Below, in pieces: positions 1-64,000 of a stretch of DNA of 64,000 nucleotides; within the stretch, counting starts at the first letter, position 1; each line of letters begins with the position of its first letter. The stretch lies in NCBI GenBank assembly GCA_963847445.1, contig CAWJZV010000011.1:64001-128000 (forward strand), written 5' to 3'. The notes beneath the pieces were generated by a model, which worked only from the letters and a program-made list of their open reading frames with translations, did not search any database and was not told the DNA's origin. Source of the stretch: an uncultured delta proteobacterium. Lineage in GTDB: Bacteria > Desulfobacterota > Binatia > UBA9968. The translations under genes and the position numbers were made by a program.

Positions 1-689
1 GTCGCGCGCGGGCTATTTTTCTCCTGGCGATAGCTTTCACCCAAGAAGTACAGGCTCTTGACCGCCGTCGGCGTGTCTCGGTACTTGCGCACGATCTCCT
101 CGAAGCGGTCGCGCGCGGCGGCAAATTTTTGCTGTTTGAAATAAAATTCGGCGGCGCTGAATTCATGCTCGGCCAGGTACTCGACGGCTTGCGCGAGTTT
201 GGTCTTGGCGATGGCCGCTTGCGGCGACTTCGGATATTTGGTGATGACCGCTTCAAAATATCCCTTAGCGAGTTCAGTATTTTTCTGTTCGCGGTCGACG
301 GCGGTGAACTGGTCGAAGTGGGCTTGACCGAGGCGCAACGTCACGAAGGGAAGATGCTCGCTGGTCGGGTGCAGTTCCTGGAACTCTTTAAACAAACTGA
401 TCGCCTCGGGAAACTGTTCATTGAGATAGTGAGCGTCGGCGACCTTCAATTCGGCCTGTGTGACCAGCGGGCTGAACGGATGGTCGGTCTTAATTTTCGT
501 GAAACTATCGATGGCGCGGACATATTTCTTGTCGTTGAAATTGCGCGTGCCCTCTTCGAAGAGCGCCTCCGCCGTGGGATCGGCCTTCGCCGCCGAACCG
601 GACCATGGCATTGACGGCAAGGAAGTCGACGAGCATGCGGGCAACAGCACGCACAGCGCTAGTATAATTGTAAGGTTTATCTTCGGCAT
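1..689 (-). CDS. bamD: Outer membrane protein assembly factor BamD (lipoprotein, runs off window start)
   Basis: Manual minus-strand translation from ATG 689: MPKINLTIILALCVLLPACSS (lipobox) ... EALFEEGTRNFNDKKYVRAIDSFTKIKTDHPFSPLVTQAELKVADAHY, the BamD TPR pattern. Absent from the ORF track because it is truncated by the window edge. Confidence 0.85.
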   Translation of the reverse strand, partial: MPKINLTIILALCVLLPACSSTSLPSMPWSGSAAKADPTAEALFEEGTRNFNDKKYVRAIDSFTKIKTDHPFSPLVTQAELKVADAHYLNEQFPEAISLFKEFQELHPTSEHLPFVTLRLGQAHFDQFTAVDREQKNTELAKGYFEAVITKYPKSPQAAIAKTKLAQAVEYLAEHEFSAAEFYFKQQKFAAARDRFEEIVRKYRDTPTAVKSLYFLGESYRQEKNSPRA

Positions 690-817
690 AGGCTCAAGCC
701 CCATTAATTTCGTTAGATTCTCATCAACCATACATGCACGAGCAATTGAGTCAAGCTACATTTTCGACGGTTGGCGCAGCGGTCGAGCGCTCGGCGTCGA
801 TTGGCAACCAGGTCCGG

Positions 818-1288
818 TTATTTTCTCGGCAGTACCTGTAATCCAACCTGTGCTTGATTAGAGCGCAAGACGAAGGGCCAAACCGGCGGAAACGCCAGGT
901 AGGCGGCGGTCTCAAGGAAGGAATAAATCCAATCGCCTGGAGGTCCCTTATCATCGTGGATGATGACTTGATAATCGCCGGGAGCTAACTCGGGGATCTT
1001 GAAATGGAGAATTTTATCTTCGATCCAAATGAGTTCTTCCCCGGGAACGTCGCGACGAGTCGGATCGCGGGCTTGAAGCCTGAGCTGCGGCCAATCCATC
1101 GTCACGTTGCCGATCTCGACCCGCGGCCAACCGACTAAATATTCGAATGACAAGCTAATGGTGTCGCCGGGGTACCCCTTGAGCGGTTGCATGTCGACTA
1201 TCCGCGGCGCGCAAGACGCGGATAATAAACACAACGCCATCGCCAGCCATCGCGCTGCTACCAGATCTTTGTGGTTATTGTTCATCAT
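818..1288 (-). CDS. Hypothetical lipoprotein with possible IPT/TIG-like domain
   Basis: Lipobox LSASC, then beta-rich segment (GYPGDTISL...FKIPELAPGDYQVII). Start may be 1309 or 1288. Confidence 0.5.
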   Translation of the reverse strand: MMNNNHKDLVAARWLAMALCLLSASCAPRIVDMQPLKGYPGDTISLSFEYLVGWPRVEIGNVTMDWPQLRLQARDPTRRDVPGEELIWIEDKILHFKIPELAPGDYQVIIHDDKGPPGDWIYSFLETAAYLAFPPVWPFVLRSNQAQVGLQVLPRK

Positions 1289-1645
1289 GCGATTTTTTAA
1301 CTGTCCCATTTAATTCGTTAAGTCGCATAATATTAAACTATTGCCAAGCTCTGCGACCTGCACTTGGAGGATATGGGAAAATGCGTCAAAACCGGCTGGT
1401 GCGAGCTTTAACATCCCCAAAAAGCCCTCAAAATAACGAAATTTACCAAGCTCATAGTACTTAGGTATTAGAATTTTTGGAATTAACCGCGAGCTCAGGA
1501 GGAAAATCCGGCCAACGTCCTATTGTCGGCTAAGGGATAATTCGAGTAAAACCGTCGAGACGGTCGGAATTTCCAAAACATTTACCGGTAATTTTGTTTT
1601 TAGACGAAGTAAAACTAGTTATTTTAAGGGAGGCAAAAGGAGGCA

Positions 1646-3152
1646 ATGGGAATGAAGAAGAAGAGTATATGGTTAGCGAGTATGCTAGCTGCTTTCCTTC
1701 TAGCGGCGGGAACGGTTCAAGCGCAGAGCGTCAGTGACAAGATCAGCGCGCTTGAGCAGGAACTCCAGCAGCTAAAAGAATCGCAGATCGAGTTGAAGAA
1801 AGAGGCGACGGCGGCGGCGGCGGCGATGCCCTCGTTTTCGTATCGTCCCGGCAATGGCATGATGATCGAAGCGGCCGACAAGTCATGGTCGTTCCGTCAT
1901 TCGTTCGAAGCGCATATGCGCTACAATTTCACTCAGGGCCGCGACCAGGTCGGCCGCAGCCAGGGCGAGTTGGAAGGCCGGCGTTTCCGGCCGGAGTTTT
2001 ATCTGTGCGTCAACAACTGCCTGTGGCAGATCGACTGGCGCCTGGACTTGGACGGCTTCGGCGGCAACACGCCGTTGCAGCGCGGCATGATCTATTTTAA
2101 TGCCGACCAGCTCAATCCCTGGTTGCCGGCTGTGGGATTCGGCATGGACACGACCAACTCGGGTCCGGCCAGTTTGTCGCGCCAGGGCTCGGGTGCCACG
2201 GGCGCTCAGGCAGAGTACGACATGATGACCCAGAATTTAGGGTTCAACACCGGCAGCGCGAGCTCCGGCATGACCCTTACCTGGGATGATAAATCGCTTT
2301 CCGGCATCGGCATCCCCGGCCGCATCGCCCGGTTTCAGGTCGGCATGAACGCCTACGGCGAAGGCGGCGACGGCACGCAGCTCAACACCGACCGCAAAGA
2401 CTTCCATGCCTACGGCAACATCCAGCCGTTCTCGCAGGTGAAGAACAAATGGATCAGCGGGTTATTGTTCGAGTACGGCGCCTGGTTCTGTAACTCGGAT
2501 AACCGCGCAACGGCGAACGGTTGCAACCGGTACCGCGTTCAGACTAACGCCCGTGCCGGCAGACAGACGTTATTCGACACCGGCGCCAACTCGATTGGCG
2601 ACGGTCTGACTATCCAACAGGGTCCCGGTCTGGTGTGGAACGTCGGTCCGTATACCTTACGGTCGATGTACGACCTGGCAACGATCCGAGGATCGGGGCA
2701 CCGGCATCGCCGGCAACGTAGCGAATGGCAGAGGCCAAAAGAAAGGCCAGGTATTCCTGATCGGTCACGATCTGTTTCTGTGGAGTCCCAAGGGCTGGTT
2801 GACCGGGTCGTCGACGACAGCCGGATCGATCTTGCTCGGCTACCACTTTGAGCGCACCGACATGTCGGTGGGTTGTAATGGCAACACGGGCATACCCTGC
2901 CCGGCGACGCTCAACAGCGGCGACTTTCACCGCACCGCGATCAGGCTCAACGAGTGGGATCTGTGGTACTTCGTCGCGCCGCGGATGAGCGTGGGTGTCA
3001 ACATCCTGTGGACCGACGCCTCGAACCTGCAAAATGCCAGGAACCAATCGGCGCATAATCTTGACGTGTGTACGAATGCTCCTGCCGGCTGCCGCAACGG
3101 CAAAGGCGGCGACTGGATGGAGTGGTTCTTGAACTGGCGCTACACGTTCTAA
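1646..3152 (+). CDS. Outer membrane porin (OprO/P-like architecture), frameshift near 2680
   Basis: Strong RBS (aggagg), signal peptide AQA, N-terminal coiled coil, amphipathic beta strands. ORFs 1646..2851 and 2799..3152 join and end in the beta-signal WRYTF. Confidence 0.75.
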
Positions 3153-3179
3153 GCGCATAGCTTAGCAGACGTTTCAAGC

Positions 3180-3214
3180 AAAAGGGGGAGTCAGAAATGA
3201 CTCCCCCTTTTTTA
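3180..3214 (+). terminator. Rho-independent terminator (possibly bidirectional)
   Basis: aaaagggggagtca-gaaa-tgactcccccttttttatt perfect hairpin with GAAA loop and T tract after the porin stop. Confidence 0.9.
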
Positions 3215-3413
3215 TTGTCGGCCCGGGCTGCAAAAGCTTTTGGTTTCGTTGCCACGGGTTATCTTTACAACCGCTGCGCGGCGTGAGATGGGTGTTGGCG
3301 CTGACCTGTCATTGAGTTGAGATTGGGATATGTTAAATAAGCGATAGCGTGATTTTTCAGTCGCTTTTTGTCTAGCCAGCAAGTTTTCAGCAATCGATCT
3401 AGGGAGTCTGTTA

Positions 3414-4046
3414 ATGATTGTACGGCAATTTTATCGGCGATGGCTCGCAACCGCCAGCGCGCTGATCATGATAGCTATTGTCAATCTCGCGTGCAGCCAC
3501 AGTGTCCCACGCTTTGGCGTTGGTGGGCGATACGAAGAGGGGCGCGAGCAGTTTCTTCGCGGCCGCGCCGGCGACATGGATACCGCGGTGGTCGCCTTGG
3601 AAACCGTCGTGAGCCAGGATCCGACGTATAAGGACAGCCTTACCTATCTGGGCCGGGCGTACTATCGTAAAGCGCGGTTTCAAGATGCCCACGCCATCTT
3701 GCAGCGGGCGCTGGTAGTGAACAAGGACGATGAGATCGCCTGGATCGCGTTCGGACTTACCCAACTTCGCTTGGGCGAAAATGACAAAGGCGTCGAAACT
3801 CTCAAGGGTGGAATCACCCTGGCCAACAAGGTGATGGTGGACGGCTACAAGAACTATATTTACTGGGATACCCGTGGTCTGATCCGCGCGGCTCTCCGTC
3901 GGTCCGCGTTCATGTTGACTAAAGGAGTCGAGGAGAAAAGCAATATTATCGAAGCCACCGATCGGCTGTTAGCGATCGTCGACGAAGAAGACAACTTTCA
4001 AAGAAGCACCAGACAGCAAAACCTGCGGCCCTTCTACGGTCAATAA
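3414..4046 (+). CDS. TPR lipoprotein
   Basis: Lipobox NLAC; TPR motifs (YLGRAYYRKARFQDAHAILQRAL). Confidence 0.75.
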   Translation: MIVRQFYRRWLATASALIMIAIVNLACSHSVPRFGVGGRYEEGREQFLRGRAGDMDTAVVALETVVSQDPTYKDSLTYLGRAYYRKARFQDAHAILQRALVVNKDDEIAWIAFGLTQLRLGENDKGVETLKGGITLANKVMVDGYKNYIYWDTRGLIRAALRRSAFMLTKGVEEKSNIIEATDRLLAIVDEEDNFQRSTRQQNLRPFYGQ

Positions 4047-4187
4047 ACCATATCTGAACTCTAGCGACGCGTCTCGCGCGGTTGGTCGTTTATCGCGAAT
4101 GACTCACCACGAAGTACTTCATGATCTTGCACTCGCCTACAGAGCATGAAAATGGTTGGCATTCCCAGAACATGATCCCCCTCAATT

Positions 4188-4302
4188 CGTCATTCCCGCG
4201 CACGCGGGAATCCAGGTGACGGACAGAGTCCGTCATACCGTTGAAAAACGGTATCCAGGTGATGATGGGTCTGGATACCCGCTTTCGCGGGTATGACGGA
4301 GC
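4188..4302. repeat. REP-like palindrome cluster (GTCATTCCCGCG...CGCGGGAATCCA / CTGGATACCCGC...GGTATGAC type)
   Basis: cgtcattcccgcgcacgcgggaatccag, cgtcataccgttgaaaaacggtatccag and inverted ctggatacccgctttcgcgggtatgacg. A related cluster lies at 44791-44899. Confidence 0.8.
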
Positions 4303-4444
4303 CCCGCAGGCTCTTTGTTGTGCATATCATCCCCTCACATGTATTTTTCGAAGGAGGACACGAAGGAGAGACTTAACTTCCGGGCCCTCGTGTCCTTCGG
4401 GGTGAAAAACTCTTTACCATTTGGTGCGCTCGCTCATGGACGGA

Positions 4445-5092
4445 TTAGGGTTGGCCGCCGCCGCCTGAGCCGCCGTCATTTTGCCGCGAGTGCTCGCGGG
4501 TTTCGTCTTGGCGGGCGCGGTCGACTTCGTCTTCCATCTGCTTGCCGATGGTTTCAGCCGACGCGACTAAGCGCTCTACATCGAACTCCCGGCCAGAAAT
4601 CATCGCCAAATCGCTCTGAATCGCCGATCGGATGGCGCGTGCCGGATCCCAGAAGCGACCAAAGGAAAAACGATGGGCTTCGGTAATGTACTCCAAGAAG
4701 CCGTAAATCCCCTTCATGCCGTTCTCAATCTCGCTCACGCCGCGCTGACGGTCTCCTGAGCGGGCAAGTACCAGGCCTAAATAGAGGCGGGCGAGATCTT
4801 CGTCGCGGTTGGCGGCGAGCGCACGCTCAAGTGTCTTCTGGGCTTGCGGCAGCCGGCCGACGGCGTATTCGGCGCGGCCGAGATAACTCAAAACGCCTTG
4901 CCGGTACGCGGTGCCGTAACGATAGTTAGGATCTTTTTCAGCAACGCTCTGAAAGTAGGACAGCGCAACCTCGCTCTTGCCGGTTATGAGCGCGTTACGG
5001 CCAGCTTGGAAATCACTGCCAATCTGAAGGCTGGCGCAGCCGCCAATGAGGGCCACCATAAGAAACAATCCAAGCGAGTATCTAATTTTCAT
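4445..5092 (-). CDS. TPR lipoprotein
   Basis: RBS aaggagg before MKIRYS; lipobox IGGC; TPR (SYLGRAEYAVGRLPQAQKTLERAL). Confidence 0.8.
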   Translation of the reverse strand: MKIRYSLGLFLMVALIGGCASLQIGSDFQAGRNALITGKSEVALSYFQSVAEKDPNYRYGTAYRQGVLSYLGRAEYAVGRLPQAQKTLERALAANRDEDLARLYLGLVLARSGDRQRGVSEIENGMKGIYGFLEYITEAHRFSFGRFWDPARAIRSAIQSDLAMISGREFDVERLVASAETIGKQMEDEVDRARQDETREHSRQNDGGSGGGGQP

Positions 5093-5237
5093 AAGACCCC
5101 TCCTTATGATGATATGACAATCGAGCATACGACGACGGATTGGCGAATTCAACGTGTTAAATTCGCTCATCGCCGAGCTGCTCACTGATGCGAGATTACA
5201 AGTTTTCATGTGCGGGCTGGTTCTCTCCAGGGGTTTG

Positions 5238-6023
5238 CTAACTACGCCAGGCGGTGATCCACACCGTGAGCGCGATTAGGCTCACCAGCACCGCGTAGAT
5301 TTTCCGTAGGATCGATGTGGTTATTTCTCGATGCACCCTTGCACCGGCCAGCGCGCTTAACGCGGCGGCCGTGACGACGACGCTTGCAGCCAGCAGCGGC
5401 ACTTGGTTGGTTGCCAATTTGCCGATGAATCCCAAGGTGCCATTCATCAAGCCGATGACCAGTGTGCTGCCGATAGCGACTCGGGTGGGCACCTTGAAGG
5501 CGTATATGAGCAGCGGCACGAAAGCAAAATTACCCGCTCCGAGAAAGCCGATCATGACTCCTGCCGAGAGGGAAGCAGCGGCTAGTGGGAGCTTGGCGAC
5601 TGGGAGATTTTGCGCCGATGCTTCGTTGCCGCTGCGGTAGGGCATTGGCAGCGCCATCGCCAGCCCGGCAGTTGTGGTCATCAATCCGAAAAGAACCAGC
5701 AGAAATCCTTCGGATACCCATTTAGACGCCACGGCGCCGATCAACGCACCGGCCGCGGATGCGACTCCAGCTGTGACGGTGATGCCATGGTGAACTTGTC
5801 CCCTGCGCAGATGCGCCCAGCCGCCGAACAGGGCGGAGAAGAACACTTGGCTACTGACCACTGCGGCCACCGTCTTGGCATCGAGCGGCGCCCAACCGAA
5901 AAGCGGCGGTATATAATAAAGCAGCGGAAACATCACGACGCCGCCGCCGACACCGAGCAGCCCGGCGGCAAACCCACCCAGGGCGCCCAACGACGCCAGG
6001 AGTGCGATCAGCGAGAAAGTCAT
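5238..6023 (-). CDS. Sulfite exporter TauE/SafE family membrane protein
   Basis: GFAAGLLGVGGG motif, repeated in the second half (GFLGAG...VP); about 8 TM helices. Confidence 0.85.
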   Translation of the reverse strand: MTFSLIALLASLGALGGFAAGLLGVGGGVVMFPLLYYIPPLFGWAPLDAKTVAAVVSSQVFFSALFGGWAHLRRGQVHHGITVTAGVASAAGALIGAVASKWVSEGFLLVLFGLMTTTAGLAMALPMPYRSGNEASAQNLPVAKLPLAAASLSAGVMIGFLGAGNFAFVPLLIYAFKVPTRVAIGSTLVIGLMNGTLGFIGKLATNQVPLLAASVVVTAAALSALAGARVHREITTSILRKIYAVLVSLIALTVWITAWRS

Positions 6024-6919
6024 GCGCCGATCCCGTTTTTCGAGATCAGCAGGATATCGGCGAGGGTAAAAAGAAAATAGCCTAGGCTGACATAGGCGTT
6101 GAGGTCGAAGAATGCCTTATCAATGCGCGATAGATCGGTAGCCGTGACGATGCGATGCTCCCAGACTAAAACCGCGGTGACGGCCAGAAACCCGAGCCAG
6201 TAAAGAGCCCCCATGGCAGCCGCGCTGCCGACCAGGGCGAGAAACAAAACCGTGCCGCAATGAAAGGCGCTCGACAATCTTAGCGCGCCGGCGACGCCGA
6301 ATCGCACTGGGATCGAATGGAGGCCGATCTTGCCGTCAAACTCCCGGTCTTGCAGCGAGTAGATGATGTCGAAGCCGGCGAGCCAAAAGACCACGGCGAG
6401 ACCAAGGTAAATGGGGATTTGCAGTTCGGCGATGTCGAACGGCGGGCGCGCGACGGCCAACCAAGCGCCGATCGGAGCGATGGCCAGGGCGAGGCCGAGA
6501 AACAGATGGGCCGCCCAAGTAAACCTCTTGGTGAGCGAGTAAAAGAACACAATCGCCAAAGCGACGGGCGATAGGACGAAACAAACCCAGTTGAGCTGAT
6601 AGGCGGCGAAGACAAAGAGTGCCGAAGCCAGGGCTGTGAGCAGCATGGCCTCGCCGACCTTCACTTTGCCCTGGGGCATCTCCCAGTTCTTCGTGCGCGG
6701 ATTCAAGGCGTCAAACTGGCGATCCGCGACGCGGTTAAATCCCATCGCCGCGGTGCGCGCGCCGACCATGGCGACCAGAATCCAAAGCAAACTGCGCAGC
6801 GTCACCGGATGTCGCGGCCAAGCCAGGGCGAGCGACGCCATGGCAAAAGGGAGCGCAAAGACGGTGTGAGAAAAGCGCACAAGGCTGCCATAGTTGGCGA
6901 TTTTGGATTTTAGTCGCAT
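6020..6919 (-). CDS. ubiA: UbiA-family polyprenyltransferase (MqnP-like)
   Basis: HTVFALPF, GARTAAMGFNRVADRQFDALNPRT, GFDIIYSLQD motifs. Confidence 0.9.
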   Translation of the reverse strand: MRLKSKIANYGSLVRFSHTVFALPFAMASLALAWPRHPVTLRSLLWILVAMVGARTAAMGFNRVADRQFDALNPRTKNWEMPQGKVKVGEAMLLTALASALFVFAAYQLNWVCFVLSPVALAIVFFYSLTKRFTWAAHLFLGLALAIAPIGAWLAVARPPFDIAELQIPIYLGLAVVFWLAGFDIIYSLQDREFDGKIGLHSIPVRFGVAGALRLSSAFHCGTVLFLALVGSAAAMGALYWLGFLAVTAVLVWEHRIVTATDLSRIDKAFFDLNAYVSLGYFLFTLADILLISKNGIGA

Positions 6920-6927
6920 CTGAATAA

Positions 6928-7420
6928 CGTGTTCGTTGCTCGTGATCGTGTTCGTATTCGGCGGGGACCGGAGCTAGCGTCGTCCCAAGGATTGGGCGAG
7001 CCTTGTGAGCATTTGGCCTACTCGGTCATAACTCGATCGCAGCTCGGGGTAAATATCATTTTGAAGATGACCGAGATCACGGGCTAACAGGAGCTGATAA
7101 CCAACTTCCGCCGCTGAACCTCTGGCAATGCCGACGAACTGCCTAAACTCCCGGCTATTGAGGCGCATCGATCCTTCGACTAAGTTCGACCCAACGGAAG
7201 TCGCCGCGCGTCGCATCTGCGAGACGAGATTAAAGCTCTCTTCTTTTGGGAACTTTGCAGTGATTTTGTAGACCTTCAGCGCAAGTTCATGAGCGAGTTT
7301 AAAAACATCCAGATCTTCGACCGATTTCATAGCCTGCTCTCCATCAAATCTAGTCTTGTTCAGCAAAAAAGTGAAACTTTCGTCCGAGAACGAGCACGAG
7401 CCACGAGCACGAGTCACGAA
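6928..7420. mobile_element. Four-helix-bundle cassette flanked by inverted hexamer arrays (TCGTGN / NCACGA)
   Basis: Arm 6928-6960 cgtgttcgttgctcgtgatcgtgttcgtattcg; arm 7385-7420 cgagaacgagcacgagccacgagcacgagtcacgaa. Mobility is inferred, not shown. Confidence 0.6.
6974..7330 (-). CDS. Four helix bundle protein (23S rRNA IVP family, TIGR02436/PF05635-like)
   Basis: MKSVEDLDVFKLAHEL...FPKEESFNLVSQMRRAATSVGSNLVEG...FVGIARGSAAEV; RBS ggag upstream of ATG 7330. Confidence 0.92.
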   Translation of the reverse strand: MKSVEDLDVFKLAHELALKVYKITAKFPKEESFNLVSQMRRAATSVGSNLVEGSMRLNSREFRQFVGIARGSAAEVGYQLLLARDLGHLQNDIYPELRSSYDRVGQMLTRLAQSLGRR

Positions 7421-8859
7421 ATCCCCAACTTTGCCCATATCGAATCGATGTAGTTTTTGGTTTTCTCGTCCATGACGATGGCGTCGGGCCATTCCCGCTC
7501 GAAACCCTCGCTGCGCCACTTGCGCGTGGCATCGAGACCGAGCTTAGAGCCATAGCCGAGCACCGGCGCGGCATGATCGAGGACGTCGACCGGGCCGTCG
7601 GAGAAGATCGTATCGCGTTTGGGTTCGATATTATTACCGACCACCCAGGTGACTTCGGCAAGGTCGTGCACGTTGACATCGTGATCGACGACGATCAGGG
7701 TTTTGGTGAACATCATCTGGCCCAGGCCCCAGAGCGCGTGCATGACTTTGCGCCCGTGGGCCGGGTACTCTTTCTTGATCGAGATGATCGCCAGGTTATG
7801 AAACACCCCATGCACGGGCAGATTCATGTCGACGATCTCGGGCAGGGTGACGCGCAAGAGCGGCAGAAACAGTCGCTCGGTGGCTTTGCCGAGATAGGCG
7901 TCTTCCATCGGCGGACGGCCGACGATGGTGGTCGGATAAATCGGATTTTTCCGATGGGTGATGCAGGTGACGTGAAACACCGGATAATCATCGGCCAGCG
8001 AGTAGAAACCCGTGTGATCGCCGAAGGGGCCTTCACGCCGCAGCGGTTCCGCTGGATCGACGTAGCCTTCGATGACGATGTCCGAGTTGGCCGGCACTTC
8101 GATGTCGACGGTTAGGCATTTAATTAACTCGACGCCTTTCTTGCGCAAGAAGCCAGTGAAGAGGATCTCATCGATCTGCGGCGGCAGCGGCGCGGTGGCG
8201 GCGTAGATCATCGCCGGATCGCCGCCGAGGCAGACCGCCAGCTCCAACTTACCCTTGTTTTCTTTCTGTTGCTGAAAATGTCTGGCGCCGACTTTGTGCA
8301 GATGCCAGTGCATGCCGGTGGTGCGCCGATCGAACACCTGCATGCGATAGAGCCCGACGTTTCTCGTGCCTTTCACGGCATCTTTGGAAAAAACCATCGG
8401 CAGAGTGATAAACGGCCCGGCGTCGCCGGGCCAGCAAGTCAGCACCGGCAGCAGGTTAAGATCAGGATCGCGATTGACGACTTCCTGGCACGCCGCTTCT
8501 TTGACCATCTTGGGCGGGATACCCGCCAGTTTCACCAGTTCGCCGAGTAGCTGGAGCTTGTCTTTGAATGACTTGGGCGGGCGGGTTTGGATTAGCTTGG
8601 TGATTTCGGCGGCGATCTCCTCGATGTCCTTCACACCCAACGCCAACGCCATCCTCTTGGCCGAACCGAAGGCGTTGATCAACACCGGAATGTTTTTGCC
8701 GACGACGTTTTCAAAGAGCAACGCCGGCCCGGCGGATTTCATCACGCGATCGGCGATCTCGGTGATTTCCAACTCGGCCTTGACCGGGTGGGATATCCGC
8801 TTCAACTCACCCTCGCGCTCCAAAACTTGAAGGAAATCTTGCAGGCTGTTATATGCCAT
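7414..8859 (-). CDS. ubiD: UbiD-family menaquinone biosynthesis decarboxylase (MqnL-like)
   Basis: MAYNSLQDFL start, EGPFGDHTGFY, RNVGLYRMQV, GRPPMED motifs. Confidence 0.93.
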   Translation of the reverse strand: MAYNSLQDFLQVLEREGELKRISHPVKAELEITEIADRVMKSAGPALLFENVVGKNIPVLINAFGSAKRMALALGVKDIEEIAAEITKLIQTRPPKSFKDKLQLLGELVKLAGIPPKMVKEAACQEVVNRDPDLNLLPVLTCWPGDAGPFITLPMVFSKDAVKGTRNVGLYRMQVFDRRTTGMHWHLHKVGARHFQQQKENKGKLELAVCLGGDPAMIYAATAPLPPQIDEILFTGFLRKKGVELIKCLTVDIEVPANSDIVIEGYVDPAEPLRREGPFGDHTGFYSLADDYPVFHVTCITHRKNPIYPTTIVGRPPMEDAYLGKATERLFLPLLRVTLPEIVDMNLPVHGVFHNLAIISIKKEYPAHGRKVMHALWGLGQMMFTKTLIVVDHDVNVHDLAEVTWVVGNNIEPKRDTIFSDGPVDVLDHAAPVLGYGSKLGLDATRKWRSEGFEREWPDAIVMDEKTKNYIDSIWAKLGIS

Positions 8860-8981
8860 AGCTGAACTCGAATTCTCAATGAAACGCAATAATCCGCTAA
8901 AAAGCAAGCCGATTGCACGATGTCCGATGAACATGCCAGCGAGGCTAGTCACGGAGTTCGCCGGTAAAAAACGATTAGGCC

Positions 8982-11045
8982 ATGGGCCAGCGATCAGATC
9001 GATTGGCTGACAGGACGCGGGCCCAACGCCGTCGCGAACCGACCGCGGCGGCGGATCGCCTCGCGCCCAAGACAACCGCCCTGTGGTTCAGTACGATCTT
9101 TGCTATCGCGCTGCTGCTGCGATTTGTTCACCTTTGGCAGATCGAGGCGATGCCGCTCTTCTACAACCTCGCCGGCGACGGCCGGACTTACGACGAGTGG
9201 GCGCAGCGAATCGCCGCCGGTGACTGGCTTGGCAGCGGGGTATTTTACCAAGCGCCGTTATATCCCTATTTTCTCGCTGTCTGGCAATTTGCTTTTGGCC
9301 ACAACCTCTGGCTGATTCGTTTCTTGCAGATCCTCCTCGGGGCGTTGTCTTGCGCCTCGCTCTTTCTTGTCGGTGATAAATTGTTTTCTCGTTCGGCGGG
9401 CATCGCCGCTGGCTTGGTGCTGGCTATCTATGCACCGGCGATATTTTTCGACGCATTGATTGAAAAAAGCATTCTTGACTTGACGTTGCTCTGCCTGATG
9501 CTCTGTCTCCTGGTGAATGTCGGTCGAACCCATTCCCTGATGAAATGGCTCGGCGTTGGTTCGCTGCTTGGACTTCTGGGCCTGTCGCGCGAGAATGCCC
9601 TGATCTTGGCACCGCTTGTCGCCATCTGGATATTTGTTGAGCTTCCTCGCGAAGCGCCGGCGCTGCGCGCGCGCTGGCTCGGCTGCTTCCTGGCTGGTTT
9701 ATTATTGATTCTGGTCCCCGTCGGAATCCGCAACTTGATCGTTGGCGGCGAGTTCAAGCTCACCACCTCGCAGCTCGGGCCGAACTTCTTTATCGGCAAT
9801 AACCCGGTTGCCGACGGAACCTACGGATCGGTTAGGCAACTCATCAAAGAGGTTCAGCTGGAAGGTCCGGACGCTAAGCGCCTAGCTGAAAGAGCGAGCG
9901 GCCGTTCACTGACGCCAGGCGAGGTTTCCAGTTACTGGTTGCGCCAGTCGATCGCTTTTATCGAAGCCCAACCGGGTCAGTGGCTAAGCCTCTTGGCGCG
10001 GAAGTGGTTGTTGGTTTGGCATGCGCGCGAGATCGAGGACTCCGATGATTTTTACATCTACCGCCAGTTCTCGACGCCGCTGGCGCTTTTGGCGTGGCTC
10101 GCTCACTTCGGTGTACTTGCGCCGCTTGCCGCTGCCGGGATGTTTTTTACCTGGCGCGAGTGGCGCCGGCTGTGGCTCCTCCATGCGATGATCTTGGCGC
10201 TCGCCGGCAGTGTGGCGCTCTTTTTTGTCTTTGGCCGATATCGTTACCCGCTGGTGCCGTTTTAGCGCTGTTTGCCGGGGTAGCGATTGTCGAGTTTGTC
10301 CGGCTGTTGCGCCAAAAGAATTGGTCCCAAGCGATCAAGGCATCGATAGTTCTGGCAATCACAGCCGGGTTGGTGAACTGGCCGCTTGGCGGTCCATCCG
10401 GGCCGGGCGCCGCTGGCTATAATAACTTGGCCAATGCTTATTCGAAGCAGGGTAAGGTCGATGCAGCGATCGGCGCCGCCTTGCGCGCCCTGGAGATTCA
10501 ACCGGATTACGGAGTAGCCCACTATAACCTTGGCAATCTCTACATGCAGCAGGGCCGATTCGATCTAGCGCGGCGCCATTTTGAAGACTCGCTCCGGTTA
10601 CTGCCCAACTATGCCGAAGCCCATAGCAACTATGGCCAACTTCTCGCCGAAGGCGGCGATCTCGCGACCGGCATGGAACATTTCCAAAGGGCGATCAGGC
10701 TCGATCCGTCGGTCGGCCGGGCGCAGCTCAATCTTGGCGTCGCCCTGGCAAAAAACGGTCGGATGGACGAGGCGGTGGCGCCGCTGCAACGGGCCGCTGC
10801 GCTTAGTCCAGAGGCCGCCCGAGCCGATTTATTATTTGGGCAGCGTCTACGCGGCGCAGAATCGTTACGCCGAGGCGGAGGCGGCGTTTACCCAGGCACT
10901 GCAACGGCGCGGCGATTTTGCGCCGGCGCACCAGAGTTTGGCGCAGCTATTCGCGCTCCAAGGAAAACAGGCGCGGGCGATGCAGCATCATCAGGAAGCA
11001 GTTCGCTTGATGCAGCAAAGTGGCGCGAATTCGCCGGCAAGATAG
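8982..11045 (+). CDS. GT-C (PMT_2/ArnT-like) membrane glycosyltransferase with C-terminal TPRs; frameshifts near 10260 and 10820
   Basis: DGRTYDEWAQRI, YQAPLYPYFL, GPNFFIGNNP, RYRYPLVP motifs; the following frames give TPR repeats. Confidence 0.75.
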
Positions 11046-11102
11046 TATCTCGATGTACCATGGCGCGGTTCCAAGGGGAAGCGCTTAACGCCGTGCCGGA
11101 AG

Positions 11103-13070
11103 CTATTGAACTCGCAAGACCAATGACGACGGTGGGTCGATGAGTTTAATAAACGGAATCGGATCGTCGGCTAGTTTGACGGCTTCGATGTTTGCGGCAG
11201 GCTCGCTGTTAAGGCCGGCGACCCAATGATATTTGAGCACGATTTCACCGCCTTTCAGGTCGCGAAGCTCCAAGCGATTGGCGCCGGCTTGGACTTTTCC
11301 GTCGCCCTCGACAAACCAGCTCAGGGGCTGATTTACTTTCATGAGATGGATCGGTCCGATGCGCCGATCGACAGTCACGAGACCGGGTATCGACAGCAGC
11401 TTCTCAACCGAAGCCGGATGAAAGGCGACTACCGCGCCGATGTTGTACAAACGCAAATAGTTGCGCAATTCGTCATCGGCGATGGCGCCGATGTCGCGCT
11501 TAAAAAGCTTGCCCGAATGAAACTCGGCGAAATGGTGGCGGTCATTGTAAAGATTGATCGGCCCGCCGATCAACTGCCGGCCGGTCAAGTGCGGCAGAAA
11601 AGATGACAGATACATGCCGTCGTAGACAAAGCCGGTTTCATCGCCGGATTCTTCGAAGAGCACTCTGGCTTCGCGCGGCGTTTCACGGCCAACCCAGTCG
11701 ACGATTGCGGTGATTTCCGGACAGCATGCGGGTACGCAGTTGCAGCTTGCCCAGCGACTCTGTCTGCACAAGATTGATTGCGAAGGCCAACCCGCCCAGG
11801 GCGATCATTGCCGGGACGAGGTGAAAGCGCAATGCTTTCTGACCGATAAGCCATTGATTGAGGCAATACGCCGCGCCAATCACCAGGAAAAGATCGAACG
11901 GGACTTTGAAACGCAACGGCTGCCACGCCGCCAGACCAGGAATGAAGGCGCCGAAGTAGGTTAACAGGAATAACACCGATAGACCGGCCGTGAGCGCAAT
12001 GCCGACAGGACGGTTGCCTTTCTTGATTAAGTCGATGGTTCCAAGCACGCCCAAAATCAACAGCATGAGGCGAAAGCCTTTTTCGACAAACGATGGACGA
12101 AACGTCCAATACCCCTTGGCGCCGAAATAATCGATCAAGAACGTCAACGGATCGCTGCTGGCAAACAGCGGCAGCTGGGCGACGATGGCTGAAGAAACGT
12201 CGTCTTGACGATGATTGAACGCGGTGATGAGCCAAGTGAAGTTTACCAAGGCGCAAATCGCCAGCGCTGCAACCAGCCAAAAAAATAGCGTTGCCGTCAT
12301 TCGTCGTGGCTGGACGATCAATAGCGCGATCATCGACGGCGCGAAAATAACTAGCGACTGGACATGCAGTGGTAGAATCACCGCCGCGAACAGGAGCCAG
12401 CCAACATGGAGCAGCCCTGGTTTCGGCGACTCCATGACCAAGCGGTAGAACAATGACACTCCCCAGACGCTGAAATAAGCAGCCACGGGAAAGCCGATCA
12501 TGCCGTAGAAGAACATTTCTCGCGGCAAGGAGTTCCACCAGTAGAGGGTTGCCCAACAAGGCAGCAGCCGAGGGCGATCATGTCTCTCGACTCGTGGTTG
12601 TAGAAAAAATTACGCCCGGCAAAATAGCTCAGCCCCGGTACGCTCGCCATGGCCAGGAATGCGGCGATCTTAAACCATTGAACCGGTGCCAATGCGATGG
12701 TCGAAAGCCCAAGGGCGGCGAACTCAAAAAACTTGACGCTTAAGTCTTGGATCGTGTTCGATGGATAGCCGGCCATGAAGTAGGGGTTGTAGCCCGACAA
12801 ACCAGCGCTATCGCGCCAGAAAGCTTCCAGTGATTTCAGATGATGGAAATGCAGCCCCCAGTCCTGGTCGATCAGCGGCTGGTTGCCAAATAGCGCGTAG
12901 ATTGTTTCAAAGCTCAGCGCGAGGGCAAAGGCATGGAGTATAAGCACTACACCGGCCCATCTGGGGAAATGGTAATTGTGTCCGGCGGTCCAGCCGCGAT
13001 GCCATCGGGAGCGCGCCGCTGCCGGTGGGTCGTTGGTTGGTTTTTTTCTTTGAGGCCGGCTTTTTGCCAA
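11103..13070 (-). CDS. Multi-TM membrane protein, probable GT-C fold; frameshifts near 12560 and 11720
   Basis: DQDWGLHFHH...GYNPYFMAGYP N-terminal loop, TM core and soluble C-terminal domain spread over three ORFs. Confidence 0.6.
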
Positions 13071-13103
13071 GGTGCACCAGCGCTTTGGGATGAGATCGAC
13101 CAG

Positions 13104-15188
13104 CTAATCGTTGAGTATCGGTGGGTACTCGCGCTTTTGGACCGTGGGATCCGAATAATAGTCGATTTGGATTTTACGCCAGGTGTTCAGACGGGTTGCC
13201 AGCTCCCTGACAATCACTGGCTCGGTGGCGGCCAGATCCTGTTTCTCCCCAGGATCCGTTTGTAGATTGAAGAGCCGATGTTCTCGCAGTCTTTCATCAA
13301 AGATGAGTTTGAAGCCCGCGCGCACGATACCGTATTGATACGCGTCCGGTGTTTGGGCGACCATATACGCGGCTCGGCCGGGGTTCTCCGGCGTGGCGAA
13401 GAGATCGATTCCTTGGAAGCTTGGATGATTGGGCAGGCCAAGCAGTCCAGTGATCGACGGCGCGATGTCGACATGTTGGGCGAGGCGATTCTCACGCCCA
13501 GCTTTGAGTCCGGGCGCACGGATGATCAAGGGAACGCGCATGACTTCGTCGAAGATCGCACTCGCATGCGACGCAAACCCATGTTCATAAAAAGCTTGGC
13601 CGTGGTCGCCGGTGATAATCACCAGGGTGTTGTCCCACTTGTTCTTGAGTTTGAGATGTTGAATAAAACGCTGAATTTGAGAATCAACGTACGCTAGGCT
13701 ATCCGCATATACATCTTTGACGATCTCTACCTTATCCTTCGGGAAGTGGGCGAAGCGAATCGTGAAGTCGAGTTTCGCTGGTCCAAATCGTCGCGGAAAG
13801 TCCGGCGGAATGGGGTAAGGGAGATGGCTGTTCTGAAAATTTAGCGCCACAAAGAAGGGATCGTTACCAAGGCCATCAAGCCATTCAAGGGCTTCATCGA
13901 CGGTCGTGCGGTCATCGAGGCTCCCGGCATGGTTGGAGTCTCGAGCCCAAGCGGCGAATCCGGCATCTCCTGCCATGAGATAGGTCGGCTTCTTTGAATT
14001 GGCGGCATGAATAAATCGATCGAGGTTGCCAGTTTCTAAATAGTTGTTCATGCCGCTCCAATTTTCGTTCGATGACGAGAAAATCGCGGTGCGATAACCG
14101 AGAGCCTTAAGCAAGTCGTAGATCAACACTCGTGGATAAGTCGGATTTTTCGGATAGCTATACATGGTTGCCGAGCGTAGCGGATAATGCGACGACAGCG
14201 GCACGACGGTAGCGTAATTGGTGTGGCTCGACTGGGTGTAGCTGTTCAGGAAGACCCGCGCTTCGCTGGCGAGTTGGTCCAGCGCCGGCATGACCTCCCG
14301 ACTACCGCCGTACGCGCGCAATTGATCGGCGCGCAGCGATTCGACGGTTAGCAGCACGACGTTCCACTGGTGGTGCGGTTTTTGCCGAGCCAAAACGGTG
14401 TATTGATCGACCGGCATGAGCGGCCGTTGCGATATCCGAAAACTCTTGTCGAGGGGGAGTCCAGTTACCGAATCACTTTGCTGCTTGAAAATTTCGGCGA
14501 ACGCAAAAGACCAGGGGCCGGAGATATTTTCGCGCAGTCTGGCGTAGACGATCCCAGCCTTGGTGGATTTACGATCGCCGCCTTGGCTGTAGACCAAGCC
14601 GAGCAGCGCGCCGATGGCAAAAGCAACGATCGCTCGGCCGCCGATTCGCATTAACGGGAGCCGAGCTGTTGACGCATGCGCCGCGACCCAGCGCGGAATC
14701 GCCACGGCGAGGACAAAGGCGCCGACCCCGGCGACCGCGACGATGGAAAAGGCTATATCGAAGTCGACCCAATGGAAAACCTGCAGCGGATGGGGCGCCA
14801 GAAAGATGAACACTTGTTTGCCGATAAAGCTGCCGGTTTGCCAGAATAGACTCCAGCTCGCGCCATAGAGTATGAGCACTAGCCAAACCAGCGATGCGCC
14901 AAGCAGGCGGATGATCCAAATTGTCCTGGACCCAGGGGAGAAATATCTCTGAATGGCGATGCCCCCGGTCGTCAGCGCGGCGCCGATGACAAAGGTCACG
15001 AATGTAAGGAGAGTGACCGACTCGCTGAAAAGCAGCAGTTGGGCGCCAAGAGGCAATTCGAGACTATGAAACGCGCTACGCGAAATGAATACGAATAAAG
15101 TAAACTCGAGAATCACCAAAACGCACCACGCTAGCATTATGGCGGTTAGGTTCGGTCGTAAGCTGGAATACAGAGGAGTTTCTAGCAT
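13104..15188 (-). CDS. Membrane-anchored sulfatase/alkaline-phosphatase superfamily protein
   Basis: About 5 N-terminal TM helices; NVVLLTVESLRAD, GDHG, DPGEKQDL motifs. Confidence 0.85.
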   Translation of the reverse strand: MLETPLYSSLRPNLTAIMLAWCVLVILEFTLFVFISRSAFHSLELPLGAQLLLFSESVTLLTFVTFVIGAALTTGGIAIQRYFSPGSRTIWIIRLLGASLVWLVLILYGASWSLFWQTGSFIGKQVFIFLAPHPLQVFHWVDFDIAFSIVAVAGVGAFVLAVAIPRWVAAHASTARLPLMRIGGRAIVAFAIGALLGLVYSQGGDRKSTKAGIVYARLRENISGPWSFAFAEIFKQQSDSVTGLPLDKSFRISQRPLMPVDQYTVLARQKPHHQWNVVLLTVESLRADQLRAYGGSREVMPALDQLASEARVFLNSYTQSSHTNYATVVPLSSHYPLRSATMYSYPKNPTYPRVLIYDLLKALGYRTAIFSSSNENWSGMNNYLETGNLDRFIHAANSKKPTYLMAGDAGFAAWARDSNHAGSLDDRTTVDEALEWLDGLGNDPFFVALNFQNSHLPYPIPPDFPRRFGPAKLDFTIRFAHFPKDKVEIVKDVYADSLAYVDSQIQRFIQHLKLKNKWDNTLVIITGDHGQAFYEHGFASHASAIFDEVMRVPLIIRAPGLKAGRENRLAQHVDIAPSITGLLGLPNHPSFQGIDLFATPENPGRAAYMVAQTPDAYQYGIVRAGFKLIFDERLREHRLFNLQTDPGEKQDLAATEPVIVRELATRLNTWRKIQIDYYSDPTVQKREYPPILND

Positions 15189-15698
15189 CGGTGATGAGCT
15201 TTACAGTTATGCGCTAACGCCCTCGCTATGATGGTTTGAACATGACTAAGCGGCTTGAGCGACAATTTGCCTCCGATGAAGAGTTAAATCGAGAGGCCTC
15301 GGGGATAGCGTCATGGGGACACTGAGCCTCCCATGAACACTGCAAAGAAAATTCCGCAGCAGCACAAAATTGTCAAAAAGACTCATGAAGCGTATTTGCC
15401 AATCGACTGACGAGTTGGTTTGCCCTGTGCAAAAATACCCACAAGCGCGGCCATGTACAAGCATGAAATCGGCGCGGGTAAGCGCCGATAGGTGAGAATA
15501 GGGTTTGAACGCGATTTAATAGTATGTTCTGTTTGAGCATCTCTCGAGACCACATGAAGCTTGGCGGGTTGTCGCAGATTGACGACGAAGAAAACGTTCT
15601 TTCATGCGTAGCACTGCTCATTTTCACTTGGCTCGTGAAAACTCACATGCGACAAACCGGCGCAACGGTTTGGCATTATAAGTAATTCGATTAGCGTC

Positions 15699-17210
15699 TT
15701 GGCCGATACGATGAATTCTCCTGCGGGCTCTTTAGTCCACTGGCAACAGCGTGACCGGTGGACCGCGGTCGCCATACTCCTGGTTTGTTGGGTATTGTTT
15801 GCAACGGTCGAGCAGCGTCCGTTTACCCTGCAAGGTGCCGTGGTCGAAGCGCTTGTGGAGCGCGGCCGATTGCATTTTGTTGACGGCAACATCAAGGACG
15901 TCGCCAATGAACGGGTATTCGAAAACCTCGACACCAAGACCGCTGCCTTCCGTGAACTTTTCAATATTTTCCCCTACGGGGGCAGGTACTATGTGAATCA
16001 TGCCCCCGGACAATTTCTTCTGGCGGCGCCATGGTATGCCGTATGCGTGCATTTGGGATGGCGATTCGAGACCCACGAGCCTCTGGTGTGGAAAATCTTG
16101 GTCTGGAGCTTAACCGCGCCACTGGGCGCGCTCGGCGTCATGGCGCTTTTTGTCCTGGGACGGCACTGGGAAATTCCATGGCTCGCCGCGGCCTTCGCGA
16201 GCATGACGGTTGCCTTATCGAGTCCGTGGTGGGCTGCCTCTGGAGTGCTCTATCATGACGGTCTGGCGATTACTCTCATTCTCCTTGGCCTGGTGATCTG
16301 GCAGTGCCGATCAACCGACAATGGCCTTGGCGCATCCTTCTGTGCGCTGGCTGCTGGCTTTCTCCTCGCATTCGCCGTGGTGACGACCTATTTGGTGCTG
16401 CCGATCGTTTTGCTGATTTGCGTGTACTTAATGGTCAGCCACCCAACGCGCCGCTCCATGGTTTGTTTCGCGTTGGCGTTCTTGCCGACGCTGGCAATTC
16501 TGCCGATCTCAAACGCGATGGTTTTTGGATCGCCTTTCGCGACCGGTTATTCGGCCGGCGGATTCGACCAGAATTTTCCGTCGCCCCTTAACCTGTCTAA
16601 TGCTTGGGAGAAGATGGGATTTTACCTATGGCGGTCGGAGTATGGCTTACTCGGGTCGTTCCCGGTGTATTTTTTAGGGGCTATCGGGCTCACGCTCGGC
16701 GCACCGCTCAAACCCCGCGTGCGGCATATGTTGATGCTTTTAGCGGCAGTCCATTTTTTGTTTATTATTACTATGGAGCATCATGGGTCGGTGGGTTGGG
16801 GCATGGGCCGTTTTTTTCTGCCCTTGTATCCGATTCTCGCGTTGGGGCTGCCGGCATTCTTTCATCTCGCGGGTTGGCCAGGAATGGTCGCCCGCGGGCT
16901 GGTCTTTTGCACGCTATTCTATAGCGTAGTGTTCGCGGTGGCGGCGACAAATTACGGCGTGCAAGGCGTAATGACGCCGAACGTATGGACACTCAAGCAA
17001 CGAATCATGGCAGATTACGGCGATTTTCACCAAAGGCTATTTTGGTTGGCACTTGTCGCCGGGATACTGGGAGAGGCGATCTTTCAGGTGTTTTCCCAAG
17101 GGAAGGGAGCCGTGGCCTCTGGAAATGCGCGCGGATCGCACCCGAGAGACCGGCAGAAAAGTAAACTCCCGGTTTCGGCGGCGCCGCGCAAGCCCGGCAA
17201 AAAAAAATAA
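15699..17210 (+). CDS. Multi-TM hypothetical protein, probable GT-C fold
   Basis: YYVNHAPGQFLL loop, FGSPFATGY, GWGMGRFFLP motifs; about 11 TM helices. Confidence 0.6.
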   Translation: MADTMNSPAGSLVHWQQRDRWTAVAILLVCWVLFATVEQRPFTLQGAVVEALVERGRLHFVDGNIKDVANERVFENLDTKTAAFRELFNIFPYGGRYYVNHAPGQFLLAAPWYAVCVHLGWRFETHEPLVWKILVWSLTAPLGALGVMALFVLGRHWEIPWLAAAFASMTVALSSPWWAASGVLYHDGLAITLILLGLVIWQCRSTDNGLGASFCALAAGFLLAFAVVTTYLVLPIVLLICVYLMVSHPTRRSMVCFALAFLPTLAILPISNAMVFGSPFATGYSAGGFDQNFPSPLNLSNAWEKMGFYLWRSEYGLLGSFPVYFLGAIGLTLGAPLKPRVRHMLMLLAAVHFLFIITMEHHGSVGWGMGRFFLPLYPILALGLPAFFHLAGWPGMVARGLVFCTLFYSVVFAVAATNYGVQGVMTPNVWTLKQRIMADYGDFHQRLFWLALVAGILGEAIFQVFSQGKGAVASGNARGSHPRDRQKSKLPVSAAPRKPGKKK

Positions 17211-17265
17211 TCATTGGCGCGGGCAAGCGTCCGCACGATCGTTAGACTCCAGCTCGACGAATTAG

Positions 17266-19290
17266 ATGAAGGCGAAGAAAACCTCGCGCCGCATAACGGC
17301 GGTTTCACGAACGGCTCCGGTGACGGGTCATCTGTCCGCGCCACAGCTGCAGACTTTTCTTAACGGTTGGCGAATGCTAGCGGAGCCGAGTGTTTTTCAG
17401 TCGATCGTTATTGCAGTCACCTTTTTGGTCTTTTTACCGGTACTCAACAATGGTTTTGTTGATTCCGACAGGCGGCTGCTTGTCGAAAACCTCGGCTATC
17501 GTGGGCTCGGCTGGGCGCAGCTTCAATGGATGTTCACGGCTTTTCATTTCGGTCAGTTCCACCCAGTCGCCTGGTTGAGTCTCGGTATCAACCATCTGTT
17601 TTGGTGGACCGACCCGTTTGGCTATCATTTAATAAATTTGTCTGTCCATATCGTCAACGCCGTGATCTTCTATCACATCGCTGTGGCGCTGTTTGTTCAC
17701 TGGCAAAGGGCCGATTCATACCCAGGCGTGAAGTGGTTTGGTTTGCCCGCTGCGATTGCTGCTCTTAGCTTTGCGCTCCATCCGCTCCGGGTCGAATCCG
17801 TGGCATGGGCGTCTACGCGAGGAGAACTCATCGCTGCGATGTTTTTTCTCTTGAGTCTGTTAATTTATCTCAAGGCAAAGGCCGGCGCGGCAGTGGGTGT
17901 AATGAGCGCAGCCTGGAGATTTGCCTCGCTAGGGACATTTCTGCTTAGTCTTTTAGCCGGACCGAGTGGATTTTTTCTGCCCGCGGTCTTGGCGATCATG
18001 CACCACTATGCCGGAAGGGGGGAGGGCAGTCCGAAAAGCGATATGGCGGGCAGCGCGGGACGATCGTTAAGATATCATTTGCCCTATATACTCCTGTCGG
18101 GTGCGTATGCGGTCGTGGCGGTCATCGCCGGTCGTTATGATGATCCATCCCCCCCGACTGCGCACCGAAGTAACGTACTCTATTGGGCTCTGGATCAGCT
18201 CGCAGCACCGGCGCTTTATCTATGGAACGCACTACTGCCGATCGGTTTGACGCCGGCTTACGAGTTAACGGCGTCGTCTACGGCGGTATTTATCGCGGCG
18301 AGTATGGGTCTCGGCGCACTCGCTGTTGTCCTGCGGCAGAAGTGGCCGGCATTAGTCCCGTTGTGGCTTTGTTATGTATTGCTATTGCTACCGGTTTTCC
18401 GGGACGGGTTTCCGGCCGAGCAGGTCTTCGCCGACCGCTTCACCTACCTTGCCGCGCTGCCCTGGGCGCTGTTGATCGGCGCCTGTGCTGAACGCGCTCT
18501 CTATGTTGTTGCGGTGCGAGGAATGCGAACCCCGGTGTTGGTTTCCTGTGCATCCATCCTGGTTGCCGGGTTAACCACTTTAGGGGTGCTCACTTGGCGG
18601 CAAATTCCGCTGTGGCAAGACGCTGAGACTCTATGGAGAAATGCTGTTGCGGTGAATCCTACCAGCTCAGCTTATTACAATCTCGCGATGCTGTCCGAGT
18701 CACAAGGAAATTACGGCGACGCAGTTGCGTCATACCGGCGCGCGGTAGAGCTCAACCCAGAACGCTGGGACGCTCACGAACGTGCGGGCGCGTTACTGTA
18801 TAAACAAGGAAAGATGGCCGAAGCGCTCGAACACTACCGGGTGTTTGTTCAATTCAATCCAAACAGCATCGAAGCTCGAGAAAACTTAGCTACAGCTCTG
18901 GTCAACCAAGCCCAGCCCCGCGAAGCTGTGGAGCACCTAAGAAAGCTCATACAATTATCACCTGAAGCCAATCGAGTGCGGGTCAAGCTCGGGACAGTTT
19001 TGGCTGTCGAAGGCCGCCTAGACGAGGCGGCGGAAGTCTTAGCCATTGCGGCAAAACAAGAGCCGAAGGATGGCCGCATTCTCTTGCAGCTAGGGCGGAT
19101 TCTCGCCGCCCAGGGAAAACTCGACAACGCGATAGTCCATTTCCGCGAAGCGGCAAAACTGCTGCCCAACGATGCCGAAGCCCAAGAAAGCTTAGGTCGC
19201 GGTCTGTTGGAAGTCGGAAGAAAAGATGAAGGTGCCAAGCACTTAGCAGAAGCGGTGCGCATACTACGGTCGAGCCCGACGGCGAGGTGA
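17266..19290 (+). CDS. TMTC-like membrane glycosyltransferase with TPR repeats
   Basis: GYHLINLSVH, FALHPLRVESVAW, ADRFTYL, WQDAETLW plus a TPR tail. Confidence 0.85.
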   Translation: MKAKKTSRRITAVSRTAPVTGHLSAPQLQTFLNGWRMLAEPSVFQSIVIAVTFLVFLPVLNNGFVDSDRRLLVENLGYRGLGWAQLQWMFTAFHFGQFHPVAWLSLGINHLFWWTDPFGYHLINLSVHIVNAVIFYHIAVALFVHWQRADSYPGVKWFGLPAAIAALSFALHPLRVESVAWASTRGELIAAMFFLLSLLIYLKAKAGAAVGVMSAAWRFASLGTFLLSLLAGPSGFFLPAVLAIMHHYAGRGEGSPKSDMAGSAGRSLRYHLPYILLSGAYAVVAVIAGRYDDPSPPTAHRSNVLYWALDQLAAPALYLWNALLPIGLTPAYELTASSTAVFIAASMGLGALAVVLRQKWPALVPLWLCYVLLLLPVFRDGFPAEQVFADRFTYLAALPWALLIGACAERALYVVAVRGMRTPVLVSCASILVAGLTTLGVLTWRQIPLWQDAETLWRNAVAVNPTSSAYYNLAMLSESQGNYGDAVASYRRAVELNPERWDAHERAGALLYKQGKMAEALEHYRVFVQFNPNSIEARENLATALVNQAQPREAVEHLRKLIQLSPEANRVRVKLGTVLAVEGRLDEAAEVLAIAAKQEPKDGRILLQLGRILAAQGKLDNAIVHFREAAKLLPNDAEAQESLGRGLLEVGRKDEGAKHLAEAVRILRSSPTAR

Positions 19291-19380
19291 GTTTCTTGCC
19301 AAGGCGTTGCACCGAACAGCGCCGACAATAGTACGCTGATCTATTCAGTTTGAATTCTTGCGAGAGTCATAGAGGGTCGA

Positions 19381-20124
19381 TTGACACCACCGGGTTTTTA
19401 TCTTTCCATTGTTGTTCCGGCGTACAATGAGGCGGCAAGGTTGCCGAGCACCCTGCAACGCATCCAGGAATATTTGTCGCGGTTTTCGATCAGCGCTGAG
19501 ATTATCGTGGTTCTCGATGGGCCAACCGATGCGACCCGCGAAATCGCGCGCGCGGCGGCACGCGATGTGCCCCAACTCAAGATCCTTGATCGCAAAATCA
19601 ACCGCGGCAAAGGCTTTACGGTCAGGGAAGGCATGCTCGCCGCCTCGGGACAGATTCGGCTGTTTTGCGATGCCGACAATTCCACTGATATCGCTCACTT
19701 TGACAAAATGAAGCCGCTGTTCGACCAGGGCTACGATATTGTCATCGCGTCGCGCAGCGCTAAGGACGCACCCGAGGCGCTGCAAGTGGTTTCCCAGGCC
19801 TGGTACAAGCGCGCTCTTGGCCGGCTCGGTAATCGGATTGTGCAGATCGCCGCGGTGCCGGGAATCTGGGATACCCAGTGCGGCTTTAAGGCCTTTCGCG
19901 CCGAAGCGGCGGAGCGGATCTTCGCACAGACGACCATTGAACGCTGGGGATTCGATATCGAAGTGTTGGCGCTGGCGCAACGGCTGGGCTACAAGATCGG
20001 CATCGTTTCGGCGCGCTGGCTCAACGACGACCGCAGCAATGTAAAATTGTCAGACTATCTCCATGTTCTCGGCGACACCTTCACCGTGCGGCGCAATCTG
20101 TTAAGCGGAAAGTATCGGTTGTGA
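19381..20124 (+). CDS. GT2 polyprenol-phosphate glycosyltransferase (dolichyl-phosphate beta-glucosyltransferase-like)
   Basis: LSIVVPAYNE, NRGKG, DAD, DTQCGFKAF, WGFDIEVL motifs. Confidence 0.9.
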   Translation: MTPPGFYLSIVVPAYNEAARLPSTLQRIQEYLSRFSISAEIIVVLDGPTDATREIARAAARDVPQLKILDRKINRGKGFTVREGMLAASGQIRLFCDADNSTDIAHFDKMKPLFDQGYDIVIASRSAKDAPEALQVVSQAWYKRALGRLGNRIVQIAAVPGIWDTQCGFKAFRAEAAERIFAQTTIERWGFDIEVLALAQRLGYKIGIVSARWLNDDRSNVKLSDYLHVLGDTFTVRRNLLSGKYRL

Positions 20125-20152
20125 GGATCGCGTGAGACTCGCCGCAACCGGC

Positions 20153-20872
20153 TCAGTGGGCCAACAGCGTGCCCATCCAACTGACCGCTAGGCCAATGGC
20201 GAGAAAAACCAGCGTCAGCGGATTGCGCTGCTCGATGCGGTGCACATGGGGCAATATGTCGGCGGTGGCGATGGCCAGGAAAGTGCCGGCGGACAAGCCG
20301 ATGGCGACGGCGACATTCTCTGGAGAGAGCGTGCGGAAGCAGAAAAAAGCCAGCAGCGCGCCGATGGGGGTGGTGAGGGAAAACAGCAGATTGAGCTTGC
20401 CGACTTTATGGCGCTCCCAGCCGGCGGAGAGCAGGATCGACGAGATCGACATGCTGTCGGGCATCTTGTGAATGATCACGGCGAGCAACACCACCGGGCC
20501 GAGCTGCGGCAGAATCAGACCGGCGCCGAGCGCGATGCCGTCGAGCAAACTGTGCAACGAGATGCCGAGGAACGCTGGGATACCCATTTGATGGACGTCG
20601 CAGTCGTGTTCTTCGCAGGCATGGACGAAGACAAACCGTTCCATGACGAAGATCAGCAGGAAACCGGCCAGCACCGGCAAGCCGAGGTTTTCTCCCAGTA
20701 CTTTTCCGGTCTCGGGCAACATGTGAAAAAACACCGCGCCGAGCAAGACCCCGGCGCTAAAACTGAGCAGCAGGGCGAGGGCGCGTTGCGACAACGCCCG
20801 CATCAATGGCAGGAAGCCGCCGAGCAGCGAGATGAAAACCACCGTCGGCAAATATATCGCTAAAGCAGACAT
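20153..20872 (-). CDS. ZIP family metal transporter
   Basis: FSAGVLL, HSLLDG and HKMPD metal-site helices; His/Cys loop HACEEHDCDVH. Confidence 0.9.
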   Translation of the reverse strand: MSALAIYLPTVVFISLLGGFLPLMRALSQRALALLLSFSAGVLLGAVFFHMLPETGKVLGENLGLPVLAGFLLIFVMERFVFVHACEEHDCDVHQMGIPAFLGISLHSLLDGIALGAGLILPQLGPVVLLAVIIHKMPDSMSISSILLSAGWERHKVGKLNLLFSLTTPIGALLAFFCFRTLSPENVAVAIGLSAGTFLAIATADILPHVHRIEQRNPLTLVFLAIGLAVSWMGTLLAH

Positions 20873-21009
20873 GGTGAATAACGCCGAAAGCTAGCATAGG
20901 CCCGGATGCGTCGCAATCGGCGGGTAATCGGCATAACCTCCACGCAAGATAGCCGGTCGTTGTGACCCATTGGTTGCGAGCCGAGTCTATCGATGGTAAC
21001 GATTTTTCC

Positions 21010-21570
21010 ATGCAAAATTTCTCATATTCAAAAAAACCTGATTCCTGGAAATTTATCTTTGCGGTTTGCGCCTTGTCGTTGTCGGTGGGAGCCGGCTGCT
21101 CATTAGTCGGCTCAGGCGAACGGGCGACCGCCGAACTCAAGGACAAGGATGGCAAGACCATCGGGATGGCGTCGTTTGTCGAAGCCGGCAGCGGTGTGCG
21201 GGTTCGATTGGAAGTAAACGGACTGAGCGCCGGACTGCACGCGGTGCATATCCATGCTGTCGGCAAATGCGATACCCCCGCGTTTACCAGCGCCGGCGGA
21301 CATTTTAATCCGGCTCAAAGGAAACATGGCCATCGCAGTCCGGAGGGCGCCCACGCCGGCGATTTGCCCAATATGTTGGTAGCGAAGGATGGCATGGGCC
21401 GTTTCGAAGCGTTCACCGATGGAGTGACTCTCAGAGCCGGGCCGCTGTCGATCTTTGACGCCGATGGCAGCGCCCTGGTCGTTCACGCCGGAGTCGACGA
21501 TTACGCCACCGACCCGACGGGAAACGCCGGAGATCGCGCCGCCTGTGGATTGATCGTCGCGCGCAACTGA
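21010..21570 (+). CDS. sodC: Cu/Zn superoxide dismutase (lipoprotein)
   Basis: HAVHIH, SAGGHFNP, HAGDLPN, GNAGDRAACG motifs; lipobox GAGC. Confidence 0.93.
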   Translation: MQNFSYSKKPDSWKFIFAVCALSLSVGAGCSLVGSGERATAELKDKDGKTIGMASFVEAGSGVRVRLEVNGLSAGLHAVHIHAVGKCDTPAFTSAGGHFNPAQRKHGHRSPEGAHAGDLPNMLVAKDGMGRFEAFTDGVTLRAGPLSIFDADGSALVVHAGVDDYATDPTGNAGDRAACGLIVARN

Positions 21571-21614
21571 TGCTTCGCCGTCACCCGTCGCGCGATGGAT
21601 TCAGAGGCCCGGCT

Positions 21615-22608
21615 TCAGCCGGTTAGTTTTTTCAAGTCTTTTAAATCTTCGATGATCTCGAAGTCTTGCTGCAGACTTTCCAACTTCTCGCCGATTTGTT
21701 CGATTTTTTCGTCAGCCAAGTTGCCGAGAAAGGCATCGGCCTTGGCCAGATGAATTGACTTTGCGCGGTTCGAGTTTCATCAGCCGCGCCGCGCTGGCGT
21801 CGACCGACACGAAGTCGTCGCCGAAGATCAGCACTCCGGCGTTTTTGGCCTGGCCTTGCAGCGGGCCGTTGCCCTCCATGCCGACGATGCCGTCGACGAT
21901 GGCGAACTGCGGCAGCGGCAGGGAGCTGTTGATATCCAAGATGCTGTTGTCGATGCCTTGCCAGTGGAGAATGTTCTTCGGCCAGCCGTAGACCGTCCCG
22001 GGAATGATGCCGAACAGGTTTTTCATCGATAGCGTCACGCCGGCCCAATGATGGGTCTTCAACTTGGGCATGGAGACCAGCAGGTCGGCGTTGAACAGTG
22101 TCTCCGGCAGGTACAGTTGTTTGAAGCTGGTATAGCTGCTGCGCACCGGTGTGGCGCGGACATCGTCGGAGTTGAGATCGACGTAGCGGACCTTATGTTC
22201 GCGTATGACATCGTAAAGTCCCGAGGCCGAGAGTAAATATTCGTTGTCGCGCCGATGGCCGGGCCCTTCGGCGACGATTACTTCGGCGGCGCCGAGAGTG
22301 CGAAAGGCATCGATGGCCGCCTCGATGACCGCCGGGTTGGTATTGATCACGCCTTTGGGGTCGAATTCGACTAGGTTCGGCTTGAGGACGATTCTTTTTC
22401 CTGTGACCTGCAAACCGCAAAGTTTGATACCTCTCAGGATCACGTCCTTGAGCGGTTGGTCGTAACCCTTGGCCGCCAGGATGGCGACCCGCGAGGCGGC
22501 TTGCTTGCGAAATGCCTCAGGCTGCCAGCGCCCGGAAGATTGGCAATTGGCGAGTGTCGTGCTGAGCGAGCCCAGGGCGGTGTATTTAAGAAATTGTCGG
22601 CGACGCAT
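21615..22608 (-). CDS. DUF362 domain protein with Tat-like signal; frameshift near 21752
   Basis: MRRRQFLK, VLKPNLV, PKLKTHHWAGVTLSMKNLFG, GMEGNGP. The shifted frame continues HLAKADAFLGN...KLTG to a stop at 21615. Confidence 0.8.
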
Positions 22609-22617
22609 GGTTTGATC

Positions 22618-23520
22618 TTAAATGTGAAAAGGATTGGACTTGCCCCGCAGCGCGATTAATGCCAGAGCGAGCGTCTTAGTCTCGCCCAGGAATGCCGTGG
22701 CGGCGAAGCGTTTTTCGATCCGTTTGTGAAACTGCGAATGGTCTTGCCCGTAGAGGTTCAGACAGATGGCCGCCCAACAGAGGCCAAAGCCAGAATCGGT
22801 TTCGAGGGCGATCTTGCTTAGGACTTGCAGACTTTCTTGATTGGCTTTCTCCTTCGCATGATCTTGCATGGCGATCAATGCCAGCGCGGTGATATCCGGG
22901 TAGGGCCAAAGCGCGTAGTCTAAAACCTTGGAGTTGCCATAATTCCAACCGCCGCCGGTGCACATGCGATCGTAGATCATCGCGTCAGCTTGGCGAATGC
23001 GCTCGTCGACGTTGGTGCCGGCAAGTCGACCACGCTGTTTTTTCAGTGCAATCAGCGCATAGCTGGTCGGCTCCACCCAGCTAAATGATCTCGGTACCCA
23101 GGACCAGCCGATGAGATCTTTGTTGAGTTTGTTGGCGCCCGATTTGCCGGTGGCCCACAGGACGATCTCAGCGAGAATGCCGGGTTTGCTGCCCTCTTGC
23201 TCGAGCAGCCAGCGCGCCGCGGCGAGCACACGCTCGCTGTGCTCCGCACTATCGCCGAGTGCGGTGATCGCTAGGGCCGTCGTCCAAGAGCCTTCCTTGA
23301 CGGTTTCGTTGAGCGGCCAACTTTGGTCTTGGTTTTGTTGTCGCACCAACCAAGCGACGCCGCGTTTGCGGCTTTCCGCCAGTTCGTTGTCCGTTAGCGC
23401 TGTCAGCGCGGCGACGGCTAAGGAGGTAGCTTCGGTGTTGCTGCGCTTGCCGCGTAGCGCGCCCCAACCGCCATCCGGGTTTTGGTTTTGCAGCAGGTCG
23501 GTGATGATTCGGTCGAGCAT
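22618..23520 (-). CDS. Prenyltransferase/squalene oxidase repeat protein
   Basis: QNPDGGWG, QNQDQSW, GGWNYGN repeats. Confidence 0.8.
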   Translation of the reverse strand: MLDRIITDLLQNQNPDGGWGALRGKRSNTEATSLAVAALTALTDNELAESRKRGVAWLVRQQNQDQSWPLNETVKEGSWTTALAITALGDSAEHSERVLAAARWLLEQEGSKPGILAEIVLWATGKSGANKLNKDLIGWSWVPRSFSWVEPTSYALIALKKQRGRLAGTNVDERIRQADAMIYDRMCTGGGWNYGNSKVLDYALWPYPDITALALIAMQDHAKEKANQESLQVLSKIALETDSGFGLCWAAICLNLYGQDHSQFHKRIEKRFAATAFLGETKTLALALIALRGKSNPFHI

Positions 23521-23589
23521 CGCTAATTGGCAGTGGTTCGGTCAGTCGGGGCTATTATAGCAGATCTTTGGTCACGGAACTCGGCGCGG

Positions 23590-24336
23590 CTATTGGAGAA
23601 AATGCAGCCGCGCCTGGCCGCAGCCGAGCTGCCGTTCCGCTTCCGCGATCCGTTCTTGGGTGCCGAGATCTTGCCAGAAGCCTTGGAAACCATAGCCGCA
23701 GAGCTTCTCACCGGCGCCCAACATGCGCGGATAGGTTTCCCTGGTGGTGCTGAATTTTTTTAAGCCGCGGCCATCCATGTAGTCGAAGATCCGCGGTTCG
23801 AGAATCTGCACGCCGGTGAACATCAATTTTTTCACTGCGCCAACCGGCGGTTCCGGAGATCGGTGCTCGAGAAAGCGGCAGATCCGGCCGTCGGCGCCGA
23901 TATCGATGGAGCCATAGCGGTCGGCGTCGGCATCGGGCCGCAGCACCAGTGTGGCTGCCGCATGATGTTGCCGATGGTAGTTCAGCACTTCGGCTAAATT
24001 TATGTCGATTAGGGCGTCGGTGTTGATGACGATGAACGTGCTGTCCTGTAAAAACTCTTTGGCTTTCAGCAGTCCGCCGCCGGTGTCTAAGAGCTCGGGC
24101 TCGTGGGAATAGCTGAGGTTTACGGCGAAGCGCTGGCCATCGCCCAGGTGGTTTTCGACCTGCGCGCCAAAATGATGCAGGTTGATGACGATATCGCGGA
24201 CGCCGTAATGGCGCAGCAGCAGCAGGCCAAACTCGATCATTGGCCGGCCGGCCACCGGCACCAGCGCTTTGGGCATGCCGTCGGTGATCGGCCGCAGGCG
24301 CGTGCCTTGGCCGGCGGCCAGCACCATGGCTTTCAT
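23590..24336 (-). CDS. murU: Nucleotidyltransferase (MurU-like)
   Basis: MKAMVLAAGQGTRLRPIT...PKALVPV; LLDTGGGL; directly downstream of an AmgK-like kinase. Confidence 0.75.
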   Translation of the reverse strand: MKAMVLAAGQGTRLRPITDGMPKALVPVAGRPMIEFGLLLLRHYGVRDIVINLHHFGAQVENHLGDGQRFAVNLSYSHEPELLDTGGGLLKAKEFLQDSTFIVINTDALIDINLAEVLNYHRQHHAAATLVLRPDADADRYGSIDIGADGRICRFLEHRSPEPPVGAVKKLMFTGVQILEPRIFDYMDGRGLKKFSTTRETYPRMLGAGEKLCGYGFQGFWQDLGTQERIAEAERQLGCGQARLHFLQ

Positions 24337-24356
24337 GAATGCCCCCGATGGCGCCC

Positions 24357-24414
24357 AATGGAGAATGGAGAATCCAGAGGGAAAATTTTCCATTTTCCAT
24401 TTTCCATTATCCAT
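24357..24414. repeat. Inverted heptamer tandem array hairpin (AATGGAR / ATTTTCC)
   Basis: aatggag aatggag aat ... attttcc attttcc attttcc attatcc between the kinase stop and the murU start. Confidence 0.85.
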
Positions 24415-24417
24415 GAG

Positions 24418-25494
24418 TCATAGCATCGCCTCAAAATGTTCGCGCAACAGCGGCAGGATTTTCTCAGTCTGCGCCACTTGGGCGAGATTGCGCTGGAGCC
24501 GGCGCACGGTGGGCGGGACAAATTTCATATACCCCGGTTTGCCTTTGACCAGATCGAGATAGTAGAAGCGGCCGACGACTTTTAAGTCGCGTTGGATCGC
24601 CGACAGGCGGTAGATCTCCAAAAATTCCTGCCGCGAGATGGCGCGGCCTGATAGCTCGATGGCTCTTTCGCGATAATACGCGACCAGCTGTTGTTCGATA
24701 TGCGGTTGGACGACAGCGTCGGTGATACGATCGTTCAACAGCGAGGCGAGATCGTATTGTGGCGGCGCGAGCAGGGCGTCTTGAAAATCGATGACGCATA
24801 CCGCGTCGTCGTGGATCATCAGATTCCAACTATGGTAATCGCGGTGATTGAGACAGGGCGGTTGGCGGTCGAGCCTCTGCGCGATGGCGGCGAAGGTCTC
24901 GCGCAGCGTCGACAGCGCAGTGGTCGAGATCTTTGCGCCCGGCCGTTTTTCCAAACCCCATTCGATAAAATGCTCGAATTCCCAATTATAGAGTTTTTCG
25001 TCGAAGCGTTGCTGAAAGGCGATGCAGGCCTCGTCGCGATTCTCGGTGCCAGCGGTTTGCAAGCGTAAGAGTTCGTCGATGGCTTTTTTATACCAGCCGA
25101 TGACTTCGCTTTCGGGCAATCCCTGCACTCGGTCCCACAAAGCGACATCGCCCAAGTCTTCGAGCAGCAGCAGGCCATCGGCTGCCCAGTGGCCGTAGAT
25201 CTTCGGCACTCTGACACCGACACGATCGAGGAAACGGTGAACGTTCAAGAACGGTAGTTCTTTGGGCGCGTCTTTGAAGACCGCCAACTCCTCGCTGGAG
25301 ATTGGCAAGCCGCTGCCGGCGGGCAATTGCATCGCCATCAGCGATGGCGGCGGACCGGCGCCGTTGAGGTACACGCGGTAGTAGCGCCGAGTCGACGCGT
25401 CGCCGGGCAGGGCCGTGATGCCGGTGATTGCCGTGTTGTGGCCGAAAAGCGCGTCGACTTTTTCGGCAATCAGTTGATCGATGGATGCAGCCAA
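24418..25494 (-). CDS. amgK: Aminoglycoside-phosphotransferase-family sugar kinase (AmgK-like)
   Basis: GDASTRRYYR, LLLEDLGD, HRDYHSWNLM, IDFQDA, YDLASLL motifs. Confidence 0.8.
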   Translation of the reverse strand: MAASIDQLIAEKVDALFGHNTAITGITALPGDASTRRYYRVYLNGAGPPPSLMAMQLPAGSGLPISSEELAVFKDAPKELPFLNVHRFLDRVGVRVPKIYGHWAADGLLLLEDLGDVALWDRVQGLPESEVIGWYKKAIDELLRLQTAGTENRDEACIAFQQRFDEKLYNWEFEHFIEWGLEKRPGAKISTTALSTLRETFAAIAQRLDRQPPCLNHRDYHSWNLMIHDDAVCVIDFQDALLAPPQYDLASLLNDRITDAVVQPHIEQQLVAYYRERAIELSGRAISRQEFLEIYRLSAIQRDLKVVGRFYYLDLVKGKPGYMKFVPPTVRRLQRNLAQVAQTEKILPLLREHFEAML

Positions 25495-25566
25495 GGGTGG
25501 GATTGGGTTTCGCTAACGGTTATTTCCGCCTGGGTGATCTCGTATGCTGCCGACACCGCCGGCCGT

Positions 25567-25791
25567 TCAGACTTCTCAGGTGCCGCCGAAGCCGACGGTG
25601 ACCTTACCGTCTTGGACGATCACGGGAATTTTGCGCCGGCCATTGGTGAGCTGCCTCATGCGCTCGAGACCGGCATCGTCTGCCAAGACGTTGACATAGT
25701 CGAAGGGCACTTTGCGCCGGGTGAAGTCCGCACGGGCTCCCGAAGTAAAAGCTCAAAGATCTTGGCCGTATATAGTAACGTTTTCTGCCAT
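25567..25791 (-). CDS. UXX-star family glutaredoxin-like selenoprotein, 74 aa, two Sec
   Basis: Manual translation: MAENVTIYGQDL-U-AFTSGARADFTRRKVPFDYVNVLADDAGLERMRQLTNGRRKIPVIVQDGKVTVGFGGT-U-EV-stop. In-frame TGA at 25755-25753 and 25578-25576, each followed by a hairpin. Confidence 0.88.
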
Positions 25792-25938
25792 GGTACTGCG
25801 GCTGGATGGCCGGTTAACGCTTGCGTTCCGTCGATATCATCAAGGTAAGCGCGGCCGGGGCAAATTGCAAGTGTGGTTAGGCCTATGTTAGTTTCGTGAG
25901 AATTTATTTCTAGCTTGCTCGCAGACGGAGATTTTCCC

Positions 25939-26832
25939 GTGTCCACCCGCATTAGCATTGCTCAGGTCAACCCAAGACTTGGCGACCTCCAGGCCAACCT
26001 GGCGCTGTATGAAGAACGCATCGGCCACGCCGTCGCTGACAAAGCTGAGCTGCTCTTATTCCCCGAGTTGAGTCTCACCGGCTACATGCTGCGTGATACC
26101 GTGCCGGCCGTGGCGTTGAAGCTCGACGCACCGGAGATCAAGCAGCTCATGACGCTTAGCCGCAAACTGTCCTTCATCGCCGGTCTGGTGGAGGAGAGCC
26201 CCGATCACAGGTTTTTCAACTCGGCGGTCTATTTCGAAGATGGCGAGATTCGCCATGTGCACCGTAAAGTCTATCTGCCGACCTATGGCATGTTCGACGA
26301 GCAACGCTACTTCGCCCGCGGCGACCGGGTGCGCGCCTTCGACAGCAAATTCGGCCGTATGGCGCTGTTGATCTGTGAAGACCTCTGGCATCCCTCGACG
26401 ATTTACTTAGCTGCCTTGGATGGCGCCCTGGCGGTGCTCTGTCCGTCGGCGAGCCCACTGCGCGGCATTGTCGACCAGCAGAGCCAGGACGACAACGCGC
26501 GCTACTGGGAAATGCTCAATCGCGTCTATGCCGAGACCTACAGCCTGTTCATGATCTACGGCAACCGCTGCGGTTTTGAAGACGGCGTCGGCTTCTGGGG
26601 CGGTTCCGAGATCCTCGATCCCTTCGGCGAGCGGCTCGCTAAAGCGCGCTACTATGACGAGGACTTCATCGCCGTCGACGCTAGCTTCGAAGCGGTGCGG
26701 CGCAAACGCACCATGTCGCCGCTGTTGCGCGACGAAGATTTGGATCTGACGATCAACGAGCTGATGCGCATTCGCGAGCGGCCGGGAGCGAATAGCGTTC
26801 AAACGTTCAAAGGTTCCAAAGGTTCAAGGTAG
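25939..26832 (+). CDS. Carbon-nitrogen hydrolase (nitrilase family), probable glutaminase subunit of NAD synthetase
   Basis: [33 protein letters not shown] catalytic E-K-C; adjacent to nadE. Confidence 0.85.
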
Positions 26833-26906
26833 GTCAATCGCCGAGAAGAAATAGCGCGCGGCAAGAGTCTATTAGCCCCTGCCAACTATCAAGCGATCCC
26901 TTTGCG

Positions 26907-27728
26907 ATGATTCAGATCCCGACCAACACTGCTTTGCTGCGCCAGATTCTCGTCGCATTTATTCGCAATGAAGTGCGCAAGACCGGGCTGGCGCGCGTCG
27001 TCGTCGGTCTTTCCGGCGGAGTGGATTCGGCGCTGAGCGCGATGTTGGCGGCTGAGGCCTTAGGTCCGCAAAACGTATTGGGCGTCTTGATGCCTTACAA
27101 GAGCTCCAACCCGGATAGCCAGGCCCATGCCGAGATGGTCGTGCAAAAAAGCGGTATCGAGTCGCTGTTGGTCGACATCACGCCGCAGATCGACGGATAT
27201 TTTGCCGGCTTCCCCGATGCCGACGCGCGCCGGCGCGGCAACAAGATGGCGCGCGAACGCATGACGATTCTTTACGACCAATCGATGCGCTGGAGCGCTT
27301 TAGTTATCGGCACCAGCAACAAGACCGAACTTTTGCTGGGCTATGGCACGCTGCACGGCGACATGGCTTCGGCGATCAATCCGCTCGGCGATCTCTACAA
27401 GACCCAAGTGTGGGCGCTCTCCGAGGCGATCGGCGTGCCTCAGGTCATCGTCCAGAAAGAGCCGTCGGCGGATCTGTGGAGCGGCCAGACCGACGAGGGT
27501 GAGTTGGGTTTTACCTACCGCGAAGTAGACAAGCTGCTCTATTTGATGGTCGACCAGCGTTACACCAAAGCCGAGCTGGTCGCCGCCGGCTTCCCCGAAC
27601 GGTTCATCGACGACATCGCCGCGCGCATCATGAATTCCCAATTCAAGCGGCGCCTGCCGGTGATCGCCAAGGTTTCGCAACGCACCATCGACCGCGACTT
27701 CCGCTATTCGCGGGATTGGGGGAAGTGA
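26907..27728 (+). CDS. nadE: NAD+ synthetase
   Basis: [38 protein letters not shown] motifs. Confidence 0.95.
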
Positions 27729-28209
27729 GATAGAGATAGAGATAGAGATAGAGACTGGAGAAAGAGACTTGGAGGGCGAGGCGGCGAGCGAGCCAAGTTG
27801 TGGAAGGAATGTTTAAGTTTTAACGGCTTGACGTGTGGATCAAGTCCATCGCCCTTTACGATCAGATTACATCACTTTCGTTGTCCATCCATCAACGAGA
27901 TCAGTACTCACTTGGAGATCAGATTCGCCGAGCATCATTGTCTATATCCACGAACATTGCTGAAGGAACAGGTCGAGATAGCCCAAGGCAATCGAGATAT
28001 TTCTATAACATTGCCAAAGGTTCCGTCTACGAGGTCGTGAGCTTGCTCCATGTTTGTAAGAAGCAAAATTGCATGCAAGACGATCAATTTCAGAGATTAT
28101 ATGTTCAATGTGATGAAATTGCCCGCATGATAACCGGCCTGATGAAGCGCTAACCGTGCATTCATAGATCCGGTTCTGGTCTCAAATCTCTATCTCAAGT
28201 CTCTATCTT
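27727..28209. mobile_element. Four-helix-bundle cassette flanked by inverted GAGATA / TATCTC hexamer arrays
   Basis: (gagata)x4 gagact at 27727-27756; ggtctc aaatctc tatctc aagtctc tatctt at 28178-28209. Mobility is inferred. Confidence 0.6.
27809..28153 (+). CDS. Four helix bundle protein with in-frame TAA at codon 5 (pseudogene or base error)
   Basis: ATG TTT AAG TTT TAA CGG CTT GAC GTG TGG = MFKF*RLDVW; then DQIRRASLSISTNIAEG, IAKGSVYEVVS. Confidence 0.85.
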
Positions 28210-28213
28210 CCCC

Positions 28214-29058
28214 ATGCCCGGCATCCTCTACATCGTGCCAACTCCAATCGGCAATCTCGAAGACATCACTTTGCGCGCCCTGCGGGTTCTCAAAGAAGTC
28301 GAATTGATCGCCGCGGAGGACACCCGGCACACGCAGCATTTGCTCGCGCACTTTGGCATCAAGACGGCACTGACCAGCTATCACGACCATAACGAACGCG
28401 GCAAAGCACGGACTCTGGTGGAACGCCTTAAGAGCGGCGCCAGCATCGCGCTGGTGTCCGACGCCGGCACGCCGGCGATTTCCGATCCGGGTTATCGCAT
28501 TGTCGTCGACGCGATTCAGGCCGGGATTCAGGTCGTTCCGTTGCCTGGCGCCTCGGCGTTGACGACGGCGCTCAGTGCGAGTGGCTTGCCGACGGACCGT
28601 TTTTTGTTCGAAGGTTTTCTGCCGGCCAAGGCGCAGGAGCGCAAAGCCAAGTTGCAAAGCCTGCGCGGCGAAGTGGCGACTTTGGTGTTCTACGAGGCGC
28701 CGCACCGGCTCTTGGATTCGCTCGCCGAAATGCTCGAAGATCTTCGGCGACCGGGAGATCGCCGTCGCCCGCGAGCTGACCAAGGTTCACGAGGAGTTTG
28801 TGCGCGGCAAGTTGAGCGAAGTCATCGGCGCGCTTGCGGACCGCGACATTAAAGGCGAAATCGTGATTATGGTGCAGTGGCACCAGCGGCGAGGCGCAGG
28901 TGTCTGACGAGGAACTGCACGGGACGATCCGCCAACTCGCCGGCAACGGCATGGGCGTGAAGGAGATCGCGGAGTTGCTGGGTGAGCGCTACGGACTGGC
29001 GAAGAAGGAAGTTTATAAGCTAGCGCTCGATCTCAAGGCTTCCAAGCTCGCCAAGTGA
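28214..29058 (+). CDS. rsmI: 16S rRNA (cytidine1402-2'-O)-methyltransferase; frameshifts near 28740 and 28880
   Basis: [44 protein letters not shown] motifs. Confidence 0.93.
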
Positions 29059-29061
29059 GCT

Positions 29062-29356
29062 TTACTCGCGCCGAATCGCGAAGCCGACAAAACTATTCTC
29101 CGGCTTTTGCCACTGTACTGCGACATCAGCGACCCGCGCGCCTTGCGGTCCTTGACGACACCAGGCGATGAGTTCTTCTAATTTTCGCTTGCCAACCTTC
29201 CGCCACCGCTTCCACCGAACCGTCGGCACGATTCATCACCCAACCGGTGAGGCCCAAGCGCTGCGCCTCCTGTAACATGGAGGCGCGGTAATATACGCCC
29301 TGGACCCGGCCCGAGATATGGAGATGGACGGAACTTTTTTCCAGCGGATTGGTCAT
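29062..29356 (-). CDS. acyP: Acylphosphatase; frameshift near 29180
   Basis: [23 protein letters not shown] motifs. Confidence 0.88.
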
Positions 29357-29579
29357 GGGATTCTCGCAAGTATCTAACCTAGACCGATGGCTGCGGCAAG
29401 ACGACGGTGACGTTTGAGGTCAATCCCTCGGTGGCAATCGCACCCCTTCGACCTCGCTCTGGACATGCTTCGCGTGAAACAATCCGACATCGACCGGTTC
29501 GCGAAGCACGCGGTCGAAAAGCCTTCATCACTTCGCGGTTAAACCCTGTTCACAGTAGAACCCGGAAGAACCAAAAGAT

Positions 29580-29609
29580 TTGACAAGCGGCCAGCGACTT
29601 TTGTAGCCT
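29580..29609 (+). promoter_or_regulatory. Putative sigma70 promoter of the RRM gene
   Basis: TTGACA-18 nt-TAGCCT. Confidence 0.5.
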
Positions 29610-29750
29610 AGCGGCGTTTTTTTTCACGGGGTCAGGTTACCGAAGAGCGGGCCGCGAGGTTCCCGTCCGTGCGACACCTGTTTGCGGCCCGGCTTTTTGG
29701 CTCGGTCGATCCCGCGATGAGTATTCGTCGATCCTACAAGGAGGGCCAAG

Positions 29751-30075
29751 ATGGCAGCGAAGCTATATGTTGGCAATCTCGCCTACGCCGTCACCGACGA
29801 CCGGCTGCAGCAGCATTTCGCGCAGCATGGGTCGGTGGTCAGCGCGCGGGTCATCACCGATAAGTTCAGCGGCCGGTCCAAGGGGTTCGGTTTTGTCGAG
29901 ATGGCGTCCGACTGCCGACGCCGAGAAAGCGTTGAAGGCGCTCAACGGCACCGAGTTCGAAGGGCGCAATATCGTCGTCAGCGAAGCGCGCCCGCAGACG
30001 CCGCGGCCGAGCGGCGCCGGCCGTCATGCAAGTGGCGGCGCACCGCCGCCACAGCGCGACCGCGATCGATTTTAA
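29751..30075 (+). CDS. RRM (RNP-1) RNA-binding protein; frameshift near 29910
   Basis: KLYVGNL (RNP2), RSKGFGFVEM (RNP1), ALNGTEFEGRNIVVSEARP; RBS aaggagg. Confidence 0.92.
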
Positions 30076-30129
30076 CCGCGGATTACACAGTCGCTGCTCG
30101 GTAGTCCATCCGACAAAGGGCAAACCCTC

Positions 30130-30346
30130 CGAGTGAAGCCGGTCCACTCTGTCTATCGGCGAGTTCGCATGCTCTGAGATGAACGATGATCGGAAAGCCG
30201 TATGCGGGAGAACTGCAAGTACGGTTCGATGAGGGGGAACCGGACTTCTTTCCATGGACGATCCTAGCTGGACAGGCACGAAGTTGGAAACGACGGAAAC
30301 GGCCAAGGAGCGCCCGACCGAATGTCGCGCATGTTCTCTACTCTAC
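30130..30346 (+). mobile_element. Group II intron 3' remnant (domain V and extended domain VI)
   Basis: DV aagccgtatgcgggagaactgcaagtacggttc with AGC triad at 30195-30227; DVI gagggggaac...gttctct-A-ctc with bulged A at 30340, ending AC at 30346. Confidence 0.88.
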
Positions 30347-30416
30347 CCTCCTCGCCCCCCTCGCCCTGCCGGCTAATGGGTGAGCCCAATCACTCTCTTG
30401 GCACTCTTGGGGCGAC

Positions 30417-30677
30417 TTAAACTCTGGACCAGAATAAATTCAGGAATTCGATTTCATCGGTATCGGTCTCTCGGTAGTGGATGAGTATTTTCCCCGATCG
30501 ATAGAGGTAACTTGGGGCAGCGGGGTCATAAAAACTCGGTAGCCGTCCGGCAAGTTGTGGATTGTGCGCTATCGCTGCAAGTGTTTCGTCAAGGTGTTGG
30601 AGGTCGCGCGGGCTGGCTGATTTTTCGAAGAGAGATATTTCATCGAGAAATCTCTTCGACAGCAGAAAATCAGCCAC
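30417..30677 (-). CDS. Putative RelE/ParE-like toxin
   Basis: 86 aa; GTG start overlaps the antitoxin stop; RelE-like layout (FLLSKRFLDEI...YRSGKILIHY...IEFLNL). Confidence 0.55.
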   Translation of the reverse strand: MADFLLSKRFLDEISLFEKSASPRDLQHLDETLAAIAHNPQLAGRLPSFYDPAAPSYLYRSGKILIHYRETDTDEIEFLNLFWSRV

Positions 30678-30972
30678 GTAACAACCTTTTTTTGCGCGCC
30701 GCGGACAGGATTTTCTGCACCGTGGGCGCTCCCGACAGTCGAAGGACTCGTCCCGCTTTGACGTCGTCCAAGGACTTGCGCATGGCCCGCAACGCTTCTG
30801 GGTCTTGCCATAATTGCGCAACTGCTTTTAGAGTTTGCAATTGCTCAAAATTGACCAGCACAGCTTTCGGCTTTCCCTGTTTCGTGACGATAACTTGGTC
30901 GCCATCTTCAACGTCCTCAACCAGATTTAGAAACTTTTGCCTGGCTTCGCTCGTGGTTATATACCGGTCCAT
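30670..30972 (-). CDS. Phd/YefM family antitoxin
   Basis: YITTSEARQKFLNLVEDVEDGDQVIVTKQGKPKAVLV. Confidence 0.9.
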   Translation of the reverse strand: MDRYITTSEARQKFLNLVEDVEDGDQVIVTKQGKPKAVLVNFEQLQTLKAVAQLWQDPEALRAMRKSLDDVKAGRVLRLSGAPTVQKILSAARKKRLLRG

Positions 30973-30995
30973 AGATCAACTCCCTTGACAAAGAA

Positions 30996-31015
30996 GTGTA
31001 CAAGAACGTGTTACA
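30996..31015. promoter_or_regulatory. Putative TA operator
   Basis: TGTACA palindrome at 30997-31002 and a TGTTACA variant at 31009-31015, upstream of the antitoxin; TGTACA is the core of phd and yefM operators. Confidence 0.55.
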
Positions 31016-31137
31016 GACCGCAAGATCGATGCCTCAGCCGCTTCGGTCAACACCGCGATGACTGCAAGTCTGGAGAAAGAAAGGGGACATTCCACTGTTC
31101 TCTTGTCTCCCGGCCAGTGGCTGAGGTAGACGGGTTT

Positions 31138-31225
31138 ATGCCTCGCGCGGCGCGCGCCTCGGTAGGCGATATTTGCTGTCACGTTATCAATGGCGGCAAT
31201 GCGCACAGCGAGCTGTTTCATAAGG
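31138..31225 (+). pseudogene. N-terminal stub of a REP-associated tyrosine (Y1) transposase
   Basis: MPRAARASVGDICCHVINGGNAHSELFHK resembles the RAYT N-terminus MPRxxR...YHVxNRGN...F; truncated at the ligA end. Confidence 0.7.
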
Positions 31226-31255
31226 TCGGCCAGCGCGGCGCGACCGCGATCGTTT

Positions 31256-33409
<2,154 letters not shown>

Positions 33410-33432
33410 TCAGCGTGTTAAACCATCCGTTG

Positions 33433-35182
33433 ATGGGTACACGCGGCTTTCGGACAGCTTTTTTGCTGGTCATTCTGTCCGGTTGCGCGACGGCGGTGCC
33501 CGATTATCAGCTGCCTCCCGACGGCTTGGTTTGGTCCCCCGAAGGGCCTTTCAGCAAGGATGCCAAAGCCGACATTCCCGACGAAGCCAGGGCCTTCAAT
33601 CACTTCCTCAAAGGCCAATTGCTGCTCATCGACGGCGAGTTCGAGCCGGCTCTGAAAGAATTCGAAGCCGCCACGCAGGCCAGTCCCACGGACGGTTTTC
33701 TCCATTTCCGCTTGGCGCAGCTCTATCTGCGCCGTGGCGATCTGAGAAAGGCGATGGCGGAGGCGGAGTCGGCGGCAAAACTGGAACCGAAGATCGTCGA
33801 TTACCATTTGCTCCTGGCGGGGCTTTATTCAGCGGTGGGCGATAATCAAAAGGGGCTGGCGGAGTACAACGAGGTCCTGAAACTCGATCCGAAGAACCAA
33901 GAAGCGCTGCTCTACGCCGGAGCCTTGTACCTGCAAGTTAGACGACCTCGCGCGGGCAACCCAGCAGTTTAGACGAGTTACTCAAACTTGACGACAACTC
34001 GGCGCTAGGCCACTATTATCTCGGCCGGGTGCGCGCCAAGAGCAAGCTCTATCTCGCCGCCGAACAAAGCTTCCGCAAGGCCTTGGAGCTCAATCCCAAG
34101 TCGGAAGCGGTGTTGATGGACTTGGCGTTGGTCTACGAGCTCGAGGGCAAGACCGAAGACGCGATCCAGACCTACCAGCGGCTGCTGCAAGTCAATCCGC
34201 AGCATGTTTGGTCACGCCGCCGCTTGGGCGAACTCTATGTCGGGCAGAATAAGCTCGACGAAGCGCTGCGCCAGTTCGAGCGCTTGGAAGGCAGCGGAAA
34301 CCGATCCGCGCGATACCCGCATCAAGATCGGTCTTGATCTCGTTCGAGAAAGGCGATTACGACCGGGCTGCCACCGAGTTCAATCTGGTTCTCGCCGGCG
34401 ATCCGGAAAACGATCGGGCGCGTTATTATCTCGCCGCCACCTATATCGAGCTCAAAGCCAACGATAAGGCGTTGGAAGCGTTCGAGCGAATTTCCGAGAA
34501 GAGCGAGTTCTACGCCGATGCCCGGGTGCAGGCGGCGCAACTCTACGAGCGCAAAGAGCAAACCCAAAAGGCCATCGAGATTTTGCAGACGGTCATCAAA
34601 AAACTCAACGACCGCAAAGAAATCCATGCCTATCTGAGCGTGCTTTACCGTAAGACCAAAGATTTTCCGCGGGCGATTCAGTCGATGGAGCGGGTCGTCG
34701 CCCTCGATCCCAAGAACGACGAGGCGCATTTTCAACTGGGCGCGCTCTACGACGAGAGCAAAGTTAAAGACAAATCCATCGCCAGTATGAAGAAGGCCAT
34801 CGAGCTCAATCCCAAGAACGCGCCGGCGCTCAACTACTTGGGCTACACCTGGGCGGAGATGGGCGTGCAGCTGGACGAAGCCGAAGATTTGATCGTGCGG
34901 GCGCTCAAGATCGCGCCCAACGACGGTTTCTACATCGACAGCTTGGGTTGGGTTTACTATCAAAAGGGCGATTACCCGCGCGCCGTCGAGCAGCTTGAAC
35001 GCGCCGTCGAACTGACGGTGGACGATCCGACGATCATCGAACATCTGGGCGATGCCTACGAGAAGGTCGGCCGGACCGACCGCGCCGTGGCGCGTTACCG
35101 CGAGTCGCTGAAGTTTTCCAAAGAGGCCGAGCAGACCAAGCGCGTGCGCGAAAAAATCCAGCGGCTGGAGAAAAAGATTTGA
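33433..35182 (+). CDS. TPR lipoprotein (long, frameshifted)
   Basis: Lipobox LSGC; ALNYLGYTWA, YIDSLGWVYY, IIEHLGDAY TPR motifs. Confidence 0.85.
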
Positions 35183-36001
35183 TCGATCTGCCTCGCTGCT
35201 CCGGCATCGTTCATCGGTCCGCCGCTCTTCGTTGCACTCGCGATTCTTGCGTTTATCGTCACCGGTTGTGCCACCACCGCCAAACCGCCTGCCTTGCCGC
35301 AAGCGCCCGCGCCGCAGTGGGAGTCGGCCAAGCTGATCGAGTCGATGGGCCAACGGCGCCAGCAGTTTCGCTCGGTGCGCGCGTTGGCGCGGGTCAACTA
35401 TGCCGGCCCGGAGGGCAAGCATGGTTTCGAAGAAGCGGTGTTGGTGCAGCGGCCCGATCGATTGCGTTTGGAGACGCTGACCTTCCTGGGCGCGATCCTC
35501 ATCGTCACGGCCAACGATAAAGAAATCATCGGCTACCATCCGCGCGAGGGCGTGCTGGTGCGCGGCCGCAGCTCCAAAGAAAATTTGTTGCGCCTTACCC
35601 AGATCCCGCTGGAGCTTGACGAGATCACGGCGCTATTGCTTGGCTTGCCGCCGGTGGAGGCGTCGGCGCCGTGGCGCCAGGAAGGCAACTCGTTGATTTT
35701 TTCACTCAACGGCCGGATCAAAGACACCCTGGCGTTCGAGTCGCACTTGCCGGTGCCGACCCGATGGCAGCGCTTCAATGGCAGCGGCGCGCTCGAATTG
35801 ACCGCGCTCTTCTCCGATTACATCACGACTCCGGCCGGCTTGTTTCCATCCAAGATCAACGTCGAGGCGCCACAGCAAGGCAGGAAGCTAGAGATCCGCT
35901 TCCAAGAGCCGGAATTCAACGCGACCATCCCCGCCGAATCGTTTTCTCAGCAAAAACCGGCCAACGTCCAAGAAGTTCCCATCGAGATGATCGGGAGTTG
36001 A
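35179..36001 (+). CDS. LolB-like/DUF4292-type lipoprotein
   Basis: Lipobox VTGC in the frame of ORF 35294; RPDRLRLE motif; position after a long TPR gene matches the TPR-lolB arrangement; start apparently frameshifted. Confidence 0.65.
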
Positions 36002-36004
36002 GCG

Positions 36005-37800
36005 ATGTTTGCGAAAAGCTGGCGATTCATTCTTCCGGTGCTTTTTATCGCGAGCTGCGGCGACAAGACCGAGGTCAAAGTCGCCGATGTCAAACCTGTG
36101 CTGAGCAAAGAGGAAGCCGGCAAACCGGTGACCGGGGATTGGTTGGTGCTCCATAGACTGAGCGATCCGGAGCAACTTAATCCGCTGACCAGCAATGATG
36201 CGGCTTCGAGCGAGATCGCTGGGCTTTATCGTTCGAGGCTCTGCTGACCCGAGATCCGCGTACTCTTGATCTCAAACCGTACATCGCCGAAGCGCGCCCG
36301 GAAATTTCCGCCGATAAATTGACCTATACTTTTAAGATTCGCCGAGACGCTCACTTTCAAGACGGTCGTCCGCTTACCGGCGAAGATGTTTTGTTCAGCG
36401 TCAAAGCGATCAAATGCCCTTTGTCAACGCGCCGTTTCTGCGGGTCTATTTCAATTCTCTCATCGATGCCCAGCTGCGTCGATCCTTACACCATTCGGTT
36501 CAAAACCAAGGAACCGTACTTTCTCAATGAAAGCGTGCTCGGTGGCATTACGGTGCTTACCGCGCCATTACTACGATCCGGAAAATCTATTGAAACAGTC
36601 GGCGTAACGGTAAGAGCTCTCGCGCGAGATCCGGCCAAGTTGCCGGCCGAAGCTAAACAGTTCGGCGACCACTTCAACAAGAACTACAGCCGGAATCCGA
36701 TGGGCAGTCGGACCGTACAAGTTCAACGGCTGGAAAACCGGCCGCGAGGTTGAACTGATTCGGCGATCCGGAATTATTGGGGCAACGGCAAGGCAGGAAT
36801 CGATCAACCCCATCTCGATCGCCTGAAATTTCGGGTCGTCAACAATATCGACGCGGCGTTGATCAGTCTGAAGAGCGGCAGCCTCGACTACATTGAGGCC
36901 TGCAGCCGGTGCAAGCCGTACGCGGCACCGACAGCGAATCGATTCAAGCAGGAATTCCGAAAAGTACGAATATTACTCGCCGACCTACACCTATCTCGGC
37001 TGGAACAACGACCATCCGATTTTTCGCGATAAACGAGTTCGCCAAGCCATGACCTATTTCACCAATCGGAAACAGATCGTAAAAAGCGTCTTGTTCGGTC
37101 TTGGGCGAAGTGGTCGACAGCCATATTTATCTTTTCCGTCCCGAGTACGACAAAACTCTGGTCGAGTTATCCTTATCGATCCGGCCAAAGGCGATGGCAC
37201 TACTTGCCGAAGCCGGCTGGAAGGACACTGACGGTGACGGTGTCTCGGATAAAGATTATCGATGGCAAGAAAATTCCACTTCGATTCGAGATTAAAGTTA
37301 ACTCCGGCAACGCGGTGCGCAAGAGCGTTGCGCTTGGTACTGCTGGACGAGCTAAAAAAGCACGGCATCGCTGCCAGCGTGCGAGAGCTTGGACTGGACG
37401 ATTTTTCTCAATGACGTAAAGAACCACACAATTTGATGCCATGGTTCTCGGTTGGCAGATGTCGACGACTGAGCCGGATGCCTATCAGGTGTGGCACTCC
37501 TCGCAGGCGGCGAACAAAGGCTCGAACGCGATCAGCTACAAAAATTCTCGGGTCGACGAGATTTTCGAATTGTACCGGCGTGAGTTCGACGCGCAAAAAC
37601 GAATTGAAACTGTATAACGAGTTTCAAAAAATCCTCAGTGACGAGCAGCCTTACACGTTTCTTATATCTGCCGAAGCGAGTCTCGGCGGTGCAGCGCCGT
37701 TTCGAAGGCGTGGAAATTTTTCCCGACGGACTCCGACCCATCGATTGGTGGGTGCCCGCGCAGGAGTCAAAAATTCGCGAGCACGATAACGGCCCAATAA
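36005..37800 (+). CDS. Peptide ABC transporter substrate-binding protein (family 5), heavily frameshifted
   Basis: Lipobox IASC, DPEQLNPL, YTFKIRRDAHFQDGRPLTGEDVLFS, FRDKRVRQAM motifs in successive frames. Confidence 0.85.
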
Positions 37801-37808
37801 TTCTCCCC

Positions 37809-38840
37809 ATGACCGGTTATTTCTTTCAACGATTGTTGTTGATGATACCGACCTTTATCGGCATTACGCTCATCGTTTTTCTGATCGTCCGCTTAGCGCC
37901 TGGCGATCCAGCCGAGCTGCGCGCCGCCGGCGGACTTGGCGCGGCGGCGAGCGGTGGCATCTCGACGGAAAAACGCGGCGCGGTGGATGAAGCGATGGCC
38001 CAGTGGCGCGCGCAGTACGGTCTCGATAAACCGCTTTACGTTCAGTATGCCGTTTGGTTGAAAAATATCTTCACATTGAGCTTCGGCGTTTCTTTCAAAG
38101 ACAGCCAGCCGGTATGGGGTAAAATTACCGAGCGTATTCCGGTGACGCTCAAGCTTAATTTTTGGTCGCTTCTGGTGGTGTATTTGGTGGCGATCCCTTT
38201 CGGTATTTACTCGGCCACGCATCAGAATTCGATTGCCGATCAGGCGACAACATTGATCGCCTTCGTGTTGTTCGCCGTGCCGCTGGTCTGGGCGGCGACC
38301 ATGGCGCTGGTGTTTCTCTGCGGCGGCGATTTCTATTATTTCTTCCCGCCCGGCGGACTGGAGTCGCTGGATGCGGCGGAAAACTGGTCCTGGTGGCGCA
38401 AGATCACGGACCATGCGTGGCATTTGTTTTTGCCCGTGGTGCTGCTTTCCTACGACGGCTTCGCCGGGCTGTCGCGCTATATGCGCTCGAGCATGCTCGA
38501 AGTCTTGCGCCAGGATTATGTCCAGGTCGCCCGCTCCAAGGGGCTCGACGAAGGCGTCGTCGTCTTCAAGCATGTTCTGCGCAATTCGCTGATACCGCAG
38601 GTGACTTTGCTCGCCTCCATCTTGCCCGGAATGATTGGCGGCAGCGTGATCATCGAAACGATCTTTTCCATTCCCGGTTTAGGGCAGCTCGGCTTCGAGT
38701 CCGTTTTGTCCCGCGACTATCCCGTGGTGCTGGCGTTGCTCGCTGTGACGTCGATTTTGACCTTGATCGGCATCTTGATCTCGGATCTGCTATTGGCTGT
38801 TGTCGATCCGCGCATCGCCTTCGGCCGCCGGGCGCAATAA
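37809..38840 (+). CDS. Peptide ABC transporter permease (OppB/DppB-like)
   Basis: APGDP, YGLDKP, RSSMLEVLRQDYVQVARSKGL EAA loop. Confidence 0.9.
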   Translation: MTGYFFQRLLLMIPTFIGITLIVFLIVRLAPGDPAELRAAGGLGAAASGGISTEKRGAVDEAMAQWRAQYGLDKPLYVQYAVWLKNIFTLSFGVSFKDSQPVWGKITERIPVTLKLNFWSLLVVYLVAIPFGIYSATHQNSIADQATTLIAFVLFAVPLVWAATMALVFLCGGDFYYFFPPGGLESLDAAENWSWWRKITDHAWHLFLPVVLLSYDGFAGLSRYMRSSMLEVLRQDYVQVARSKGLDEGVVVFKHVLRNSLIPQVTLLASILPGMIGGSVIIETIFSIPGLGQLGFESVLSRDYPVVLALLAVTSILTLIGILISDLLLAVVDPRIAFGRRAQ

Positions 38841-38856
38841 GCCAATTTCAACGGTC

Positions 38857-39911
38857 ATGGCATCGACGAATTCGACAACACAAGACAGGGTAACGGAGAC
38901 CACCGAAGCTGGCGGGCTATGGTCCGATGTGTGGCAGCGCTTCAAACGCAATCCGGTCGCGCTTACCGGCTTTCTCGTGGTCTGTGTTTTTGTCTTCATG
39001 GCGCTGTTCGCCGATTTCATCGCCAACGATAAACCTTACTACACCGAGTATAAAAGCAAATCGTATTTTCCAATCTTTCGGAGCTACTTGGTGGCAATGA
39101 AGCTCGGCCAATGGCCCGTGGAGCTTGTCAACGCCGAGTTCAAGAAACTCGAAGGCGCCAAGTCGTTCTTCCCGCCAATCCCTTATCGCCCCAGTAACAT
39201 CAATCTTCTCGAACCCCTCGAGCCGCCGTCTGGGCGTCATTGGTTCGGCACCGACAAGTTGGGCCGGGACGTCATGGCGGGCATGATTCATGGATCGCGG
39301 GTCTCGCTATCGATTGGTTTTGTTGCCGTTGGGATCGCGGTCATGATCGGCATCGTGCTCGGCGCCATTGCCGGATACTTTGGCTCGTGGACGGATTTGC
39401 TCATTTCGCGATTGTTCGAGGTCATGTTGTCGATCCCGACGTTTTTTCTCTTGATCACCATCGCGGCGCTTTTGCCGCCAAGTATCTTTCTCACGATGTT
39501 CATCATCGGCGCGACCAGTTGGGTCGGCATCGCGCGGTTTACCCGAAATGAATTTCTGCAGGATTCGTAATCTCGATTACGTGACCTCGGCGATCGCGCT
39601 TGGGGGGCACGGACCGCAAGGTGATGTTCAAACATATTTTGCCGAACGCATTGGCACCGGTCATCGTTTCGGTGGTTCTCGGCATCGCCGGGGCGATCCT
39701 GGTCGAATCGAGTTTGAGTTTTCTCGGCATCGGCGTGCCGGCCGAGCTGGTGACTTGGGGTTCGATTCTTCACGAAGCCAGTACTACGACCTACGCCTGG
39801 TGGCTCGCGGTCTTTCCCGGTTTTGCCATTTTCATCACCGTGCTGGCTTACTATCTCGTCGGCGAAGGGTTGCGCGAAGTGCTCGACCCGCGCTTGCGAG
39901 GCTTGCGTTAG
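38857..39911 (+). CDS. Peptide ABC transporter permease (OppC/DppC-like); frameshifts near 39560-39610
   Basis: HWFGTDKLGRDV, KHILPN, ESSLSFLGIG, GEGLREVLDP motifs. Confidence 0.9.
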
Positions 39912-40067
39912 TCCGATTCTTTCTGATAATTCGAAGTTCACAATTCGTTGGAGTGAGGTTGGTGAAACGACCGATAGTCGTGGTCATGCGGTTTGGCTTG
40001 TCGCTGCCAAGTCGAGTTGAAACAATCGCCAAGGAGCCGAGAGCGAAATCTTGAGGAGACAGTCAGC

Positions 40068-41196
40068 ATGGCGGAAAAGACCCTCGAAGAAATCAAAGCG
40101 GATATCGCCCATCGCGCCGGGCGGATCAATCCGTTCGAGCGGGTGAAGAAAGAAGACGTCGATCAGGTTCTGAAGAATCTAACCAGTCTCGATTCGGAGC
40201 TGTGGGGGCGCGAATGGGGCAAGTTCGGCGCCAAGTACGAAGCGTTGGGCGATGACCAAGAAAAACAGGGTAAGAAGAATGAAGCCGGTGAAACTTTCTA
40301 TCTCGCCTACGAGTACTATCGCATCGGTCGTTACCCGGTGCCGAGCAGCCCGGAGAAAATGACCTGCTACCGGGGCGCGCTGCGCACCTTTCTCAAGGCC
40401 GCGCCATACTATGGATCCGCCGCTGGAGCGTTGTGAGATTCCCTTCGAAGGCAAAAAAGTCGTCGGCTATCTGCAAGTGCCCACGGGCGTCAATCGGCCG
40501 CCAGTCGTCATGCACTGGGGCGGCGTCGACGGTTGGAAAGAAGACCGCCGCACCAACAGTGACGTGCTGCTCAAGAGCGGCATCGCCTGCTTCACCATCG
40601 ACATGCCCGGCGCTGGGGAGAATCCCTGTTTGGGCCAGGAGCCCAAAGCCGAGAGAACGTTCTCGGCGGCGATGGATTATTTGGCCACGCGCAGTGATAT
40701 CGACGGAAAGCGCATTGCCTGCATGGGCGGTAGCTTCGGCGGCTACTGGGCGGCCAAGCTGGCGCACACCGAGCCCAAGCGGCTGCGCGGCGCGGTCAAT
40801 TGGGGCGCCGGCGTGCACCGGACCTTTCAAGAGGAGTGGCTGCGCCCGGCGCTGACTTTGACCGCGTCGCAATACTTGATGGGGCCGGCGAGCTTGCTCG
40901 ACGCGCGCTCGTATATTTTCGGCCTGAAGAGTTTGGCGGATGTTCTAAAAACCGCGCCGACCTTGTCGCTGGTGACCCAGGGTTTGATCGATCAACCTTG
41001 CGCACCGCTTCTGTGCATCAACGGCAAAGACGACGACCAGCACCCGATCAGCGATTTATACTTACTGGCGGAGCATGGCAGCCCGAAGGATCTGCGCATC
41101 ATCGCTGGCGCCGGCCATATGGGCCGAAAGAAAGGTCAGTCGAACGACGAGGTGGTCGATATCGTGACTCAGTGGCTCAAAGAAAAGTTGGCTTAG
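40068..41196 (+). CDS. Alpha/beta hydrolase (FrsA/DUF1100-like); frameshift near 40405
   Basis: GGVDGWKE, DMPGAGE, GGSFGG nucleophile elbow, C-terminal GH. Confidence 0.8.
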
Positions 41197-41345
41197 GGCA
41201 AATTTGCCGTTGACCACGTCGCTCGCGGGTGAGAACCTCGACATAGGGTTTGCAAAAAGAGTGACAGCGCCTCGACCGCGAAAAATGGCTTAGTTTATTG
41301 TGAAATTTGGCATCTGAAATCTGCAGTTCTGAACGGAGTGAGAAT

Positions 41346-41894
41346 ATGGCACGCATCGCAACTATCGATAAGAAAGAAGACCTAAAACCCGAGCATCATA
41401 AAATCTACGACGCCATCGCGCAGAGCCGCGGCGCGGTGGGCGGGCCGTGGAGAGCGCTCCTGCACAGCCCGGAGATGGCGTATCGGACCATGCATCTGGG
41501 CAGCTATGTGCGCTTCGAGTCGAGCTTGGATCACAAGGTTATTGAGTTCGCCGCGTTGGTTTCGGCGCGGGAGCTCGACTGCAAACATGAATGGGCCGCC
41601 CATGTGAACCACGCGCAGAAGGCGGGCATCGCCCTCGACACCATTCGCGCGGTTTACCAAAAACAGGGCGCCGAGACCTTTTCATCGGAAGATGCCCAGC
41701 TGGTCAGTTTCGTCCGCGAGATGATTCACGATCATCGCGTGAGCGAGCCGACGTTCCAGGCGATCCACGGCCGGTTCGGCGACAAGGGGATGGTCGAGTT
41801 GTCCGCGACCATCGGTTACTACGCCATGCTCGCGTGCACGCTGAACACCTTCGACGTCTACACGGTCACGCCGCCCGACGATTTGAAGATCTGA
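41346..41894 (+). CDS. Carboxymuconolactone decarboxylase/AhpD family protein
   Basis: GPWRALLHSP, ARELDCKHEWAAH, VELSATIGYY motifs. Confidence 0.85.
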   Translation: MARIATIDKKEDLKPEHHKIYDAIAQSRGAVGGPWRALLHSPEMAYRTMHLGSYVRFESSLDHKVIEFAALVSARELDCKHEWAAHVNHAQKAGIALDTIRAVYQKQGAETFSSEDAQLVSFVREMIHDHRVSEPTFQAIHGRFGDKGMVELSATIGYYAMLACTLNTFDVYTVTPPDDLKI

Positions 41895-42036
41895 CCCGGA
41901 GCCCGCCGTGCGTGTCGTCGTTCTCGACGACGACACGCGGCGACCGCGGCCTGTATCTCGCCGCGAGAGCCGGCAAAGGCAGCGCTAGGCGACCGATCCG
42001 ACATAAAATCCGTCCTGCCCGTAGCTTAGTCGATTC

Positions 42037-43677
42037 ATGGCCAAGAAACGTTCCGCGCGGCGGCAAGCCGCTCCAGTGGCAGCGGCGGTTGCGCCGCGTC
42101 CAATAGGCGCGCTCTTTCAAGTGTGCCTGACCGTAGCTTTGCTCGCTGTCTACGCCGGCTTTCTCGCTCACCCGGTCGACCTCACCACCAGCGACCTCGG
42201 CCGCTACCTGAAGAACGGCGAACTTTTTTTTCAGCGCGGTCTTATCGCCGACACCAATCTTTTCGCCTACACGACGCCGGATCATCCGTTCGTCAATCAT
42301 TCTTGGGGCAGCGGTGCGATCTACTTTGTCGTCGAGCGTACGCTAGGCTTTGCCGGACTCTCGCTGTTTTTTCTCACTGTGAGCGTGACCACCCTATGGA
42401 TTTTCTTCCGCCTGGCCGTGCGCTACGGCAGCTTCGCTCTCGGGGCTGTATTGACCGTCATCGTCATGCCGATTCTGATCACCCGCAGCGAAATTCGACC
42501 GGAAATGTTCAGCTATCTGATGAGCGGCCTGTTTCTGCATCTGCTGTGGGATTACCGGCAAGGCCAACGTGGCGCGCGTTGGCTGATGATTCTACCGCTG
42601 TTGCAGATTGTTTGGGTCAACCTGCATATTTATTTCTTTCTCGGTATGTTTCTCGTCGGTGTTTTTCTTTTGCAGTCGCTCATCGATCTTGCCGCCCGGA
42701 GTGCGCCCCGAGCAAGTTCCCAAAGGCAGCCATGGAAAGTTCTCGCCGCGGTCGCGGTGGCGACCGTTGCCGCCAGTTGTATCAATCCCGCGGGGTTGCG
42801 CGGCGCGGTCTATCCGCTGTTTATCTTCCAGGGCTATGGATTTCCGGTTATCGAAAACTATTCGGTGCCGGCCATTCTTCAGGCAGGCTTTCAGTTTCTT
42901 CCGCTGACTTTTTTCTTAGTCATCCTTGGCCTGCTCTGTTTAAGTTGGCTTTACGTCATCATTAAAGACCGTTCTAGTTTCTCGGTAAGCAACTTTGTCC
43001 TGACGTTGTTCTTCGCCGCGCTGGCATGGTGGAGCATCCGTAACTTCGTTATCTTCGCTTTCTTTGCGTTGCCGCTGACGGCGGCTAACTTTCACAGCAT
43101 GGTGCGAGCGCAGTCCTCGCGCTGGCTCAATTCGTCCTGCGGCACTGTGGCTACGGTGAGTGGTGTGGCGGTTCTGCTCTTGCTGATCAATCCGGCATTT
43201 TTTTTTGCCGGCGGGCGCGGCGCCTTTGGCATCGGTCTCAAAGAGGGCAATCTGGCGGCGCTGGAGTTTCTCCGGAGCGAGCGATTGCAGGGGCCGCTCT
43301 TCAACACCTTCGACGTCGGCAGCTATTTGACTTATGGCCTTTATCCGCGCGAGCGTGTGTATGTCGACAACCGCCCTGAAGCCTATCCGGCGACGTTTTT
43401 CACCGAGGATTATTTTCCCCTCTTGGTGAACGAGGAGAAGTGGCGCAGCCATCTGGCCGCCCATAAATTCAACAGCATCGTCATCAACCCCAGTGGCCAC
43501 TCCGCGGCGGCGGAAAATTTTGTCATTCAGCGCATGCTCGACCCGGATTGGGCGGCGGTGTTTTTCGACAAGGAAATTCTTATCCTCGCCCGCCGGTTCG
43601 GCCCCAATCAACCAGTCATCGCCAAGTACGAACTGCCGCGCGAAGCGGTGCTGCAAAAAGCCGAGGGAGGGAAGTGA
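42037..43677 (+). CDS. Multi-TM membrane protein, probable GT-C fold
   Basis: DLGRYLKNGE, RPEMFS, WVNLH, INPAG, VYVDNR motifs. Confidence 0.65.
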   Translation: MAKKRSARRQAAPVAAAVAPRPIGALFQVCLTVALLAVYAGFLAHPVDLTTSDLGRYLKNGELFFQRGLIADTNLFAYTTPDHPFVNHSWGSGAIYFVVERTLGFAGLSLFFLTVSVTTLWIFFRLAVRYGSFALGAVLTVIVMPILITRSEIRPEMFSYLMSGLFLHLLWDYRQGQRGARWLMILPLLQIVWVNLHIYFFLGMFLVGVFLLQSLIDLAARSAPRASSQRQPWKVLAAVAVATVAASCINPAGLRGAVYPLFIFQGYGFPVIENYSVPAILQAGFQFLPLTFFLVILGLLCLSWLYVIIKDRSSFSVSNFVLTLFFAALAWWSIRNFVIFAFFALPLTAANFHSMVRAQSSRWLNSSCGTVATVSGVAVLLLLINPAFFFAGGRGAFGIGLKEGNLAALEFLRSERLQGPLFNTFDVGSYLTYGLYPRERVYVDNRPEAYPATFFTEDYFPLLVNEEKWRSHLAAHKFNSIVINPSGHSAAAENFVIQRMLDPDWAAVFFDKEILILARRFGPNQPVIAKYELPREAVLQKAEGGK

Positions 43678-43766
43678 TGGGCCGTTAGTTGACACGCTGT
43701 CAGGTCGTCGGATAGGCTCGCTGCGATTGCGCGGGCCGATGGCGCGCAACAATTTTTATAAGGGGA

Positions 43767-44543
43767 ATGAAGATGAAGCTCAAGGATCAAGTGGCATTAA
43801 TTACCGGCGCGGGCAGAAACATCGGCAAGTCGATGGCGAAACTGTTCGCGGCCGAAGGCGCGAAGATCGTCGTCGCCGAGATGCATGAGGGGCGCGGCCA
43901 AGCGGTGGTCGACGAGATCACCCAATCCGGCGGCCAAGCGGCGCTCGTGTTGGGCGATGTTTCCAAGTCGGCGGACGTGCGGCGCTTGGTGAAAGAAGCG
44001 GTGGGTAAGTTCGGCGGCATCGATATTCTCGTCAACAACGCGGCGCTTACCGATCACGCCAATATTTTCGACAGCACCGAAGAAGAGTTCGACAAGGTCA
44101 TCGCCGTCAGTTTGAAAGGTCCGTATCTGGTGACGAAGTATGTCGCCATGGAGATGAAGAACCAAGGTCGCGGCGGCAAAATTTTGAATTTTGGCTCGAC
44201 ATCAGGCTTGGTCGGCCGCTTCGACGGCATCGCCTACGCGGCGGCCAAAGCCGGCGTGATCAACATGACCCGCGCCATGGCGGTGCAGCTGGCGGAGTAC
44301 GGCATTCGCGTCAATTGCGTTGTGCCCAACCGCTCCGGTTCGCCGGTGGGTTACGACGACGACGTGGCCGGTAGCCGGACGTTTCAAAATCTCGCCGGCC
44401 GTCTCGGCACGGCTGACGATCAGGCCAAGGCCGCATTGTTTCTGGTCAGCGACGATTCCAGTTTTATCATCGGCCATCCGTTGATCGTCGACGGCGGCGT
44501 CATGGCGACGGCGAATTTCCCGCGGGAGCAGTTTCAGAAATAA
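43767..44543 (+). CDS. SDR family oxidoreductase
   Basis: TGAGRNIG, VNNA, YAAAK motifs. Confidence 0.93.
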   Translation: MKMKLKDQVALITGAGRNIGKSMAKLFAAEGAKIVVAEMHEGRGQAVVDEITQSGGQAALVLGDVSKSADVRRLVKEAVGKFGGIDILVNNAALTDHANIFDSTEEEFDKVIAVSLKGPYLVTKYVAMEMKNQGRGGKILNFGSTSGLVGRFDGIAYAAAKAGVINMTRAMAVQLAEYGIRVNCVVPNRSGSPVGYDDDVAGSRTFQNLAGRLGTADDQAKAALFLVSDDSSFIIGHPLIVDGGVMATANFPREQFQK

Positions 44544-44552
44544 AGTTAGCCG

Positions 44553-44780
44553 TTGCAAACGTTGAGGCTCAGACTGGTGCTTCAATCGATCGTCGCGCTG
44601 TCCGTAGTCGCCTGCGGTGCGTGTTCAAATGCGGCGACGCCGGTGCGCAAGGCGGTGATCGGCCATGCGACGTTGACCAACAAGCTGGGTCACGACGTTG
44701 TGGCCGGGCCGAACATCAAGACCGCAAAGGATTTGCGCGGATTATCATCGTTGGATAACGAGCTTGGTGACGATGCATAG
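44553..44780 (+). pseudogene. Remnant of an NMT1/SsuA-like ABC substrate-binding protein
   Basis: Signal-like N-terminus followed by VVAGPNIKTAKDLRG, with the intervening and downstream parts missing. Confidence 0.4.
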
Positions 44781-44790
44781 CCTGCCATTT

Positions 44791-44899
44791 TGTCATTCCC
44801 GCGCACGCGGGAATGATGGATTATCGTCACTCCGGTGAAAACCGGGGTCCATCCCCACGCCTTAACCTGGATGCCGGCTTCCACCGGCATGACGGAGCC
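44791..44899. repeat. REP-like palindrome cluster
   Basis: gtcattcccgcgcacgcgggaat, cgtcactccggtgaaaaccggggtcca, ctggatgccggcttccaccggcatgacggagcc; same family as 4188-4302. Confidence 0.8.
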
Positions 44900-44949
44900 T
44901 AGTTCAACGCGCGACGAGAGAAATCGTCGATTGTCGCGAGACTGTACTC

Positions 44950-46204
44950 TCAGCGATAGAGCGGCAACGCTGCGACACGCCGCTCGATTTGCCGCCATCA
45001 TCTTTTTGTATTCGACTCCATTGACGCCGCCGAAGCGGCGCTTGAACTCCGCCTCCGGCATCAATTCCGGCAGATCGGCAGTGGCGGGCATGATGTCTTT
45101 TTCAGCTATTCCGCCGGATAACCGTTGCTGAAATTTCTTCGCGCTGGTGATTCCGGCGGCAAGCTCTCCAAAGCGCGTGCCGGCACGGTCGGCGGCGATG
45201 TCGCTAAAGGAAAAGCCGCTGCCAGCGCGTGAGTCGGCGATTTCTTTATAAAGCCCCACGGCGTCTGCGAGCGGGCTGCCGGCACTGGCGGCGAGCGCGG
45301 CGGAGACGATAAAGTGTTTGGCGAAGTCGTCACGGCCGTTGAGCGTAACGATCTGCTCGGTCGGCTGCGGCCAACTCTTGGCCGCCGGTAATAACCGGCC
45401 GAGCGATTTGCCGTTGACATAGAAAGCCAGGACGACAAGGGCGGCGCGATTCTCGCCCGCAGCGCTCAATTGTTGTGAGCGAAATGTGGCGAGTTCAAAC
45501 AGGGCGACTGAGAGTTCGGCCAGAGGGACATTTCGTGTTTTGGGCGAACTGTTGATTAACGCCAAACGTTCTTGATAGATACGCAGCCGTTCTTGATCCT
45601 CTGGTGAAATGACCGCCGCGGTGAGTTGGCCGGTTGACGAAGCTGGCCATTCGTAGCCAACCACGATTTGGCCATTTCTGATCTCTACTCGCTTGATGGC
45701 AGCATTGATCATGTCGTAGGCGTCTTTTCCGATCAGCTGTGCGCCGATCAGCTTGATTAACCAATTGCCAACGAACCCCGGCAGTGGCAGCTGGCCGATG
45801 CGTAGTTCCTCGAATTGTAGCGCTGACCTGCCGCCGGAAAGGATCGCGCCGATATTGAAATAAAAAATAACCGGTGCCTTCGGCGGCCGCAGGCTGGCGG
45901 TCAAATCGATTCTGCCGTCGCTCACGGTGAGCCGAGCGCCGCCGTTGGCGTAAAAGTATGCGAGGTAATTGGCGGCTAGATCGAGATCTCGCTGGTTTAG
46001 CGTGAGTGATTGGCGAGTCCGGTATGCCGGTTCACGCGGGTCGTTTTGCGCCAGGATCTGCCGCGCGCTGTGAATATTGCCCGGGGTGATTTCGGCGGCA
46101 CGCCTGACGGTCGGGTGGCGGTCGATTGCCATATAAATGGCCGCGACCAGTACAAGCGGCAGCAGGTACGAAAGTATAGTGAGGATTCTGCTTAATAAGC
46201 GCAT
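44950..46204 (-). CDS. Conserved hypothetical protein; C-terminal frameshift near 44990
   Basis: N-terminal TM; DFAKHFIVSAAL...KEIADS..GSGFSFSDIAADRAG; shifted frame ends IERRVAALPLYR-stop at 44950. Confidence 0.65.
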
Positions 46205-46479
46205 GACATGATGCCCGGAAATTTTACGTCATGCTTCGACAAAAGCCAACTGTTTTAATGTTATTGCGCAGGCAACGAAGAAAATTCTAGCACGCTAAGC
46301 CAGCTGGGTTTTCAGCCAGCTAACCATGGTCGGAAAAGTCTGCGCTTGGCCCATGTGGCCGCTGGGGAAGGCTCTGGCTGACTTGGGGTTGCCGGACTCC
46401 AGCAAGATATAAAGATCGGCGATGGGGTTTGCAGGTCGTCTTTGCCGTTGAGGGCGGCAAAATTATCGACGGCGATCAG

Positions 46480-46700
46480 ACCGCGGCGGGCGATTACGAC
46501 GGAGGCGGTCCTGAGCTTTCTCAGCCTCGGCGTCGATCCGACGGTGCCCATCTGGGGCGGCAAGTTGCGCGCGGGCAGCCCTGACTTGCAGCTCCATCCG
46601 CATCTGCTGCTGTTTCCCGGACTACTCATCCTGGTGATGTTGGCAGTGCGGGGATTTAATGCTATGGGAGATGCAATTCGCGAGATTTTGGACCCCGTGC
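46480..46700 (+). pseudogene. C-terminal remnant of an OppC/DppC permease
   Basis: AITTEAVLSFLSLGV...WG...FPGL...FNAMGDAIREILDP without the N-terminal part. Confidence 0.7.
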
Positions 46701-46762
46701 ATGTTGAATCGGCTGCGCGGAGGCCGTACAACGTGAGTTAATCCAGACGCGACTTTGTCACC

Positions 46763-47764
46763 ATGGCGGATCTACTCCAGGTCAAAAACCTCCAGACTTC
46801 TTTCTTCACACCGGAAGGCGAAGTACGCGCCATCGACGGCATTAGCTTCGAGATCGACGAGGGCAAGACCCTCGGGCTGGTCGGCGAGTCCGGCTGCGGC
46901 AAGAGCGTCACTTCGTTGTCGATCATGCGGTTGATCCCGTCGCCGCCGGGGAAAATTGTCGGCGGCGAGATCGTCTACCGCGGCAAAGATCTGCTCAAGC
47001 TCGGTAATGAGGAGATGCGCAAGATTCGCGGCAACGAGATCTCGATGATCTTCCAGGAGCCGATGACCTCGCTCAATCCGGTTTTTACCGTCGGCAATCA
47101 GATCGGCGAAGCGATCAAGCTGCACCAAGGGCTGAACAAGCAGGCGACTCGAGCGAAAACCATCGAAATGCTCCGGCTGGTGAAGATCGCCGATCCTGAA
47201 TCCCGCGTCGATGCCTATCCGCATCAGTTGAGCGGCGGCATGCGCCAGCGGGTGATGATCGCCATGGCGCTGTCGTGCAATCCTTCGCTCTTGATCGCCG
47301 ATGAGCCGACCACCGCCCTCGATGTGACGATTCAAGCGCAGATCCTCGATCTGATGAAAGAGTTGCAGCAGAAGATCGGCATGGCTCTGTTGTTGATCAC
47401 CCATGACCTCGGCGTGGTCGCCGAGCAGGCCGACGATGTCGCGATCATGTACGCCGGCAAGATGGTCGAGCGCTCGAACACGCGGGAGATTTTCACCAAG
47501 CCGTTTCATCCTTATACGGTGGGCCTGCTCAACTCCTTGCCGCGCACCGGCGGCGCGAAAAGGCATCGCTTGGACGCGATCCCCGGTGTGGTGCCCAACC
47601 CGCTCCATTTGCCGAGCGGTTGCCGCTTCCGCGATCGCTGCCCGAAGGCCGCCGATCTCTGCGCCCAGACCGAACCCGAGTTGGTGGAGCAAGAGCCGGG
47701 GCATACGGTGGCTTGTCATTTTCCGCATTCCGAGACGAGGTCGGGGGTTAATGCGGAAGTTTAA
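46763..47764 (+). CDS. Peptide ABC transporter ATP-binding protein (OppD/DppD-like)
   Basis: [27 protein letters not shown]-terminal Cys motif. Confidence 0.95.
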
Positions 47765-47825
47765 TCGAAGATGGAAGATGGAAGATGGAAGATGGAAGAT
47801 CGCGATCCTTGATCCTCTATCCTCG
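47765..47825. repeat. Inverted heptamer tandem array hairpin (TGGAAGA / TCCTYKA)
   Basis: tcgaaga (tggaaga)x4 tcgcga tccttga tcctcta tcctcg, starting at the base right after the oppD stop. Confidence 0.85.
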
Positions 47826-47842
47826 CCATGGGATTTTTGCCG

Positions 47843-48820
47843 ATGAGCTTGCTAGAAATCCGCAACTTAAAAAAACACTTCCCGGTCGGCGAAGGACTGT
47901 TCTCGCGCGGCAAGGGCGCCGTCAAGGCGGTCGACGGCGTCAATTTGTCGATCGAAGAGGGCGAGACGCTCGGCTTGGTCGGCGAGTCGGGTTGCGGCAA
48001 ATCGACCCTCGGGCGGACGATCCTGCGCTTGATCGAGCCGACCTCCGGCGAGATCAATTTTCTCGGCAAGAATTTACTGTCGATGTCGCAGCGCGAGCTG
48101 CGCGACACCCGGCGCGAGATGCAAATTATCTTTCAAGATCCCTACGCCTCGCTCAACCCGCGCATGCGCGTCGGCGACATCGTCGGCGAGGGGTTGGAGA
48201 TTCACAAACTCGCCAAGGGCAAAGCCAAGCGCGAGCGGGTGATGGAGTTGCTCCACCAGGTCGGTCTGCGCGAGGATCACTTCGATCGCTATCCCCATGA
48301 GTTCAGCGGCGGCCAGCGCCAGCGCATCGGCATCGCCCGCGCCTTGGCGGTCAGTCCCAAATTTATCGTCTGCGATGAGCCGGTGTCGTCTCTCGATGTG
48401 TCGATCCAGGCGCAGATCATCAATCTGTTGCAGGAATTGCAAGAGAAGATGCATTTGACTTATCTGTTCATCTCCCACGATCTGCGCGTCGTCGAACATA
48501 TCAGCCATCGAGTAGCCATCATGTATCTCGGCAAGGTCGTCGAGATCGCCAAGAGCGACACGATTTACCGTGACGCCAAGCATCCTTACACCCGGGCGCT
48601 GCTCTCCGCCGTGCCGATCCCCGACATGAGCAAGAAAAAAGAGCGCGTGGTGCTCGAAGGCGATGTGCCGAGCCCGGTCAATCCACCGCCCGGCTGCACC
48701 TTCCATCCGCGCTGCGCCTACCGCGAAGCCGCCTGCAGCCAGATCGAGCCGCCGCTGGAATTCAGCGCCGACGGCCATGGCGTATCCTGCCATGTGTTTG
48801 GGCCGGGCGCGCGGCGCTGA
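47843..48820 (+). CDS. Peptide ABC transporter ATP-binding protein (OppF/DppF-like)
   Basis: [25 protein letters not shown] motifs. Confidence 0.95.
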
Positions 48821-48983
48821 GTCATTTCACGGCAATTTCGTGTTCGAAATAAGTTTCGCTTGCCGACATTTTTTTTACCTCAGCCGGGGAACCGACAGCC
48901 GATGCAGGGGTGCTTTGATCGCTCCTGTCGCCGGGTTCTAGCAGTGGCGCGTAGGTGCAAAGATTGCTGGAGGGTCTAACGCT

Positions 48984-51900
48984 ATGGCGCTCTCAAGTTT
49001 GCGTGATCTCAGAAAGTGGCCTGCACTGACAGGAGTCTTTCTCCTCTCGGCAATAGCTTTTTTTGCCACTCCGGTGCCGACCGGCGCGGCCACGCCGGAA
49101 CCTGATGCCGCGACCACGAGGTTGTCTGAAACCAAGAGGGCCCAACGACTGGTGGCCGATCTGCCGCTTTATTTTATCGAGAATCGAGGCCAGCTCGATC
49201 GGCGGGCGGCGTACTACGTTCACGGACGCGACAAAGTCATTTATTTCACGGCCGGCGGTTTGACCGTAGTTCTGCACGGTCAGCGGCAGCAAGCCGCCGG
49301 ATCACAAGCTGCCGCGGTTGTCAGTGCGAGCGGTAATATTGCTCCCGTCGCCGCGGCGCGTTGGGCGCTGCAGATCGATTTTGTCGATGCCGATCCCGCC
49401 GTCCGGCCCAGCGGCGAAAATCCTTCGACGGCGCTGATCAGTTATTTCAAGGGCCGTCCGGAGGAATGGCAGCCGGCTGTGAAAACCTTTACGCGGTTGG
49501 TTTACTCCGATTTGTGGCCCGGCATCGATCTGGTTTTCACCGGCGGCGCCAACCAGCTGAAATATCTCTTCGTCGTGAAGCCCGGGGCGGATCCCTCAGC
49601 CATCAAATTGCGCTACCGAGGCGCCGATTCCGTCGGAATAAATCGCAACGGTCAATTGGAAGTGCGCACGCCTTTGGGCGATCTCAAAGATGACAAGCCT
49701 ACCGCCTACCAGGAACGGAGTTCGGAACTTGCCGATGTAGCCGTCGCGTACGATTTGCAATCGAGCGCGGCTGGCGAATCGCACCAGTATGGTTTTAAGC
49801 TCGCCGCCTATGATCGCTCGATTCCCTTAATCATCGATCCGGCGGTGTTTGTCTATGCAGGATTTATCGGCGGCAGCGGGGACGATCGCGGCAACGCGAT
49901 TGCCGTGGACAGTGAGGGCAATGCTTACATCACTGGCGAAACCAATTCGCTCGAAACGACATTTCCCGAGGTCGTGGGTCCTGACCGAACTTTCAACGGG
50001 ACGGTCGACGCATTTGTCGCTAAGGTGAACGCCGCCGGGACGGCCTTGATCTACGCGGGATTTTTCGGCGGCACAGGTAACGACCGGGGCAAAGCCATCG
50101 CCGTGGATAGCGCGGGTAATGCCTACATCACCGGCGATACAACCTCCACCCAGAGCAGTTTCCCCGTGACCGTCGGCCCTGATCTAACACAGAATGGCGG
50201 GACGGATGCGTTCGTCGCCAAGGTGAATGGCTCCGGCACCGCGTTGTCCTACGCCGGCTTTATCGGTGGTAGCGGCAGCGATCAGGGCAACGCCATCGCG
50301 GTGGATAGTTCGAACCGGGCTTATGTCGCCGGGGCGACAAACTCCCTGGGCACCTCGTTCCCGGACGGGGACGGTTTTGGCGCGCTGGCGTCCTTCGATA
50401 GTACCGAAAGCGGCATACTCGATGGCTTTGTTGTCAGGGTGACGGCTAATGGTACAGCATTGGAATACGCCGGTTACATCGGTGGATCCGGCATCGATCA
50501 AGTCTTGGGAATCGCTGTGGATGGCGCGGCAGCGGCCTATGTCACCGGCGATACCAATTCCAGCGCAGCGTCGTTTCCGGTCACCGGCGCTCTCGACGCC
50601 GTGCACAACGGTGGCGTCGATGCGTTTGTGGCAAAAGTTAATCCGACGGGTACGGCGTTAATTTACGCAGGCTTTCTTGGCGGTGTCGGCGATGATCAGG
50701 GTAAAGGTATCGCCATCCTGCCAGGGTGTGCGCTCAACTGCGAGGCTTATGTTGCCGGCGAAACCAATTCGACCGAAGCTTCGTTTCCCGTGACCGTCGG
50801 TCCGGATTTAACTCATAATGGCGGCATTGATGGCTTTGTCGCGAAGGTAAACGCCTCTGGCGCGTCGCTCGTTTACGCGGGTTACGTCGGTGGCAACAGC
50901 ACCGATCGGGCAAACGGTATCGCGGTTGACTCAAGCGGCATCGCTCATCTCGTCGGTGAGACCGATTCCACCCAAGTAACGTTTCCCAATGGCAACGGTT
51001 TTGGTTTGCTTACGTCCAGTGACAATACCCACAACGGCGCAATCGATGGCTATGTCGTCGGCGTGAACGCAGCTGGTACGGCTTTACTCTATGCGAGTTA
51101 CATCGGCGGCACTGGTATCGATCGCGGCAAAGGCATCGCCGGTGATGACGCCGGCGATATTTATGTGACCGGGGAAAGCGAGGCGAATTCCGTGTCTTTT
51201 CCCATCGGTGGCGGTACAGGTCCGCTGGCGACCATTGATAATAGTCGCAACGGCGGAGTCGATGCTTTCGCGATAAAAATCTGCGTGACGGTTTGCCACG
51301 ATCTCCAGCTCACCCAAGTAGACTCCCCCGACCCAGTCCGAGTCGGCGATAATCTGACGTATACGGTAACAGTCACCAACAACGGGCCGGATGCCGCGGC
51401 CAATGTGGTGTTGACCGACCTATTACCGGCAACCGTGACGTTGGTTTCCGCGACTCCCAGCAGTGGGGCCTGTAGCGGCACGACTACGGTTACTTGTGCT
51501 CTGGGCAACCTGGCGGACGGAGCCAGCGGGACGGTAGTCGTCGTGGTTACGACTACGGCCAAGGGAACGTTAAGCAATGTCGTTACTGCGGATGCCGACG
51601 ACACTGAGACTAACACTAGGAATAACCGGGACGAGGAGTTGACGGTTGCGACCTTTGCTAATCTGACGGTGCGCTCTTTGGCCGCGCCGGCGGCGGTATT
51701 ACCGGGTGCGACAATTAATATAGACGACACCACTCAGAACTCCGGCGCGGTTGACGCCACCAGTGCTACGGTCACGCGGTTTTTACTCTCCAGCGATGCT
51801 CGAAAGGATGCTGGCGATATCATTCTCAACACCAGGGCGGTGCCGGCGTTAGCGAAGAAACAGAGCAGCACGGCGACAACCGCAGTCACGATACCTGGCG

Positions 51901-52356
51901 GCACGGCGCTGGGCCGGTATTTTATCATCGCGGTGGCCGACGATGACGCGGCGATCGTCGAAACCAACGAGCGCAACCAAAGAAGCCGCAGGATAACCGT
52001 GACCCGGCCCGATCTCAGAGTTTCCTCGTTGCGCACTCCCGCGTCGGTAGTCGCGGGAGCAAACCTGACGATTCAAGATACCACTCGAAACGACGACCTG
52101 GTCGATGGTGGCGCCAGCACCACGAAGTTTTATCTATCGACGGACAACGTTATTTGACGGCGGCGATGTCCTGCTCGGTGGCCGCGCGGTGCCGGGGCTT
52201 GGAGCGCGTGCCACAAGCGCGGTATCAACCACCGTGACGATTCCGGCGATCGCGCCGGGCCGCTACTTCGTGCTTGCTGTGGCCGACGGCGATGCCAATG
52301 TCGTCGAATCCGACGAAGGCAATAACGCTCGCAGCCGTGCGCTTACGGTGAAATAG
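48984..52356 (+). CDS. Secreted SBBP beta-propeller protein with DUF11 and CARDB-like Ig domains; frameshift near 52150
   Basis: FIENRGQ N-domain, LIIDP, about 7 repeats of GGSGxD.G.AIAVD..GNAYITG.T.S, DSPDPV..GDNLTYTVTVTNNGP, ESDEGNN. Confidence 0.85.
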
Positions 52357-52373
52357 CGGTCTGCTGTGGTCGG

Positions 52374-52401
52374 TTGATTTAGCCGTCGTCGATGGTAAAA
52401 T
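52374..52401 (+). promoter_or_regulatory. Putative sigma70 promoter of greA
   Basis: TTGATT-16 nt-TAAAAT with extended -10 TG. Confidence 0.5.
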
Positions 52402-52445
52402 AATCTACAGGTTTAGCAGCTGGGGAAAATCTAAGATTTTATTCA

Positions 52446-52482
52446 AGGCCTCTCGGGAGAGATTCCGAGGGGTTTTTATTTT
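52446..52482 (+). terminator. Terminator-like hairpin in the greA leader
   Basis: cctctcgggagagattccgagggg followed by tttttatttt, just before the RBS. Confidence 0.6.
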
Positions 52483-52499
52483 GTCTAGGAGTTGACGGT

Positions 52500-52982
52500 A
52501 TGGCAGATGCAAGCGTCCCGATGACCAGCAAGGGGTTCCAGTTTTTGATGGAGGAGCTCAAGCGCTTGAAGAGCGTCGAGCGGCCGAAGAACATCCGTGA
52601 CATCGAAGAGGCGCGCGATCACGGCGATCTTTCGGAAAACGCCGAGTTTCACGCCGCCAAGGAGCGCCAGTCCTTGCTCGACTTCCAGATCCGCGAGATG
52701 GAAGACAAGATCGCCCGCGCTCAGGTCATCGATGTTTCCAAACTGTCCGGCGATAAAGTTCTCTTCGGCGCGACGGTCAGTTTGGCGGATGGTGCTACCG
52801 GGGACAAGGTGGTATACAAAATCGTCGGCGATCATGAGGCGGAGCCGAAGAACGGTAAAATCTCGGTCAGTTCTCCCATCGCGCGGGCGTTGATCGGCAA
52901 GAGCGAGGGGGACGAAGTTCAGGTCCGCACTCCCACGGGCGTTCGCACGTTCGATGTACTCGGCGTGGAGTTTATCGACTAG
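52500..52982 (+). CDS. greA: Transcription elongation factor GreA
   Basis: ARDHGDLSENAEFHAAKERQ, ISVSSPIARALIGK motifs. Confidence 0.96.
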   Translation: MADASVPMTSKGFQFLMEELKRLKSVERPKNIRDIEEARDHGDLSENAEFHAAKERQSLLDFQIREMEDKIARAQVIDVSKLSGDKVLFGATVSLADGATGDKVVYKIVGDHEAEPKNGKISVSSPIARALIGKSEGDEVQVRTPTGVRTFDVLGVEFID

Positions 52983-53023
52983 ATAGCTGGTGCCGGTGGG
53001 GCGGGCCTGCCTGGAAGGGAAAG

Positions 53024-55051
53024 ATGTCCTTTTCAGCCGCACAGGCTGCTCCGAATAGAATCTCATCGCGGTGTTCCGCCGCGTGGCTTTTCCTCTTTGT
53101 TTTTTTCCAAGAGCGGATTCTTCGCGGCGCATGGTCTAGCGTAGCGCCGGCAATTTTTGTCTTGCTGTTCTTAGCGCTAATGGCGGTTCCGGCCGGCGCG
53201 GAAATTGCCATCGAAGCGCGGGTCGGCTTCCACGGCGTGTTTCAACTGGGACGGCCCTTTCCGTTGGAAATCGAGCTCAGCAACTCCGGCCGCCCGGCTG
53301 AAGGCACGCTTGACGTGCAGGTCTGGAAGGGCGGCGCGACCAAGGGCGGCACGCCTTATCCAGTCAAGTACCGGCGCGAAGTGTTTCTCGCCGCGCAGTC
53401 GCGCAAGACGGTCCAATTTACCGTCGATCCGGATTTTATCAGCCGGCCGCTGACCATTTCTATTCTCCAGCGCTAGCGGCAATGCCGCGCGCGAGATCGA
53501 TCTGCGGCGCTATTTTTCGCCGGCGCCGGTGCTGTTGTTGGTCAACGATAGCGGCTCGCTGCCGCCCATCGCTCTCGGGCCGACGGCGCAGAGCCGGCTA
53601 GTCGCGCTTTCCCTGAAGCGAACTCGCCGCCGATGCGCGGGCGCTGCTCGGCGTGTCCCATGTGATTCTCTACGATCAATCGCTGCGCGATCTGTCGCGG
53701 CCGCAGTTGCTCGCCCTCGACACCTGGCTCAGCGCCGGCGGCAGGATGGTCATCATCGGCAGTCTCAATTATGCGCTCTACCAGGAGCCGGTGATCAGCC
53801 GCTTCCTGCCGGTGCAGGTCAGCGGCACCCGGCGCATCGCCTTCACACCCGCCCATGGCAAAGACGAGAAAGTCGTGACCATCGCCGATGTTTGGGCGCA
53901 GGTGTCGGCGCCGCTCAAGGGTCAAGTGCTGGCGCAGTCCCAGGGGGTGCCGGTGCTGGTCGAAGCGGCGCGCGGCCGCGGTAGGATTATCTATCTCTCA
54001 CTCGATATCGGCCGGCCGCCGTTGTCGCAGTGGCCGGGCTTGGCGAAATATTTGCAAACGTTACTGGCTGTGGGCGGTGTCGATGAGCCAGTGGCGCGGG
54101 CGGAGTGGAATGACACGATCTTTACGCAGCTGATCACCAGCCCCACGTTCATTTCGACCTATGTGCCTTATGGTTCGCTGTTTCTCGTCATCGTGGTCTA
54201 TCTCCTGGCGATCGGATTGCTCAGCTGGGTATGGCAGCGCGGCCGGCTGGCGACGATGCAGACAATCATTTCCCTGCTTTTGTTGGTGACGGGGGGTAGC
54301 GCCGTGGGCTATGTTTATTTTAGCCGCGGCGGTCATATCCCCGACGGTGTCTTGTTGTCGTCGACGGTGTTGGAGAGCGACGCCGACGGCTTCGTCGACG
54401 CCCAGGCCAATCTGGCGTTGTTTTCCACCCAGCCGCGCCAGTATAACCTGCAAATGGAGCGTGGCTGGATGGAGTTCACGCCGCTCTCGAACCGGCCGCG
54501 CGGGCCGCAGGAAGCGCCGGTGTTGAGCCAAGAGGGCGGCGGCGTGAGCCGCTTCCAAATACCGTTGCGCGAGTGGGACTACCGCTTGTTTCGCCTGCGC
54601 TATGTCGACAGCTTCCGATTGCGCGCGGAGTTCAACGTTCAAGGCGATAAGTTGACCATGAAGATCGACAACCAGAGCGGCAAGGATTTGCTCGACTGCA
54701 CGCTACTCTTGCCGGGGCAGCGCCACCCGTTGGGCGAGATCCGGCGCGGCGCGCGGTTGGATAGAGAATTTTCTCTGGCGCCGCCAGCCGGCAGTAACGG
54801 CGCGGCGGGCCGCACCGAGAGTCGTCAACTTGCGCGAAGTGAGTTTTGCCAACAAGACCCGCGACATTTTGTTTCATTCGTCGTTTTTTCCGCGCGACGG
54901 CGATAGCCGGTGGAGCAGCGGCGCGGCGGTGTTCTTCGCTTGGGTAAAAGATCCGGCGCCGCGGGTGCAGGTCAATGACCCGCGCATTCAAGTCCAGGAC
55001 TACGCGCTGTTTCGCGCCATCATCCCGCTTGCGCGCGGGGAGGAAGAATGA
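53024..55051 (+). CDS. Hypothetical membrane protein of the MoxR/VWA operon (frameshifted; start uncertain)
   Basis: Three successive ORFs; glutamine-amidotransferase-like segment (LDTWLSAGGRMVIIG, GRGRIIYL) and TM helices. Confidence 0.6.
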
Positions 55052-55797
55052 CCCGCAATCCAATCTGGCGCGAAAGCGTCGCGATTTACTTCGCCGAGGG
55101 GCATGGTTTCCAGGTCTATTTTTATCTTCTCATCATCCTCGCGCCGGTGGAGTTTTTCTCGTTGTACATTCCGTCTCTCGACGCGCAGATGTGGAGCGGC
55201 TCGGCGAGCTTGTTCAAAGTCTGCGCCGTGACGGCGCAGTTTCTGCTGATTTATTTTTCCTTGCGGGTGGCCAATCAGGAGTTCGCGCCCTGGCGCTTCA
55301 AACCGCTGCGTCTATGGATTCGCGACGAGGGACAATCGGTTGAGAGCGATCGGTCGCGGCCAACGGGACTTTCTCGTCACCCATGTGGATTATCTCGGTG
55401 CTGCTGCTTGTGCCGTTGTTAGCCTGGGCCGGCGCGATCGCGCGCACGCCGCCCGCCAGCATCGCCGGCACCATGCTGCTGCTCTTGTTCTACGCCCTCA
55501 GCTATGGCGTTTGGGGCCTGGCCGCTCTGGCACTGTGGGAGCGGCGAATGGAGAACCGCCAGGTGTTCGTTCGTTGCCTGTTCGCCGCCTTGGTCATTAT
55601 TAACCGCGTTGTTTTATGGAACGATTAATCCGGTGATGTTTCTCGTCGCCTTTCTCAGTCGCCAAGAGTTGGCGCCCTTGGCGATTTTCGGCTGGCAGTT
55701 GCCGGCGAGCTGGGTTCATTTCGGCTTTCATCTGTTCCTCGGCGGCGCCGGTTATCGGTTGCACCGTTGGGCGCTAAAAAAGGAACTGGTCGGATGA
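55048..55797 (+). CDS. Membrane protein, ABC-2 permease-like (frameshifted)
   Basis: MTRNPIWRE start, hydrophobic helices, INPV motif; overlapping start/stop coupling at both ends. Confidence 0.55.
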
Positions 55798-57213
55798 TGG
55801 CGGATGCGACTTTAGTTGAGCAAAAATTCGCCGAGCTGCTTGCGCTGGGAACGGCAAAAGCGGCGCGAGCAGATACTCGTCCTCGCGGCTGGCGTAGCCT
55901 TGGCTTTGGCGGTTCTGTTGTCGCCGCTGCACGTTCTTTTACCTTGGCGCGGGCTGCGCTGGATTGTTCCCTTTGTGTTGCTGACTGGATTGGCCCCGCT
56001 GTTTTTCTATTACCGGCACTGGCGCGGGGTCGATGCGACTCGGGCGCTAGTCGAACTCGACCGCAAGCTCGGCTTGGACGAGCGCGCGGTGACGGCGTGG
56101 GAGCTGGCTGGGCGCGGCGACCGGAGCGCCGCGGCGCAGCTGGTTTTCCACCAAACCGAATACCGCTTGCGCTCCGTCCAACCGCGTAGCCTGTTCCCTC
56201 GGCGGTTAGGCTGGCCGGCTTATACCGCTGTGCCGCTGTTGCTGGTCTGGTTCGCGCTGCTGTGGTTTGACTTCGATCAGCCGTTCTCTCAGCAGCCGTC
56301 GGCTGTGGCGCAAAGCTTGGCGCAGCAGCTGCGCGAGTTTGCCCGCGACTTTCAGGAAAAAGCTAAAGCCGAAGGGCTGCGCGAAAGTTTGCAGCTCGCC
56401 CAAGAGTTGGCAAAGGTCGCGGAGAAAAACCTCGCCGAGAAAGCCAACGACGAACAGCTCAAGAAAGATTTGGCCGGCGTGAAGCAAAAGCTCGACGCGA
56501 CGGGCAAGTCCGGTCAGCAAAACCAAGCGGTCGGCGGCGCCGAGAGCGAGCAAAGTCTCAAGGATTTAAGAGCCGAGCTCGAGGCGGCGCGCGACATGCT
56601 GAACCTTCCCGACGGCGTAAAGGCGCCGCAGCAGTGGATGGACCGATTAGCTTCAATGCCGCAGCTGCGCAAACAGCTCGACCGTGAGCGCCAACAGCGC
56701 GAAGATGGCAAGGGGCTGGGACAGCAAGCGTTGCAGTCGCTGCTCGATCGTCTCGATCAGCAGGTGGCCGGCGCCTTGGACCGGCGCGCGCTCATCGACG
56801 CGCAACAATTTCTCGAACAGATGATGCAACCAGGCCAAGGCAAGGAGAATAACCAGGCCGCGCAGATGGCCGGCCGCGGCGAGCGCGATGAAGCCGGCGA
56901 CGGCGAGCGCGAAAAAAATCACAGCAACCTGCCCGGCAAAGAACCGGGGAAAAACGACGACAATCTCAGATCGCTGCCGCAGTTTCGCGCCGACACGCGC
57001 ACTCAGATCAAAGGACAGTTGGGCGATGGCGAGAGCAGCGGTGTGGTGTTCAAAGGCAAGCCGACACCGGGGAAAAGCGAACTCGCGCCGCAAGCAGTGG
57101 TCGCCAACTACCGGCGCCAGGCGGAGCAGGAACTCAATTCGGAAAAGGTGCCGGCGGCGCTCAAAGAGACGGTGCGAAAATATTTTCTGTCGTTGGAGGA
57201 GAGTAAGAGATAG
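55794..57213 (+). CDS. Membrane-anchored coiled-coil protein of the MoxR operon (frameshift near 55840)
   Basis: LDRKLGLDERAVTAWE, Q/E-rich coil, C-terminal EKVPAALKETVRKYF. Confidence 0.7.
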
Positions 57214-57217
57214 GCGC

Positions 57218-57312
57218 GAGTATGGAAATGGAGTAATGGAGTGATGGAGTACTGGAGTGTTGCTTCCGGACCCATGACTGCACCACTCCAATACTCCATC
57301 ACTCCAATTCTC
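57218..57312. repeat. Inverted octamer tandem array hairpin (TGGAGTRN / NYACTCCA)
   Basis: tggagtaa tggagtga tggagtac tggagtgt ... ccactcca atactcca tcactcca. Confidence 0.88.
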
Positions 57313-57330
57313 AGCTGAGGAGAGCCGTTC

Positions 57331-58335
57331 ATGGAATCGCTTGTGGATATCGAACGACGCATCGACAGTGCGCGGCGCACTTTCGCCGATGTCAAGGCGG
57401 AGATCGCCCGGGTCATCGTCGGCCATGAGGAATTGATCGAGCAGGTGTTTGTCGCGCTGGTGTGCGGCGGCCATTGCCTGCTCGAAGGCGTGCCGGGGCT
57501 GGGCAAGACGCTGATGGTGCGCAGCTTGGGCGAGATTCTGAGCCTGAGTTTTTCGCGCATTCAGTTCACGCCCGATCTCATGCCGGCGGATATCACCGGC
57601 ACCAACATGCTGACCGACGATCCCTCGGGGCGAAAGCTTTTTGAGTTTCAGCGCGGTCCGGTGTTCGCCCATGTGGTGCTCGCCGACGAGATCAACCGGG
57701 CGACGCCGAAGACGCAGTCGGCGTTGCTCGAAGCGATGCAGGAGCAAGGCGTCACCGTCGGCGGCAAGCTGCACCGCTTGGAGAATCCTTTCATGGTCTT
57801 GGCGACGCAGAATCCCATCGAGATGGAAGGCACCTATCCGCTGCCCGAGGCGCAGGTGGACCGGTTCTTTTTCAAATTGATCCTGCAGTATCCCAGCCAT
57901 ACGGAGTTAACTCGCATCGCCGATCTGACCACGGCAGCGCCGCCGTCGCCGCTGCGGGAAATTCTCGACGCCGATGGGATTCTGCAATTGCGCCAGTGGG
58001 TGCGCGAAGTGCCGCTCGCCGATGTCGTCAAGGACTACGCGGTGCGCCTGATCATGAGTACCCATGCCCAACAGGAGAAAAACGGCGGTGAATCTTTGGC
58101 CCAGCGCTACGTCATGTACGGATCGAGCCCGCGCGGTTTACAAAGCGTCATTCTCGCCGCCAAGGCGCGGGCGCTGTTCGCCGGCCGGCCCAATGTCTCT
58201 TTCGAAGACATTCGCGCCATGTTGCTGCCGAGTTTGCGCCACCGCTTGATTCTCAACTTGGAAGCCGACGCCGACGGCGTCAGTTCGGAAAAAATCTTGG
58301 CTGAATTGATCACCCATGTGGCGGAAGTGGCGTGA
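57331..58335 (+). CDS. moxR: MoxR family AAA+ ATPase
   Basis: GVPGLGKT, RIQFTPDLMPAD, LADEINRATPKTQSALLEAM, ATQNPIE motifs. Confidence 0.95.
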   Translation: MESLVDIERRIDSARRTFADVKAEIARVIVGHEELIEQVFVALVCGGHCLLEGVPGLGKTLMVRSLGEILSLSFSRIQFTPDLMPADITGTNMLTDDPSGRKLFEFQRGPVFAHVVLADEINRATPKTQSALLEAMQEQGVTVGGKLHRLENPFMVLATQNPIEMEGTYPLPEAQVDRFFFKLILQYPSHTELTRIADLTTAAPPSPLREILDADGILQLRQWVREVPLADVVKDYAVRLIMSTHAQQEKNGGESLAQRYVMYGSSPRGLQSVILAAKARALFAGRPNVSFEDIRAMLLPSLRHRLILNLEADADGVSSEKILAELITHVAEVA

Positions 58336-58342
58336 CGGATAT

Positions 58343-58533
58343 GAGTTTCGAGTTTCGGGTTTCGAGTTTCGAGTCGGAGCGGCGGCGGGTTGCGCAGCGA
58401 TGTCGAGAGTCTTGCGCATGGCCAGGACGAAGATTTCTCGCTTCGCTCGAAATGACACGCGATGCAGGGCAGATTCCCGATCGGATTGCTGCCCAACCCG
58501 AAACGCTCGGACCGAAACTCGCAACCCGAAACT
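58343..58533. repeat. Inverted heptamer arrays (GAGTTTC / GAAACTC) enclosing a REP half-site
   Basis: gagtttc gagtttc gggtttc gagtttc; inner agatttctcgcttcgctcgaaatgac; right arm caacccgaaac...gaaactcgcaacccgaaact. Confidence 0.8.
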
Positions 58534-59403
58534 TTCTTCGACAGCGATTTCCTGCGCCGGCTCGAACGGCTTCATCTGATCGCCAAGCGGCTGAGCTGGG
58601 CGGGGGCGAAGGGCGAGCATGCGGTGTCGCGCAAAGGCTTTAGCCTGGAGTTTTCCGATTACCGGCGCTACCAGCGCGGCGACGATCTGCGCTACATCGA
58701 TTGGAATATTTACCGGCGTCTCGATCGCTTGCTGTTAAAAGTCTTCACCGCCGAGGAGGAGATGAATATTTATCTGCTGGTCGACACCAGCCGCTCCATG
58801 GCCGAAGGCAGCCCGGCGAAGCTCGACTACGCCAAGAAAGTCGCGGCGGCATTGGGCTATATCGGTCTGAAAAATCTCGACCGAGTCGGCGGCGCGGCGT
58901 TCTCGTCTATCTTGCACAAGCCGCTGACCTTGGGGCGCGGGCGCAAGCAGATCCTCAGCATGTTTAGTTTCCTCGCCAAGCTGTCCTGCACGGGCGAAAC
59001 CAATCTGCGCGGCGCGATTCATTCCTTCACCAAGCTATTCCCCCACGCCGGCTTGGTCATTGTCGTCAGCGATCTGTTCGATCCCAGCGGCTGGCGCGCC
59101 GCGCTGGAAGAGCTCTCCGGCAAGAACTATCAAGTCTTGCTGGTCCATATCGTCGACGAAGCCGAGTTGAAACCTAAAGCCTGGGGCGATGTCGCGCTGG
59201 TCGACGTTGAGGCCGGCAGCGAGCGCAAGTTCTTTCTCGACGCCGATTTGGTGCGCCGCTTCGAACAGGAGCTGGCGGATTATTTTAAAGAAATCGAAAC
59301 CATCTGTGCCAGCCGCAAGATCGACTATCTGCGCACGACCACTCAAGTGCCCTTCGACGAGTTCGTGCTCCAGACGCTGCGCCGGGTGAGCAGCGTGGCG
59401 TGA
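58462..59403 (+). CDS. DUF58 domain protein
   Basis: EFSDYRRYQRGDDLRYIDW, LVDTSRSM, VVSDLF motifs. Confidence 0.92.
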   Translation: MQGRFPIGLLPNPKRSDRNSQPETFFDSDFLRRLERLHLIAKRLSWAGAKGEHAVSRKGFSLEFSDYRRYQRGDDLRYIDWNIYRRLDRLLLKVFTAEEEMNIYLLVDTSRSMAEGSPAKLDYAKKVAAALGYIGLKNLDRVGGAAFSSILHKPLTLGRGRKQILSMFSFLAKLSCTGETNLRGAIHSFTKLFPHAGLVIVVSDLFDPSGWRAALEELSGKNYQVLLVHIVDEAELKPKAWGDVALVDVEAGSERKFFLDADLVRRFEQELADYFKEIETICASRKIDYLRTTTQVPFDEFVLQTLRRVSSVA

Positions 59404-59406
59404 CCT

Positions 59407-62400
59407 ATGCTTTGGGGATTGCCAGCCGCGCTGTTGTTGCTTGCCGGGGCGATCCCGCTGATCCTGTTTCTGCATAGCTTGAAACCGCGCGGCCTGAAGA
59501 TCGCCACCACGACGATGTTCATTTGGCAGCGGGTGCTGCGCGAGCGGCCGCTGGGCACGCGCTTGGGTTGGCTGCTGCGCAAAAACCTTTTGCTCATCCT
59601 TCAATTGCTCGCCGCCCTGGCGCTCATTGTCGCCCTCGCCGATCCGTCGCTGCTCCACATCGGCCAGCGCTCGGGCGACATGGTCGTCGTGCTCGATATA
59701 AGCGCGAGCATGAAGGCCACGGGCAAAAGCGGCAGCCGCATCGATGGCCTGCGCCGGGAATTCAATTCGCTCATCAATAGTCTCTCATCCGAACAAAAAA
59801 TGCTCGTCATCGGCGCCGGCGCCGAGCCGCGCCTGATGGCGCCGTTTACCGCCGACAAGCGGCGGCTGCGCGAGCTGGCGCGGACATTGTCGGCCACGGA
59901 TGGTCCGGGAAAAATTAAGGAAGCGATTCTGTTCGCTCATGGCTTTCTCAAGCGCGGCAGCGCCGACCATGTGACGGTGATCAGCGATGGCGCCTTCGCC
60001 GGCGCCGAGGAATTCACCACCGCCGCGCCCCATCTGCGTTTTGCCAAAGTTACCGGTGGCGGCGAAAATGTCGGCAATGTTGGCATCGTCGGCTTCGAAG
60101 TGCGCCGCCAACCCGAGCGCGGAGCGCCGGCGGAGATCCTGGTGCACGTGCGCAACTATACGGCCAAAGCGGTGCGCGTGCCGCTGGCGCTGTCCCTTGA
60201 CGATCGGCAAATCTTGCGCGCCGAGATCGACATCGGCGCCGACGACCGGCGCGTGCTGATTTATCCCTTCGACGGCCCACTGGCGGGAAGATTGGTGGCG
60301 CAAGTCGATTTCGCCGACGATTTCACCACCGACAACCGCGCTTATCTGGCAGTAACCGACACGCCGCCATTACGCGTGCTTTACGTCGGCCCCGGCAATC
60401 CTTATCTGAACAATTTATTTCGTTTCTTCGCTAACATTGAGCTGACTACGCTGCCGCGCTGGGATGATGGCGCGGCGCAGCTGCAGAGTAAGTTCGACGT
60501 GGTGATTGGCGATCGCGTCGCGCTGCCGGCGCTGACCCAAGGCAACTTTATTTTCATCGATACGCTGCCGGTGAAGTCGCCACTGGTGCGCCAAGCAGCA
60601 CTGGCCAACCCGCGGCTGTCGTGCCGTTGGCTAAGCACCCGCTCACCGAGGGACTCAACTTGGCCGACCTGCAAGTGCGCGAAGCCGCGCCGTTGCGTGA
60701 AAATGCCGCCGGTGTCGCGTTGGCGCGCATAACGCAAGGGCCGCTGCTCTACGCATTCGAAACCGCCAAGCTGCGGCTAGTCTATCTTGGCTTTGACTTG
60801 CTCCAGTCCGATCTGCCGTTGCGCGTGGCGTTTCCAGTTTTGTTTCACAATATCTTTGAGTGGTTTCAGCCCCAGCGTTCGGAGTTTCCCGGGCCAAAGC
60901 GCGCGAGCGGGCGCGCCGTTCAAGATCGGCGCGGGGCAAACCGACGCCGCGGTGGAAATCACCACGCCGAGCGGCAAAAAAGAAATGCTGGCGAGCGGCG
61001 GTTCGTTGGTGTTCGCCGATACCCTGGAGGCCGGTTTCTATGCATTCAAAGACCGCCAGCGCGAAGGCCAGTTCGCCGTGAATCTGCTCGATGAAGCGGA
61101 ATCGCAGATTGTCTCCGCGATTGAACCCCAGTGCGTCGACGGCAAAAACCGACACAGCGGCGTGGGTTGAGCGCGGCTGGTCTTTGTGGCCGATGCTGCT
61201 GGGCGCCGTTGTGCTTCTGCTCGGCGCGGAAATTCTCTTGGCTTATCGCCAGGGGCTGTCGATGTATCCGCTACTGATGCGCGCCGGGGCGCTGGCGGCG
61301 CTCGCTGTGGCGCTGGTCAATCCGCGCTGGTTTCAGCCGACCGCGGCTCTGGATGTGATTTTCGGCGTCGATCTGTCGCGCAGCGTCGGTCAAGAGGGAC
61401 AGGAAAAAGCGCGGGCGGTTCTGGAGTTTGCCGCCGGCCTGAAAAAAACCGCGACGCGCACCGGGCTGATGACTTTTGGCGGCGCGCCGGAGTGGGAGTT
61501 TCCGCCGCGCGAAGTGATTCCACCGGCGGAGTTCTCGACCCACCAGGACCGCGAACAAAGCGATATCCAAGCCGCCCTGCAAGGCGCGGCGGCGCAGATC
61601 GGCGAAGGGCGGCAGGGGAGAATATTGCTCTTTTCCGACGGCAACGAGAACCGCGGCGAGACCGCCCGGGTGCTGCCGCTGTTGCGCAGCCAAGGCGTGC
61701 AGGTGTGGACGCTGCCGGTGGGCTTGTCGCGCGGCCGCAATGAGATTTATCTGGCCGATCTGACTTTGCCGCGCCAAGTCGACAGCGCCGAGAGCTTCGA
61801 GATTCGCGGCGCGATTGAGAGCCTGCGCGAAGCGCCGGCGCGGCTGCGCTTGCTGCGCGACGGCGTGCTTTCCGCCGAGCGGGAGCTGCGTTTGAGCGCC
61901 GGCAGCAATAACGTTTCCTTCCGCGATACGCTTAGCGAGCGCGGTAATCACCGTTACGAGCTCTTGGTCGAGTCGGCGGACGACACGCTGGCGGAAAATA
62001 ATCTGCTCCAAGGCGTCGTCGAAGTGAAAGGGCCGCCGCGGGTGCTGTTGCTGTCGGCGCAGAAAGACAGCCAACGAGTCCTTTCTCGAGTCTTGCAAGT
62101 ACAAGGCTATGCCGTGGTCGAGGCGGCGCCCGAGGCCCATTCCGTTTCGCTTGCCGAGCTCGCTGCATTCGATTTATTGGTCCTCGACAACGTGCCGGCA
62201 TTTCAACTGACCCACGCGAAGATGGAGAATATCGAAAAATACGTGCGCGACTTTGGCGGCGGATTACTGGTCGTCGGCGGCTCGCAAAGCTATGGCGCCG
62301 GCGGTTATTACCGCACACCGCTGGAGCGCATCTTGCCGGTCGACATGCGACCGCCGGCGAAAGTAGAAATGCCTCATGTCGCGCTGCTGTTCGTCATCGA

Positions 62401-63761
62401 TAAATCCGGCAGCATGGGCTCGGGTGGCGAAGGCAGCACCAAGCTCGATCTCGCCAAGGCCGCGGCTATCGCCGCCGCCGATATCATGAACCCGACGGAT
62501 CAGGTGGGCATTCTCGCCTTCGACGCCAATTGGGACTGGGCGCTGCCGTTTCGCCAAGTGGGCAAGGGCGAGTGGATCACCGAGAAGCTGGCGAATTTGC
62601 AATCCGACGGCGGGACAGATTTGTATAAAGCGATGCTCGAAGCCCATCGCGGCATCGCCGGCAAGACGGCGTCGATCAAACATGTGATCGCGCTCTCCGA
62701 CGGTCTCACCGACAAGGCGGACTTTCAGGCGCTGGTGGCCAAGATGGCGCGCGACGGCATTACTGTTTCGACGGTGTCCATCGGCAGCGACGCCGACGTG
62801 AAGCTGATGGCGGAGATCGCCAAAGAGGGCAAGGGGCGCGGCTATGTCGCCCTCGATCCGCAGACGATCCCGCAGATCTTTACCACCGAGACGCTGTTGA
62901 TCTCGCGCGATCTGTTAATTGAAAAACCGGTGGCGCCGACCATCGTCGCCGCCACCGGCGCGCTCAAAGGCATTCCGCAAAATAATTTACCGGCTCTGCG
63001 CGGCTACGTGCTCACCTACCCCAAGCCGCGCGCCGAGTTGCTCATGCGTGTCGACAAAGACCCGCTTTTGGTGTCCTGGCGCTACGGACTCGGCCGGGTG
63101 ATGGCGTTCACCTCCGACTTGAGCGGGCGCTGGGGCAAAGATTGGGTCGGCTGGAGCGCCTTTCCCCAGTGGGCCAGTCAGATCGGCCGCGACACCATGC
63201 GCAAAGTTCTTGACGGCAAAATGCGCGTCGATTTTCACGGCGACGGCGACGCGGTGAAAGTGGTCGGCGATTTAGTCGCCCAAGACGGCAAGTTTTTGAA
63301 TTATTTAAAACTCAAGGCGACCATCGCCGCGCCCAATCAAACGAGCCGGGAGCAGCCGCTGCAGCAAAGCGCGCCGGGGCGCTACGAGGGCAAGTTTACT
63401 CCGGCGCAGCGGGGTATCTATTTCATCACGGTTTACGCCGAGGGCAAAGCCGGCGCGGCGCCATTGCCGGTGGCCACGGTGCCGTACATCGCGCCCTATC
63501 CCAAAGAATACCGCGAGCTGAAGCCCAACTTGGCGTTGCTCAGCCGACTCGCCGAGGAGACCGGCGGCGAGATGCTCGACGCAGAAAAATTTCACGACGG
63601 TCTAAAGCGTCTCTACGCGCCGACGCCGGGGAAAAGTTCTCAAGGGGCAAGAGACCTGGTGGCCGTTGGCGAGCGCCGGGCTGCTGCTGTTTCTCGCCGA
63701 CCTGGTGCTGCGCAGTTGGCCGCGCAAGGCCGTCGTGACTGAAGTCGTGGCGGGTGGGTAG
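59407..63761 (+). CDS. BatA/VWA multidomain membrane protein, probably one fused frameshifted gene
   Basis: BatA N-terminus; MIDAS motifs DISASM, DLSRSV, DKSGSM; GATase-like domain; frameshifts near 60620, 60895, 61115 and 63645. Confidence 0.7.
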
Positions 63762-63777
63762 AATCGATCAGAATCCC

Positions 63778-64000
63778 GACACCCCATATGGCGCCGTTGT
63801 TTGTCGCCCAGGATAAGCGATTCTACGAGAAGTACGGCCGTGATGTGCAGTTGATTCTGGTCAACAGCGGTTCTCTGGTGGCGCAGATGTTTCAAGCCGG
63901 GGAGATTCAGATCACCGCCAACGCGCCGGCGTCGTTGGTCAGCCTCGCCGCCACCGGCGAGAAGATGAGATTCGTCGGCATCAAAGCCGAGAGATCGTCG
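63778..64000 (+). pseudogene. Fragment of an NMT1/THI5-like ABC substrate-binding protein
   Basis: PHMAPLFVAQDKRFYEKYGRDVQLILVNSGS...AGEIQI; no signal peptide; truncated by the window. Confidence 0.55.

Follow-up and report, generated by a model that had tools for sequence, protein, structure and literature searches.

Repeat-armed elements with and without a PF05635 gene at operon gene junctions, and their likeness to rRNA intervening sequences

A 64,000-nt stretch of DNA from an uncultured delta proteobacterium (the window) contains six hairpin elements, in which a G/T-rich array is transcribed ahead of its reverse complement, and one lone arm, and PF05635 genes related to those of the window carry a matching repeat-armed frame in many phyla; both conclusions are well supported. 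The best explanation, to which we assign a probability of roughly 0.55, is that these are elements of the intervening sequence (IVS) type lodged in polycistronic mRNAs, counterparts of the S23p-bearing IVSs of 23S rRNA and of the STRR hairpins of cyanobacteria. We infer RNase III processing, binding of the repeats by the protein and mobility of the elements.

Hairpin elements in the window

Our own array detector found 9 tandem arrays in the window, whereas 60 order-2 Markov simulations averaged 0.72 and never exceeded 3. Tandem Repeats Finder returned 39 rows, and the 9 with a period of 6-8 and at least 3.5 copies (6928, 7385, 24385, 26796, 27727, 47767, 57227, 57285 and 58343) all lie within seven loci. 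The units of 6-8 nt reported by this program differ at all seven loci, with no sequence common to the copies. An earlier note on this DNA had described inverted arrays here, with a constant architecture and a unit varying from locus to locus; each of these arrays is present in the sequence where the note placed it, the excess over simulation agrees, and the constancy of the architecture was borne out in the window. The features are listed below.

6928..6960, minus strand: element A, 3′ arm; CACGAN units on the transcribed strand, ending 8 nt before the UbiA start (6917-6919)
6974..7330, minus strand: element A, cargo; intact gene for a 118-aa PF05635/TIGR02436 four-helix bundle, preceded by a GGAGAG ribosome-binding site
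7385..7420, minus strand: element A, 5′ arm as transcribed; TCGTGN array of period 6, 5.5 copies, overlapping the UbiD stop (7414-7416)
24357..24414, minus strand: element B, empty; hairpin of ATGGAAA-type arrays between the stop of an APH-family kinase gene (24418-24420) and an NTP_transferase start (24335-24337)
26796..26828, plus strand: lone arm; GTTCAAAG units that form, in frame, the final 12 codons of a CN_hydrolase ORF (25915-26832)
27727..27771, plus strand: element C, 5′ arm; GAGATA units, 6.7 copies, overlapping the NAD synthase stop (27726-27728)
27809..28153, plus strand: element C, cargo; PF05635 gene whose reading frame from ATG 27809 meets a TAA (27821-27823) after codon 4
28180..28208, plus strand: element C, 3′ arm; TCTCTA units, ending 5 nt before a methyltransferase ATG (28214)
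47765..47825, plus strand: element D, empty; GAAGATG array (4.9 perfect copies) and an imperfect reverse-complement array, between a first oligopeptide ABC ATPase gene (stop 47762-47764) and a second (ATG 47828)
57218..57312, plus strand: element E, empty; TGGAGTAA arrays in a near-perfect stem (z = −4.84), between the stop of an unknown ORF (57211-57213) and the MoxR ATG (57331), with a GAGGAGAG ribosome-binding site after the stem
58343..58533, plus strand: element F, empty; GAGTTTC arrays around a 115-nt spacer (z = −6.07), MoxR stop (58333-58335) upstream and a DUF58 gene downstream
Inverted arms 6928/7385, element A: 27 nt, 81% complementary
Inverted arms 24357/24385, element B: 17 nt, 88% complementary
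Inverted arms 27746/28183, element C: 26 nt, 88% complementary
Inverted arms 47781/47802, element D: 23 nt, 74% complementary
Inverted arms 57231/57280, element E: 33 nt, 88% complementary
Inverted arms 58351/58513, element F: 21 nt, 95% complementary

All seven loci are at co-oriented gene junctions, a class that makes up 35 of the 54 junctions in the window, where intergenic DNA accounts for 16.8% of the sequence, and the first arm begins 0-13 nt past the upstream stop codon. The placement between operon genes described earlier thus holds at the level of junctions, although the lone arm lies within the CN_hydrolase ORF, and element F, which does follow the MoxR stop, has its right arm inside the longest DUF58 ORF; the only in-frame starts there (ATG 58462 and TTG 58486) fall within the element.

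The minimum-energy RNA fold pairs both arms in all six two-armed elements, and the stems, at 20-60 bp, have the size of RNase III substrates. Fold energy stands out for only three of the six (z = −4.8, −6.1 and −2.9); for the other three it is no lower than in shuffles (z = −1.4, −1.1 and −0.1). No inverted partner was found for the lone arm (z = +1.24). A search of the empty-element spacers, that of element F included, revealed no PF05635 gene remnant. The two cargo elements showed no promoter-like site and no internal terminator-like site, and between 6800 and 7600 the only terminator-like match falls within the UbiA ORF, on the opposite strand, at a frequency no higher than the shuffle rate. 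Rfam detected no rRNA in the window, and all elements lie between protein-coding genes. Apparent frameshifts in ligA, rsmI, an RRM gene and an oligopeptide-binding protein gene suggest that the assembly is error-prone.

The cargo protein and related loci in other genomes

Both cargo proteins match Pfam PF05635 (122.2 and 100.7 bits, cut-off 33.8; E = 1.4e-35 for element A and 6.6e-29 for element C) and TIGR02436 (111.4 and 103.8 bits, cut-off 24), as the earlier note had proposed for the two enclosed genes, although the second is interrupted by the TAA. Its open part starts at GTG 27833 and encodes 106 aa; with a GC3 of 0.48, compared with 0.7-0.8 in neighboring genes, and a long branch in the protein tree, this gene is probably decaying. 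The proposed kinship to bAvd, a pentamer that binds nucleic acid, was upheld by Pfam co-matches to PF22296 (bAvd-like) on relatives of the cargo and by the solved homologue of cargo protein 1, 2gsc (E = 3e-18), which has five chains in the entry. The score against the Avd equivalog model NF033474 (19.8) was below its cut-off of 80. Searches of Pfam and NCBIfam identified no nuclease, recombinase or HUH domain in the cargo protein, and PADLOC gave no match. Modeled in four copies, the protein scored 0.60, compared with 0.14 for the best control, with at least 87% of contacts agreeing between runs and pLDDT of at least 83; in the calibration, which applies roughly here (own alignment, four copies), 20 of 30 solved homo-pairs reached the mark, as did 1 of 23 single chains, and this result may stem from likeness to the solved complex 2gsc. 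Of 15 computable pairs of cargo genes, 5 had a measurable dS and gave a dN/dS of 0.05-0.19, and 10 were saturated, while a stop codon excluded 6 more; by these ratios the gene is under purifying selection. The family is large, with 18,244 cluster representatives at E ≤0.001 and 4,536 at E ≤1e-10.

With cargo protein 1 as the sole seed we fetched 38 loci, 36 of them with both flanks, which cover relatives of this one protein in at least 12 phyla, archaea and CPR among them. A flanking inverted repeat (score of at least 11) was present at 32 of the 36 PF05635 loci and at 15 of 368 control ORFs from the same loci, so that the array enrichment beside PF05635 genes that the earlier note expected extends far beyond the window; 4 of the 36 lacked a clear flanking repeat. 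By a stricter measure, 25 of the 36 loci have a tandem array adjoining the gene, 13 of them on both of its sides. The class of repeat unit tracks the protein tree across phyla. The frame is also polar: in the 120-nt flanks the CGTG motif and its reverse complement occur 60 and 13 times upstream and 13 and 81 times downstream, the corresponding counts for GTGTC or GTGAC are 35 and 4 upstream and 2 and 22 downstream, and the G-rich arm is on the 5′ side in 20 of 24 co-oriented paired elements (20 vs 3).

Read by eye, the first arm in the comparison loci mostly lies 0-5 nt past the upstream stop, and the stop codon frequently belongs to the first repeat unit. Flanking genes form linked pairs such as rfbC and rfbB, mnhB and mnhC-like, kinase and regulator, thiolase and zinc-ribbon protein, SecA and ArgJ, and cas1 and cas2, whose junction holds a PF05635 gene within a repeat-armed element in three loci (L014, L018 and L037); in L031 the PF05635 gene is antisense to both neighbors. 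Empty elements outnumber full ones (24 vs 18) even in loci picked for the gene. Hairpins also flank a tRNA-Thr gene (L028), and one hairpin array lies in frame inside an RNase HII gene (L001, 16985-17141). L001 and L002 belong to one and the same MAG, and GGCAACA/GGCGTGA units, which occur four times around rnhB-yraN in the former, recur in the latter.

The earlier interpretation of full and empty forms as autonomous and non-autonomous members found no support within the window, where neither the four empty elements nor the lone arm share a unit with either cargo element and the spacers hold no gene remnant. It is partly supported by other genomes, where cargo-less hairpins with shared unit families recur: the unit family of the window's lone arm (GTTCAAAG/GTTGAAAG) flanks PF05635 genes in L013 (7109-7197) and L030 (4999-5025), and the orphan families TGCAAAA and AAGGATA do so in L004 and L035.

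The nearest syntenic relatives of the window are MAGs titled Deltaproteobacteria. The window and five MAGs share an orthologous insertion between UbiD and UbiA; the number of repeat units differs among these insertions, and the motif is conserved, not the pairing. The expected presence/absence and type turnover among relatives was found at one orthologous junction, that of the kinase and NTP-transferase genes (element B), where the window, L005 and L017 have three different spacers. No movement event of any element was observed in these comparisons, and no target-site duplication was seen.

Known systems and competing explanations

The closest likeness is to the 23S rRNA IVSs of Leptospira and Coxiella, in which a PF05635 ORF is the cargo and terminal inverted repeats form a long stem. 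The Coxiella IVS is described as having a 28-bp terminal stem, cut by RNase III in vitro, with tandem GACAGAT heptamers in the 5′ stem region whose number varies between strains; its composition is foreign to the host, and it has been proposed as a mobile element by a mechanism unknown there (PMC4990558). The two cargo elements of the window likewise have a PF05635 ORF within stem-forming inverted repeats with tandem heptamer-type units. The elements here differ in lying at stop/start junctions of protein-coding operons, with many copies empty, and as insertions in 23S rRNA (helix 25 or 45) they are ruled out by their position between protein-coding genes and the absence of rRNA by Rfam. Moreover, the Coxiella ORF is reported to be decaying, whereas here a strong ribosome-binding site and purifying selection are found.

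Cyanobacterial STRRs, the GGGAATC repeats of Xanthomonas and the TAACTGA repeats of Beggiatoaceae are also tandem units of ∼7 bp, intergenic, transcribed and described as of unknown function (PMC2670836, PMC4692102, PMC4679880). STRR hairpins of 7-bp repeats lie between the co-transcribed genes hupS and hupL, with a proposed role in transcript stability or translational coupling (PMC2670836), and X. campestris heptamers include 70 convergent pairs able to form stem-loops (PMC4692102). The window elements, too, are hairpin-forming tandem units of ∼7 bp between co-oriented genes. In contrast, the portions of these reports on which we draw describe one or few unit types per genome and mention no PF05635 gene, and neither PMC4692102 nor PMC4679880 contains the term "23S", "intervening" or "four helix". 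Here there are seven units in 64 kb, the cognate gene is present and the lineage is related to MAGs labeled Deltaproteobacteria; lineage and the seven units rule out identity with the STRRs of heterocyst-forming cyanobacteria.

The DGR accessory protein bAvd shares a related four-helix-bundle fold with the cargo, as the PF22296 co-matches, the weak NCBIfam Avd match and the five-chain 2gsc indicate, and we know of no DGR Avd genes framed by tandem arrays. That the cargo is a DGR Avd is ruled out by the NF033474 score (19.8 vs 80) and by the absence of a Pfam reverse transcriptase among 57 window ORFs. REP/REPIN-RAYT systems and MITEs resemble our elements in having a small gene in inverted repeat copies and cargo-less intergenic hairpins after stop codons. 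They are unlike them in that here the arms are built of tandem short units, no repeat sequence is conserved between copies, no target-site duplication was seen and the cargo has no HUH/tyrosine transposase domain; the lack of an HUH/Y1 domain and the different units at all seven loci rule out this identity.

In 41 of 45 elements (four scoring below 10 were left out), 1073 aligned arm positions comprised 906 Watson-Crick, 99 transversion-type, 36 sense G:U and 32 antisense G:U. Arm mismatches thus show no sense-strand G:U bias, and therefore RNA-specific selection on pairing is undemonstrated; the variable position of each unit is mostly non-complementary between arms, and therefore the conserved feature is the motif, not the pair. 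Both results suit a DNA-level element, in which the arrays would be binding or recombination sites (cruciform or single-stranded hairpin) moved or maintained by the four-helix-bundle protein or by a host enzyme in trans, as in REP/REPIN-RAYT systems, with RNA folding incidental. So do the variation in unit number among orthologues, as replication slippage predicts, and the recurrence of the GGCAACA/GGCGTGA family at several sites in one genome; a cargo gene framed by inverted copies, with many orphans, is also the REPIN-RAYT layout. We nevertheless regard this account as quite improbable, as the cargo lacks a nuclease, recombinase or HUH domain and any PADLOC match, a fixed polarity relative to transcription (20 vs 3) is unexpected for a symmetric DNA site, the seven units in 64 kb share nothing between copies, and homologous rRNA elements are processed as RNA (PMC4990558).

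Another possibility is that the hairpins came first: STRR-like arrays would arise in place by slippage and be kept for transcript stability or translation coupling, PF05635 genes would be separate passengers that prefer such hairpins or are tolerated only within them, and empty forms would not derive from full ones. The excess of empty elements in gene-chosen loci, spacers free of gene remnants, the stop codon so often within the first unit, the different units of relatives at one junction, the hairpins flanking tRNA-Thr, and heptamer arrays described without PF05635 in accounts of Xanthomonas (PMC4692102) and Beggiatoaceae (PMC4679880) are all consistent with this. However, unit type follows the protein clade across phyla, which is hard to explain if arms are host-made at each site, units of the lone arm and of two orphan families flank PF05635 genes elsewhere (L013, L030, L004 and L035), and the composition of the cargo is unlike that of the host (GC3 0.48); we therefore consider a host origin unlikely. 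Several apparent frameshifts in the window and two stems weak by energy could be taken as signs of simple repeats formed by chance or of assembly artefacts, a reading left with practically no probability, refuted by the array excess (9 vs 0.72) and the placement of all seven loci at co-oriented junctions, by the matching architecture in 32 of 36 independent public loci and by an orthologous insertion in five other assemblies.

Proposed mechanism and meaning

If the elements are of the IVS type, as we favor, one without its own promoter or terminator would be transcribed within the host operon, and its arms would pair into a long stem with periodic mismatches. RNase III could cut this stem, as in the rRNA elements, freeing the cargo mRNA and separating the flanking cistrons unharmed; by analogy with 23S IVSs, such RNA excision is plausible (PMC4990558). 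Such a harmless cut would account for surviving insertions being found at stop/start junctions, next to tRNAs and within rRNA helices. Against processing, cleavage at the in-frame hairpin of the L001 RNase HII gene would destroy the mRNA. The lack of a sense-strand G:U bias, the three window stems that match shuffles in stability, the antisense gene of L031 and the four loci with no clear flanking repeat also speak against the IVS reading. With the base of the stem abutting both stop and start, folding may also restore translational coupling. This idea, already raised in the earlier note, fits element D (1 nt between stop and stem, 2 nt between stem and ATG) and L022, L023 and L033, in which an arm abuts the ATG, but not the elements at 24357 and 57218, which keep an ordinary ribosome-binding site after the stem. 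The protein, a putative homo-oligomer under purifying selection, probably recognizes the repeat unit of its own element, because the type of unit goes with the clade of the protein and persists beyond the saturation of synonymous divergence; it may serve in spread, upkeep or control of processing.

A wider reading, possible but doubtful, is that PF05635 oligomers recognize their own 6-8 nt repeat by its sequence, each subunit perhaps binding one unit, and that gene and arms form a selfish, structure-defined element entering any RNA position that tolerates a cut or an extra helix. Orphan heptamer hairpins would then be cargo-less derivatives and rRNA IVSs a special case. Tentatively, and only together with that reading, the orphans would comprise the cyanobacterial STRRs, the Xanthomonas GGGAATC repeats and the hairpins found in the window, next to tRNAs, at the cas1-cas2 junction and in frame within rnhB.

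A very large family without an assigned function, PF05635 is known only from rRNA IVSs and, distantly, from DGR Avd. Our literature search found no paper that ties repeat-armed operon hairpins and PF05635 genes to rRNA IVSs and STRRs, and the present comparison joins three separate literatures, on rRNA IVSs, on cyanobacterial STRRs and on heptamer/G-quadruplex repeats in Xanthomonas. A "23S rRNA IVP" has been reported in association with CRISPR adaptation modules (PMC10910872); the plainer reading is an element lodging between cas1 and cas2, as in L014, L018 and L037. For annotation, the arrays account for strange tails at C-termini, strange extensions at N-termini and intercistronic gaps of unusual length. 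The selfish-element reading, if true, would give a function to a family of >18,000 sequence clusters and settle two long-standing questions together, where rRNA IVSs come from and what STRRs mean. For the relatives of the window protein in bacteria, CPR and archaea, the fixed, polar, repeat-armed frame turns an annotation dead end into testable questions.

Inverted arrays at the gene junctions of the window

Runs of 6-8 nt units could be read in the sequence at all seven of the following loci, and an imperfect reverse-complement run follows at six.

Repeat loci of the window, with neighbouring genes as assigned by Pfam
6928-7420, two-armed, enclosing the intact cargo (PF05635/TIGR02436 four-helix-bundle) gene; UbiD / UbiA
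24357-24414, two-armed, without cargo (empty); APH-family kinase / NTP-transferase
26796-26828, lone arm; CN-hydrolase / NAD synthase
27727-28209, two-armed, enclosing the second cargo gene; NAD synthase / TP_methylase-family (RsmI-like) methyltransferase
47765-47825, two-armed, empty; two oligopeptide ABC ATPase genes
57218-57312, two-armed, empty; unknown ORF / MoxR
58343-58533, two-armed, empty; MoxR / DUF58

Inverted-repeat analysis paired the two arms in each of the six two-armed elements (74-95% complementary over 17-33 nt) and found no inverted partner for 26796-26828. The observation of the earlier note, tandem arrays with reverse-complement arms at six loci plus a lone arm, was thus confirmed both by reading and by repeat tools. 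Its list of repeat loci is also complete by Tandem Repeats Finder, since of its 39 rows for the window the 9 that have a period of 6-8 and no fewer than 3.5 copies all fell within the seven loci. Our own detector found 9 arrays, whereas sixty order-2 Markov simulations of the window averaged 0.72 and never gave more than 3. Because this detector has a minimum of 21 nt, its units-per-arm counts are incomplete, and they were set aside for the idea of one unit per subunit.

The arms paired in the minimum-energy RNA fold of the transcribed strand for 6 of 6 elements. The fold was clearly more stable than dinucleotide shuffles at 57218 (z = −4.8), 58343 (z = −6.1) and 27727 (z = −2.9), and was no better than shuffles at 24357 (z = −1.4), 47765 (z = −1.1) and 6928 (z = −0.1). 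When the whole window was compared with Rfam, no family matched any element; the sole match was a group II intron catalytic domain at 30193-30346 (+) (40.4 bits, gathering score 40), near which Pfam scans contained no reverse-transcriptase ORF.

The elements prefer junctions between co-oriented genes, as had been claimed: all seven lie in such junctions, which make up 35 of the 54 in the window gene set. The intergenic share of the window is 16.8%; with the elements removed, co-oriented gaps account for 3915 of 9070 intergenic bases. The first arm begins 0-13 nt past the upstream stop, and in both cargo elements the stop codon forms part of the first unit. Two details differ from the earlier description, in that the lone arm is coding sequence, forming the end of the CN-hydrolase ORF, and the DUF58 ORF has its only possible start inside element 58343-58533. 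Scans of both cargo elements yielded no promoter-like site, and the sole terminator-like match, 6886-6899 (+), is outside the element and at or below the shuffle rate.

We considered a split ribosome-binding site bridged by the stem, but only 4 of 7 junctions in which an arm abuts the ATG fitted by eye, too few for support. A Shine-Dalgarno-like run directly before the upstream stop was seen, also by eye, at window elements 27727 and 47765 and in the public loci L022 and L023, and was absent in L033, L014 and L018. The glutamine-dependent NAD synthetase at 25915-27728 appears as two ORFs, CN_hydrolase then NAD_synthase, 74 nt apart. Several window genes also carry an apparent frameshift or in-frame break:

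31256-33358, − strand, ligA, with the BRCT domain in a separate ORF
28214-29058, + strand, RsmI-like gene
29751-30104, + strand, RRM protein gene
36319-37231, + strand, SBP_bac_5 gene
38800-40054, + strand, OppC-like gene

These breaks point to either error-prone assembly or real decay, and because of them single-gene "pseudogene" calls in the window need caution.

The repeat frame around PF05635 genes in other genomes

A peptide pattern of the intact cargo protein matched 150 stretches, 38 of which (the L-numbered loci) encode a relative with 35-83% identity; this sample of PF05635 loci therefore comprises relatives of one query. The loci derive from MAGs and one isolate, labelled Deltaproteobacteria, Binatia, Acidobacteria, Thermodesulfobacteriota, Nitrospirota, Nitrospinota, Rickettsiales, Patescibacteria/CPR, Planctomycetota, Bacteroidota, Woesearchaeota and Methanobacteriota. 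In the 160 nt printed on each side of the gene, nearly all have arrays upstream and their reverse complements downstream. Among the 36 loci whose two flanks each span 100 nt or more, an ungapped flanking inverted-repeat score of 11 was reached at 32, versus 15 of 368 other ORFs of the same loci, and a score of 13 at 25, versus 7 of 368. The four below 11 were L025, L034, L035 and L036, the last three with broken genes. Of these 36 loci, 25 have a strict tandem array within ∼160 nt on at least one side and 13 have one on each side; the loci without one contain the motif, irregularly spaced.

An iterated local profile identified further gene copies in the locus flanks, at 19648 in L004, 2220 and 7174 in L013, 5044 in L030, and 7293, 8582 and 17042 in L035. 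The five tested against Pfam matched PF05635, that at L035 17042 below the gathering cut-off (28.3 vs 33.8 bits), and arrays again adjoin the copies with intact ends. At L013 7174-7888 a small GIY-YIG nuclease ORF (7378-7641), a mobile gene within the cargo, interrupts the PF05635 gene. In three bins of different phyla a PF05635 element lies between cas1 and cas2 (L014 9958-10390, L018 9935-10433, L037 3470-3850), and such elements may underlie the reported link of '23S rRNA IVP' to CRISPR adaptation modules.

In a maximum-likelihood tree of 34 proteins, the classes of repeat unit group by protein clade:

Repeat units flanking PF05635 genes
TCGTGN (CCGTG in L008 and L010): the clade of the window
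GTGTCA: a clade spanning Nitrospirota, Nitrospinota, Thermodesulfobacteriota and two archaeal bins
TAGTGT: L022, L023
GGTGTA: L020
GTGATTT: L021
GGGGTCA: L033

The frame also has a fixed polarity. In the 120-nt flanks of 15 genes of the first clade (TCGTGN), CGTG outnumbered its reverse complement CACG by 60 to 13 upstream, and CACG outnumbered CGTG by 81 to 13 downstream. In those of 10 genes of the second clade (GTGTCA), GTGTC or GTGAC stood against its reverse complement at 35 to 4 upstream and 2 to 22 downstream. The 5′ arm contained more G than C in 34 of 41 scored elements. Co-oriented flanks surround 24 of the 42 strictly paired elements of the window and loci (577 kb), and in 20 of these 24 the G-rich arm comes first along transcription (second in 3, neither in 1). 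Polarity of this kind would not be needed at a symmetric DNA site. In three loci of the GTGTCA clade (L015, L016 and L019), the PF05635 coding sequence runs into the 3′ arm, whose first units (ACTGACAC) encode the last residues of the protein (..TDT), and the upstream MnhB ORF of L019 extends through the 5′ arm.

Selection, turnover and empty forms

A tblastn search of the loci with window proteins identified L002, L003, L004, L005 and L017 as syntenic relatives (UbiD 76-80% identity), and all five have a PF05635 gene at the same UbiD|UbiA junction as the window. In the alignment of this junction the coding part is conserved, with changes mostly at third positions, while the arms vary in unit number and sequence with TCGTG/CACGA kept; L002 and L003 have extra nested hairpins. 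For the cargo gene, dN was ∼0.15 and dS was saturated in most pairs; dN/dS was 0.05-0.19 in the 5 of 15 computable pairs where dS could be computed, and six further pairs failed owing to a stop codon. From these ratios we conclude that the cargo protein is maintained by purifying selection. The repeat motif outlasts saturated synonymous change, and is therefore probably constrained too.

Aligning orthologous junctions, as the earlier note had proposed, revealed presence/absence and type polymorphism at one, kinase|NTP-transferase. The window has an ATGGAAA hairpin there, L005 only a short single GAGACA/GAGATA array (6196-6216), and L017 an unrelated 66-nt spacer. The L005 unit is also the arm unit of window element 27727-28209, ∼3 kb from this junction in the window. 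The PF05635 protein tree cuts across taxonomy, and one MAG (L001 and L002) has two paralogues at different junctions with the same unit; both fit horizontal and intragenomic movement, of which no event was caught.

A PF05635 match is enclosed by 18 of the 42 strictly paired elements and is missing from the other 24. Two of these 24 are inside ORFs, and of those two at least one (window 59804) is seemingly a false positive. Several unit families recur between genomes:

GTTCAAAG/GTTGAAAG: lone arm of the window; L001, L002, L013, L016, L035
TGGAGTA/TGGAATA: window 57218; L004, L010, L034
GAGTT(T/C)(C/G)-type: window 58343; L014, L016

Units that also flank PF05635 genes are GTTGAAAG in L013 and L030, TGCAAAA in L004 and AAGGATA near L035 17042. 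The spacers of the window's empty elements contained no decayed cargo gene (best E-value 1.4). Empty elements may derive from full ones.

Gene-less arrays also occur in other settings. A GGCAACA/GGCGTGA hairpin array lies in frame inside the RNase HII gene at L001 16985-17141, where Pfam RNase_HII matches in two stretches, and hairpins at 16460-16535, 17375-17435 and 17809-17885, two of the same unit family, frame the rnhB-yraN pair. At L028 13912-14287 (Moraniibacteriota, CPR), a tRNA-Thr gene (14048-14121) lies between two AGTATCT-type hairpins. GGAGTTT and then CTGACTT heptamer arrays stand side by side at L014 16715-16830; these are not mutually complementary, so array pairs are not always hairpins.

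Cargo protein, possible mechanism and known systems

Both cargo ORFs match PF05635 and TIGR02436 far over the cut-offs. The intact gene (6974-7330, minus strand) encodes 118 aa behind a GGAGAG ribosome-binding site, and its product matched 2gsc, the solved structure of an X. campestris protein with five chains in the entry (E = 3e-18). The second gene, differing from its earlier description, has an in-frame TAA after four codons, a GC3 of 0.48 versus 0.7-0.8 around it and a very long branch in the protein tree. Neither protein matched a PADLOC defence model, and the intact one falls below the cut-off of the DGR Avd model (19.8 vs 80 bits). A four-copy model of the cargo protein scored 0.60 versus 0.14 for the best control, with 87% or more of contacts shared between runs and pLDDT of at least 83; 20 of 30 solved homo-pairs and 1 of 23 single chains attain the calibration mark, counts that apply only roughly to this input. 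Since the model is like a complex already solved, it shows likeness rather than proof of an oligomer. A word-indexed search with the cargo protein gave 640 matches among 647 candidates, many on ∼1 kb contigs, and an exhaustive search of cluster representatives gave 18,244 at E ≤0.001, 4,536 at E ≤1e-10 and 10 at E ≤1e-30.

By homology with the intervening sequences (IVSs) of 23S rRNA, the elements would be co-transcribed, form a stem and be cut by RNase III, and insertions would be tolerated wherever RNA may be cut or extended, as at intercistronic junctions, tRNA flanks (L028) and in rRNA. An oligomer of the protein may read its own repeat unit, as the tracking of unit with clade suggests. 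The arm mismatch spectrum (906 Watson-Crick, 99 transversion-type, 36 sense G:U and 32 antisense G:U) gave no wobble signal of RNA-level selection either way, and folding the 150-nt flanks as duplexes was too noisy to use (27 favoured sense, 14 antisense). This spectrum, the in-frame rnhB hairpin of L001 and an antisense copy in L031 (Solitalea agri) speak against a purely RNA view. The earlier interpretation of full and empty forms as autonomous and non-autonomous members of a structure-defined element is partly supported: the architecture, the link of gene and frame, the junction preference and turnover at one junction stand, whereas derivation of empty from full forms is a possibility, with no cargo remnant in empty spacers and no movement event caught.

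STRRs, short tandemly repeated repetitive hairpins of cyanobacteria, reportedly lie inside RNase P RNA as well (Vioque, 1997). PMC4990558 describes the Coxiella 23S rRNA IVS as 428 nt long with a 28-bp terminal stem, tandem GACAGAT heptamers of strain-variable number, cutting of the stem by RNase III in vitro and a decaying S23p ORF, and takes up an older proposal, that of a mobile element helped in its movement by the ORF. According to PMC2670836, 7-bp STRR hairpins lie between hupS and hupL, with stability or translational coupling only guessed. Two further papers describe Xanthomonas GGGAATC heptamers, which form 70 convergent pairs in X. campestris and are mostly transcribed in X. citri (PMC4692102), and TAACTGA arrays, often ending a single nucleotide ahead of a start codon (PMC4679880); the words '23S', 'intervening' and 'four helix' are absent from both. 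Other papers remark on the PF05635-Avd relation (PMC10053308), annotate alr0549 of Nostoc sp. PCC 7120 as a four-helix-bundle protein (PMC8491059), and place the PF05635 domain in CPR rRNA insertions (PMC11270868) and among CRISPR-adaptation associations (PMC10910872). In the literature searched, which left subscription journals and database family notes outside, we found no paper that connects PF05635 genes with operon junctions or with inverted tandem arrays in their flanks. We conclude that these elements are of the IVS/STRR type, here in operon mRNAs, and are tied to a large protein family.
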